Below are positions 1 through 64,000 of a stretch of 64,000 bases of DNA, one piece after another (position 1 is the stretch's first letter; every line of letters begins with the position of its first letter). The notes under the pieces were generated by a model, which was given only the letters and a program-made list of their open reading frames with translations, was not told the DNA's origin and made no database searches. The position numbers were made by a program, and so were the translations under genes. Source of the DNA: Zygnema circumcarinatum SAG 698-1b (Eukaryota > Plantae > Zygnematophyceae); NCBI GenBank assembly GCA_037447605.1, contig CM074804.1:5309909-5373908 (forward strand), read 5' to 3'.

Positions 1-32
1 AGGAAATGGCCAACTTCCCGTGCTCTTTGACA

Positions 33-2319
33 TCAGCATTCTCTGTTCACCAACTCCAGCAGCCTCCGAGAATCAATTCTGTCTGCTCCAGCTGACATGG
101 CCACAACAAGTACTAATTCCTCTACATAATCCCACTCCACCTCAACAACCCCCTCAAACTCCTCTAAAAACACCTCCATGTTTTTCAATTTCCTCTTCAC
201 CTTCCTTTCACGTTCTGTTCCGTGGCATAGTAGAGATGCCACTGCCTCTTCTGCTGTTATCCCTAAAATCTGCTCAATCACTGGCTCATCGACACGGGCA
301 CTGCACAGAAGACTACCATCCTCCAGCGTCACCACTAATCCAAAGTTTTCCATTTTAAACTCTTTTACAGAAGTAAACAAACACTTGATCCAGTGGCGAC
401 CTGTAAAACCGACCGTTTGGCTGGGCGCAACATTACTTCTTGGATCTGGTCTCAACAGGGTGGCCAAATAAGTGAATGAACGACCCCCCACCTGCCTCAA
501 ATCTGCATCCTCGGCTGATCGCTGCCGAGAGGTTCCTTCGTTTATGATCACTATCTGCACATCTGAATCTTCATCCAGATCTGCAGGACCCCCGCCCTGC
601 TCCGTTGCTCTTCCTCTATCTAACGTTTCTCGATTATCTGCTTCTTCTGGATTGGAATGAATCAAACCACTTCCGATCGAAGAACCTGGCAGATGTTCTG
701 TATCAGCGGTCTGTGCATGGTGGGGTTGCTGATGTCTAACCCTTTGACTTGGAAAGAATGTTGCTTCTGGAGCAACTGACTGCCCAGCAGCGGTATGTTC
801 TCCAGGTTGCATGGATCCTGTCTCCATCTCTGTCCTTACACGCTCCCTTTGCTCTGTCTCTGCTGAACTTACAGAGCCAGAGGCCCTTCCAAAATCTCTA
901 GTAGCCTCCTGCTGCGATACCCTCTGCTCTGAGGTTCTCTGAGCTACGGACTCCATCTGAGGCATGGTTTCTGCCGCGTTTCCCTCACTGTCGTTCGACC
1001 AAGCAGCAGCTGTAGCCTCCTCTCTAAGAGACGGTGTAGGAGGTCCTCCTCCAACTCTGCCAGCTGCGCCTCGTCTGCCTCTTCTCCTCGCACCCCTTGC
1101 CGGTTGGTTCCATCTTTTAACTGCTTTTTTCCTCGCCTTTTCTAAAGCTTCAACGCAGCCGCCAAGGACCTCAACACTTTCAGGCGACAATAGAAGCAAC
1201 CCTCGCCTAACGGGGACGTTCCGCACCACTATTTTGACACCGGCTGGCATATGAATTGCAATTGCGGAGATGCGGCGGTACTCAATTGCGGCGACTCGCT
1301 GCACGCCGTCTGTCAAGCTGAGCTTAAGGCACCGCCCTGGAGGTTCCCCGCCACTCTCGTTGTGGCGCTCTTTTGCAGGAGTGCTAATATCCATGGCTTC
1401 GTCAACCTGCCCAAACAAGAAAGAAGCAAAACATTTCCGTACTTTCTTGTGAAATGCATCTCCGGAGAGCTAAAAGCTGTCAATTGACGTTGTATGTGAA
1501 ATAACATCTAGGAAGTACAATACACTACAGACAGTGCACGAGTGACTTTGCAGACTCCCACCAAAAAACGCTCATCAAAAACGTTTAAAAGGCTTTTCGT
1601 AAAATAACCGTTCACCTCCTAAATATTATAAGTATATTTATCCGAAGAGTAGTGTGACCGTATGCTGAATTAAATGCTGGGGAGAAAATCTCCTTGCATG
1701 CTCAGCTAAGGAGATAGAAGTGAGCTTAAAGGAGAACAATTCGAACAAGTGTGTCCTCCATGTAGCACATTTTTCAAATTAACGATAGGATGCGATGAAA
1801 TTTCAGCTCATAGCTCTGCCTTCCTTCTTTTCATACTTAATCTAATTCCACCCGCATTCTTCATCCCGATCAGCCCGCCTTTTCCATGACATATACAAGC
1901 ACTTCTAGGGTTAAGAGTTTCTCGGAAAACCTAAAGGCGGTAGAAATCCTGGAGAATTCAAAGCCTGAAACCAGAGTATCCCATCTAAATTTTGAAGCCA
2001 CTATACACTGGAACGCCATGACCCGAAGCCCCGACAATACTCCCCAAAAAGAGCGAGTAGCAGATTCCACCTGCAGCACGAAGGGCCCTGCCAGTGTGGC
2101 GTTGTGCAGCGCCGCCACGGCGGGCGGCAGCGTCCCCGCGCCGGAGGCGTTCATGTCGGAGAGGAGGAACTGCGCCAGCCACCGCTCCGGCTCCGCCACC
2201 GCCGCCGCAGCCCCCGCTGCCGAACGTGCGCCCTCCAGATGCTCCGCGCATGCCTGAAGCCACTCGCTCCGCACCGCCACGCCCGCCGCCCGCAGCACCT
2301 CCTGTGCCGCGGCCGCCAT
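33..2319 (-). CDS. RMI1: RecQ-mediated genome instability protein 1 (BTR/RTR complex OB-fold subunit), 2 exons (2319-2071, 1406-33), 540 aa
   Basis: Exon 1 MAAAAQEVLRAAGVAVRSEWLQAC...QFLLSDMN...LAGPFVLQ joins in phase 0 through a GT-AG intron (2070-1407) to VDEAMDISTP...RCLKLSLTDGVQRVAAIEYRRI...GLLLLSPESVEVLGG (N-terminal OB fold). A disordered linker follows, then the C-terminal OB domain (YLATL...WIKCLFTSV...LEDGSLLCSARVD...FLEEFEG). Confidence 0.9.
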
Positions 2320-2609
2320 GGCCTCGCGCAGTCCCCGCTTAGCGCGGGCGAGGACACTTCGCTCGAGCTCTCTGCGACTGCGGCCCTCCCTCGACCCGCC
2401 CTGGGCCGTCCGTCCGTCCGTCCGTCGTTCGGTCGGTCGGTCGGTTCCTGGTCGGTCGGTCCGATCGAGCCGAGGGAACAAACAGATCGCATGTTGCTTC
2501 TAGAAGTAGTACTCGATGCTCCGAGATGCGCATTTAAACCGCAGGAAAACGTACCAGTTCTTTATTTATGTGTACCATACTCTCCTCTACTTCCCTACTT
2601 CCCTTTTTT

Positions 2610-2680
2610 GGGGGTTGTCAGACTTCGCAGAATCTTATGAAAAGCGTCACGAAAGCAGAAGTTACGGAAGCACTCGTCCG
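2610..2680. mobile_element. Partial degenerate MITE of the same family in the RMI1/RBR intergenic region
   Basis: GGGGGTTGTCAGACTTCGCAGAATCTTATGAAAAGCGTCACGAAAGCAGAAGTTACGGAAGCACTC aligns by eye with the reverse complement of 62543-62701. Confidence 0.55.
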
Positions 2681-3009
2681 CAAGGGGCCCGCTGCGGACT
2701 GGCAGAGGTAGCTGCACTGGCGATTCGCCTCACCATATCTCATATTAATTATTGCATTGCGAGCTCGATGCTGTGCGTATGATCTGGAACGCGCGCAGGA
2801 GGATCCACCTGCGACGACTTTTGGATGCGGTCGACTGCGGCTTGCTGCGGAGGTGAACTTTGCAAGGGTGGACTGGAGGGAGGGAGGGAGGGAACTGGAA
2901 AGGGAGGCCCTGGCTTGTTCGCTCATGGCTGCCGAGCGACGCCCATCCTTTTGAAGAATGAAGGAGCGCTCGCCTGCCTAGGGTGGCACCCGCTCCTGTT
3001 CTCCGTGAT

Positions 3010-5127
3010 ATGGCGAATTTCATGACCTCCGATGCATCCGAACCGGTCGCTGCTCACCTTTTCGGCGTTGAGGTTGACAGAGCAACCGCGGAGGCCTACG
3101 ATCTGGATTTTGCTTTCCAGCTGCAGATGGCGGAAGCCATGGCGGCTTCAAGTGGACAGCCCTTGCCCGCTCAGAGTATAGTTGCACCTGTGATCTTGGA
3201 TACCGATGATGTTGCGTTTACCTTTGAGTTACAACAGACTGAGCTTCAGCAGTTCAAGCAATTCTGGCAGGATCGCGAGGTTGCAGAAGATGAAGCAAAA
3301 GAAACTCAGATGGAGTTATCGCTGCGACTGCATGACAGTTCATTCGCGACGGGTTTGCTAAATATCTCTGATGACGAATGGGAAGATCGGGGCGACTTGT
3401 TGGGAGCTCCTTATGATCCGACGCAAAGTGCGGCTATTCAGTGTGTCCTGCAGTTTAATGGAGCCGCCAGGGGAAACCCGGGTCATGGAGGCGCCGCTGC
3501 AGTATTAAAATCATCTGATGGAGCTGTCTTGGGAGTGGTAAAAAAGTATCTCGGTGATAATGTAACTTACGATTTTGCTGAATACTCTGCACTTTTAGAA
3601 GGATTGGAGCTATCGATTGCTTGTGGAGTCAAACGCATTACAGTGTTTGGAGATTCAGAAGCTGTATGCAACCAAGTTAGTGGCCATTGGAGATGTCAAC
3701 ATCGTAATCTGGTTCCTTTGTTGGACCGTGTACAGCATATTCAGTCAAGATTTGAACAATTTTCAATTCAGCAACAGCCGAGAGAAAGTAATTCGCATGC
3801 AGACCGTCTTGCAAACGAGGCTATCGATGAGCATGTTGCGGGAGCCCATTCTAAACTGGCACAGGAGAAGAAAAAGAAAAGGAACAAGAAAAGGAGAAAG
3901 AAAACAATCCAATGTGCTATCTGTCTCGAAGACCTTCCAGCAACTCTGCTTGATTGTATCGAAGCTTGTGGGCACGAGTTTTGTCGAAGCTGTTTAGGAA
4001 CTTATGCTGAGGTGAGAGTCAAGGACAAGCAAGTACCAATTTTGTGTCCGCACCCAGATTGCCATCAAGTCTTATCGAGAGATGAATGCGGACGTATCCT
4101 CCCACCAGCCTCCCTTCAGCTGCTCACTCTAATGGAAACGGAAGCAGCGATTCCGGATTCTGAAAAGGTTTATTGCCCTTTTCCTGACTGCTCGACATTG
4201 ATGGCATTGGGAATTGATACTTCCAGGCCAAGCAGCAGCTCACAACCTCCCTCATCAACCATCGGTGCGGCAGAATGTCATAAATGCTTTCGTTTGTTTT
4301 GCGTGGAATGCCAAGTGCCGTGGCATTCCGAGCGGACGTGTGAGGAATACCAGGCGCTGCCGCCGGATATGCGTGGTGCTGAGGATATGAAGCTGTACCA
4401 ATTGGCTGAAAAGCAAAAATGGCGGCGATGTGCAAAGTGTGGTCGTATGATTGAGCTTGCATCTGGCTGCTATCATATGACCTGCAGGTAACATTCCATG
4501 GCTCCATCGTTCACCATTGTCCTGTTCTATCTGTATCATATTGCAGACTTTGTTGTACTGACATATGGAAGCCATTGTGGAATGGTGATGGCGCCATAGT
4601 AATAAGGGCCCTTCTCTTTTTGCACTCTTTGCGTCCTTCACCTATTCTTTCAATGATGCCCTGATCTTTTTGACATTTGTACGCCCATTACTTCTTGATA
4701 CGTATCTGGTGTGGAACTATGTTGCTATCTTCTGCATGAGTTACTGTACGAGGTGCTCTTACGTTTTACCTTTTCCCCTAAGTTTCTTAGCTATCCCACG
4801 ATCGATACAAGTCAAGGTCATTCAAATTTGGCAAGGTGTTCTAGATTGCTGTTTGATTGTATTCTGAAAGTCGACCACCCATGTGCCTTCCAACAGTGCG
4901 GGAAGATACGAATGGAAATCTCATGCTCCTTTTTTTATAATTGATAATGTTCTAAACTACTTGAGTTTTTTTTTGCGTTGGTCAGGTGTGGATACGAGTT
5001 CTGCTACACGTGCGGCGCTAAATGGCAGGGTGGTGCAGCCACCTGCCACTGTACTCTCTGGGACGAGAGAAACATCATAAGGGATGTGCAGATGGGCGGA
5101 GAACCTGAAGCACGGCCTTTACGGTAA
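3010..5127 (+). CDS. RBR (RING1-IBR-RING2) E3 ubiquitin ligase of the plant RSL1-like type with an N-terminal RNase H-like domain; exons 3010-4487 and 4986-5127
   Basis: N-terminal DLDFAFQLQMAEAMAAS motif; RNase HI-like LQFNGAARGNPG...AEYSALLEGL...FGDSEAV...NSHADRLAN; basic NLS-like KKKKRNKKRRKK; RING1 CAIC...CGHEFCRSC...CPHPDC; IBR CPFPDC...CHKCFRLFCVECQVPWH...C; RING2 CAKC...GCYHMTCR|CGYEFCYTC completed across a phase-2 GT-AG intron; in-frame TAA at 5125-5127. Confidence 0.88.
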
Positions 5128-6600
5128 GGAGAACATCTTGTCCCTTTGTCGGGCTTACCATGCATTTCTCTGCTCATTATTTTCCCTACAGAAAAAATAG
5201 GATCTACTGGTTAGAGACAGATGGCTGTCTATCTTTCCTCGTCTTTGCGTGCGTCTTTTCGTCTGACGAGCTGGTCTTGAGAATTCCCAAGCCCTGGAAT
5301 TTATTAGCTGAGCGGACTCTAAATCCCAGCGACTGTTTCCCTCTCTTTGATACGCTTGCTTCAACTCGTAGTATCTGGCCTTGCTTCTTGCTTTGCTTTT
5401 TCAGTCACGTTCACTGATACAGCCGTTTTTCTCCATCGTGCAAAATCAAATGGAACTATCAAATAGCAACGTTGACAATGATAACTACTATGACAACTAT
5501 GACGACGAGGATGACGATGACGACTACGATGACGACTACGATGATGACTGACGGGAACTCCCATATGGACTTCCACATGCTATCCATGTCGTGTTGTCGG
5601 AAGCGTTCTTTCACCGATCCAGTCCTCAATGCAGGAGGCGAAGGAAAAAGGATATGGTCTGTCGCAGATGGCAGGATCGCAGGATGTTAACTACAAGACG
5701 CTACTTTGCTTAAGTCATTTTTTGGTAGAGAGTGGAAGCTGCTGGAGGAGAGGGAGCCGTGAAAAGCACAAGGGCGATGCCAGTGTCAGGCTTCGAGAGA
5801 AGATCTCGTTGATTGTAAATGCGTCTTTGATGATTGTGTTAGGCTATTGGACAATCAACAAAATTCCGTAGGCAGAAAATAACTGACTCAATCTGAACAG
5901 AAGCAACCAATACTCTGATTTTTTTGCTCTAGATGAATTGTTGCCTCTGCAAGGTAGCTGTGAGCTACTCCATCGCAGAAAAACTGAGCTCCTGTTCCCT
6001 ACAGGAGTTCCGCATGCTGCAAGGAGTCCCCGACTCCAACACCCTTCTCACAAAACAAGGACAAAGGAATAAACTTTTTCCTCTCAAAGGACGTCAGACC
6101 TGAAGCTTTTTGGTCACTGGTAAGAAGAAGAAGAAAGAGGAAGAAGAATGGGTGATTCCAAAACTCGTTGTTGTCCGCAAACGACGTAAAAAAAAGTGAT
6201 TCCACAGATGGAGTGGATAGCTCCTTAAAGCGCTCGAGATGGAAATTCACGTAAGCGGACACAGACTTCCGCTTGACAATAGGACCCTGCAGACAGGCCA
6301 TCCCTGCCAAGGATAATGTGACGACTTAATTAACGCCTCACATCTATAAGCATTAAACAAATTGCATCATCACTTCATGGCTAGAAGTTTTATAACCTTC
6401 AGTCAGGCGTCGCTTCAGTCTAGCTGGTGTCCTTTTATTGACCAGACGATGAGCAGGTGACGAATAGACCTGTCCCTCAAAACGACATATATTTACTATT
6501 CATCAACTATGACAATCAGAGACACAAGGAGAACGGACGACACTACATAGCAATTTTGTATGTCCTAGGCTTGAATAACATAACTTATCAACAAGAAGGG

Positions 6601-9600
6601 TCACTTGATGTAGGCCACTGTACAACCCAAATTCGTGCTGCTCTCTGGTTCATGTTTTGCGACAGCGTTATGTTTTTGCAAGAGTTCCAAAACTGCCTGC
6701 TTTACAGCTCCTGTCCCCAATCCGTGCACAACAAACACAACAGACCCCGGAGCTCGACTTGCTAGAGACAAGTCAAGTTCCCTGACAGCTTCGTCAACTC
6801 GCATTCCCCTCAAATCCACAGTGTTGGCGCTTGTTTGCACTCGAGCATCGTACACTACAGCTGGGGTCCCACCATCCCGGCTAGGTGACTGAGCCTCCTC
6901 AACCCAGACCTTGTTAACCTGCACAAAGACATGGCAAAGGGTTCCCTTCCCATAAAAAAGGCTGAATATGCTGTGCATACGATAGATGCTCCATTCGGCA
7001 GATACTCCCATACCCCCTGCATGGCCAACTCCTTCCACTGCCCGTCTCAACGAACAATGCTGCTTTTCTAGACCATTGATTTCAGTTGACAAGGAAATTA
7101 TCCAACATTCTCCTTTCTCTGGTGTAAGAGGCCATCTTTTCCCAAAACAAGCACCTCAGATGGAGACAGTTCCTTTATAGAAAAAGGTTTAAAATTTCCA
7201 AAATACTAGCGATACAACCCCAACATCCACCATACATGAAGAGTTCTGAAAGCACATTATGAACGTCAACTACGCATTGCAATTATGCATTCTGCCAGCC
7301 GAGTCCCTTTCTCTCCCCTCTCATCACCCTTCCCTCTTCAAGGAAGACAACATGACTTCATCCGCCAGCCAATGCACTTCCATTTTCTTTCCCTTCTGTT
7401 CTTTCTTTTTCAGTGCATGATTTTGAACAACTGACCTTCGTTTGCCACACTTTCAGCCTCTTCATCTGCGCTGAGGCCACACTATCATCACCCTTGACTT
7501 CTGCACCGTGAAGCACCTCAGCAGGCAGAACCTCTTTGGCCTTCACAGTCATTCTCATCATGCCGAGCTGCACTGTAAGCTCCTGTCCGCTCTCTGACAA
7601 CTCCACGACTGTAACAGGCGAGTTTCCAAGTTTCCTCACTACTACCTTGTCTCCAATGGAAGGGACCCAATGACCATCTCCTTGGGTAGTGTAAGAGGCC
7701 GCACCTCCTCTACTACCCATTCTAGGGGATCCCATAGCTGTCAGCTCTGCTGGAGAGACGACAAATTCACTCACAATTCGAGCAACCTCTGCCGAAACGT
7801 TCTCAAATGCCACCTCTAACGCTACTATCTCTCCTTGTTCTCCACCGCCTTGCCTCTCCTTCACCTGTACTTGCGGGTCAAATGGTGCTACACCGGCTCC
7901 AGTTGCTTCAGAAGATACGTCCATAGCCACCAGCTTCTTCAATCGTGCCACCTGTGCTGCTATTCGCTGCTGTGCAGTGGACACCGCAACAGAAAGCTCG
8001 CCTTCTTGCTGCCGTAGCTGCAGTCGCTCCCTGTTCTGAAGATCATCGCTTTCTTCCTTGATCTGTCCCAAGAAACCATGTTTTCCTCAGTCTGCAACAA
8101 ATGGAAAACAAGCTAATACCTACATCAAAGCAGCATCTGTAAGACATGCCACACGATATAGCACTTCCAGGATATTGCGGATCCCGGAAACGGTGAATCA
8201 AGAATATGTGGATGTTATAAACGCAGCCTTTCGATACAGCTGAAAACTCACCAATGAATAGAGTTGATCTGCTGCTTCTCGCGATTTATGGGCAGCTCTA
8301 GCTCGCTCCTGCTGGGCTTGCTTTTGGCTGAGCAACGGGCCAATGAGATCGCTTGATCTTGTGCCTGCTTGAGAAGGTGACAGCTCAGTTGCCAGCTGGC
8401 GAGCCCGGGCCAAAACCTTGTGATCGAAGTTGAGGGCCGCTGCAATGGAGAAGGCGTTTGATTGACCAGGCTGGCCCCATAGGACGCGGTAGGTGGGCCG
8501 CAAGGTCTCTGTATCAAACTCCACCGAAGCATTTTCAAATCTCAAATCTGAAGCCTGCATTGCAGCCAGAGGAACGTACATGAAAAAGGTGGATATCGTT
8601 CGAACATTATATACAATGACACCGAGATGCTAAAAGTGCAGATCAAGCATTCGTCTCGCTGTTTGAATTAACTTTCGTTCAGTAGCCATCCAATACAAAG
8701 CAATCGTGTTTGCGTAAGAACAAGACTAAACAGAATGAGTTAGGTGCACAGAACTTGCAGAAACTGCTTAACTTGGACAGTCTTTCATGGGATTGGTTTC
8801 TGCATACCATACCTTGAGACGCTTTAGTTCTGCGTAATGCGTTGTAGCCACTGCCAATTTGGTGGTCTGTGCCAGATGGCGCAGCACTGCTGCCGCCAAA
8901 GAAGCACCTTCGAGAGGATCTGTGCCACTTCCTACTTCATCCAGGAGAACCAATGATGAAGTATCGGCTGCCTGTAATATGCGAGCAAGGCGACGAATAT
9001 GCCCACTGAAGGTTGAAAGGCTTTGCTCCAAAGACTGCACACAGAACAGCAACGCGAGCAGAAAAGGATTTGATACTTAGACTGGAGCGACTATGCTTTA
9101 TGGCAATACTTCTGCATCCACATACACCCCCACAACCTGCGCTCTCCATGATTTTTGCGAGAAACACGGCTTCGTCAGAAAGTCAAATCATGTGCTCAAA
9201 TTAAAGGTTCAGTTAAAGGCTTGAAGCTCACCTGTTCATCTCCAATATCTGCCAGCACGAGATTGAACCAGGGCAAAATCACCTGTCCACTAGCTGGGAT
9301 ATATAGGCCAGCTTTAGCCATAAGAGCCGCCATCCCCAGAGTCTTCAATGCAGCTGTTTTCCCGCCGGTATTGGGTCCAGTAATAGCAACAACGTTGACA
9401 TGTGAAGCAATCTTGATATCAATCGGTACGGGTAACGTTGTTGGAGAGTTCCCATTGGAGACTGTTGACGGGAAGGTGTTCTCAAGGTCTGCTGAAACCT
9501 GAGATATTGATGAAGCCCTATGCGACATTTTCCTTGGTTCACTCTTCACTTTGTTGGGCAATTGAAGTGCACGTCCAAGTAGCAGAGGATGCCTGACGTT

Positions 9601-11313
9601 CGGAATGTGAACCTTCCACAAAGCATCTAAATTCACAGCTTCTGATCCTGCGTCACTCTCTGCACCTCCTCCTGCCAAAATGTCCCCACCCAATGATCCC
9701 GAGAATCTGGGCCGAACAGCACCAAGCCAATTAGCATGGCCAGCCCGCGCGACCGTAAGATCAAGAGTAGTAATGCGTTCAAGAATGTCGCTTATCTCCA
9801 AGTGGCAGCTTGCTACCTCACTGGTAAGCATATCCAAAATAGCTGCTATCTCGTCGGCTTCCTCAGATGCTAGCTCGGCTTCTGTGTTGTTTAATTCTAT
9901 GGCCAACGCAGGCTCGATAAACAAAGTAGCACCGCTATTGCTCACATCAATGGTCAGTCCGCCTGGAAGCAGATTTTTAAAACCTGCACGGACACCAACA
10001 CAGAGTCGGCCTCTTCTCAGCACCACAAGTGGCCCATCGCTTGCCCCGGCCTCATGAAGCTTTCGAGCAGATTCTGTCAACATGCCTTGTAGTTCTTTGC
10101 TGTTAGCAGCACGGCGATGCCTTACATCTGTCAGTTTTTTACTAGCCCTGTCTAAAACTCTCCCCAGTGATCCGTCCAAGCAATGCTCGATGTTTGTGAG
10201 AAGTTCTGAACAGAGGTTTGCCCCCTGAAGGGTTGTCTGTAAAGGTCCCTGTCTCAGGTTTTCCTTAACGACGACCCCTCCAGCAGAAGGTACAGCTTCT
10301 AAACTTTTCCCAGATTCGAAAGGATCACCAACGACTCCAGGAACTGGCTTTACTAACATATCGTCTGCATGAAGCAATTCATTATCTAGCTCATTTAAAG
10401 GTACAAGGTCTTGGGAACTCCTAGGTGCTTCAACATCCTTCAACGCCAGTTGATTGCCTACATTTATTTGCTGTGAACTTTCACCTATACCCGTAAAAGT
10501 GACAGTAGCCGTTGTTGGCAAAGGTGATCTCACATCTAGTTGGTGGTGAAGTCGCCTTGCGGCCTGCAAGGTAGTTGCAACATTCCAAAGCTCCTGAAGT
10601 GAACAAGACATCTTTACTCTTGCCTTCTCAATTGTCGTCCTGAGGTCTTCCACCCCGGAAAAATCAAGAGTTTTATCAATAGCGAGGGCTGCTGCAGTTT
10701 CCTCAATGAGCTGTTCGCTTGCATGAATTGACATCCCGAGTGGAAGCCGACCCTGTGACGCGATAGCAGCTCCCATCGGAGTGCAGGTAAAATAAATCAG
10801 CTGATGGCAGACGAGGGGCCATTCCAGGAGGTCCAGGGCCTCTTCGTGCACATTGAGTTCCTGCTCCTCGTCACTCCATTCATCCTCTTCTACATCCTCG
10901 TCGTCTTCTTCCACACTCTCCTCTGGATTGACTTCCGGTCTTAACTCAGCTTCTGCTGTCTCAACGTCAGATTGCCCTGGCCTAGAATCCTCATCGTCAG
11001 GAAAGAAACAGGATATCCGATCCTCAAACTCTGCAAAATTTCCACTCAAGCCTGCGTTGCTTGAAGCTACCTGCACCCTCGACATCTCTTTCCATCTCAT
11101 CTGGCTCCGCCTTTGTCCAGTACCATTCTTGGTGCTGCAGACGATCCGTGGCCCTGGCAGCCGCTTCCATTGAAAACTATCCTGAGGCACTACCCCGCTC
11201 ACAAGCCTGCTGCAAGTCTGCAGTCTTAGCATCATGTCTCTGGCCGTGAACTTTGCAATAGTCGCTTTGGGCAGGTAAGTGAGACAGACTCCACTTCTGC
11301 CGATATCACACAT
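6601..11313 (-). CDS. MUTS2: MutS2 family ATPase with C-terminal Smr domain, probably plastid-targeted, multi-exon; 5' end uncertain
   Basis: EALDLLEWPLVC N-terminus; Walker A ITGPNTGGKT; ADIGDEQ|SLEQSLSTFSGH; LLDEVGSGTDPLEG; TTHYAEL; ENASVEFDTETLRPTYRVLWGQPGQSNA; KOW-like GDKVVVRKLG; Smr domain VDLRGMRVDEA...VHGLGTGAVK ending at stop 6601. The N-terminal Ser/Arg-rich stretch resembles a transit peptide. Confidence 0.92.
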
Positions 11314-11604
11314 CTTGCTGGAGCACCTGCTTGAATATGGCTAAAGGGACTGCAATTCAGCAGCAAACCCGCTGTCACTTGCACCTTGAGGTTATCCTCT
11401 ATTGGGCCAACTTCACTTTCTGCATCTGCGCCATTGCCTGCATGGGGAGTCACAAGTTCATGCTCAGAAATATCTTCAGATGACATACCTGCACCCGCCG
11501 CCCATCTGCTGTACGTAGTCAATATGTCAGCTTTGAAGGGGAACTTGACCTCAGAGATTTACAAATATTTCGCTTTTCTTCAATAGTCTGCCCTAAAATC
11601 TTCG

Positions 11605-11613
11605 AAACCCTAA
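11605..11613 (+). promoter_or_regulatory. Telo-box AAACCCTAA in the MutS2/HAS1 bidirectional promoter
   Basis: Exact AAACCCTAA about 200 bp upstream of the helicase ATG (11807). Telo-boxes are typical of plant ribosome-biogenesis gene promoters, but a 9-mer can occur by chance. Confidence 0.4.
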
Positions 11614-11806
11614 ATGCTCGGCGCCCGCCGTCGACACTCGCTTTCTTGCACTCGTCGCCGCCGCAGACATTTCCTCACAGGGCGAGAGGCGTTGGAAGAA
11701 GAAGGCAGCCAGCCGGGTACAAAGACCGGTTATCCTTCCTTCCTGCATACCGTATTCGCGGTTGTGGAACCTTGAGACTAGGGACTGCAGGATTAAATTG
11801 AGGAGA

Positions 11807-14800
11807 ATGGCAAGATTACGGAAAAGGGTGAAGAAGGAAAAGGCCGCTGTGCCAGAGGAGGAGGAAGATCAAAGCCAGCATGAAGAGATGACACATACGA
11901 AGGAATCTGTGGATATTAATGCAGTAAATGGGAATGAAGAGGACGAGGAGCCAAATGGAGAACTTGGCAGAGAACCACTAGGTCAGGGCAATGGAGTTTT
12001 GGAAGGTGTAAGTTTGGAAGAGGAGGAGGAAAAGGAGCGCGAACATGCTGGAGTTGGAAAGAAGGGCAAGAAAAAAGCAAAATTTGCGTTGGAGCAGCTG
12101 GAAGGTGGAGTAGCTCTTGTGGCAGGAATTATGAGTACGGTTGCCTTTGAGACTCTAGAGATTGCAGATTTGACAAAGAATGCCATAACAGACATCGGTT
12201 TCAAGTACATGACTGAGGTAATTGCTGCTTTTGCAGTTGCCATGCTTGCGGCTATTCTGGCTATGGAGACATTGTACTTCCTATGATGTGAATTTCACCT
12301 TGCTTTGTCTTTACCTTTGGGTTTTATTTGGTCCCAAGGAAAATCGTGCTTCGTGCGTGTTCCATCATGCAGGTGCAATCTCGAACTATACCGCAGATGC
12401 TAGCGGGGCGAGATGTCCTTGGAGCTGCTCGTACAGGTTCAGGAAAGACTTTGGCGTTCCTGGTCCCAGCGGTAGAGCTGCTGTATCACGCCAAGTTCAT
12501 GCCAAGGAATGGCACAGGCGTAGTCATCATTTCTCCCACTAGGGAGCTTGCGATGCAGGTCTGTTGCTTCAACAAATAAACACGATGAGCTCATATGCAT
12601 GACCTTTGCTCCACCTCGTTTTCCTTTTCCTCTACTGCTTAACGCGTGGATGCATCTCTATGATTGGTACGTTTCATTGCTTGCTCTCAAGTTTGTAGTT
12701 ATGTTATGTTCTGTAGTTTTCACATGAACGCTGTAGCTGCACCCGCATCTCCCTGTAGAAAAAAGTTGATGGGACTTGTGAAATTATTTTTCTTTGATAT
12801 AGTGTCCATGTAGATAATGGATTTGCGTCCTCGGCTACAGTTCAGAGTCTGCTTCACATACGAGTCTTTGAAAGCTGTGCAGTCAGTTGCCGGCTCAAGG
12901 TCTCAGTGGTTCTCTTTCTCGGGGTGTGGGCTATTATCATGTCCAGATTTATGGAGTAGCTAGAGACTTGTGCAAATACCACAAGCAGACACATGGCATC
13001 GTCATGGGGGGCGCCAATCGCAGGACTGAGGCGGAAAAGCTGGTCAAGGGGGTTAATCTGCTTGTGGCGACGCCGGGCAGGCTGCTAGATCACCTTCAGA
13101 ACACTAAGGGCTTCATCTATAAGAACCTTCAGGTTTGGCGCGGGATCTAGCTTAAGCCACTTTGCTAATTTCCTAAGTCACGGACAATTAGCTAAGATGT
13201 CTCATTTGTGAAAGAGAGTGCCCTTTGGCTGTACCCTGCATGTCCAGTTGCAGATCCCTTTATCGTGCAGTTGTTGCCAGTAGAGCTTGCATTTCTGGTT
13301 AAATATTGCCAGAATCAGAAGGGAATGGAATTATGTTTGACAAGGAAAGTGATACTTTTAGCGTATTTCAGCTTAGAAACCGGCGAATGCATGTCACATG
13401 CCTATGTTTTTTGACCTTTTGGAGGCGGAAAATTAACAGCACTGTTGGTCATGGCAGTGTTTAGTGATTGATGAGGCTGACCGAATCTTGGAGATAGGGT
13501 TCGAAGAGGAGATGAAGCAGATAGTGAAACTTTTGCCGAAGGTGGGTTGCCTTCCTCTTTCACGGGTTTCTTATGTGCGTGTGTCACACCTTACGATGAT
13601 ATTTCTAAATCATCTTTTTCACCTTCTGGTCACAATAGTTAATAGCCATTCCCTCATTTTGAGTGATGCTTCAAAGGAGGCAGCTAACCATTTAGGTAGT
13701 TTGTTTCATGTAATCAATCACTCTTGAACTGTAGCATTTTTTCTTTGACAAGTTGTACATCTCCGCTTACCCCGCGTGCAGGAACGTCAAACTGTGCTGT
13801 TTTCAGCAACACAAACCACCAAGGTGGAGGATTTAGCACGGCTCTCGTTTCGTAAGGCACCACTATACATTGGCGTAGATGATGGCAGGTCCAAGGTGAG
13901 GCTTAACCCCCTATGTGCTTTGAAAGCCTCTGCGAGCATTTTTAATGCATGGTGAAACGTCGTAAGAAGACTTCCTTAGAGTTGAACACGTTCTTCGTAT
14001 AAACCTTGAGTTCATGTGTGGTGTCAAGCCCGAATGCCTAGTATATCAAGACCCATAAATGCATTTGCATAGCAGTTATTAAAGTGGGTTATTTCCTTCG
14101 CTACAGGACCTGGACTTTCTCAGAATGAGATGTGAAGAGTGTGGAAATATGGGGTGATGGGGGAGCAGGCAACAGTGGAGGGGTTGGAACAAGGCTATTG
14201 TGTGGTGCCCAGTGCTAAGCGCTTCCTTCTTCTCTTTACCTTCCTTAAAAAGAACCTGAAGAAGAAGGTGAGGTATTCGTCTTGTTCCCAAGTCTTCGCA
14301 AAAACAACCGTGCTTTCTGTGGATGCTCTTTTCTTTGTGTCAATAAATTCGTTGGTGTAATGATGCCTTATGAATTTAGTTCAGGGTAGAATATGGCTCT
14401 CGACAATTTTTTGTGCAGAGTGCAATTAACTTCTGTATTGGTTGTCTGAAAGGATTGAACATAACTGACATGCTGTTTCTCGGTGAATGGAGTTGTCCTT
14501 CTCATTTCTATTTGTCCTAGTCTGAAAAGAACAATTCATTGTATAAGTGGAAATGAAGTAATCTCGTCAGTGAATGCACCCTTGAAAGCTATCAATGATC
14601 CACTGTCCGACCCGCAGTGCACCGTTTCGCCTTCCATTTTCTTTGCCATACTTTTCTTGTACCACCCCCCTGCTTCATATTTAGTTGATTTCAGGTATAC
14701 TCGTGAATTCTACAGTACACCACTTTTGTACTTGATCTAAATTTCCTGCCCTCTTTTTTTTCTTTCCTTTTTTCGTAAAAGGAAAGAAAAAAAATGTAGT

Positions 14801-16526
14801 ACTCAAATAGGTTCAAAAAGTTGTTTCCACCGGGAAGAATATGGGGTTGACGTCCACACCTATGCTTGTGGGAGAAGTGTTGATGCAGGTGATGGTGTTC
14901 TTTTCGTCCTGCAATTCCGTGAAGTTCCATGGCGAGCTCCTTAACTTCATTGATATTCCATGTCTCGACATTCATGGAAAGCAGAAGCAGCAAAAGCGCA
15001 CGTCCACATACTTCGAGTTCTGCAATGCGGACAAAGGCATTTTATTGTGCACGGATGTCGCCGCCCGAGGCCTGGACATTCCAGCCGTTGACTGGATCAT
15101 CCAGTACGATCCGCCAGACGATCCAAGGGTGAGACTGAAAGAGTGGTTTAACCTACAGACTGCATCATCATCTCAGAGTGTCTTTGTCCATACCACCGCC
15201 GGCTTGCGAAGCTCTTAAAGGTGGTCGAGTCTATCAGTGTGCTTTCCGGGAATGGTTTGTATTAGCAAATGCTGAGTGAGAGCAAAACCCTTACGAGATC
15301 CTCGTGGAGCTGTTCGACTGTCAGGAGTATATTCATCGAGTTGGGCGAACAGCACGAGGAGAGGGCAGTCGGGGACGGGCACTGCTGTTCCTCATTCCAG
15401 AAGAGCTCGGCTTCCTGCGTTACCTTAAGGTGGGGATTGAGCTTGTAGTCGAAGGAACCGGCACAATGAGGCAAATCTGTAATGAAGCGTGCACTTCTTG
15501 TTGGCTTGGGAAGAGTTAACGCACTGAAGGTTATGGGTCTTTGTTCATGAATTGGCATGTAGGACCATGGCAATAAGCTGTTTATTGTCGCAGGATACAG
15601 TGGGTATGTGAGTTAGCTCGGTTGTATGACTTCTCCATTCTCGAAAGGCAAGTGTTGATAGAAGCCGCAAAGGGGAAGATATCAAGAGTGTCGATTATCG
15701 GCATTAAATGCAGAGCCAAATTCGTATATGCCAGAGAATGCTGACTGCGGCAGTGAGGTGCTGGGGTTGGCCTTTCAGGGAGCAAAGGTGCCGCTGAATG
15801 AATACGAATTTCCTGACAATAAGATTGCTAATGTGCAGTCGCAGCTGGTGAGTTTCACGCCCATTTAATCTTTAGCCTTTTCATGTCTATGACATTATCA
15901 CTCTAAACTGCTGAAAATCGAGCTTGCCAATCAGTGCTGACCTCACGATTTGCCACGCTGTGTAACAGGAGCGGCTTATAGAGAAGAACTACTACCTTCA
16001 TCAATCGGCTCGGGACGCGTACCGGTCGTACTTGCTGGCCTACAACTCCCACCAGATGAAAGACATTTTCAATGTGCACAGGCTGGATTTGCAGGTAACC
16101 AACTTTTTGGGGTCTCCTCAGAAAGGGGCTTCACGTGGCTTCACGTTGGTTACTGTTTTTCAGAGCGTTCGTGCTATGTTTTGATTGAGGTCTGTCTGGC
16201 TGTTTCTTTGCACATTGACTTCCCTTTCTACCGATGTAGTTCTGAAGGCCAAGCCAAGCTGCTGCACATCCTTCAAAGGTGGTAAAATTTTGAATTCCTG
16301 CTGGCGCTGTGTGCAGGGCGTGGCAGCATCTCTAGGGTTCAGCTGCCCTCCAAAGGTGAACTTGAATCTTGACAGCAGCGCCGCCAAGTTCCGGAAGAAA
16401 GCCCCGAGAGGAGGCGAGCTAGGAAAGCGCAAGTTGGACGGCAAGGCCAGCGGACACGCCTTCAGCGGGAGCAACCCGTACGGAAAACGACTCAAGGGGG
16501 ATACCCGCCAATTCAGTCGGATTTAG
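11807..16526 (+). CDS. HAS1: DEAD-box RNA helicase HAS1/DDX18 (Arabidopsis RH27/RH51-like), about 12 exons
   Basis: Q motif GFKYMTE|VQSRTIP; [10 protein letters not shown]; SPTRELAMQ; [13 protein letters not shown]; DEAD in [16 protein letters not shown]; FSATQT; [11 protein letters not shown]; [10 protein letters not shown]; [11 protein letters not shown]; [11 protein letters not shown]; C-terminal [18 protein letters not shown]...GFSCPPKV...[10 protein letters not shown]. Confidence 0.95.
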
Positions 16527-17477
16527 ACTCTCGTCATTCTCTAGTGAGGCTGCAGTGGACCCCTTTGTGAGACTCAACTCTCGTTCACTTAATTGATGCC
16601 AATAACGGCAGGTTCCATGCACATGCCGCATGGGCGAGTCTTTGTCGGCCTTGCGTTTGCCGTCTTTACGTGTTGCCCTCCCCTCACCGCGTCCCACCTC
16701 CCCCGCGGCCCTCCCACTCTCTCCCTCTCTGTCTGTCTCCGCCCCGTCGCCGTCTCGTGCCACCGCGCGCCGCGTGTGGCCGCGCGCGCTCATTGGCCGC
16801 CTCGCCGCGCCGTGGCGGGGACGTGGACCCGGGCCGTACGGCCTGCGGCCCGCGCACCCCCCCTGCGCCTCGGAGATACTGCGCAGCCCGTACATCTCGT
16901 ACGTCCGGTGTACGAGCGCGCGAGCAGTACAGCGCTCCTTCCGGTTTCGCAGGGCCCACAGCACCGCGACCGCGGTCGACCCGGCGAGATTGAAAACATT
17001 CAGTGTCTGCCCGCGGCGAATCCGCGCGCGTGGTTCGGTCCCCGAAGGCGTGCCCGTCAATGGCGTGCGGCCACGAGCGCGAGCGACGGCGAAAACTCTT
17101 CAGAATGGTTGTGGCAGCCAAAGCCGTCGGTGACGGACGCTGGCGCTTTCGGTGACGCGCGTTCTGGGACGGCGACGGGCACCGTACAGCGCGGGTACGC
17201 CGGCGCGCGCGTACGCCCCCCCCCCTTCGGGCGGCCGCCGCACCGCCGCGGCGGGGCCTGTCTGTACGGACGGCCGCCCGCGCGGTGGTGCTGGTCGGGG
17301 GGTGGTTTAGGGCGACTCGAGCACGGTGCGGGGAGAGACGCGCGCAGGCAGGCCGGGAGGTATGCAGGGCGGGAGGGAGGAAGAGGCGAATACGAACTTG
17401 CTTACGCACTGGTAAAGGGAGATAACTGGGGAGAAAAGGGCATAGTAGTGCCGGAATAAAGGAGGTTTGGAAGGAGG

Positions 17478-20400
17478 ATGGGAGTCCTACAGCCGCAGTT
17501 TACTGGAGACACGGAGGAGGAAGCCATGGACGTGGAGCTGGGAGGAAGGGAGAGTATGATGGAGCTTCAGCCTCTTCTTGTCACGCTGTCTCAGTCGACG
17601 GCGGCAACAGCTGAGGTTGGAGTTGCGTCTCCTCGAGTCTTGCGAAGTTCTTTGAAGAAGAAAGCAGGTGAAGCTAAGCAGTTAGCGATGCCGGCGCTGT
17701 CGACGGTGCTGCTCGAGGTGATAGGAATGACTTGTTCGGCGTGTTCTTCAGCTGTGGAGAAGGCAGCGCTGCGACTGCAAGGAGTCCATTCTGCCTCCGT
17801 GGCGCTCTTGCAGAATAAGGCAGAGGTCGTGTTTGACCCGCTGCTCCATTCGGTGAGGGTTGCAACTCATTATGCTGGAGTTTCCGTAAATTCACAGTGA
17901 TCTCTTAGAGCCGGAGCTACTGCTGCCCGCGACGAAGCAAGTTTATGTAGATTTCATTCATCCAAAATAGTTTGCGGTGAAATTTGTGAAGTTGCATTTT
18001 GAAAGAGATAAAAGTGGGTCCTTATCATCAGCTCCAACTGTCTTCTTTCAACCCTTGCTTTTAGGAGTCTATATTTCTACGGGTCGTCACCACCTCGAAC
18101 TTACTCGTGTTTCGAAGTTTTTTTTGTGCCCTCCACAGGAGAATGACATAAAGGAAGCCATAGAAGAAGCAGGGTTCGATGCAGCAATAATCAAACAGGA
18201 TTGCCCACTTGGCGGCCATCTGGATGCAACAAACAGCATAGTCATAGGACACTTTAGAGTGGGTGGGATGACATGTACAGCGTGTGTGAACTCAGTGGAG
18301 AATGTTCTCTCAGCTGTGCCAGGTATCAAGCGTGCAACAATAGCCCTTGCGACGGAAGAAGCGGAGGTCGAGTTTGACTCGAAGATAATCAGCCCTCAAG
18401 AAGTCGTACAAGCCATAGAAGACGCCGGTTTCGATGGGGCATTGTTGGAGCTTGGGGAAAGAGATAGGATTGTGATGGTGGTTGAGGGTATGCAGTCGAA
18501 GGAGTGTGCAGGCGAAGTAGAGATTGCACTGATAGAAATGAAGGGAGTGAGGGAGGTAAATGCGGATGAGTTGTCACAGCAGGTTGAAGTTTTCTATGAT
18601 CCTGCCGTGGTAGGGCTTCGTTCAATTGTGCAGACAATTAAGGGTGTGGGAGGTGGAAATCGTTTTATAGTTTCTTTAGTGAATCCCTTTTTTTCCCACT
18701 CTCCTGATAAGCATGAGGAGGTGGAACGGAATCGCAAGCAGTTCGTACTTTGCGCCATGTTTGCGGTGAGAATCATTTTTTTTTCTATGGTCTTGGTGAC
18801 AAGATATCGAGAATGGCATAGGTTTTTTGGCAAGTTAATTTCCAAAAACTTTTTCTGCTCGCTTGCTATTAGCCTGTTGATTTTCAAACGTAACCACAAG
18901 GTTAAAGACCTTAACCTTTTTGTTTGTTGTGCTTTGTGTTTGTTCTTCATAACAGATCCCTGCTTTCTTTGTAGCCATGGTATGTCCACATATTCCAATT
19001 TTGCACGAGCTCCTCATGATTCAAGTCGGAAACTTTATGGTGACCGATTGGCTTAAGTTTGCCCTGGTTACACCTGTTCAGTTTGGTATTGGATGGAGAT
19101 TTTACTCAGCAGCGTACCGATCACTGAAGCACGGGTCAGCTAACATGGATGTGTTAGTTGCGCTGGGAACAAGCGCTGCTTACTTCTACTCACTCGTGTC
19201 TGTTTTATTCGGTGCGATAAACAAAAACTATCATGGAGAAGACTTCTTTGAGACAAGTGCAATGCTTATTATGTTTGTTCTTTTCGGAAAATATTTAGAG
19301 GTGAGCCCACCTGTCGCTTGCCACATGTCCTTCCATCCATCGCTATAGATGCACTAATGGACAGTTGGGGAATCCAAGTTCTGCTAGCAGTTAACCTTCT
19401 TCTTTCATTTTACATGTCAGCGCTAGTACCCATTTCGCTTTGGCCTATGAGTTGGGCTGACAGGTAATGGCGAAGGGAAAGACATCAGAGGCTATCAGCA
19501 AGCTGCTTCGATTGGCTCCAACGCATGCTGTGCTCCTTACTCTGGACGCAGGTGAGAACGTATATCATCATTCGCGCGTTTCACTCATGTGTCTCCGGTT
19601 GGCTGCTGCCATACGTTTCTAACCAGGAAGCTATGACGGTAGCTGAAAAGTGTAAAATATAATATGTTTACATTCCTGTGACTAAAAGTAATGCATTGGG
19701 GACGTTAGTATTGAGAGAACTAGCTACCAACAGCAGCGGCTCAGGCACTATTATAGTTAAAACTCATCTTGCGAGGCGCAAGCCACTAGGCCGTTTTTTA
19801 TTAACTGGTTTGTAGTTACCACTACTTGAATGAGTAGCGTATGAAACAAACCTGGGATGTTTCTATGCATCCTAATAGGAGCTGATCGCTTGCCTGTAGT
19901 AGCAGGCGCTGCCATTTAGTTTTTTGGGTCGTTACTCTAACATTGCAGCCGTCATCATGGTAATCTGAACCTCAGGTGAAAGATAAATCTCTTTGACGAG
20001 AGCAGTTATCCTGCCAGTTTTGTCACTCGTTGCAACGAGTGGCTGGCAGACCCATGTAATATGTAGAGATATAGGTTATCACTTTAGCTTTCAAGATGGC
20101 TGTGATCAAGCAGTGAAAACTCGCTGGTGGCCTTAACCTAAACTCTGTTATCTTATGCCATGTCTTGTTTTTGAATTGCAGAGGGAAAAGAGATGTCAGA
20201 GTGTCAAATTGATGCCCAGCTTATTCAACGCGGAGATATCTTGAAGGTGTTACCTGGAGCAAAAGTTCCAGCAGACGGAATTGTGATTGCTGGCCAGAGC
20301 CATGTGAACGAGAGCATGCTGACTGGGGAATCTACTCCTGTATCGAAGTCAGTTGGGCATAATGTGATTGGTGGCACCATCAACATGTCAGGGAGTCTGC

Positions 20401-23320
20401 AAATCAGAGCTGTTAAGATTGGTTCAGAGACAGCCTTGGCTCAGATTGTACGACTTGTGGAGTCTGCTCAGATGTCGAAGGCGCCCATTCAGAAGTTTGC
20501 TGATTATGTAAGATGACCAATTCTTCAGCTCGGCCATTAGTTTTGAACGTTTATTCTTGCTCAGATCCTTTTTCTAGTAGATAGTCGATTTCTCCATTGT
20601 TTCTTATCTAACTTTCTCTTGACCAAGACCTTACTTATCTTTCTCGTGGAATGCTGGTGGATTGAGGGCAGGTATCGAGCATCTTTGTGCCAGTTGTGGT
20701 GGCATTGGCTGTGGCGACATGGCTTTGCTGGTAAGCTCTTGGCCATTACAACTAAGTATCTCCGCAATGTTTACTCTACACGAGAGAGCATTGCTTTTGG
20801 TTTGATCTTATTTTTTCTCTCCTTCATATAATGGTTCTGTTGAGCAACGACACAGTAGTTTCACGCAGCAAGGATTAGCTTTTTGCTCGGGGGTACAGGT
20901 CATCTAACCAGATTTCCCTAGATTAAGTAAAGGAACTGTAGGTGCTATTTGGCAGTGTAAGGAAATGGACATATTGATGTGTGAAATTTCATTAGGTCTT
21001 TGCTCCCTTAGTGACAGGTGGTCCGATTCGCCATGAGTTATCCATGGTCTCAGCTGCCTCGCCAGATTGCCGGCGCTTTTGCTAGTTATATTTGTAACAA
21101 TGTACAATGGTTGGCTCATCCGATTGGTTGAAGTCGGTTGGTTTTTTAAGGGAGGATAGCACAGGGCGCCAATGCCTAATGAATTTATGAAGTGCCTAGA
21201 ATGGCGTAGGATGAACGTCTGTTCTAGTCCTTGCACGCCATTTCCTTACAGGATCAGTCAAGCTTCTGAATACATGTCACTGCTATTGAATGTCTGTGCC
21301 ATCCCTGTTGTTGCAGGTTTATGGCGGGTAAATTTGGTTGTTATCCAGATGCCTGGCTACCCATTGGAACAGATCATTTCCTCTTTGCTCTCCTTTTTGG
21401 AATTGCCGTGCTTGTCATTGCTTGCCCGTGTGCTTTGGGGCTTGCCACGCCAACGGCAGTAATGGTTGCAACTGGGATTGGAGCTACAAATGGAATTTTG
21501 ATCAAGGGAGGAGATGCTCTGGAGAAAGCGCATAAGGTACATATCACTTTGACGTTCTCATGAATTGGTTATCCTATCTAATATTTAGGACAAGAGGGTC
21601 TTCTTGTGATGGTATATCGTGATCATTTTCTGCCCATAGCAAAAGATCGAGAAATGGTACGCAACTATTGCTGCATTTAAGGTCACTGAATTCTCAAAAA
21701 ACTCTAGTTTTAGATTTCATCACGGTAATTGACTTTTTCCCGGAGATGTTTGTGCAGGTGCAATGTGTGGCGTTTGACAAGACAGGCACGTTGACGCGAG
21801 GCCGACCCATGGTACTATCTGTCAGGACCTTCAGCAGTGTGGAGCACAGCACACTGCTGCGACTTGTGGCATCGGCAGAAGCCAACAGTGAGCATCCATT
21901 GGCTCGAGCCATGGTTGAGTATGCGAGACACTGTTTGATTTTTGGAGGCGCACCCAAGGAGAGCAGTGGCAATGGGGCTACTGCCCTAGGAAGCAATACC
22001 GTAGACACGAGCTGGCTGGAGGCGGCATCAGAATTCGAGGCTATTCCCGGCCATGGAGTGCGCTGTCGCGTTGCAGGAAGGCTAGTACTGGTAATCCCCT
22101 TTTCCTGTGATCAGAAGTTTTGTGTTCTGATGAGGCGATGCTTGCTTGCATCTGCCATCACAATGCATGGGTTAGGCTTCAGAGGGCTTAGGATTATTTC
22201 TTGGTTTGAGGCGTAAGGCCGAAGATCAGTTGATTTCTAAATCTTGGGCTTTTTGGGGGGTGGGTATTTGGACTGTTCGACAGGTTGGGAACCGCAGGCT
22301 GATGGCAAATTCAGGTGTAAGCATTGCTCCTGAGGCTGAACAGCATCTGCAAGCCATGGAAAACCGAGCAAGCACGGGGGTTGTCGTCGCACTGGATGGA
22401 GAGTTAGCAGCGGTTATAGCTGTATCTGACCCCTTGAAGGTGGAAGCGGCGGTTGTGATCCAAGGCTTGGAAAAGATGGGAATTCGATGTGTGATGATTA
22501 CTGGCGACAATGCACGAACAGCTCAAGCTGTGGCAAAGGAGGTGCGAGGTTTGAGATGCCTTTTTTTTTTGTGTGTTGTTGGATTTGGTGTTTTATCTCT
22601 CCTGTTCTCTTGAATTTGTGACTTAAATGTGCGAGGACGTATTGTATGGAGTGTCGGTTAGTCTGCTGGATTGTGTCTGCAAAAGCGAGGAAGTTACGAA
22701 AAGCCTAACACGTGATCCTAGCTGATGCGCATTTTGTTGCTTCAATGTTTTCATTCGTTCAATGTTAGAGCTGCGGCAACTTCTGCCAAATGGTCTCGTC
22801 AGTTTCTCATTCTGTTGAGATGTATTGGATGCAGGTAGGAATCAAAGAAGTAATGGCTGAAGTTCTTCCAGCTGGCAAGGCAGAGGCTATCCGACTCCTG
22901 CAACGAGGAGGAACGGTTGTTGTGGCTATGGTCGGTGATGGTGTGAACGACTCTCCCGCCCTTGTTGCAGCCGATGTTGGGATGGCAATAGGAGCCGGGA
23001 CAGACATCGCTATTGAAGCTGCTGACTATGTCTTGATGCGCAACGACCTGGAGGATGTTATCACAGCCATAGACCTCTCACGGAAGACATTTGCGAGAAT
23101 ACGACTGAACTACATTTTTGCAATGGGCTACAACATTATGGGGATCCCTCTGGCGGCAGGGGTGCTCTACCCTCACTTCCTGGTCCGCCTGCCTCCCTGG
23201 CTGGCCGGCGCCTTCATGGCCTTCTCCTCAGTCAGCGTAGTATGCTCCTCCTTGCTTTTGCGGCTTTACAAGCGGCCTCGTCTAACGGATTTGCTGTACA
23301 TTAATGTACAAAAAAAGTAA
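17478..23320 (+). CDS. RAN1/HMA5: Copper-transporting P1B-1 ATPase (RAN1/HMA7-HMA5 type), multi-exon
   Basis: Two GMTCxxC metal-binding domains (GMTCSAC, GMTCTAC) and a degenerate third (GMQSKEC); [10 protein letters not shown]; TGES actuator motif; transmembrane CPC in [12 protein letters not shown]; DKTGT phosphorylation site; SEHP; [10 protein letters not shown]; YN and MAFSSVSV Cu ligands; C-terminal YKRPRL. Confidence 0.95.
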
Positions 23321-24777
23321 TATGGTACAGTTTTTTTTGTAGCGTAGTTAAAATTCTTTTTAACCATGATTAGCACCGCTGGACTTGGTCCAGGTCAAGC
23401 AGAAGGATAGCATACGCTTGGGCTGTGCTGACCCCGTCCTTGTACATAGCTCAACACTACCAGATCTGCCTTTTCTAGCAATAGCACATTTTTCTCCTCT
23501 TCGTGGAAATTATGTGAGTTAGTCATACATAGTGTTTTTTTTTTTTTTTAGTGAAGTCTTAAGAAAGGTCGGTTTGTGCTCGTGTTTTGAATGGGCTGGA
23601 AAGGGTGTCTGTTAAGCGAGGGGTGCATTTGTGGTATGACATGTTCAACATCTAGCTGGCCTTACGAACACTATCTGTGAGATTCTCCCTTTTGTCAAGA
23701 CGAGCAGCTTCTTATGGATGCCTCGATTACTCTACGGCACAGTGCAGTGCTGTACCTTAGAACTGTTCAAGCAACAATTTCTGATCTCTATGTGCCTGCT
23801 CTACTGCGCATTGAACGGCGAGCATTGAATCTCAGTGGTGACCAGCTACCAATGAATTGACCGCGACGCGTGGATGCGACCAGCCGTCCATCACAGCTCC
23901 ACCACTTAAGTTTTGGAGGCTCGGCAAGTCCATGATTGAATCTACAGGATGGGCGTCGGATGCCAAAGAAGCGCCACGTGGCAGACCAAGTCAACGGTTT
24001 TGAATTGCACTCTCACATCGAAGGGATGGACTTGGCATTGATCTCACGATGCCGATGCCATCACATCAACAACCAAGGACCTCGAAACGAAAGAAAATCA
24101 TTGAGCAGAACTGCGCTTCTAGAACTGACAGCACAACAGCGGCGGATCCAAGGATTTTGCTGCGGGGGCCTAAAAAGCCCTCTTTCAGCATACGATACAT
24201 AAGGTAAAATTAAAAAAGAAATTTGAATTTTCAAAACATGAAGGGGGGCTAAGGCTCCCCACCTTGTGTATCCTGCTGTGGGTCTCAGCCCAGCCCAGCC
24301 CAGCGCGACTCTGAATCCGACAGCAGCAGCCATGCCAGCCATGCGCCCCAAGGCTTCCCGTGGTTGTTACGATTGTCGCGTCACGGCGTCACTTCCCGTC
24401 ACGTCACCTGCAGCCGGGGCCGGGCCGAAAGTGCGTTCACAGGCCGCTCGCCGCCGGGCTGGCGCACTCAGCCGCGCGCGCTGACGTGTCGGCCTATGGT
24501 TGGCGGTCAGCACCGGCCCGATCCCCGCGAATCGGGCTGGCAGGGCCATACGCGCGCCGGCGCGCGCACACCAGAGATCGTCAAATAAGGGAATTACCAT
24601 AACTCATTAAGGGATAATTTTGAGTTTCGTTCAAGGGAATTAAGCGATCTGTACTTTTCCTTAATTTGTTTGTACTTTTTCATACTGTTTGGAAAATGAT
24701 ACAGCGGCCCCACTTTTTGGATATATGCGCCCCCTTTTGGGAAAAATTGTACTTTTATTTTGGCTAATTACGCCCGC

Positions 24778-25040
24778 CCCCCTTGGATCTTTCGGGAGAA
24801 GAGATCTTGTCGACAATCGGACCCCGCGCCTCGCGCGCAGGATCCGACCGTGCACCGACGTACGGCGCCGCGCCCCTTGGATCTTTCGGGAGGAGAGATC
24901 TTGTAGACAATCGGACCCCGCGCCTCGCGCGCAGGATCCGACCGTGCACCGACGTACGGCGCCGCGCCCCTTGGATCTTTCGGGAGGAGAGATCTTGTCG
25001 ACAATCGGACCCCGCGCCTCGCGCGCAGGATCCGACCGTG
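24778..25040 (+). repeat. 94-bp tandem repeat, about 2.8 copies (left arm)
   Basis: CCTTGGATCTTTCGGGAG... recurs at 24781, 24875 and 24969 (period 94). Confidence 0.95.
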
Positions 25041-25269
25041 GACGTCACCCAACCAACATACCGAGGGTGACTGTCGTCACCCAACCAACAGTCACACTCG
25101 CCCCTTTTTATAGGAGAACTATATACCGCCCCACTTTTTTGGTTATCCCGCCACTGTTTTTTTGAAATCCGACCCTCCCATTTCGGCTATTCTGCCCCCT
25201 GTTTTGAAATATCCGGCCCCCCCCATTTTGGATACCCCCCCCCTCGTTTTCTCCTTCTCACACATCAGC

Positions 25270-25788
25270 GCAACGTTCGAGAGAGAGAGCAAAGGAGAAA
25301 GTGAGTGAGCAGAGGAGTGAGAGCAAAGGAGAGAGAGAATGAGCAAAGGAGTGAGAGCAAAGGAGAGAGAGACTAGAGTAGAGAGAGCAAAGGGGAGAGA
25401 AACTAGAGGAGAGAGCACAAGAGAGAGCAAAGGAGAGAGAGATAATGACCAGAGGAGAGAGAGTAGAGGAGAGAGAGCAGAGGAGAGAGACTAGAGGAGA
25501 GAGAGCAGAGGAGAGAGACTACAGGAGAGAGCAAAGGAGCGAGAGCCGAGGAGAGAGAGTATAGAGGAGAGAGAAAGAGCAAAGGAGTGAGAGTAGAGGA
25601 GAGAGAGACTAGAGGAGAGAGCAAAGGAGAGAGAGAATGAGCAGAGGAGAAAGCAAAGGAGAGAGAGAGAGTGAGTAGAGGAGTGAGAGCAAAGGAGAGA
25701 GAGACTAGAGGAGAGAGCACAGAAGAGAGAGAGAATGAGCAGAGGAGAGAGAGTAGAGGAGAGAAAGACTAGAGGAGAGAGAGCAAAG

Positions 25789-25822
<34 letters not shown>

Positions 25823-25835
25823 AGAGAGAGCGAGC
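25270..25835 (+). repeat. GA-rich minisatellite/low-complexity tract inside the MULE
   Basis: Many degenerate units such as GAGAGAGCAAAGGAGAGAGAGACTAGAG, with almost no pyrimidines. Confidence 0.9.
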
Positions 25836-25854
25836 AAGCAAGCCAACCATTACA

Positions 25855-26265
25855 TCATGACAGAGCTTCACACCCACCAAAAGAAAAAGGATAAAAAGAG
25901 AATAAATTTTTTTGTGCCATCTCCCGAACACATTCCTTCTCAAAAATGTCTAAGCGCCTTTTCTCAGCATACCCAGTGGAAATGACGTGGTTGTGCTCTT
26001 CAACGACAGATTTTACAACCCACATGTCCTTCTTCTCGGAAAACGTCGCCCTGATCTCGAAAGGGCAATTTTTCAAGCGGCTGGAAGTATTCCTCTTCTT
26101 ACTACTCTCTTCCAGACCTCTGTCCTCGTAGGTCCCCCCGCTAAAGCATTGCATGTAGAGTCGGCGGCTATCGCTATGCTTGCCGATCTTGATGTGAAAT
26201 CCTTCTTGCTTGTAGTGCTTGGTCAAGACTTGTACAAGCTCATCGCGAGTCTTATACTCAGTCAT
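25855..26265 (-). CDS. Truncated MULE transposase: FAR1/WRKY-GCM1 zinc-finger DNA-binding domain only, 136 aa, no DDE domain
   Basis: FKTRDEL-like start (YKTRDELVQVLTKHYKQEGFHIK), MQCFSGG ... RNTSSRLKNCPFEIRA ... WVVKSVVEEHNH, with the C-C-H-x-H ligands intact. The ORF then runs into low-complexity sequence. Confidence 0.7.
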   Translation of the reverse strand: MTEYKTRDELVQVLTKHYKQEGFHIKIGKHSDSRRLYMQCFSGGTYEDRGLEESSKKRNTSSRLKNCPFEIRATFSEKKDMWVVKSVVEEHNHVISTGYAEKRRLDIFEKECVREMAQKNLFSFYPFSFGGCEALS

Positions 26266-26299
26266 TTGTGTGGAGATTGCAAACCGAGAGGAAGAAGGG

Positions 26300-26462
26300 A
26301 AGGGAGAGGTGGGCAGGGGAGGGGAGGGGTGGGCAGGGGAGGGGAGGGGAGGGAAGGGGAGGGGAGGGGAGAGGACGATAGGGGAGGGCAGGGAAGGGGA
26401 GGGAAGGGGAGGGGGAGGGGAGGGGGAGGGCAGGGGAGGGGAGGGCAGAGGACGGGAGGGGC
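26300..26462 (+). repeat. (GGGGA/GGGCA)n purine tract with G-quadruplex potential
   Basis: More than 20 consecutive G3-G5 runs. Confidence 0.85.
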
Positions 26463-26776
26463 GGGAAAAAAATATTCAAAACAGGGGGGCGATCTCCTCC
26501 CGAAATATCCAAATGGGGGAGGGGGGCAGAATAGCCGAAATGGGAGGGTCGGATTTCAAAAAAACAGTGGCAGGATAACCAAAAAAAGGGGGGCGGTATA
26601 TAGTTCTCCCTTTTTATATGCTTCCCCCGTCGAACCCCCTACCGGCATGGGGGACCGGCAGCAGGGCTGTCCAATGGTAGACTGCCACGTGGCAACCTCT
26701 GACCCAAAAGGGTCAGGTGAGGACAACGTTTCCGTAGGCTCGCCGCATCTCGCGGGCCACGCCGCGATGCGCGGGA

Positions 26777-27050
26777 CCGTACGTCGGTGCACAGTCGGAT
26801 CCTGCGCGCGAGGCGCGGGGTCCGATTGTCTACAAGATCTCTCCTCCCGAAAGATCCAAGGGGCGCGCCTCCGTACGTCGGTGCACGGTCGGATCCTGCG
26901 AGCGAGGCGCGGGGTCCGATTGTCTACAAGATCTCTCCTCCCGAAAGATCCAAGGGGCGCGCCTCCGTACGTCGGTGCACGGTCGGATCCTGCGAGCGAG
27001 GCGCGGGGTCCGATTGTCTACAAGATCTCTCCTCCCGAAAGATCCAAGGG
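26777..27050 (-). repeat. 94-bp tandem repeat, about 3 copies, inverted relative to 24778-25040 (right arm)
   Basis: CCGTACGTCGGTGCAC recurs at 26777, 26871 and 26965; it is the reverse complement of the left-arm unit. Confidence 0.95.
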
Positions 27051-27521
27051 GGGGGGGGCGTGATTAGCCAAAATGAAAGTACAGTTTTTTCCCGAAAGGG
27101 GGCGCGGATATCCAAAAAGTGGGGCGCCTGTATCATTTTCCGGGATTTAAAGGACTTCTTCAAAAATTCCCTTATTTGGCAATGCCTGGGACCCACTAGC
27201 GGTGTGGACCAGCGCTGACCGCGGCGGCCACTTTCTAACGCCGCACGCGCAAGCGGAGTCGCGGATTGGCTGCGCCCCCTCCGGGCGGCGCACCGTTGAC
27301 CTCTCCAGGCAGTGCCCGGCAGTGCGCGCCGACACGATCGGACGGCGCGGGGCCCGCAATCCACCGCGCGGCATATGTACGTCCGCGCGGGCGGGCGGGC
27401 GGCAGAGCTCCCCCCGCGGCCCTCCCGCACGCGCACCCTCCCGCGGGCGCTCTCCCGCTCCCTCTCCCTCCTCTCTCTCTCCCTCTCCCTCCTCTCTCTC
27501 TCCCTCTCGCGGGAGGTCGCA

Positions 27522-30500
27522 ATGGCGGGGCGCACGACGCTGCCGCTGATGCTGTGGCTGGGGATGGTACTGCTGGCGGCTGCGCTGGCGGGGGTGTGCG
27601 CAGCGCCCTTCAGCGCCACCGACAGCTTCACGCCGCCCTGCGCGCTGCTCGCAGACCAGAACACTGCACAGGTCCCCGACGGCACTGGTGGGTCTCTGCG
27701 CTGTGCTGGCTGGCTTGGGTGGGGAAATGGGGTTCTGCCCAGTTTTTTTTTTTTTTTTTCGGTTTTAAGAATTGATGGAGGGTGCGGAATGGGGCGATTT
27801 TGCGAGGCGTTCTCCATTCCACTGTTTTCTTACATGTATTTTAGATTTTTCAATTATCTCTAGATTTTTTTTATGAACCTCTTACTGTTTTTCTCCCTTT
27901 CCCTCCTCGCCCCCTCGCTTTCCTCGTTTCTCCTCCTCGCGCCTTCTCGCTCCCTCGACTCCCATCCACCCCCCTTCCCTCTCGCTCGCTCTCTTCTCCT
28001 TACTCTCCCCACTCATCCGCAAACTACGTTTTCCCTTCACTTTATCACTCCTCCTTTCCCGCTTCTCCCCCTCCACCCCGACATCATACGGCGTAACCCA
28101 ATCAAGCAATTAGATAAAATTGAACTGGTTTTTTTTTTTGAATTTAATTTCATTCTGACTTTTTTATTATTTTTTTTTTGTCCAACCCTCTCCCCCTCCC
28201 CTCCCCTTCCCGTTTCCTTCTGCTCTATCCTTTGCTCAAACCTCGGAGCTCCTGGCAGTGTTCCGGCGCTGGAGTGACCCCTCAGCGTGGCCTGGGGGAG
28301 TCGTCCCCGGAATTAACGGTGCGCGCGGAGCCAATGCGACCGTTTCGTGCGGCGTCGCGATAGAGCTCGACATTGCTGAGCTGGAACTCGGCCTGCTCAC
28401 CATTCAAGGCCTTCTGAGGCATGCGACTTCTCTGCCTGCCTTCTCTGCCTCTGCGTTCTGGAGTTCATCCCATTTTCAAGTACAATATATTCTCAAGCAA
28501 CTCTCACACCTTGAATTAGAGCATTACTGATTTGCTGGATCTTTTCGTGCAGGTTCAAGGACAGCTCCGCGCTGCCTGAGATCTACCTCAAGGCGGCGTT
28601 CATCCTGGTGCAGGGGCAGCTCGTGATCGGCACCCCCACGCAGCATTACAGTGGGAAGGCCACCATAGAACTCACTCCCAACAACGCGAACGGCCGCAGC
28701 TCCCTCTACTTCACCTCTCGCGCTCCTGCAGATGCCGCAAACCCAAGAAGTCTTGGGCACAAATCGTTCGCAGTGGTAGCCTACCTCTCTTTACCTTCGC
28801 TTCCATCCACATTTTCCTGCAGAGAAGCATCGTGCCTCCCTCCTGCAGAGGCAGTCCTTCCTTCCTTCGCCACACTAAGGAGGGGGAGAATGTCCTTCTG
28901 CTGCAGGTGGGAGGGCAGGTGCACCTCCATGGCATGCCCGGCGGCTCGACCACGCCTTCATGGTGCCGCCTTGTACGGACCGCCAACGCGGGCGACTCGA
29001 GCATCGCTGTGGACGCAGCGGGGGCTGCCAGCTGGCCTGTGGGCGGGCAGATTGTGGTCGCTTCAACCGACTACAGCAAGGACCAGGCGGAGACATTCAA
29101 CATTGTGGCAGGTGAGCTCTTTGTGGAGGATGACTGTTTGAGGTTGGCAATGCCGACACGAGATGCATCTCTGGACTCTAAACTTGGTCGAACGTGGGAT
29201 TGGACTGGTGCATTCAGTGACCAGAACCGCCAGCGGTGCTATTATAGCGTTGAGCGGCTCTTTCAAGTACATGCACTACGGCAACCCGAGGGGGCTCTTG
29301 GACGGCTTTGGAGGCTATTTGGAGCAGAGGGCGGAGGTGGCTCTGCTGACTCGCAACATTATGGTGACAGGCACGGATGAGCCTGCTCCGTACCAATATG
29401 AAGGTGCCTGCCCCCCTCTCACCAGCCGTTCTGCACCATTTTTGGACCATTTCGGCTCCCCGCCCATCTGATGATTTGGAGTTCAGAGATGTGCTTGGAG
29501 AGTTATTGAGTTCTGCTTGGATTGCAGGAGGCCACTTCATTGTATTCATGACTCAGAGACCGTTTCAATTCATTGAGGGAGTGGAGTTCTACAAGCTGGG
29601 CCAGCAGGGGAACCTCGGCCGCTATCCGATCCACTTCCACCTTGTCGGAAGCAATCCTGGAACTGTCTGCCGCAAAAATTCCATCCACCATAGTAAGCAG
29701 GTGAGCTGCAACGTTTACAATATATGGCGAGTGCTCCAAGTGCTTCCGTCAATGCAGAGGAATACATGCTGGTTCACCTTAATTTCTGGCTTCGTCGCAG
29801 ACGTTGGTATGTTTGTGTGGTGACTAACTAAATGGCGTTCCCGCACTTTGAATGCAGCGATGTCTTGTGGTCCATGCCTCCTTCGATATGACCATCGACA
29901 GCAACGTGGCGTACAACATTCCAGGCCACTGCTTCATTTTGGAGGTTAGCTAAGGAGGAAGGAAGAGGGAGGGGGAGGGGAGAGAGAAAGGTGAAAGGGA
30001 GGGAGAAAGCGCGGTAGAAGGGGGGGGGGAGGGGGAAGAGGAAGGGAGGCAGGAAGGTGAGGGAGGGTGGTGGACAGAGAGCTGGGGGGGAGGAGGGAGG
30101 GGGTGAGTGTGGGATGGGTGATAGAGGGTAAATGTGAGAGTATTGGACCTGACTGTGATGCTGCGCCTTTTGTGCTCGAAGCCATCACTTCTCACTCTCC
30201 CAGGATTTCTCACATGGATGATCAACTCATCTAAATCACCAATACTGGCACACGGGTAATTTGAAAAACATCATTTCATTGCCTTAGAACTCATTGGTTG
30301 CTGCTATTGTTGTGTCTTGCTGCTTCTTGCATGCGGCAGGAGGGCGGGGAGGTGGGCAACACCTTCGTCAATAACTTGGGCATGGTCATTCAGCCGGTGG
30401 ATAAGAAAATTTTGCTGCCAGGCAGCACCATATCTGATGAAACCGATGACAAGCCAGCCGTGTTTTGGAGTAAGTCACGAAACGCCAAACGACCTCAGCC

Positions 30501-33500
30501 TCAGTTTCAGCTTCCTGCAGTTTCAGCTTCCTTCTTAGCTACTGCTTTAATAAAGGCAGCGCCTTTGTTGCTCTATCTAATCGAGTTTCTTCCCGCCTTG
30601 TGCCTATGATGAGTAAAGTACTGCTACCACTCACACCGTGTTCTGTGCTCTCATTGCCGCAGTTTCAAACGTTCGCAATAACTTCCTGAACAATGTCGCA
30701 GCCGGCTCCTATGACTCCGGGTGAGCCAGTCGCTCGCTGCCTCTGTGTCCCTCCCGGCGGGTGCGACCCCGCGCATGCATGCATGCGCTGAGCCCCCCTC
30801 CTCCTCCCGTCCCCGGCCGTTGGCAGGTTTTGGATCGAGCTCCGCTACAAGGTCCGCGGCCTCTCCGCGCGCTTCGCCGCAGTGAACCGCACGAGCCCGA
30901 TCATGCAGAGCGTGCAGCGCTTCGAGAACAACGTGGCGCACTCCAACAGGTGCCGCCCCCTCCCTCCCTCCCTCCCTCCCTCCCTCCCCTCCCTCCGTGG
31001 TGTGGCGCGCCGCAGGGATGTGCTGCGAGGCATGGCATGGCATGGCATGGCGACAGTGTTTCTCACGGGGTGCAGCGTCACGTCACGTGCAGGATTGCGG
31101 GCGTCCGTACATATCCAAATGGAATTCTTCCACACCTTGCCTGGGTGAGTTCATCTTTGAATTTTGTTTTTTTGTTGCGAAAACTCCCCTAAACAAAAGG
31201 GAAGCAATTTCTAGTTAAAGTGCATCACAAGCAGCCTTTTCTCCTGCGTCGAGCGACATTTGAGCTTTCATTTGAGCCGTCCTGTTAACTAGTTCAAGGA
31301 CTAAATTGCGACGGAAAAGTTACGCTCTCAAACTCATCATTTTTAAGTGCCGCTTTTCCATGGCAGAGAGTACCGGGGCCGACAAACGGAACAATGAATG
31401 GGCTAAACATCTACAAAAACCCCTGGATGGGGTATGTGGTGATGACTTCCACCCAGAGCTCTTACATGTAACTCGTTGATGTTGAAGTCAGCCTGTTCAG
31501 TCGCTCTTGATGTCCTTCTCGGCTTGCAAAAGTTTGACTTTGCCTCATATGTTTTGCAGCATGTTTGCACACAACACGGAGCACCTGACCATCTCCAACG
31601 CGACCTTTGCCGACAACAACTGGGGGCTGTACATGCACCAAGACTTCGGTGTCAAACTCGTCAACTCGCGCATGGTCGGACTGAGCGAAAACTACGGCAG
31701 CCCGGACAGCTGCCAGAGCGGGAGCCGCTGGGCCAACTGCCGCCCCGTCTCCACATGCACGTGCGTCACTGCATTCTTACATTTCGTAATGCTTTCCTGG
31801 CTTGTCAAAAACCAGCATTGAGTTACTTTCTCACCTCGACCTTCAGCAAAGCTCAGTGACACAAGCATATTCGCAGGGTGCCCCTTGTGCTGGCCACTGA
31901 CTGCATGATTGCTCGCGCGTCCCTTTAGGACAATGTCTGCGGTTCTTCCACTCTGCCCTCACACGTGCGTGGCTGCCTCCCTGCAGGACGCCGCTGCCTT
32001 TGGGCGCTCAGGGCCGGTCCGCGGGCGGCAGCATCCGCACCTCCCCAATATACGGAGTGCTCCTCGATCCGTACTTCCTGGAATCGTTCGATAGCCTCAA
32101 TGTGCCCAACCAAATCATTTCAACAACGTAAGCAATCCAACGTCACTCGTGCCCTGCAGGAAGTGATGAAAATGTGTGCGACCGGGGGGTCGCTGGCCCG
32201 TACCTAGTTTGGAACTTTCCGGAATGGCCGACGGCATGAAACTGCGATGATATTAGTCCCCTGCTCCACGCGTATGTTGCTCCAGTATTCTAAGCATGGC
32301 CTTCCCCCCGTGGCTGCAGATTCCATAGTTTCAACTCCACTTGCTGGAATGCTGCAGCCATCACCACGTTCAATGAGGGCGATGAATGGATGGCATCCCA
32401 CCGCGTGCGGGTACGCTCTCCCGCTCAACCTCCTGTTGAAGCGCTCTCCTCTTCCTAAGGCCTCCGTGTTGCCGCTGCTGAACGAGATGATGCCATTATT
32501 GGTCATGTGCAGGCCCTCACATTTTCGCGGAGCACTAACCCTGTCTGGGTCGCACCAAAGATATCCTCTCCTTATGTGAGTCCTAAAGCACTAAACCAGC
32601 CTGTGAAAAGGAAAGTTGTTTTCCTGTGGACTGCAGCTGATGGAATCACAGGCACCCAGCATATTACCATATCCCCTTCTGCTCTCTCACACGTTGGCAC
32701 CTTTCTCTCCTTTCAGCCATGGGATCAAACTGAAGACGGAGGAGAGCAGGCGCAGTTCCACTCCTTTCAGGACTTGGACGGCAGCGTCATCGGCGCTCCT
32801 GGCTACGTGGTAGCCGACAACGTAAAAATTCTGCCTCCTAGCAAAAGGAACTGCACCTATTTCCCCAAGTGGAATGCGTACGGCTGCAAGGGTGCCTGCT
32901 ACCGCACTGTCCGCATCAGCTATGTCGAGCCGGGATTCGCTTCGGGCAGCAGGACCAATCCCAACGCTCCGGGAAGCTTTAGGTGAGCCGCTGTTGTGTA
33001 AGGGCTTCAAGTGCGCAGCAGGTAGAAGCGCAGCCTTGTGAAGGTACGACCTTGAAGGCCGTGGGCCATAAAAGTTGAACGCCTGCACTACCACAGCTCT
33101 GACAGCCCCTCGGGGGCTTTGCCCGGCAGCTCCTTGCAGGTGACTCGTGTGAGTGACGGGCAGACCATGCTACTTAATGGAAATCTCAACGTACTGGAAG
33201 GGGCGACCAGGGGCAACATCCGCTTCTTTTTCATGTCTCTGCTTGCGGGAATGACGTACCGGATCACCCCCATTCCCTCGTCAAAAGCACCTGCTTTCTT
33301 CCCTGGGAACATCTCACTGTCGTTGATCGACTATGAGGGATGTGGCCAGGCTCTCACTCTTCAGATTAAGCCTCAAGGGGGCAAAGCTTGGAAAGCAGCA
33401 GCCAACACCGACACAGTGTTTTTCAAGTACGCTTTCTGGACGCACGCTCCTCTGCCGTCATGCCCTCTATGCCCCGCTGAAGAGAAGGATGCACTGCAGA

Positions 33501-36500
33501 AAGAGGCAGCTTGTAGCATCCAGCTGAAGAAGGGTTTCCTGCCATGTGGCTACATCACGGATATCTGAAAGAAGGACGTAAAGCTATGCCCAGTGTATGC
33601 TACTTTAGAGAAGGAACGGAGTGCATGCCCAACACTGAATCAAAGCTCCTCGTCCTGCAGGCCATGTCCGGGAGCATCTCCACCACCAGCAGCTCTCTCG
33701 CAGGCTGTGTACAGTTACGCGTGCATCAGCAGCCAGGCGTGGATGGAGGTTGTTCTCGGGCCCGTCTTTTACGAAACCGTAAACATCGTCCAAGTCGCTG
33801 ACTCCATCGCGTGCAGCTCAACCAGGTGCCCTACTGCTGCAGCACCCGCCCTTCCCAGCATGCCCGCCTGAACCCCGCCAAGCCTGCCTGCCTGCCCTTG
33901 CCCGCTTGCTGCTGCTGCTGCTGGCCGTCGATCTGAATCTCGCCTCGGTGCGTTGTGGCGGCAGTGAGTGCGGCGCCCTCTGGAGCGGCAGCGCGGGGTG
34001 GCGGTACACCGCCACGTGGCAGGCCTACTTCTACGGCCCGCAGGCCCCGACCGGCGGCTGGTTGACCGGCGCCGCGCCGCTCGGCTGCAGGCCCTGTAAG
34101 GGACCCTCTGGGGGCATGCCGACCGTGGGGGAGGGGGCGCATGCGGAATTCAGTCTGTTGGGCTTCACCATAGACTGCAGGGATGTCTGAAATGCGTGTC
34201 TAGTTTGAGATGCGATTGAGAGTAAGGAAAACTGCTGCTTGTGCATGTATAGCAAGCGAATAAGTTTTTTGAACAGCTTCAAATTTCCCGTACAGCAACT
34301 GAATCTGTCTCTGCTTTTCTGTAAGCGCAGCCGTCGACCCGTTCATCAAAACGTACCTCCCTACGCCATCTGCGCAGCATATCACTAATTACTTCCGGAA
34401 GAGCTTCAGTCTTGTCAATACGGCCTGCTACACATCACTGCAGGTGGACCTCCTTGTCAAGGATGGCGTCGTGCTCTACCTCAACAACAAGGAGCTCATG
34501 CGGTGCGTCACCCTCCGACACCCTCCCCAGGCGCCACGACTGCTTACGCTTTCACATAGCTTCCACTGCTTGAAACGATATCTCGCACTGATCGACTCGG
34601 TGTTGTATTCTGTGTGCAGGACTAATATGCCCGCCGGCCCCATCACAAATGGCACCTTGGTAAGTGTCAAAGGGCGCCTGACTATGCTTCCGCTGCTTCT
34701 CACAAGTTCTTCTGTTACGTTTATAACGTTCCACTTACGAATTGAAGATAAGGGAATCGCGTACTTCTCATCTTCATTTGGTTGCCATATCATCTCTACT
34801 TCCCTTCCATGTGCAATCCACGAGCGCCAAAGCGTCCCCTGCCGCAATGCTGCTACGGCTCATCTCCCAACCCCGCTGCTTGGAGCTTCTCTCTGACCGC
34901 CCTCTGTCCCTTTGTGTGCAATGGCCGCTGCGTGCAGGCATCCTCGAAGACTGTATTCGGCGCATGGAGCACCTTCGTCCTCCCTCTCCCGGGCCTCGGC
35001 GGTGCGTACTCGCTGGTGGAGGGCGCGAACTACCTCGCGGCGGAGCAGCACGTGTTCGCGCAGTGGGCGTGGGAGACCGCCTTCGACCTGCGCATCTCGC
35101 TCACCCGCAAGTACGGCACAGCCCTCTCCGCTTTGCGATCACGACCCTTTCGAATGCGATGGGCTTTTGAACTGAATTTCTCTTTGGTTCATGCTGTCAT
35201 TGGAAGCGGCTACCGTGCTGACTACGTGCTTCCTTGCATTCGCTTTCTATTGCCGCAATGGGTGTAGTCTGAAAGTTCCTTTGTTGATCTGCAGGAGCTC
35301 CTGTCAGGGTGCACGCATCTCCCCTGAGGTGTGCGATGGCCTGGACAACGACAACAATGGTGAGTCCTTATAAGCTGCCCGAGGAGGGTGTGCTGCATAC
35401 TGCGTCCTCGGATCAGTTCAAGGTTTTAAAATTTCGGCTCAATCTATGGGCATGCTGCTCTGTTCTGTTGCTCTCTTTATAGCCAGTTGAACCTGGAGGT
35501 GCAGCAGACACTTGGAGAGTCCACTGTTGTGAATTCCTCTGTAGCTCAAAGGGCCCTCCGAATCACGGAAGAGTCTCGTCCATGCTCTAAAGGGATCCTA
35601 CGCGATGGGGCTGCAGGAAAAATCGACGAGGCGGCCAATGGACAGCCCCTCACCCAAACCTGCCAGTCATCGTGCGGCACTGGCATTCAAACATGTACCA
35701 ACGGCGTTTTCGCGAAATGTACGGCTCCTCCTATCAGCAAGGAAGTGTAAGTCCACAAAACACGCCATTGCTTCCTCTTAAGAACTACAACGTACAACTC
35801 TCTGTCTATGTGTACTCTCTCTCTCTGTGCAAGTGGCTCAGCGGTAGCAAATGTCCCCTTAACAGGTGAGGCCCCGTTGACGTCTTTGACTGAGGTTCTA
35901 CTCTATGCCCTCCACTTTCCTTGCTTTAGGAACACGTTACAGCAAGCAATCATGCAGGAGTTGAGACATGTTCCCCCCCCCTGCCTGACCTTGCGGCGCA
36001 GGTGCAACGCCATAGACGACGACTGCGACGGCCTGGTCGACAACGGCGCGGCCTCCCTCGACTGCCCCGCGGGCCGCGTCTGCTTCCGCGGAGAGTGCCT
36101 CCCCGCGGGCAGCCCCGCCCGGCCCCTGCAGGTGTGGCCCAAGAACGCGACGGGGTGGGCGTACTATGACAAGGGGGGGAATCTGGACGCCGTCAATCCC
36201 TCGTGGAGGAGCGGGTGAGTGTACGGCTCTGCCTTGTGACGGCACAGGGATGGGGGGCGTATAGAAGAGCATCTTGCTGTCATCCTTTCGTAAAACAAGA
36301 ACTTGGGGAGTCTGAATGAAGAGGGTTAAGTGGTTGCTATTGCTAGCTCATATTTCGGATGGTCTGGTTTGGCTCTGGCAGGGCTAACATTAACTCCTGG
36401 GAGACGGGAGCCGGGCCCCTTGGATTCAACGATGACAACCCTAGTTGGGACCGATATGGCACAGTCATCGAACATTTCGGCAACGACGGTGTATCTTTAA

Positions 36501-37841
36501 CAGCCTATTTTGCCAAGTCATTCACCCTCGAGCAGTCTGAGGTAGCCCAGATCTACAGCCTTGGTGAGTTACACTACTTCCTGCAATGAACTAGTATTCT
36601 GAATTGAACGTTACATGGACAATCTATTGCTCATCTCCGTCAAGTTGACTGCCACTCCCAGCCTAATTTCCAATTTTCAAGTTGATACAATATGCTCCTA
36701 CAATACCATCAAGAGGCTCTGTGTTGCCTTACAGACTTCAATCTGCGGCGGGTCGACGGCGCCGTGGTGTATTTAAACGGCGTAGAGGTGTGGCGCAGCG
36801 CCATGCCGTGGGGTCCTATCACGTGGACCACAAAGGCCGCCGCGAGTGCGGGCACCCTGCAGGGCGCTTACCACTCGTGCGACGCGTGCTTCCACAACAC
36901 TACCCGAGCGCTGCAGGTGCGGCCGCCAACCACTGTGCAGCCGAGAGTTGTACAAATAACTGCTGCGTGTTCTGCTACGCTTACATGCGTGAGCGAGGCT
37001 GTGTGCGAGGCAATTTGGGACAGCCCTTAGGGGAGACAGCGACTGCCCGCGTTGTTTTGCATCACTGAAGCTTGAGGCCTGTTGCTTGTGCCAAGCAACG
37101 ATTGCCGGCTGCCCGAGTGCTTTCCTTCTCTTTTTCTTTTTTTTTTGCTTTTTTTTTTTTCAATCGTTTTGGAATGCAGCGAAGTTTGCAGAATGCTACA
37201 AAATGCGAATCGCTTGAAATACACTGAAGAAAACATGTTTTGTCGTGTGATGAATGGTGCAGGCTGGCACCAACTGGATTACAGCCGAGCTTCACATGGC
37301 ATGGCGGTATGAAAACCACGCGGCATTCGACATGGACCTCTGGAAAAACGTGGTGGTGCCTTGTACGAGTCTCCCCGGAAATCCCAGCGAATGTGTGCGC
37401 CAAGTGGAGCAGCAGCCTATCCCTGTAAGGCTCGAACCCTGAATCCCTCATAAGAGCTTTATCTTTTTTGGACGACGTTTCCTGCGTCCACTGCAGAGTT
37501 CAATCCATCTTCATGGATGGTCCTCAGCGAGTCTTATGAGAAGCAGCCTGGGTTTGCTGCAGCAAAACTGCACAGTCAGCAACTCCTAGTGCGAGAAAGA
37601 CTATTAGTGAACTTGCACATGGAAGTGAGTGTAATAAGTAGTGAAGTAATTTGGAGCGTTCAGTGTTAGCATCATGATAGAGTTTCCGTTGTTCAGCAGT
37701 GCGACCTTACAGCCTGACGAAGATTCAAAATGTTTCCTTTGCTGCAGGCAACTTCGAACTGGATATATTCCGATGCTAGTTTGCCATTTCCACCAGCCAA
37801 CTGGATGCTCCAGGCCTACACAGCACCCCAGTGGAAATCAG
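27522..37841 (+). CDS. G8-domain secreted protein, paralog A (signal peptide - G8 - CEMIP/TMEM2-like beta-helix - jelly-roll x3 with CDGxDND motifs), about 30 exons visible, last exons lost in the gap
   Basis: Signal peptide MAGRTTLPLMLWLGMVLLAAALAGVCA; G8 RRWSDPSAWPGGVVP...GQLVIGT...LGHKSFAVV|GGQVHLHG; GGQIVVASTDY...QAETF; RAEVALLTRNI; GVEFYKLGQQGNLGRYPIHFH; NSIHHSKQRCLVVH...NVAYNIPGHCFILEEGGEVGNTFVNNLG; FQDLDGSVIGAPG. The repeats downstream are described in the findings. Confidence 0.85.
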
Positions 37842-38030
37842 GTGACGAAGGGAACGCCTTTCTGCCTTACACGAGTTAGTTGAATGCACACTGATGAACG
37901 GATAAAGACACAGAACACTGATGCCAATTGTTACCATTAGAGAAGTAGCTTGTCTTCACTATTTCACCTGGATTACCTCTCGTTAAGGATTACGGAAAGG
38001 TCTGCACATGGGAGGATTTACCTGAAGTAT

Positions 38031-38130
38031 NNNNNNNNNNNNNNNNNNNNNNNNNNNNNNNNNNNNNNNNNNNNNNNNNNNNNNNNNNNNNNNNNNNNNN
38101 NNNNNNNNNNNNNNNNNNNNNNNNNNNNNN
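38031..38130. other. Assembly gap (100 N, true size unknown)
   Basis: Run of exactly 100 N. Confidence 1.
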
Positions 38131-38246
38131 CACATTCTCGTTCTGCACATTCTCTCCCCTCATCCCTCCCATTCCATTCCATTTCTCTCGTTCCCTACAT
38201 CTTCCCTTCCCCTATCTTTTTCCTTCCTCTCCTTTTTTCCTTGCAG

Positions 38247-41200
38247 CATTCAAATGGAGACTCAGGTGTGAGAAAACCCCGCACCCGCCGTAAACGGACC
38301 CGTATCCTGTCTCACAATGAGTGCCTCTAAGGCACCAAATCAATCATCGCGTGATTATCATGTTGTTAACAATGGGACATCATTTAGTAGAGACCAAAGA
38401 AGCATTGGCGTACACATAGTATGGGTCTGTAGGGTATGCTAAATATACACACCATATTACTCTTCTAATAGGGGTACTTATTCCTAGCTTTCGCAGTTTT
38501 GGAATTAGAATTCGTACTGTTCATAACTCTGATCTTCATTTGGAACTTGAAACCCTTAAAATCTTGAAAGGGGAATCTGATTCTTACTGCTTTTGTTCTG
38601 GTTGTTTTTTTCATTTTTGATGAGTGATGGAGGACTCCCTTTTGTTTTGGGGGTTTCAGGGGTGAGAACGTACCCGCATGGCATGCGTCCGCGAATGACC
38701 GACTGGGTGAGCAGGTTTTTTCCTGCAGAGAAAGCATCAGAAAAGTAAAGTAGTGGGGAGGCAGTGCCTTGTTCACGCAGCGAAATTGAAATCCAATTCG
38801 AATCAAGCGAAAATACATAGAGAGAATCGTCCTTCTTTTGATATAGCTGCTGCTTCGTAAAGCTCCGCTTCTTGGGTTGCTCAACTGCTTGACGATGTAC
38901 AGTAGCCTCTCCTAACATCGATCCCCATGGGTCACCTGTTGGTTGACAGAGTTGGGGTGATCCTTCAGTCCTGTCCAATCTCACTATCTACAAGAATGGC
39001 AACCTAGGGTGCGTTCAACGCTTCGAATTTGACATCTTCTTGCAAAAACAGTCGTAGTGCATGCTCTCTTCGAAAAGCTGATTTGGCAGACATCTCTCTC
39101 ACGATATTTACTGTTGGCTGTAAACTCTGTGATTCACGGTTATAGCTCGAGTGTGTTGTGTACGATGCTTCGATTTTATTGCGAATCAGAGATCATTCTG
39201 CTGCTCCGTCTGCCAAGGCAAAAGTCCTTAGGGGATGCTGCGGCAAGTTCGTTGGCTGATCTAGCACCAAGGAGAAAAGATGACTTGTTGAGAGAGCGCT
39301 ACTTCGCTTCTCTGCATAACAGGACAAGCTTCCTTTGTGAAATGTGCTATTTGACCTAGATTTTTGCTGCTTGCTGCATTAAACATTTTTTCGTCCTGTC
39401 ACCTCACAGGCTGTTTGTTCACAACACCGATCTCTTCGTCGTCAAGGATAGTGTGTTTGCGGACAACGGCTATGGAATTCACCTCAATCAGGATCAAAAC
39501 GTCGTCATCCAAGATACGAGGATCATAGCCCTCACAGAGAATTACGGCAACCCTGTCCAGTGTTGGCGGGATGATTTCTGGTCGCCTTGTCGCCCTGTCT
39601 CTGGTTGCAAGTAAGCCTCCTTCATTCTTCTCCTCCAAGACTGTCATCCTGCGCAATCATCTTTTACTGCAGTCAGTTCTAGTTTAAGAAGTCGATCCCT
39701 GCCTTTCGTGCTTCCCTGCAAAAAGTATGACAAACTATATCAAATAATACCTCCTGGACGCGGGGTCGCTGGGAAATGCAGAATGCCTCTGGAATGGGGA
39801 GCAACTGGACGGTCGACTGGCGACAGGAGCCGCTTCCAGCAGACATTTGGAGTGCTTCTCGAGCAGATGCGCGACACAGACGCGGAGGATCCAAACACGC
39901 TCGTCAATGTCACGTGCGTTTGAGCCGTCTGCTGATTCGCACTCCAACCCTACGAAGACAGGGCCTGTCAGACTTAACAAAATCGAGCGGCAGATGCTTC
40001 GTCAGTAGTAGTGAGCATGCTTTAGAAGGAGGACTCTTTTGCAGGCGGATCGCTAGGTTCCCAGAGTACTCGTTTTGGTATCAAACTTCCGGCAGTTTCT
40101 CTTCAGTACTACTGACGATTTTTAAGTCCGACAAGACCTATAGTTTCAGACTTCATGCGCACGCTTGCATTTCTGTCAAAGTCTATTGGCAGGTCGTCAA
40201 ATCAGGTCAGATTTATGAAAAGGAAAATAAAAAATGCAATGATGCAACCGGTCGGCTAATGAGCTTTTTTTGCCTTGGGGTGGCTGACAAAGCAGCTTCG
40301 TGAACTTCGACTCAACCTGCAGGGTCGCTAATGCAATCGCAACCTCTGGTAACGTTGACTTTTGGAACCCGGCGCATTCACTCAAGGTAATAGGATCCCT
40401 CGCTAGGTGTTCTGTAGCGCAGTTGCAACAGATCTACTTTAACAAACATCATTGGTTGTTGCTGCATCTGCGGGTTACAGGACAGGCGTCATGCAGACTG
40501 CGTTGATGATAGTCGCTATTGCCATCCTTTTTTGCACTTCTCGTATTGCGAAGCCAGCTTGCTGTGACTGGATGGCAATGTCAGACTGTCATTTGTCATT
40601 TGTTCATCTTCCTTATTTTCACCTACGTCTGTTGTCAGTCTTACTCCCTGACACACGGTGATATTCTGCGAATCTGAAAATTTGCAACTAATTGTCGGGG
40701 TTGACTGCTCTTCTGGCCCGTTAGATTTTTAGCGAGCAACATTTCATCATTGTTTTTTGTAGAGCTCCGGAGGGACTGACGCTCACTCAGCAATCCAATG
40801 TGAAGGATTCTTACTTGCCCACTCCTGTCAAATGATGGCAGGGCGTCCGCTTCTCAGCTAATACCCCGCCCGTTTGGTTTCCTCCACGCTACTTCCAGTT
40901 TAACGTGAGCTGACTGTCTGCCTAAGTCTTCTTGCCCCTGCGACAGCTTCAAATTAGTGGTTCAGTGCGCCCCTGAAAGGTTCTGGGTGATCCTCGTTAA
41001 ATTTAAACGGCGTCGTGGTTACTTTGCACTTTCATGGGGACCCTAATCAGCAATGCTTGAAGTGCACTTGCGCTCGTTTATCGTAGGATGATATCAGCAA
41101 GTTGCTTAACATTTCCAAGAATGACGGTCTGGGGTGGTTGGCACCCCGACCTTGAGATTTACTTACATGCCACCTAGAATTTCCGAAAAACTGCTGCTTG

Positions 41201-44200
41201 TGCTCTTTGATGGATAAGGTTTCTGGCACAAATCAATTGTCTGTTCCAAGCCCGCCACCCCCTTGTTTTTCTGCCGATGTGGATCCTTAATGTGACATGT
41301 CACATTGTGCACACGTTGACATCCCTCCAAGAATTTCACATTTTTTTGCACTAAAAGTTCATCAATGTCCTCCATGTCTGCAGCCCTGGGACAACATTAA
41401 TGATGGTGGGGAGCAATCCCAGTTTTACACGCTCTATGACACTGACGGAAGCATCGGCGGCAGCGGCGCTGGATATGTTGTCGCCAACAACACGAAAATT
41501 CTTCCTCCCGGCTTAGCAAGCTGCGTTGCCGTTCCTTTGTCGAATGCTTACAAGTGTGCCGGCGCGTGCTACAGAAGCATTGAGATCGGCTATCCCGAGC
41601 CAGGATTCAACAGCTCAGAAGTCAATGCGAATTACAAGAGTGGCGACTTCAGGTACTTTCAAGTCGGAGAAGTGTTGCATGTTGCATTGTCCACGTCGTG
41701 GTGAAGGATGAAGTGGTTCAGTTGTGAAATACCCATGAGCACAGGGAAGGGTTGGACTGTGTAGCTCTTCAACTCATGGTGCTAACTCATGGTGCGTTAC
41801 TGCACTGAGCTATGCAGCTCTTTGCAGGTTACACGTGTGAGCGACGGACAGGTCCTTGTACTGGATGGGAACCTTAACAAACAAAACTCACAACAACCCG
41901 TACAGCGTGAATTCTCTGCAGTATTGCTGGCAGGGCAGACATACCAGTTGACAGTCATTCCATCAACAAAGGCACCAAGCTTTACTCCTACAACTATCAG
42001 AGTGCGTTATCGCGATGTTGGTCGAACATGCCCACAAGGCCTCATCCTACAATTCCCGCCAACGGCCAGGGGGTCGTGGGTCCTCAACAATACCAACAGC
42101 GTATTCTTCAGGTGTTTTTCCACGCATGTTTTGTTTTACACCTTGGTCGTTTCGATTGTGATACTACTGCGGTCCTGGTTGTTGTACAAGGATGGGATGA
42201 ACGACTTCGCGGAGGAATTTTCAGACCATTCATGTTGTTTATATTGCAACCTACCTGTCGTGAGAAAGGACCCTTGGACACGTGCAGGATATAAAAATGG
42301 TTTATCATAGTCTTCTAGGACTTCGTCCTCCTGCTTACCTATTTTGTGTTCTGATGTTCGAGCCTTTGTTGTGCGTGATGACAGCCAATGCCGTGGAACA
42401 ATTCCCCTGGGTGATAATGTCTCCAAAGCACAGTACTCATACGTCTGTAGTGATGGGAGGCCTCCAACATTCCAGCTTGCTCTGGGAGTGCTGTGGTTGG
42501 ACCCTATCGTTCTAGCGGCTGGCACTGATCCTGTGGCTTGTACAAGTTCAACGTAAGTAATTTCAAAGCCGTTGTATACTTTGGTCAAGGACGGTTCAAG
42601 TGAGCTAAACACTAGCACTTACTGGCTAGTGACCAGTGTTGCAGCCGGCAGCGTTAGCGCTGACAGCCGGTTCTGTGTGTCCTTGGGTGGGAGCAGGCAG
42701 TGCAGCATTGTGTGGGGAGCAAGCGAGTGGCTGTTCGATGACTCAGGCAACGATACCCGACCTTTCTTCTGGGGCCCTCTGACTGACACGAGCGCATGGA
42801 AGAAGGGTCCTGCATTACTCGGTTTCAGCAATTGTAAGTACTGCTTTAGGGCGCCTGGAAAGTAGCTGCTGGCTTTTTTAAGTAGACCCTTGTAGTTCCT
42901 GGAGATGGGAGGTAACTACAGCCTTCAAAATAAATTAAAGAGAACCTAGGAATGTTCGGGCGTAACCGCATTGAATGCAAGTGCCTGTGTGCTTCGGCAG
43001 CATTCTCAGCTCTCTCCCTGTCCCTCTCTCTACTTTTTCTTAGCACCAACATACCCCACGTTGGATTAACGCGTGCCCTATGTCTAGTTCTCAGGGAACG
43101 ATCCTTCCGTCAAAACTTGGATGAAGAAAACGAATATCACTTACTACTTTCGACGGACCTTCAACCTCACCGATACTGCCTGCTACACCTCTCTTCGAAT
43201 TGAGCTCCTCGCAAAAGACGGTGTTGTTCTTTACTTTAACAGCAAGGAGGTGAGTGTGCTCCTCGATTGGCCTCAGCCAAACTGTGCGTCCCTTTTTTTG
43301 CGAAACCACCCGTCTTGTTGGAAGTGTCTACTATTTTGGATAAGCGAACATTGCTCGAAATTCCAATTTTGCTTGGTTTTTCGTCCTTGCAGCTACTGCG
43401 CGCGAACATGCCGAACGGTTCCCTTAGCAGCGTAACATGGGTAGCCTTCCAAACCCTAAACAATGACGACATCAGCCCGCAGCCTGCGAGAAGCAGAGAT
43501 TATTTTGTTTGCCTGCAGTAGTAGATTTGTTTACAGGAGTGAAATTTGGGCAACTGCTTGATTACCAGATTATTCTGTCACAACACAGACGCTACGGTTC
43601 TCCTTTGTTACCTGCCATCCTCATTGCTTGTTTGAGATGTCGAGCGCACAGGCAACTACGGGGATGCCCTCCGGCACATGGCAAAGCTTCACTGTTCCTT
43701 TGCCTGGCGAAAACAATACTCAGTACATCGTTGAAGGGGTGAACACAATTGCAGCAGAAGTGCATGGCTTCGCCACTTGGTTCAATCAGATTCAATTCGA
43801 CATTCGCGTCTCCGGAATTCGAAGGCGAGTGCAGTTACCTCCTTCTGCCGTTCTATTCGCTCCCTTTGTTTTATGTTTTCCGCGATGCGGCATCTGCTGT
43901 CAAACATACTCGGTGGATTATGTGCCACTGAATTTAGATTCATCGATTTCAGAATACATTTGATGAAGGAACAAGTTCATTCTGTGATGTTGCAGATTGG
44001 CGTGCTCTGGCCCAAGTATCATGGCAGAGGTCTGCGATGGGGTGGACAACGACTTCGATGGTGAGCAACTTTCTTTCAAAGCGTGCTTTACGTTTAAGGT
44101 CCCTTATACTGGCTAGTTGTGCTAGGCATCGCTTCGGCATGCTTTTCTTGATGGAAAGGTTAGCCTCTGCTTGAACTGGGATCCTTCAATTTAGCGACTG

Positions 44201-47200
44201 CCTGTTATGATAAGGAAAAGGTGCACCAGTGTCACCTAACTGATCTACAGGGCTTTTTCAGTTTAGCGCCATCGCTCTACTCCATTCAGACTGATGCTCT
44301 ACACTTTAGCATCGCCAATCATGCACATGCCCTTGGAAGATTATGTATCCGCCGTGTACAAGTCGATAATGCTCGAGAGGCCTTTAGCTTTTGAAATGAA
44401 CGCCGGGCGATGGGATGGAGAATTGCAGGCCAAGTGGACGAAGGAGCGGATGGAAACCTTCTGACAAGGCCATGCCGGACCGACTGCGGGCCTGGTTTGG
44501 AGACGTGCATCAACGGCTACTTCCAGCAGTGCTCTGCTCCGCCGGTTTATGCCGAAGTGTACGCTCCCAATAACTCGCCAATGCTGAAACTCCCCCGCCA
44601 AAATGAAGTCGGTTCAAAGCAGAGTTGTCCTCAGTGTCCTCTTCTTCATCGTGCCTGTATGCCCGCCAACGTTAATAGTCCTTCATCCCTCGCCTGCATC
44701 CAGGTGCAATGGAGTGGATGACAACTGCGATGGCATGGTCGACAACGGCATGGACAAGCTCAACTGCTCTGACGGACAAGTCTGCCTGAAGGGCGCGTGC
44801 CTCCCTGTGATGAACGCCAAGACTCCCGTGCAGATTTGGCCCGCCAACACCACCGGCTGGTCGTACTATGACAAAGGCGGAAGCATGTCGGTTGTCAACA
44901 AGGGATGGGTGAATGGGTATGTCCAGGCTGAGACCCCCTGCACTCTCATGACGCCGTGAGCTCAAGTGCATGATGGCATGAAACGTTGTTGATTTCACGA
45001 TCCGATCACCGCTTCCTTTTCGACATTGGGTCCAAGCCTTCTGAGTCACTGGGACCCTCCAGGCGAAGATTATCAGTCTTCGAATGCAGACTATGTTCAA
45101 GTGGTAGACTGATTCTAACTGGAAATTGCACCAAGACGTGATTAAATCGAGCATGGACGTAGCAAGTAATCATTTACGGTTGGCGGTAATCCTCTTTGCT
45201 GCCGTTCGAAGTAGCTTCCAAGGCGCAGTCTGTAAAAGGATAATCTCCTTAGATAGATACTGATCTTTCCACAATAACAGCGTGCTGGCAAGAGAGGTCA
45301 GGAAACCTTCCCAATCTGGGCCGGCAGTAGTTCACTATTCCCTTGCCTTGCTCATGCAGAAACCAGACAGCGAGCTGGCCAACTGGCGCGGGGCCCCTCG
45401 GCTACAACATGGACATGCCCGCATGGGACGTCTTCAACACAACGCTGCGGAACTACATGGTGGACAGCTTCAACGTCACATCGTATTTCGTGAAGTCCTT
45501 CAATCTCAGCAGTGCTGATTTAAACTCAACTTACAGTATAGGTAAGTTTCAACTGCTAGAATTGCATTGCTAGTTTTACATGCAAGCTCCTGCCTCCCGT
45601 CTCTGTGGGTCAGAGTGCTCATCAGAAGGCTCAATGTGCAGGAAAGTGAAAGCTTCGCTTTTGCAAATCGAGATGCCTGTGCGAACGTTTTCTTGTGTCC
45701 TTAGGTCCTTCGCGACCAGTTTTTCGTGGTTCCCCATGATGATTTGTCCATGTACATTTGATGGCATCGCCATCGTGAGATCAATTCCACATGTTTCATC
45801 TTTCACAAAGCATGACTCTATACCATTTTCCAAGTATCGGACATCGGGTGCAAAGTAATTGTAGATGATGTGCTTTTTGTTTCGTTCTGACGGTTGCAAC
45901 AGATTACATGCTCCGACGAATAGATGGTGCTATTGTGTACTTGAACGGAGTCGAGATAGAGGTGAGATTGAACGAAGAGACTCATGTCAGAGAACCCTTT
46001 TTCCTTACGTTACGTTTTATGCATCTCTGGAACTACGCCGGATTTTTCTTGAAACTGTTTTGGTTTGGCATTTCGCAGCGGCCAAATATGCCGTGGGGTC
46101 CCTTCAACTGGACCACCAACGCACTCAGCACCAGCAACTACGTACTCCACTCCAAAGATGTGGGAGTACGGACAGTGCAAGTCATGCTTCCGCAACACGA
46201 GCGCGTACCTTCAGGTGGGCGAGCCTGCTTTCGCTCTGCACGCTTGTTAACCGCCGGCTTAGCTCTATTGCTCAGGAAGAGGGTCCTCTGGACAGGCACG
46301 TCTAATCGGTTGGCGGCATATTATATGATGAATGCTGTTTTCGGTTGCTTTTGGCCCCAGTTTGCCTCTGGTGTTGAATGGCAAGAACAGTAAAGTGGAG
46401 GGGACGAATCTCCCCGGCTTTTTTTGTGCCATGTTGGTTCTGTTGCGGTATGACCTAACTCTGACATGCAGTGAGATGTGAAAGTGGGTATAATTGCGGT
46501 ATGTGACAATTTACTCTCAGACCTCACCTTCTTGCTTGGAACCCGCGCAGGCCGGCACCAACTGGTTGGCAGTGGAGCTGCACGGCTCCGGCAAATGGAG
46601 GAGGAATGCCGCCTTCGACATGGCCCTCACCCGCCACGCCGTGTTGCCGTGTTCCGCCCTCCCAGGGGCACCCACGGCGTGCGTCCGCCAAGTCAATCAG
46701 ACCATTCTTCCTGTAAGGGCTCCATTTTCGCAGGAACAACATGGAATCCTTCCGGAACTATGCCTGTAAACATTGCATCCTTGCGCATTTCAAAAAAGAA
46801 ACAATCGCAGAAATTGAATGTATATATGCTTGGCAAAAGTGAGTTGTGGCCTTCTGCAAGCATGCCGCAGCTGACAATGCTGCTCTCCGTGTGGGTGCAG
46901 GCCAACTCCGAGTGGCAGTACATTGACGCCAGCCTCCCCCTGCCCCCGCCCGGCTGGATGCTGCCGAATGGCCCCAATATTCCATGGAAGACAGGTGCCT
47001 GCTTGCCTATCGCCCTTGTGACATAACTTGCGCTGCTTTCACTCCAGAAGTTGGGCAGCGAATGACGCGAGTGTCTGCCCCTCATGGTTGCAGGTCGAGG
47101 AATTTTGGGTACCGAAAAAATGAAAGGATTGACCAACTTAACTGTTGGAGCGAATGCAACTGATCCCCAGCGCACCTACTACTTCAAGAGGAACATCACA

Positions 47201-47839
47201 GTGCCTGAATTCTCATGCTACTTTCAGATTATGAGTAATCTCCTGGCGAACGATGGCGCGGTGAGCAGACCTTTGCAAAAGTTGTTGTCTGAAAACCTTG
47301 TTGTGCATTTCATTCTTTGCCAATTGGACATATCGATTCTGCCCTGAAGTTCCTACCAAATGTTACGGATGTTGAGAAAGGCTTTCAGGGCTGACGCAGC
47401 TTTCATTGGAACCAATGCATGGTGTTTTCTTCAAGGTGAACCTTAGGATCACAGGATGTGATTAACGAACCCGCACTGCTTGAACCGTGTCTGAAAGCTT
47501 CTATCACTGAATACCTTTTGAACCGAAACCCATCTCAACGAGACTAGACGTGATCCGAACTAATGGCCTCGTTTCTCTTTACAGGTTCTATACATAAATG
47601 GCGCCGAGGTGTACAGGGTCAATCTACCAACCACTCAACTGAACTCCACTGTGTACGCTACGAGAGGCAGCAATGGGCAGTACAGCACAGTGCTGCTGTC
47701 TGGCGGGTGGCTGAAGGCAGGCGTGAATGTGCTTGCGGCGGAGGTGCACAGGACGCAGTGGAACATCCTCTATATGGCATTCGATTTGGAGCTCGTCGGT
47801 GTGCGAGAAGGCGTGACATGCACACCTCTCCCTCCTTAA
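38247..47839 (+). CDS. G8-family secreted protein, paralog C; 5' half (signal peptide, G8, first part of the beta-helix) not in the assembled sequence
   Basis: Exons collinear with A and B: HSNGDSG|VRTYPHGMRPRMTDW (38247, 38660), LTIYKNGNLG (~38990), LFVHNTDLFVVKDSVFADNGYGIHLNQD (~39410), PWDNINDGGEQSQFYTLYDTDGSIGG (~41385), TYYFRRTFNL...KDGVVLY (~43140), EVCDGVDNDFDG, CNGVDDNCDGMVDN, and final exon YINGAEVYRVNLP...GVNVLAAEVHR...FDLELVG...CTPLPP* ending at 47839. Confidence 0.82.
39960..40140. mobile_element. MITE (GTGTCAGACTTAA family), diverged copy in an intron of paralog C
   Basis: AGGGCCTGTCAGACTTAACAAAAT ... ATTTTTAAGTCCGACAAGACCT; internal GAGTACTCGTTTTGG matches the copies at 62.5 and 63.8 kb. 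Confidence 0.7.
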
Positions 47840-48368
47840 AATGCTCAGCCCTGCCGGAGTCTGGGCGCGGGCTCCAAAATTATGGCAGTTGTCTCACTGC
47901 GTCTCTATTGGTCACAGCAAATTGAGCAGTTGCAGAGTCTTCTGCTAGAGAAATGCATTATGGCCATGCTAAAAGACTTTCTAAAAGCGTTGCGTGGGTA
48001 GAAGCATTCGATATGATGGGGCGCTGGCAAGGAGTGGCCGTTATTGAACTTAATATGGCTCTCACTTGACTCTTTTTGCCAATCTTGTTCGATGGAGACG
48101 GAGGCCATGTGCGCTTGGGTGGTTTCAGGGACTTGGCCGCCATCTGCATCCGCCGCACGGTTTCAATGCAATGCGCAATGGAGAGAGTGTGCTCTGCATT
48201 CCGCATTTTGCACTTTTGCATGAAGAACTCCTTCTGACATTCTGCATTTAATTTTTCATTTTTTCCTCTGAAAACAAACTGTAAATTCCTACATGCTACA
48301 TCTAAGAGTGCTCCATTGATTGCAATTGTTTGAGGTCTCCTATGCAAACGGCAGAATAGCCTAGCCTA

Positions 48369-49064
48369 TGTATGTGCGGAGCCTTCAGACCTGTTAGAGG
48401 ATGCCTCTGACGATGACATCCCTCTACGCCTTGGACTAGGAGACGCCACCTTTGCGGAAGCGCAAGATCTTACTCACAAAGCAAAAAACTGCCCCAAGCA
48501 AGTTCAATGAAAGTTCCCCTTCCCCAAGCAAAGAATGAATGAACAGATCGAAGATCAAGAAGATAAGCGAAAACACTATGGCAATAACTCTTAACTTTAA
48601 TACCGGAGTACAAGAACACAGCAACAGCCCCTCTTTTGCTTCTCTATTCCACTACAAGAGTGTCCCCCATATGCTGTTAAGCTTCACCACATTCCGGCAA
48701 GCTTCTACCTTTGTACCTAGCAGCCGGCATCAAGGGTTGCAACTTCCTCATTTGCTCCACAATTTATCAGTGATCGTGTGACGTGACCTCCGGAACACTC
48801 TCCGTCACATCACGCCACCTACAGTAATAGTATCTCCGCGAGCTTTCTGGGGCTCCCTGTCCGTACAGTCTCGTACTGTACATCTCCGTCCAATGCTGTA
48901 CAGCAGTTCGAGTGCCACGTGTCGCTCCTTGCCCATGCTTCGACAAATCAGAATGCGCCACGCGCTCCTCCAATATGCAGCCTATACAGACCACAAGACT
49001 AGCCTGCCATCTAGACTCCCAAACAAGGACATGCTCCCCGTGAACTATGTAGCACTCACTAACA
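48369..49064. mobile_element. Candidate solo LTR, about 0.7 kb
   Basis: TGTTAG (48392) ... CTAACA (49064) inverted termini. An alternative left end at TG 48369 gives a GCCTA/GCCTA 5-bp direct flank. No retroelement coding sequence is adjacent. Confidence 0.4.
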
Positions 49065-49415
49065 GCCTAGCCTAGCATAGCATGGCATTCTGCTTGCTAC
49101 CTCCGCCAATTCACTCGCACTTGGCAGCGATTTCGGTAGGCAGCATTCGTATAAGATTGAGATTTTTTTAGATTAATTAAGTTTTAATTGAGATTTTTGG
49201 TTGCCTCGACACCCGTTTGGATACCTTCCTTCGCCAGTGCGCCCATCGCTCCTTCGAGATCCCCACACGGCCCCGGAAACCCTCCTCCGGCGATCCTGAT
49301 TACCTTTTTTCGACAGCGCATTTCCGTCGCCCTTCAGCGTTGCCTCGCTTCTACGCTTCTTCGGCGTGCTGCGGTTGTTGGTGATCGTGTTGGTGGACTT
49401 CCGCCGCTCCCTCCT

Positions 49416-49999
49416 CGCGACGTGCCTCACATCGGTGACCTTCGCGGCTGCTTCTAGGGATGCGTTGTTGCGCCTAGGCGTAGTTTTTCGCTCTTAGCTT
49501 TTATCTTTTGTGTCTAGGTCCTTTGCGGCCAGTCCCTCGTGGTTCCATATGCTACTTTTGTTCATGTACATTTGATGGCCTCGCCATCGTGAGTTCAATG
49601 CGATTCCTTTCGTATAAGTCATTGACAGCATCAGTGCTCGGTGGCTTCCTTCTCCAGCCAACCGATTGGCGTTCCTGTCATAGTCCTCGTCCTCCGTCCT
49701 CGTCCTCCGGTTGGATGAGGTGTACGAAAGATAGGATTCGACGGCTTTCTCTATCGGTGTATACTCAGTAGTGCTAGCTTATTTGACAGAGTACAAAAGG
49801 GGAAAATTTCATTGAACTCACGATGGCGAGGCCATCAAACGTTTTTTTCATGGACACAAACATGATGTGGAACCACGAGGGACTGGTCGCAAAGGACATA
49901 AGCACAATAGAAAGAAGATAAGAGCGGAAAACTGCGCCTAGGCACAACAACGCAGCCCTCGAAGCAGCCGCGAAAGTCACCGATGTGAGGCACATCGCG
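49416..49999. repeat. Long inverted repeat (arms of about 195-200 bp at 49416-49610 and 49800-49999, spacer about 190 bp), MITE/foldback-like
   Basis: CGCGACGTGCCTCACATCGGTGACCTTCGCGGCTGC...GATGGCCTCGCCATCGTGAGTTCAATG is mirrored by CATTGAACTCACGATGGCGAGGCCATC...GCAGCCGCGAAAGTCACCGATGTGAGGCACATCGCG. A related partial arm lies at about 45690-45790. Confidence 0.85.
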
Positions 50000-51084
50000 T
50001 AAGGCAAAAGGCAAAAGGCAAAAGGCGAAAGGTATTTCTTGTGATTTGTTATAGATGTTAGATATGTACATAGCAGACACTTTGCCGAGTCAGAGGCGGG
50101 CTGTAAGCTCTGCCCTTTATAGCCTGAGGTTGTAGAGTGAGCTCGATTTCTTACTCCTATCCACAATAAAACAAATTAAGGGAAAGTGCTGAGTGTGCGA
50201 TAATCAATGTTAAAGGAAATTGCTATTTCTCAACAGATTGACCTCGTTTTCATGTACGACTGGATGAGGTGGCAGTTTGGGAGTGGTCGACTTTGTTCTC
50301 CAAAAATGCATTCTGATTGTATGAGTGACAAGAGGGCGAATCAATGGTCAAGAGGCTTCAAAGACTCTGAGAAGGACCCTCATCTAAAAAAGTGGATTGT
50401 CTGTACACAAGAACTTCACCTAAGGGGGGGATGAAGAGGAAGAGAGGACGTTCCAAAGAAACTTCGGCCAAGAAATTTCTGACATTCTCTTGGGGTATCA
50501 GGATATTCACTCTGTCAACATGTAAAGCACATCCCTGGGCTCAAAACTTGACAGCAACCAAACCAACCAAAACGCGAAATGAGTAACAAATCCAGGAAAC
50601 TAAGAAGCGCTAAAAACGTCGACAGAGATAGAAGTGCGTGGAACCGAATCAGTACCCCACCGTATTGCTTTTAAACAAAGAAGCGCCACAACCTCTTAGC
50701 ATAATTGTACATATCCTCCTACGCAGCAACGCCGAACTCGGAAGATGCTTTAATCAAGACAGGGAACTGAATTGACATATACAAATTATCTCAAACATAC
50801 GACTAAAAAGAGTACCTAAGAGAACAAATTTACAGAATGTCATACTACGTGCTACCACCCTGCAGGTATCTGCTCTTATTCCAGAAAAATCCTTCAAGCA
50901 ATTTGTAAGGGCCCGTAGCCTTATTCGTTACAAATGGGTTAGAGGAGTTTCCTCGTTATGAATTCTCGAGAGATGCCTGATGCTCACATATAGTGATTGG
51001 AACAATACAATACAATACTACAATATAGCTAGAAAAAAAGTACAAATTACAAATTACAAATTGACGTAGGAAAACCGAAGCCAA

Positions 51085-54000
51085 TTAGAGGGGCGCAGGT
51101 AAGCAGGTGAGGGCTTCCCTGCTCCCCGTCATCTGAAAGTCAAAAAACGCATTCGCGATGGAAGACTGCGCGCGGTGCAGTTCCACCGCCACCACATTGG
51201 CGCCGGGCTTCAACCACCCGCCGGTCAGGGGCACAGCTCTGTAGGACCAGTCTCCGCCAAACCACGCAAATGTGTCCGCTGTGATTGGGTCCGACATGCT
51301 CATCCGAAAGGCCTCGACCCCATTGATGTACAAAACCTGCCGACAGCAACGTTACAAGGTCATTTTCTGCATCATGAAAATGGTTCGAAACAGAGGAAAG
51401 GCAATGTTTCGCTCTAACTCGTGGCTGCAGTCGCCTGAAGGCACCTGGTCTACTGTTAAAACAGGCAGGTTTGCCGACTCTACACATCAGTCGGCCTATA
51501 GTAGAACAAGACTGGCAGAAAAGTCTGCATGCAGTTAGGAGGGAAATCTGCATGGACATACATGGACAAGAGTGTTGGTCAGTAAAGTCAAAGGCAGTGA
51601 CATACCGCTCCATCATTGGCTAGCAACCGGCCAGCCAGGGAGAAGTAACATCGCGCATCGGGAACGTCCAATGTTTTGCGGAAGTAGAGGGTGCGCTGCG
51701 GGTCGCTCGTGTTCTGACCGCGGTTCAGATACTTTCGGATCAGCCATTGTGGCCCCACGCCGAGAGGGGCCATGCCTGCAGAAAATTTCACGGATCTCTC
51801 GATAAGCGGAAGCTAACGTGCAGTCTCCAAAACATTTAAGGAAAGACCTCCGATCGCATTGGTTTGCTAATCAGAAGAGTGTTCATGAACAGCTCATTAA
51901 GATGGCAGCTGGAACTAAGACAAGGCCATTGCAGAAATAACCAGCAAGGGGCTGACCTGTAGGCCAGGACGAGGCATTAAAGCTTGGCATCATCCAGTTG
52001 GCAGCCGGCAGGGGGAGGGTAGCGTCCGAATATTGCCAGATGGAGTTTGCCTGCACAGTTGCTTATATGAAACTTCAGCCTAACGTGGCTCAAAGGCAGC
52101 CTTTCAACAGAAGCAACAGGTAGAAATCTAGCAGACATTTAACTGAAAAAAGGACAACAATACGGAGACCACAGCCCTTGACCAGTTTCAATCGCCTCCA
52201 CACTCTGCGCGATGAAAGCTCAAAAGCGAACTGTGGGGTCTCTAGAAACATCTAGAATACATGAAGTCTCTCGGCTTACTCCCAGACGCATCACATTTCA
52301 CTGGAAAGCCCACCAGCCTTATCTGCAGTGAGGCTCACCACGAGGAGCGGCTGAGTGGTCTGCCGTACACACTCTCCTGCGGCGCACGGCTGTTTGACCA
52401 TTCGGAAAAGGTCCATGTCAAAGGCCGCCTGCTTCTCATATATCCAGGCAAGATGGACCTCTGCGGCTATCCAGTTGACCCCCGCCTGCCAGCAGCCCCC
52501 CAAACAATCAAGCAGTGAATTCCCGACCCCAAGTCTGCAAATGAATCCAATTGACCGGAAAAAGCCTCAAAGTTACCCACTAGAAGCAGAATGTCTACTC
52601 TACATCGGACTCTACTCTTTCTTGCCTCTGTCTGCATTCTTTATTAAAAACGCCAAGGACAAAAGTGATAATGTCAGTATGAAGATGGCTACCTTGAGAG
52701 GCGAAGAGGTATTGCGGAAGCACGCGGTGCAGCGGTTGTAGGTCCACTGCAGGTTGCAGCAGTCCGAGCCGGGCGAGCTGGCGGCATCCTGCGTGGGGAT
52801 GGCAGCCGTTGTGGTGTGGGCGAGGGGGCCCCAAGGGAGGTTTTGGCGCTCCAACTCCACGCCGTTCAGATAGACAACGGCACCGTCTACCCTTCGAATG
52901 CTGAAGTCTGAAGAAGCAACAGGGATAAGTGATGAGTTAAGATTCATTTGCTCATGCGCATGTGCAGCTCCACTGCATTCAGGAAGATACGCACGGCTGA
53001 TAGCCGTCTGACGCTGAAGTTCGTGGAAAGAGGATGACAAGTAGAGCAATGTAAGATTATAAAAGAATGTGATGCGCAGGTGCAGCAACAGGTTTACAGC
53101 CGAAGAAAAGCGAGTTGCATGCACTTTAAGGCTCGTCATGCTTCGGTTGACAGTCGTACCTAAGCTGTATGTGTCGTTCAGTTCTGTCTGTGTCAGGTTG
53201 AAAGATTTGAGGAAATAAGCAGTCGCCGACTTTCCACCAGCTCCAAAGTTATTTATAGTGGTCTTTGCCCAGTCCCATGCAGGAACGTAGTAGTTGAAAC
53301 CAAGTGGAGCCTGCCCGACGCTCCACTGTTTTGCACTAGTCCTGCACACCAAGCAGCGAAAACCGCAAATTAGTTCGTGGGTTTCTACCCGAAACACTTG
53401 ATCGACGTAGGCCCTTCGTTACGAAGCGTTTCCAGACCTTGTCAGAAAGCGAAGACTGCCGACAGATGAGTTCCCTTACCCCATCCTCCATGTGGGGTCG
53501 ATCGCATTCAGGTCATTGCCGCTGTCATTGTACGCCCAGTTGGAGGCGTTCCGTGGCCACACCTGCGTGGACGCCGTGGCATTCTGTACGGGCAGGCACC
53601 TCCCTGCATAGCACGCCTGCTCCGCGGGGCAGTCGAGCTGCGCGGCCCCGTTGTCGACCAGCCCGTCGCAGTTGTCGTCTATCAGGTTGCACCTGCAAAC
53701 CGGAACCGCCGTACAGTTAGAGTACAGCGATGCAGACAAGCTCAAGGCTTCAACTGTTCCGGAGAGACCGAAGGTGCTGCAACTTCAAAAGTCGGCTGCT
53801 GGTAAGAAGCACGGGCCTGCCTTGAGGGCTCACCTTTCAGCGGTTGGCATGCGCATGCTGCAAACGAACTGCCCCCCGACACATGTGGCGGTGCCGTTGC
53901 CGCAGGGGGTGCTGCAAGGCCGAGTCAGGGGTCTGCCATTGAGGCCCTCGTCCACTTTGCCTGCCCATTCACAGGACAATAGAGGAGGTCAGAAAAAGCG

Positions 54001-57000
54001 ATTCAAGAAAGGTTGCTAACATTTTCTGCAGGACTCAGGATACTGCTCTGTTCACATATCCATGACCTGCAAGAGCAAAAACTGAAAGAGATTTGGAGCG
54101 GAATCAACGAAAAACTGAATCTGGCGAAAACAGGCAAAACGAACCAAACCTGGTTTGCCCACTACACAATAATCTAACTGGATTTCTTACCACAAGGCTT
54201 AGCCAAGAAACTGTTCCAAAGGTTGTGAAACTCACCATTGAAGTTGTTGTCAAGTCCATCACACACTTCGGGTGAAATCAGGGCGCCAGAGCATGAACTC
54301 CTGTACATCAAAAAAAAAAAAAAAAATCGTGTACCCTCTTTCAGCTTCTTTCTGGTATGCTGGTTCTCCAAAAGGGTCTGATGCTAGTTAAGCGAGAATT
54401 GAGGCTCTGGTGGCCGCTCGAGGGGCAAAATAACGCAAATGGAATGGAGTAGTCTGAGGTCATATTCCAGTAAATTATAGCAAGAATTTCTAATACGCGC
54501 TGATTGTTCAGGCTACAGAGTTAGATGAAAGAATGCCGTTCGAATCAAGGTTATCTGTATAATATACCTGCGAATAGCAGAAACCCTCATATCCATCGCC
54601 AGCTGATAAGCCCACGTCACATTTACGTGTTGCTGCACCGAGATCGAATTAGTTCCTTCTACCAGGTTGTATAGATTTCCAGGGCCTGGCAGAGGGAAAG
54701 TGAAAGTCTGCCACGTAAATGCCGGTGTGAACACCGTCGCCTGCAACGAGAGAACCATAGCAAAATTAGTCATCTAGAGCTGACAGAAAGTGAGGAGACG
54801 TGCTTCGTTAAGATACATTTTTCTGGGATGTGGGGCGATGAGAGAAACGGTTGTGAGAGCAGAGTACTAATGCTGAAGTTTCTGCCAATGTTGCAGCAGC
54901 CGTACTGCATGATTTCCACGACAGGCTTGCAATGCAGGATGCGTTATGTATCAGAGTTTGCACTGCAAGCGAGAGAAAACCCACAAGCGTGGAGTTGGTG
55001 ATCGGGCCTGCAGGCATATTGGAGCGCCCGCCGGGCAGCTCTTGACCGTTGAGATAGAGAACAATGCCATCTTGTACAATGACGTCGATCCGCAAAGCCG
55101 TGTAGCACTTTGAGGACTTGATTCCGAAGCTGCGCCGATAGTAGTACGCCACGCGGCTTGCACTCGGCCTCTGAACAGTCGTGACGATGTAATCGCTTCC
55201 CCCTGCACATTCATGCCACCGCTTGCGAGTGCCGCCTTTAGAGCTGCGAGCAAACCCTAATGTACTCAACAGGGTTAACGGGGGTCATTCTGGACTGATG
55301 CACTCAACTGACATTAATGCAAATGCAGCGCAGGAGCAGCATAGCCCTACTACTACTACTACTCACAGGACGTGTAGCCCAGCGGTGCCGCTCCCGTCTG
55401 CCACTGCGAGGCGGAGGCGTCCCCGAGCAGGAGAGGCGCGCGGAGGAGCGCCGCCCCGCTGTCGAGCCCGCTGTCGTCGTATAGCCAGCCGGAGGGGCCG
55501 CCGCCATAGCCAGACCCGCTCCACAGCACCGCGCACGCAGCTCTGCAACCACAAATAGCGGGGGGAGGGAGGGTCAGGTTCCATGCGCGCAGCTCCACGG
55601 CCTGTCGAACTGCCGCCGCACAGGACCGTGGGAGCTGCAATAGGCGTACGGATGGACCGGCCGATCTGTGCCGTATTCGCGGGCGGTGCCGATTGGATGG
55701 ACCGAATCGGCACCGCCACGTGGCGGGGCCTCTGCGGCTCCGGGCGGGCGGGGGATGCTACGCGACAAACGGGGGGGAGGGGGGCAGGGCGGGCGGGGCT
55801 CACGGTGGCGTGGGGCAGAGCGAGGAAGGCGCGGGGAGGAGGGCGAGGTCGCCTGCGGAGGGGGCCATGGCGACCTCCAGCCATGGCGCGGCCTGGCCGA
55901 GGCAAAGAGGGCCGTACGTGGTGCTCGTGCTGGCCGGCGGGGACACGCCCGAGTCGGGGCATTGCCTGAGAATGGTGCACAAGCGGGCGGGTTAGAAAAC
56001 GCGAACACAAACATGGAATGGCAAGATACTACTTACTAGCAGCAATAACAGGTCTATGAATTGCTCGAAGAGAAAATAAAATGTGTAGGTTTTCTACCCT
56101 TGTCTTTTTTAATTCATTGACCTTTGCAAGACGTTGAAGCCTAGAGAGAGCGCCAATAGCTACCAAATGGCCAGCAGGCAAGCAAGAGGCCGAGCCTTAC
56201 TTGAGGAACACGGTGTCAGAGTCGGCCAGAGTCCAGGGGACGCCGGCCGCGGGGGGGAAGCGCAGGGTGAGGCCCTGCCCGCATCCGCCGCCGTCCTTGT
56301 AGCGCACTGTCAAGCTGGAGGGAGAGAACCCTGTCTGGTTTCTCCCAGGAACGAAGGTGATGCTGTACGTCTGGCCAGCAAGTAGCGTCATGTGGAAGAA
56401 GCGTTGCGAGGTATCCACTTGGGCGTACACGAAGAACTGGTTCAAATTGCCAAACAAAGAAAGGGATTGTCTGTCGCTGCTGCGCGTCACTACAATTGAG
56501 CTGCACAACCGCGCAAGGAAAGGGATTGTTAGGATGCTTAAATCCCTGGACCATCTGCATCCGTTGCATCATTTAAGAATCTGTTTTTATTGGATCGTCA
56601 TCTCCGGCGCATTAATATGTTTCCATTGACTATCTGATAACTTTCTGTCAAGATCCAATACGTGCCTGAAATCGCCAGGAGTATTATTTGCTGCAGCCCA
56701 GCCAGCTTCAAATCCTGGCTCAAGATAGCTGATCTGGATGGTGCGATAGCAAGTCCCAATGCAGCCGTAGGCATTCCACTTCGCGTTGTACGTGCAGTTT
56801 CTTCGGTTTGGCGGCAAAATCTTCGTGTTGTTCGTCACAACATAGCCAGGAGCTCCGATGATGCTTCCATCGGTGTCCCACAGAGTGTAAAACTGCGACT
56901 GCTCGCCTCCATCCTGAATGTCGTTCCAGGGCTGAAGAAGGCCACGACATGAGAGACTCGTCAGATGCCTAAGACGCGATATCTTTAGCTGGTTTATGTG

Positions 57001-60000
57001 TGCCTTGACGTGCCTTATAGAGACATGACTAATTTGAACATATTTTCGTGTTAACTGCAGTGTCACGAATAATGAACACTTACATTGTACATGGCAAATC
57101 TTGGTGCACTAAATATTCTGTTTGTGTTGGGAGCGAACTTGAGTTTCTGTCGACATGGCAAGACAGGCGACATGTTGAAGTTAGTAACCGATGATAAACA
57201 AGCTTGCAGATTTTCGTTCAACCCCTGTGCAGGTCCACAGCAGCAAATAGTGGACTGGGCTTCCCTCGTGGCCTTTCATTCTAAACTGCCGCCTGTCCCA
57301 AAGAAAAGCAAGTTGCGGAAAAGGCTCAGTTCCAGCAAATGACTGGGGCCAGTGTAATACCTGGATGCTTTGGCTGGGATTCCAAAGATCTCCCAGGCCG
57401 ACCATAGCTATGGCAGCCGCATTGTTGCAGGTTGGCGTATAGTTGGCAAAGCTGCAAGGAACATGTGCAATAAACTCCTTCAGATTGCCAAACCTTCAAC
57501 CACAAAATAACTTTTGGAAACCTTGTGAGATCAGCCAATGAAATGTAGCATTTCCTCGGTATCCAATCAAAGTGCGGGCCCCACCTGGTAGAGACAATCT
57601 GCACGGGCCTGGCCCCCGAGTCGCTTCGGTTGCCCTGATCTATGAGCACCCCGAAGGTGGACGCCGTCCGAACAGCATTTCCCACTGACCGCGCGAGGCG
57701 AGTTGACGCCACAGGCATGCTGCGCAGAGGCGATCAGAAGAGGGCATTGCGGTCAGCGTAAGGAGCATCGGCGTCTTAGTAAAGTCAGACAGACATTGAC
57801 GGAGTCGTTTTGGTTCTCGTCCATGCCATGCAACACTCGTTTGAACGTGGTTTCGGATGAGAATACGTACGTGCAACCAACAATGGGCTTGCAGTTAGTC
57901 CATATGTCGGTGCGGAAGCACTGCGAAGGGTTCCCGAAGTTGTTCGTGAGACCCACCAGACGCGAGTTCTGAAGTATGGTGCTTTCATCCTGATTGAGCA
58001 TGATCCCCCAAGTGTTGTCTGCGAAAGTAGCCGAGTCGATGACGAGCTGATCGGTGTTGTGAGAAAACACTCTGCACCACCCCCCCCGCAAGTATCCGTT
58101 TAGCGATCAATGTTCAAAAGCTACCACGCGACATTCTCCAAAAAATCGATTGCATGGTTTTGGGGCTGCAGAGTCGTGACATACCCAGACCACGAGTTTT
58201 TGTACACGATGAGGCCCGATATGATGCCAGTCGCCACAGACTGCCAGGACATGCCACAAAGAGGTCAGGATGACGGTCCACTAAGAGCGCCCAACATTCA
58301 AACTTCACCACCTCCAAAGCACATTACGGGGTCAATGGAATGCTAGTAACGAGTGCAGCTCCGGTAGACGAGTCAGGACTTACGCCGTCGGCGTTGCGCG
58401 GGCGTGATCCATGCGGGTACGTCCTCAGGCCAAACGCTGAAAAAAAAAAAAAGTTTCCATGACGGCCAAACCCAACAGCAATGCTTTAGAGATATGTCCG
58501 CCGAATGAGCTTTTTGAAGAGCTTGATTGAACGCACCCCACCATTCTTGTAAGCTGGGAGATTGGAGAGGACTGCAGGACTCACCTTTATTGCTATGCGC
58601 CACATTCCCCGAATGCTCACCCCAACGCGTGTGGAAGGGCACAGTAGTATTCACTCCGGGAATGTTGAGGGACATCCCGCGGACTCGTGCTCGCAGCTCA
58701 ATCCAGAACCTGCCCAAAAGAAGAGCACCAATGTTGAGCTCTATATTCGGCTCATACAAACGTGCAGTCATGCTGCGAGTACGTAGAAGCGATGGGAGAG
58801 ACAGTCCACTCCAAATCACTTAAGCGAATTGCAAAAAAAGCTGCTTACCCCGAGTGCTCCGACCCTGTAGCTCTGTTCCTGATGAAGTCGTTTGAAGAAT
58901 TTACAATCCAAAAGGTGGATGGTTCGTTGTCGGTCTCGTCGGAGGTTGTAGGGTTTGCACTTGACGGAATTCTCTTCGTGACTGCGTTGCGGATAGCCGC
59001 CATTCAGACAGAAAGCAGCTGACGTCAGGCACCATGAGGCTCTCATGGCCAGTCAGCAGCATGACCCTCAAGAGGTTTTCTGTATATCTTCTGAGAGCAC
59101 GATTGAAAGAATCCTTCGGAAATCGGCAGGGTCATGCAAGCCAACTCTCCTGCCACTTTTTGCAATAAATTATTCGTAAGGCTCACCTGCGTTTGTGACA
59201 ATGCCGATGTTTTCAATGAAGGTGTTGTTAACCTCGCTTCCCTCCTGCAATGAAGAAGATTGGGAAGCAAAAAACCTCAGTTGAGGCGATATATTGCAAC
59301 CCGGTGGTGATTGGTGAGACACAGAGCATTGGTGAAGCATTCTTTACCTCCAACATGAAGCAATGGCCTTGGGTTTTGTACGCCACGTTGTTGGAAACAG
59401 TGATGTTGTGGGAAGCGTGGACGACGATGCACCTCTGCAGAAACGCACTCAGACTTAGACTCAGGGGTGCAACGTAAATTTGACAATTCATTGATTCTCG
59501 CATCTCCCACATGTAGCTCTAAAGCATTCGATCTCTCTCACCTGTTTGGATTCCAGAATAGTATTTTTGTGGCACACGGTTTCAGGAACGCATCCCACTG
59601 CATGGAAGTGGAGGCTGTACCGCCCCAAGTTGCCCTGCTGCCCCATCTTCCAGAACTGCACACCTTCGATGAACTGGGGACGGTTTGTCATATATATAAT
59701 GAAATGGCCTCCTGCATTACGTTCACAAACCCCGCCAAAAAAGTCAGCGAGCAGTAATTTCTCCACTTTTTTTTTCCTTTCCTCCCTCCCAGCCTCCCAT
59801 GAATGCTGCAGTCCGATCCAGGCCTTCCTTGAGGCGGCCTCAAAGTGCTCCTCCTCCTCCTGCATGCATGCGCATGCACGGAGGAGGAGCAGGATGAGGC
59901 AGCCCCCACCTTCCAGGTCGTAGGGCGCGGCCTCGTCCGTGCCCGTGACGACGATGTTGCGCGAGAGCAGGGCAACCTCCGCGCGCTCGTCCACGAAGCC

Positions 60001-61577
60001 CCCGAAGCCGTCCGAGAGGCCGTCGAGCTGCCCCCAGTGCATGAACCGCAGCGGCTGGTCGAGGGAGAGGATGGCGCCCGAGGAGGTCGAGTTCACTGCT
60101 TCACATCACCGCACATGGTTCCCCGAAACGATTAAGTTTTAATGAAAGAAAAATTCGTCCACCCCACAATGCACATTCATCTCTCTTCGATTCATCAGAT
60201 CGAGCGTTTGAAGTCATTTCCTACAAGTACAAGTGAATGTACAATGAATGAATGGATGAATGTGAGTGCAATGTGAATGTGCAATGTGCAATGTGCAATG
60301 TGAATGTGAGTGCAAGTGTGAATGTACCCGCAGTGATGGTGAACTCTTCCGCCTGATTTCTGTCGTAATCTGTTGACGTCACCACGATCCGCGAGCCCAC
60401 TGGCCAGCTTCCGGCCACGTTGGCAGTTACGAAGATCGTGGTATCGTTCGGCAGAGCAGTTCGGTTGAGCTGGCACCACGTCGGCGTGTTGGACCCCCCC
60501 GGCAGCCCGTGCAGGTGCAGCTGCCCGCCCACCTGCATTCCACAACGTCTCTTGAATTGCATAAATAAAATAGGATTTAAGTAAGTAAACGGGGAGGCGG
60601 TTTCTCAACACAGCCTTTTTTTTTGTTTTTAAAACGTTCATGAGCTTGGAATACTTTCTCAGCCTTACCACGGCGAAGGCCTTGTGCCCGAGGTTACGCG
60701 GATAGAGCGGTTCCGCGGGTGCGAAGCTGGTGAAGAGGAGGGGCGCGCGGTTGTTAGGGTTCGGCGTGAGCTCGAAGGTGAGCTTCTGCGAGAACTGCCG
60801 AGCGGGCGTGCCCGCAGAGAGCTGCCCCTCCACCAGGATGGAGTTCGCCTTCACGTAGATGCTCGGCAGCGAGGGGTGGTCCAGCACCCTGCGCAGCACC
60901 GCACATGCAAAGCGCGCTCAGTCGTGGCACAACATGTGGCGAATGTTTTGCATTGACCAGACCCTAAAGAGGACGCGTGGACTGCATGGCCCGGCCCGGC
61001 CTTACTGGAGGAGGCCCTTGATCTGCAGGCGGCCGAGCTGCACGGCCGGCACGTCGAGGAGAATGGCGACGCCGGGCGGCACGAGCGCGTCGGCACCGAC
61101 GGCCGACCCGACCCCCGGAACAGCGCCGGACGGCCACGTGGAGGCGTTGCTCCACCGCTGGAAGTCTGCGGAGGTCATTCAGTCGGTCAGTCAGGCGGAG
61201 GTGGTCAGCTCAAAGGCGCCATGGCGACATTGGCTGGACGAGCGGGCCTCTTGGTGCCACGTACTGCCACTACTACTGCAGGTCTGCAGGTCTGTCTGGC
61301 AGGCAGGTGTGCCCGAGAGGACAGTTTCGGTGCCAGCTGAGCTGGGATAATCTTAATGCAGAACAGCAAGGAACACATGGAGGGAGGTGCAGTCTGGCTG
61401 GCTGGCTGGCTGACCTTGAGGCTGCGCATCTGTGAGTGCTGCGTACGGGGACACGAAGACGTCTGTCGGCGCTGCGGGCGCGGCCTGCACCCTGCGGCCC
61501 GCGCAGAGAAGCGCAAATAGGAGGAGGTGCGCTAGGAAGCCGGCCCTCCCTCCAGTGCGGACCGCCGCCATGGCCAT
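51085..61577 (-). CDS. G8-domain secreted protein, paralog B, apparently complete, about 30 exons
   Basis: Signal peptide MAMAAVRTGGRAGFLAHLLLFALLCAGRRVQA; FQRWSNASTWPSGAVP; VEGQLSAGT...LGHKAFAVV|GGQLHLHG; GSRIVVTSTDYDRNQAEEF; ERAEVALLSRNI; GVQFWKMGQQGNLGRYSLHFH; RCIVVHASHNITVSNNVAYKTQGHCFMLE; WDTDGSIIGAPG; YYYRRSF...QDGIVLYLNG; EVCDGLDNNFNG; CNLIDDNCDGLVDN; last exon YINGVEAFRM...GANVVAVELHR...FDFQMTG...CLPAPL* ending at 51085. Confidence 0.87.
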
Positions 61578-62351
61578 GGCCGTGGATGGCGCTCTGCTTT
61601 GCCGGAGGGGGTCGAGTGCCCAGCCCACCGCGCCGCCCTTTACTTATGCCCTGCCGCCCCGCCGCCCCCCGCGCCCCTTGGCGCCGCGTGGCAGCGCGAA
61701 GCGGCGCAACCAACCAATGCGCGCCCGCCCGGGAGGATCTCCGGCGGATCGGGGGGCCCACCGGCGCCGCCGCCCGCGCGCCACGTGGCGCAGGAGGCAT
61801 GCGGCGCATCCCATTTGCTGGAGAATCTCGGCCGACATTGATTTGGGCCTGGGAGCCACGTTACATGACGTCACTCTGGATTCTGTTTGACCCCGCGCGG
61901 CATTGAATCCGTCCGCATGTGCGGCGCAGGGCGCGACAGCAGACGCGTGTCGCCTTCTGGGAGAAGAGCGGTCGGTTCGCACGTGCCGCTTGCAGGGAAC
62001 GTTCTTCTGGCGGGGGGAGGGCGGGCGGCCGTACGGCGCGACGGATCGCGGCGGACCGCCGAGGGCAATAATTGGCGATTAAGGACCCGCGCTGACGTCA
62101 GGCTTGCGGGCGGCGCCTTTACGTCAGGGAGGGCCCGCGAAAGTAATTTCTGACGTTTTCTATTTACTTTTGTGGCCGTTCCAAATAGGACCGTTTTTTT
62201 AAAATCAACTTTTAGAACATTTGAGGATGGCGCCACGCAACGTCACGTCACGCCCAGCCGCATGTGCAACGGTTCGACTGAGGCAGGTGGTTTGCGACCA
62301 TACGGACCATTCGTACGGCTCGTACGAGTCATTATCTGATTCCGTACAGAT

Positions 62352-62540
62352 ATAGGAGTGTTATAAAAGTCTCTCGCTCGACTTTTAATCTGTCAGACAC
62401 TTCAAAAAGGTACGAAAAGCGTTACAAAAAAGAAAGTTACGTCAGTACTCCGCTGCACACGGACCGCTATTTCACCGGTGTACTCGTTCTGGTGTAATAC
62501 TTACGAGCGGACATACTGACGATATTGAAGTCTGACCCTA
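62352..62540. mobile_element. Diverged MITE copy abutting the next copy in inverted orientation
   Basis: TGTCAGACACTTCAAAAAGGTACGAAAAGCGTTAC...AGTACTCCGC...GTACTCGTTCTG...GAAGTCTGACCCTA is similar to the reverse complement of 62543-62701. Confidence 0.7.
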
Positions 62541-62542
62541 AT

Positions 62543-62701
62543 AGGGGGTGTCAGACTTAAAAAATTTCAGTACGCGTGTTCGTAAGTTTGACGTCAGAAC
62601 GAGTACTCCAGTATAATCGCGATCCTCCCGCGGCGGAGTACTTTCGTAACCTTTTTTTTCGTAACGCTTTTCGTAAGATTTTGTTAAGTCTGACACCCCC
62701 T
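62543..62701. mobile_element. MITE, about 160 bp, with perfect 18-bp TIR AGGGGGTGTCAGACTTAA
   Basis: AGGGGGTGTCAGACTTAA at 62543 and TTAAGTCTGACACCCCCT ending at 62701; flanked by AAT/AAT (or TA/TA, depending on where the boundary is set). Confidence 0.85.
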
Positions 62702-63751
62702 AATGTTTCCTAATTCCTAATTCGAAAATGCCGAGAATTAAAAAACGGATTTTTTAGACGAAACGCATTCTCTGTCCAGCCGCCACCCCCGCTCCCTGCT
62801 CCGCGCGGAGGCCACGTGGCAGCCACGAGGGGCCGTCGTCCGCCTTCATGGAGGGCCCCCGCGCGCCCTCGTGAGCCACTTCGCCGCGGTGGAACATCGG
62901 CCAATGGTGACTCGTCACGTAAGCAAAGTTGTACACGTGTCGAGGCGTCATTGATTATGCTTGGCTGCGTTGCCGGCGGTGGCGCAGCGTTACGCGCATT
63001 ATTGAGGGCGGCGCGACCTCGGCCTGAAGATGCGGCCGCGCTGCAATGGCGGGCGGGCGGGCGGGGCCGTTGGCGCGCCGAGGGAGGCATTGATGGGCAT
63101 CTGATCGCGACGAGCGGCCTGCAGGCATCACATCGCGACGTTCGTAAACAATAATCGTGGACGGCGTGTCACCTGGCGAGTGAGCGAGCGAGAGAGTGCG
63201 CGCGAATGAATGAATGATTGCCGCAAACTGAGGGAGATAATCATCCCGTTGAGCTGTCGCCAGTGAGTGGACCGCGCCATAATCTGTTACGTTCCGTCTG
63301 TTCCGTCCGTCCATTCCAGACGAGGCAGGGCAAGGCAGGGTGCAGCTCAACCCTCTGCTGACATGGGCCAGCACTGGTCGGCCATGGCTGTCTCCGCCTG
63401 TCGTTCGCCACAACAGACTGCGACACGGGGATGCGGCCCCTGCATTAGTGGTAGACCCGCGGCTGCGTTAAGGCGGGCTTAGCCCCGCCTCACATTTGAC
63501 AAGCTGTTAGCATTGTCAAATCTAACTGATCGCCTTTGAAGTTTGAGTAGCAAAAACACAATCGAATTTCAGATTTTTTTTCCCAACTCAATGGCGCCCC
63601 CCCTAAACTATAAATCTTGGATCTCAGCCCTCCCGAAGTAAAATCTTGGATCCGCCCCTGCCTCTGCATGGACAGCGGAATTTGTGAAGGTGATGTTCTT
63701 CCACGTTGATGTGTGGTTCTCACTCTGCAGAGGCGCTGTGTTTCTTATCAA

Positions 63752-63906
63752 TGGGGCGTGTCAGACTTAACAAACGTCAGTATGCATCTTCGTAAGTCTT
63801 ACACCAAAACGAGTACTCTGAAGACATCGCCATCCGCCTGCTGCATAGTACTCCTGTAACGTTTTTCCGTAAAATTTTCGTAATTTTGTTAAGTTTGATA
63901 CGCCCT
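63752..63906. mobile_element. MITE, same family
   Basis: GGGGCGTGTCAGACTTAACAAA ... TTTGTTAAGTTTGATACGCCCT, with the shared internal CGTAAG...AACGAGTACTC...AGTACTCCTGTAACG. Confidence 0.8.
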
Positions 63907-64000
63907 ATTGGAAAGGGGTTGCACGAGGTGTCAACATGGGGCCCAGACGAGGGCCTATCAGAAGGGTCTTGGCAGGAGCGGAAGAGAAACGATTTCTGCT

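Follow-up and report, generated by a model that had tools for sequence, protein, structure and literature searches.

Does a plant-lineage genome encode relatives of the animal proteins CEMIP, TMEM2 and fibrocystin, and what might such proteins do in an alga? Through CEMIP, TMEM2, PKHD1 and PKHD1L1 the G8/beta-helix module has medical importance, and its mechanism is unsettled. We analysed a 64,000-nucleotide window of Zygnema circumcarinatum SAG 698-1b (contig CM074804.1, positions 5,309,909 to 5,373,908 of the forward strand), in which a first-pass annotation made from the letters alone had proposed three paralogous genes for large secreted proteins of this kind.

Three tandem paralogous genes

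A, B and C are nuclear genes, tandemly arranged paralogs of one another (Table 1), in a streptophyte alga that tree position places among the zygnematophytes; C and B lie tail-to-tail. Collinear chains of tblastx matches link the A region to two others in the window, 61169..51955 (minus strand, gene B) and 39411..46996 (plus strand, gene C). The similarity between B and C extends further than the matches of A, to 51103 in B and 47821 in C. Gene models were built by protein-to-genome spliced alignment, which can mask frameshifts as introns, using the homolog P0005 as first template and B as second.

The models contain about 31 exons per gene, and the ATG codons of A and B lie at 27522 and 61577, respectively. 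The models of A and B are uninterrupted, with introns of 55-577 nt (103-288 nt in B) and GT..AG ends. B shares intron position and phase with A at 24 of 29 sites and with C at 18 of 20. The collinear genes with common exon order and intron phases that were originally proposed are recovered by the tblastx chains and the spliced models. The paralogs are 46-53% identical to one another, in line with the strong divergence from which the first-pass annotation conjectured an old subfunctionalisation; in the domain X region, tblastx aligns A and B at 64% identity over 90 aa. We regard gene identity and architecture as near certain.

Table 1. Features of the three-gene cluster (positions within the window)
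Feature	Position	Strand	Basis or remark
Gene A	27522..37843	+	spliced model: 31 exons in window, 1471 aa; 3' end in assembly gap
A exon 1	27522..27681	+	start codon and signal-peptide-like N-terminus
A beta-helix including G8	28318..32546	+	G8 ~28285-28940; CEMIP_beta-hel ~29400-31103; Pfam and mapping from P0005
A domain X, with DGS..G motif	32732..33374	+	aligned to TMEM2 up to chain residue 912
A jelly roll 1	34062-35109	+	mapped from P0005
A two Cys/Asp cassettes	35299-36165	+	mapped from P0005
A jelly roll 2	36401-37356	+	mapped from P0005
A jelly roll 3, first exon only	37748-37843	+	mapped from P0005; most of module in gap
Assembly gap (100 N)	38031..38130		RNA loose ends after 37843, before 38131 and before 38659
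Gene C	38660..47839	+	spliced model: 25 exons in window, 1091 aa, from mid beta-helix to stop codon
C frame switch, inside jelly roll 2	46121..46166	+	three-frame translation
Gene B	51085..61577	-	spliced model: complete, 31 exons, 1633 aa, ATG to stop
B beta-helix including G8	57113..61106	-	G8 ~60499-61139; CEMIP_beta-hel ~58428-59913; Pfam on exons and mapping
B domain X	56253-56916	-	mapped from P0005
B jelly roll 1	54569-55400	-	mapped from P0005
B Cys/Asp cassettes	53529-54293	-	mapped from P0005
B jelly roll 2	52392-53322	-	mapped from P0005
B jelly roll 3	51114-51960	-	mapped from P0005

Transcription and the assembly gap

RNA contigs match 12 of the 13 modelled junctions between the 3' part of A and the 5' part of C in the window. 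The RNA joints of A have GT..AG ends and lie at 35110|35295, 35358|35616, 35746|36002, 36213|36381, 36562|36734, 36911|37258 and 37424|37748. These joints reach a word depth of 390-490 in RNA runs X2-X4, indicating that A is strongly expressed. The coding sequence of A before the exon at 35617 measures 3448 nt in the model and 3475 nt in a 4615-nt RNA contig, an agreement within 27 nt. Between 56000 and 61600, the exon fraction of B is 0.47 and the RNA runs contain 0.42-0.47 of sampled words; since this share equals the exon fraction, B is transcribed. A and B are intact and transcribed, and each encodes a soluble, secreted protein some 1,600 residues long.

The two flanks of the assembly gap belong to different genes and are discontinuous in the RNA contigs. 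Contigs from four runs extend past the donor at 37843 by 174-255 nt of sequence that the window does not contain. This extension encodes QGPLGFGPNL, the start of an exon homologous to B 51775-51606. Another contig joins a 28-nt exon end, which is likewise missing from the window, to the acceptor at 38659/38660, and from 38131 RNA contigs continue into the gap for 231 nt or more. Concealed there are the last (3') exons of A, the intergenic spacer and the first ten or so exons of C. Judged from A and B, the true length of the gap is probably several kb rather than 100 bp.

Domain architecture of A and B

On inspection, A and B both begin with what looks like a signal peptide, as the first-pass annotation had read it. 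In A, a hydrophobic window at residues 4-16 (Kyte-Doolittle 2.36) is followed by small residues. A hydrophobicity scan found no membrane-spanning stretch beyond the N-terminal signal, save one doubtful linker stretch in the B model. No hydrophobic stretch occurs at the C-termini of B and C, which agrees with the earlier claim that these lack a transmembrane helix.

The signal peptide is followed by a TMEM2-homology module, a variable linker and three jelly rolls of galactose-binding-like type; two Cys/Asp-rich cassettes separate jelly rolls 1 and 2. The TMEM2-homology module consists of a single long right-handed parallel beta-helix, whose initial rungs are the G8 domain, and a beta-sandwich termed domain X (bioRxiv 10.64898/2026.10.19.758525), which comes next.

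The HMMER check that had been proposed detected both expected Pfam families in A and B. CEMIP_beta-hel (PF24606, cut-off 27.3 bits) matches single exons of A (53.7 bits) and B (39.4 and 43.3 bits, profile positions 4-61 and 63-91); in C, this stretch falls within the assembly gap. G8 (PF10162, cut-off 22.9 bits) matches consecutive pieces of A (14.4 and 16.1 bits) and consecutive exons of B (14.4 bits, profile 1-41, and 19.7 bits, profile 47-86), each below the cut-off singly and above it as a rough sum. G8 scores are 49.5-61.9 bits in four full-length homologs with 44-50% identity to A and B (P0005, P0009, P0008 and P0017), and CEMIP_beta-hel likewise matches the full-length homologs. A and B are thus members of the G8 and CEMIP beta-helix families.

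PF11617 (a MopE-type putative metal-binding Cys/Asp motif, cut-off 27 bits) scores 30.0 bits on P0005 and stays below the cut-off on the window pieces of A (13.7 bits) and B (13.2 bits). CDG.D.DCDG-like strings are visible in A, B and C. The jelly rolls of the homologs matched no Pfam family above cut-off, and PF13385 and PF14683 matched weakly.

All motifs that the first-pass annotation had quoted as hallmarks of the G8/beta-helix region occur in A and B. In a 39-sequence family alignment of algae, bacteria and fish, both proteins keep 12 of 12 invariant columns. The nearly invariant columns are kept at 39/39 in A and 38/39 in B.

Predicted structure

Structures were predicted for P0005, the full-length homolog nearest to A and B, which is about 50% identical and stands in for the window's own proteins. 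The AlphaFold model of P0005 residues 30-900 has a pLDDT of 87.5 and a pTM of 0.90. Its top Foldseek match is the TMEM2 ectodomain (PDB 8C6I, 8c6i_A; E 1.9e-34, TM 0.68), the comparison that the first-pass annotation had proposed. By sequence, 8C6I is also the sole match among solved structures (E 5e-38 over about 560 residues). P0005 therefore carries the TMEM2-homology module: its fold matches 8C6I, and the sequence alignment reaches the D.DGS region.

The Foldseek matches after 8C6I are all beta-helix polysaccharide lyases, hydrolases or depolymerases. The best of these are capsule lyases, phage depolymerases and GH87 alpha-1,3-glucanases. For the C-terminal model of P0005 (pLDDT 78.8), the matches are sugar-binding jelly rolls from GH2 and GH35 enzymes and from rhamnosidases (probability 1.0), within a multi-domain alignment of high rmsd.

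Comparison with characterised families

The description of these proteins as CEMIP/TMEM2/fibrocystin-like holds for the module of G8, beta-helix and domain X and fails for the remainder of the chain. Like TMEM2 (CEMIP2) and CEMIP (HYBID, KIAA1199), the algal proteins have a G8 domain fused into one long parallel beta-helix, then domain X, and they share the motifs GRYP.HFH, NVAY..GHCF.LE.G.E.N and D.DGS. They lack the two lectin-like GG/ILEI domains (PF15711) by which TMEM2/CEMIP are defined, the first interrupting the helix and the second lying at the C-terminus; fish TMEM2 carries a PF15711 record, but the algal proteins have none. A stretch of 208 residues in the 8C6I chain corresponds to 60 in P0005; some 150 residues of TMEM2 have no counterpart between the G8 part and the helix. 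No CEMIP_X Pfam match was found on the algal proteins. They have a short signal-like hydrophobic N-terminus instead of the type II membrane anchor of TMEM2, and additionally contain three jelly rolls and Cys/Asp cassettes. Because the GG domains and the type II anchor are absent, we reject assignment to CEMIP/TMEM2 proper.

The TMEM2-homology regions of fibrocystin (PKHD1) and PKHD1L1 have an equal three-part module. The algal proteins contain one such module, compared with two in fibrocystin and PKHD1L1, and lack the IPT/TIG chain, PA14, the SEA domain and the membrane anchor. PF01833 (IPT/TIG) had no match on the algal homologs and B and C end without a hydrophobic stretch, so the fibrocystin/PKHD1 family was also rejected.

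The overall fold resembles that of right-handed beta-helix enzymes, including capsule lyases, phage tailspike depolymerases, GH110, GH87, GH28 and the AlgE4 epimerase (Foldseek E 1e-3 to 7e-11), and in both a helix precedes binding modules. These enzymes and the algal model show 7-12% identity, low TM scores (0.1-0.26) and no demonstrable common catalytic residues.

Whether TMEM2 itself is an enzyme is disputed. The crystal-structure study detected no hyaluronidase activity in the purified ectodomain and could assign no active site (PMC10206443), and a cell-based study calls human TMEM2 non-catalytic (PMC10276149). Intrinsic TMEM2 activity was reported by another group (PMC10474455). The reported mutations that abolish TMEM2/CEMIP activity map to the lectin-like domain, which the algal proteins lack. 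Given the dispute over TMEM2, the polysaccharide-cutting role considered in the first-pass annotation is not transferable from it.

Distribution

We identified orthologs in Chlorokybus (Chrsp112S01614), Klebsormidium nitens (KFL_000270270), Spirogloea muscicola (SM000269S09915 and two sister copies) and Closterium spp. (e.g. CAI5972480.1), as well as among EukProt transcriptome proteins (P0005, P0017, P0071 and P0029). These streptophyte-algal orthologs are 34-50% identical to A and B and form a single clade with 100% SH-aLRT support. They bear out the proposal of an expanded algal family. All have the same module as A and B, and those of Spirogloea, Closterium NIES-65 and P0005 also share the C-terminal jelly rolls and cassette. 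The Klebsormidium and Chlorokybus proteins are shorter (1038-1168 aa), and local alignment to the C-terminal part of P0005 was partial (P0074 about 910-1133, P0045 about 1417-1599). The algal orthologs are machine predictions only, named 'unnamed', 'hypothetical' or 'G8 domain-containing'.

Protein homology searches found no land-plant protein, consistent with the absence from land plants noted at the outset. Our literature search found no paper on G8 proteins in plants or algae. The homology search returned 2118 matches at E<=1e-8, mostly bacterial or metagenomic. Bacterial G8 domain-containing proteins (about 800-900 residues; Acidobacteriota, Pseudomonadota, Planctomycetota and many metagenomic) combine G8 with the CEMIP beta-helix without GG domains, as the algal proteins do, and are closer to the algal module than the animal proteins are (30-34% identity, E about 1e-60 to 1e-67). 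They differ from the algal proteins in having other tails and no introns. We know of none that has been characterised.

Possible functions

It is somewhat more probable than not that the secreted proteins A and B act extracellularly on a polysaccharide. The polymer would be held by the jelly rolls, and the groove of the beta-helix, which is predicted to bear family-invariant His, Arg, Glu and Asn on successive rungs, would bind and probably cleave or remodel it. As substrate, one of the alga's own anionic polymers, from wall or mucilage, would be most likely; hyaluronan is not, to our knowledge, a streptophyte polymer. Secreted carbohydrate-active enzymes typically have a catalytic module with binding modules behind it.

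A possible but less probable reading is that the proteins are non-catalytic, with the beta-helix and jelly rolls binding glycans, cross-linking mucilage or wall, organising matrix, or mediating cell-cell or cell-substrate adhesion. Roles of this kind have been suggested for the ectodomains of fibrocystin and PKHD1L1, and some authors hold the same of TMEM2. The negative TMEM2 results (PMC10206443 and PMC10276149), the unclear enzymatic activity of the fibrocystin TMEM2-homology regions, the three binding-type jelly rolls and the very high expression of A, as expected of a structural matrix protein, are consistent with this reading. Polar His, Arg, Glu and Asn are nevertheless strictly conserved among bacteria, fish and algae, exceeding usual scaffold needs; the fold neighbours after TMEM2 are all enzymes, and the reported intrinsic TMEM2 activity (PMC10474455) also argues for catalysis.

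Should the proteins be enzymes, they might instead attack foreign polymers in the surroundings of the alga, such as exopolysaccharide from the capsules or biofilms of bacteria or glucans from the walls of fungi or oomycetes, for defence or nutrient scavenging. We consider this unlikely. Branching within streptophyte algae tracks species order, suggesting a long-kept housekeeping role, whereas clustered expansion and fast divergence are typical of genes facing other organisms. The nearest non-algal relatives are very numerous bacterial proteins, and the best fold neighbours after TMEM2 would suit such targets, but beta-helix fold similarity tells little about substrate. It is very improbable that the locus is not a working system at all, consisting of pseudogenes, contaminant DNA or assembly or modelling artefacts. 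The gap removes parts of A and C, the aligner can pass frameshifts off as introns, and C has apparent frame breaks (see below). For A and B, the intact models with GT..AG introns, the RNA-matched junctions, the agreement in exon total with the RNA contig and the retention of all invariant family residues largely refute this reading. Spliceosomal introns and spliced RNA rule out bacterial contamination.

Rather doubtful, in our estimation, is a broader proposal: that the family is the plant-lineage version of an ancient GG-less G8/beta-helix glycanase whose core cuts an anionic wall or mucilage polymer, kept from Chlorokybus to zygnematophytes and lost as land plants arose. If true, these simpler, abundant, soluble proteins would define a new carbohydrate-active enzyme family and offer a clean system for locating the active site of the disputed TMEM2/CEMIP module. 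Here the module lacks lectin-like domains and is joined to binding-type jelly rolls; the proteins that carry it are secreted, highly expressed and come from the closest algal relatives of land plants. The proteins are candidates for unexplained wall or mucilage remodelling in zygnematophytes, provide a simpler soluble protein for testing core-module activity, and belong to a gene family that appears to have been lost when land plants originated. The novelty is in recognition and architecture, neither a new fold nor a new principle, and predicted orthologs are already in public databases.

Copy C

Among the three copies, only C shows apparent frame breaks; transcripts absent or frameshifted in every copy had been named in the first-pass annotation as grounds against the proposal. 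The frame switch in jelly roll 2 could be modelled solely as an implausible 46-nt GC..AG 'intron', and RNA-verified introns in the region are all 102-455 nt. The second apparent break is upstream, where a concealed exon splices at 38660 out of the conserved frame. RNA joints of C occur at 38705|38949, 39007|39409, 39913|40296 and 40384|40840, with a loose end from 39610 to 39782. Their depth of 3-57 indicates weak expression, and C also has unspliced contigs and an antisense spliced transcript. With two apparent frame breaks and weak expression, C may be decaying rather than functional.

Three paralogous genes in an intron-rich locus

The region is eukaryotic and intron-rich, and the window's ORF list holds only fragments of 20–90 codons, as the first-pass annotation had warned. 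A tblastx comparison of the A region (27000–38030) with the whole window yielded two further collinear chains: chain B on the minus strand, from 61169 to 51955, and chain C on the plus strand, from 39411 to 46996. B and C match each other for two exon groups beyond the chains found with A, to 51103 (B) and 47821 (C), and one further matching C exon lies upstream at 38641–38712. These two chains besides A, together with the B–C continuation, identify three paralogs; C and B lie tail-to-tail, in agreement with the reading from the sequence alone.

We built spliced models with a purpose-written protein-to-genome aligner, in which codon matches are scored, introns may fall in any of the three phases but must have GT/GC..AG ends, and stops are penalised. 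The templates were P0005 (a EukProt transcriptome protein and the closest full-length homolog) and then B, after which the models were extended to start and stop codons. Positions 27522 and 61577, proposed as the limits of the cluster, coincide exactly with the start codons of A and B. Introns agree in position and phase at 24 of 29 sites between B and A and at 18 of 20 between B and C. Protein identities of 52.6% (A–B), 46.2% (A–C) and 46.9% (B–C) bear out the strong divergence claimed for the paralogs.

Spliced models of the three G8/beta-helix genes
Gene	Position	Strand	Exons	Predicted protein
A	27522-37843	+	31	1471 aa, stop not reached
B	61577-51085	-	31	1633 aa, ATG to stop
C	38660-47839	+	25	1091 aa, mid-helix to stop

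The exon models are least certain across the poorly conserved linker between domain X (the beta-sandwich domain that follows the beta-helix) and jelly roll 1, at 33661–34095 in A, where it includes a 55-nt intron, and at 55800–56010 in B, where it is Pro/Ala/Ser-rich and GC-rich. Rfam gave no match over the window. Just upstream of A, a 94-bp unit forms two tandem arrays of ~2.8 copies each (24774–25040 and 26777–27051) that are reverse complements of each other; between them lie a long GA-rich microsatellite and a GGGAG repeat (25279–25836, 26297–26465). The arrays could be inverted subterminal repeats of a mobile element.

A and B are transcribed and spliced

In seven RNA runs labelled with the organism, 0.42–0.47 of the sampled words of 56000–61600 were present, and the exons of the B model make up 0.47 of this interval. 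The agreement is consistent with spliced B transcripts in which no introns are retained. For A, RNA reads were mapped over 35000–40900, spanning the 100-N assembly gap between A and C (38031–38130). Word depth for A in this interval was 390–490 in three RNA runs. Six of seven GT..AG RNA joints in A agree with the model within the stated cut ambiguity; the seventh lay one codon off, and the model was adjusted to the RNA. A 4615-nt RNA contig contains 3475 nt upstream of exon 35617, where the A model has 3448 nt of coding sequence. An artefact or a pseudogene is excluded for A and B; for C, either is a possible reading.

The assembly gap hides parts of A and C

Contigs in four RNA runs extend 174–255 nt past the A donor at 37843. 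The first 30 nt of this extension translate in frame as QGPLGFGPNL, which matches the start of the next B exon, and this 30-mer is absent from the window even with three mismatches allowed. On the opposite side, contigs leave 38131 and extend into the gap for 231 nt or more, and one contig enters the acceptor at 38659/38660 from 28 nt absent from the window. The RNA thus leaves both flanks into sequence that the window does not hold, which rejects continuity of the flanks and implies that the gap joins non-contiguous sequence. The gap hides the last exons of A, the intergenic spacer and the first ~ten exons of C; judged from A (27522–31093) and B, the hidden sequence probably amounts to several kb. 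It would contain some two final exons of A, completing jelly roll 3 and ending in a stop, and, for C, a signal peptide, G8 and the front half of the helix.

We rejected the possibility that A and C are a single gene cut by the gap, since both hold the stretch from mid beta-helix to jelly roll 2, at 46% identity. A modelled C exon at 38238–38265 was spurious, as RNA puts the true upstream exon outside the window sequence.

Copy C is transcribed and may be decaying

Five modelled junctions of C are spliced in RNA, with a depth of 3–57 and several unspliced contigs. The last 28 nt of the hidden exon upstream include, in one frame, the family motif L..F.GN.A and are homologous in DNA to the corresponding exon ends of A and B. 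This exon ends 12–14 nt earlier than these counterparts and enters 38659/38660 out of frame with the conserved VRTYPHG downstream. In jelly roll 2, two conserved segments, NMPWGP..WTT and C.SCFRNT, do not share a reading frame, and the only link between them is a 46-nt GC..AG ‘intron’ (46121–46166), whereas RNA-verified introns hereabouts are all 102–455 nt. The frame mismatch and this improbable link argue against an intact C frame. C also has an extra canonical intron of 117 nt (GTGAGA...CAG, 45962–46078) in an exon that is undivided in A (36735–36916) and B (52907–52693).

C may be a transcribed, decaying copy. Alternatively, its frame breaks may be indel errors in the assembly and contigs: at 38497, one contig lacks a single nucleotide relative to the assembly, which points to small indel differences or errors near the gap and bears on the reality of the breaks. 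The initial observation of a three-gene cluster is confirmed with two corrections, namely that gene parts are hidden in the gap and that C is possibly broken. Within C, a further RNA joint at 39647–39750, detected in two runs, has CT..AC ends; these are the ends of a minus-strand GT..AG intron and indicate a spliced antisense transcript.

Domain architecture

On the window exons, the Pfam profile CEMIP_beta-hel scores above cut-off (A, 53.7 bits; B, 39.4 and 43.3 bits), and G8 is matched piece by piece in successive exons, with each piece below its threshold and the sum above it, in agreement with the G8/beta-helix assignment previously made from motifs. Neither of two protein collections contains the window's own proteins; the closest entry matched a B exon at 61%. 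An exhaustive HMMER search with one 90-residue exon returned 68 relatives, several of them long proteins. P0005 (1628 aa), P0009 from Spirogloea and P0008 from Closterium contain G8, CEMIP_beta-hel and a PF11617 Cys/Asp motif; P0017 (a transcriptome protein of 1138 aa) contains G8 and CEMIP_beta-hel only. All four are 44–50% identical to A and B over nearly the whole length.

Whole-protein structure and family scans were performed on such homologs of A and B, for example P0005. The only sequence match among all solved structures is the TMEM2 ectodomain (8C6I, E 5e-38), in an alignment that begins in the latter half of G8, spans the helix and extends into the D.DGS region. A confident AlphaFold model of P0005:30–900, based on a 39-sequence alignment, has a pLDDT of 87.5 and a pTM of 0.90. 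Its top Foldseek match is 8C6I (E 1.9e-34, TM 0.68), as expected from the proposed relationship to TMEM2, followed by beta-helix capsule lyases, phage depolymerases and GH110, GH87 and GH28 enzymes. The alignment, which covers algae, bacteria and fish, has 12 invariant and 39 nearly invariant columns, in which several His, Arg, Glu and Asn residues recur at intervals of one helix rung. In A, the invariant residues include H314, H347, R370, H375, E402, N405 and N410. A keeps all of the conserved columns and B all but one.

In the model of the back half of P0005 (residues 880–1628, pLDDT 78.8), three beta-sandwich domains match galactose-binding-like jelly rolls of GH2, GH35 and rhamnosidases, and two small Cys/Asp cassettes separate the first of them from the second. 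All three jelly rolls are visible only in tblastx cross-hits, the family alignment and the model; self-blastp of B and P0005 at E 1e-3 found no internal repeats. An Atlas feature search with the C-terminal half gave scores of at most 0.77, which are leads at most. Apart from one doubtful linker stretch in the B model, the sole hydrophobic stretch found is the signal-like N-terminus, in keeping with the lack of a transmembrane helix noted for the C-termini of B and C.

Relationship to TMEM2 and predicted function

The algal proteins share with TMEM2 and fibrocystin the TMEM2-homology region, composed of G8, a parallel beta-helix and domain X (fibrocystin modelling preprint, bioRxiv 10.64898/2026.10.19.758525). 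TMEM2 lectin-like domain 1 (~150 residues) has no counterpart in the algal alignment to 8C6I. In the TMEM2 structure, G8 is part of the helix and no active site is assignable, and the three substitutions said to abolish activity sit in lectin-like domain 1 (PMC10206443), the domain missing from the algal proteins. Our literature search found no published assignment of catalytic residues for CEMIP/TMEM2. TMEM2 activity is itself disputed (against: PMC10206443 and PMC10276149; for: PMC10474455). True orthology to CEMIP/TMEM2 or fibrocystin was rejected, as the GG, TIG and anchor features are absent. The homology claim is supported for the TMEM2-homology module, though not for the CEMIP/TMEM2 family proper. 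Given the GG-less architecture and the disputed activity of TMEM2, the algal proteins are members of the G8/CEMIP-beta-helix superfamily only, and a cutting function is not simply transferable to them.

With a putative signal peptide, strictly conserved polar residues on a beta-helix and three predicted binding-type modules, the proteins have, by analogy, the layout of a secreted carbohydrate-active enzyme. Because of this layout, we favour a reading in which A and B would act extracellularly, binding an anionic wall or mucilage polymer of the alga itself and probably cleaving or remodelling it. The controversy over TMEM2 activity leaves room for the main rival, in which the proteins would only bind or adhere. 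They may instead act against polymers of microbes.

Distribution and history

The named relatives come from Spirogloea muscicola (three copies), several Closterium strains, Klebsormidium nitens and Chlorokybus. They are followed by very many bacterial and metagenomic proteins (800–900 aa, 30–34% identity), then by diatom proteins and only then by fish TMEM2 (28–30% identity). Algal relatives stand at the top, and neither search (proteins of 571–2849 aa; among the best 8000 candidates) listed a land-plant protein. A vertically inherited land-plant ortholog would be expected beside the top-ranked algae. Predicted streptophyte orthologs are present in public databases, and we found no publication treating G8 proteins of streptophytes. 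Neither keyword searches pairing G8 with streptophytes or algae nor searches by Pfam and InterPro accession returned anything relevant; the 48 papers found to name the ‘G8 domain’ concern animal proteins, except one chytrid genome paper.

In a quick maximum-likelihood tree of the module only (50 rows, 499 columns, unrooted), the streptophyte sequences all fall into a single clade (SH-aLRT 100%), within which Chlorokybus branches first, then Klebsormidium and then the zygnematophytes. This clade and its species-like branching order fit ancient vertical inheritance among streptophyte algae and a later loss in land plants. Deeper nodes, which join the clade to bacteria or animals, have weak support and short branches; in such an unrooted tree, a transfer from bacteria may or may not lie at the origin of the clade. 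A, B and four transcriptome proteins form a clade with 97% support, next to Closterium; A and B are not paired within it, which indicates that their duplication is old. An Epithemia diatom protein and four metagenomic proteins (P0106–P0109 and P0080) nest inside the streptophyte G8 clade, a placement that could reflect transfer between algae or a long-branch artefact. CBM_4_9 (PF02018) is on record for four of these five proteins.
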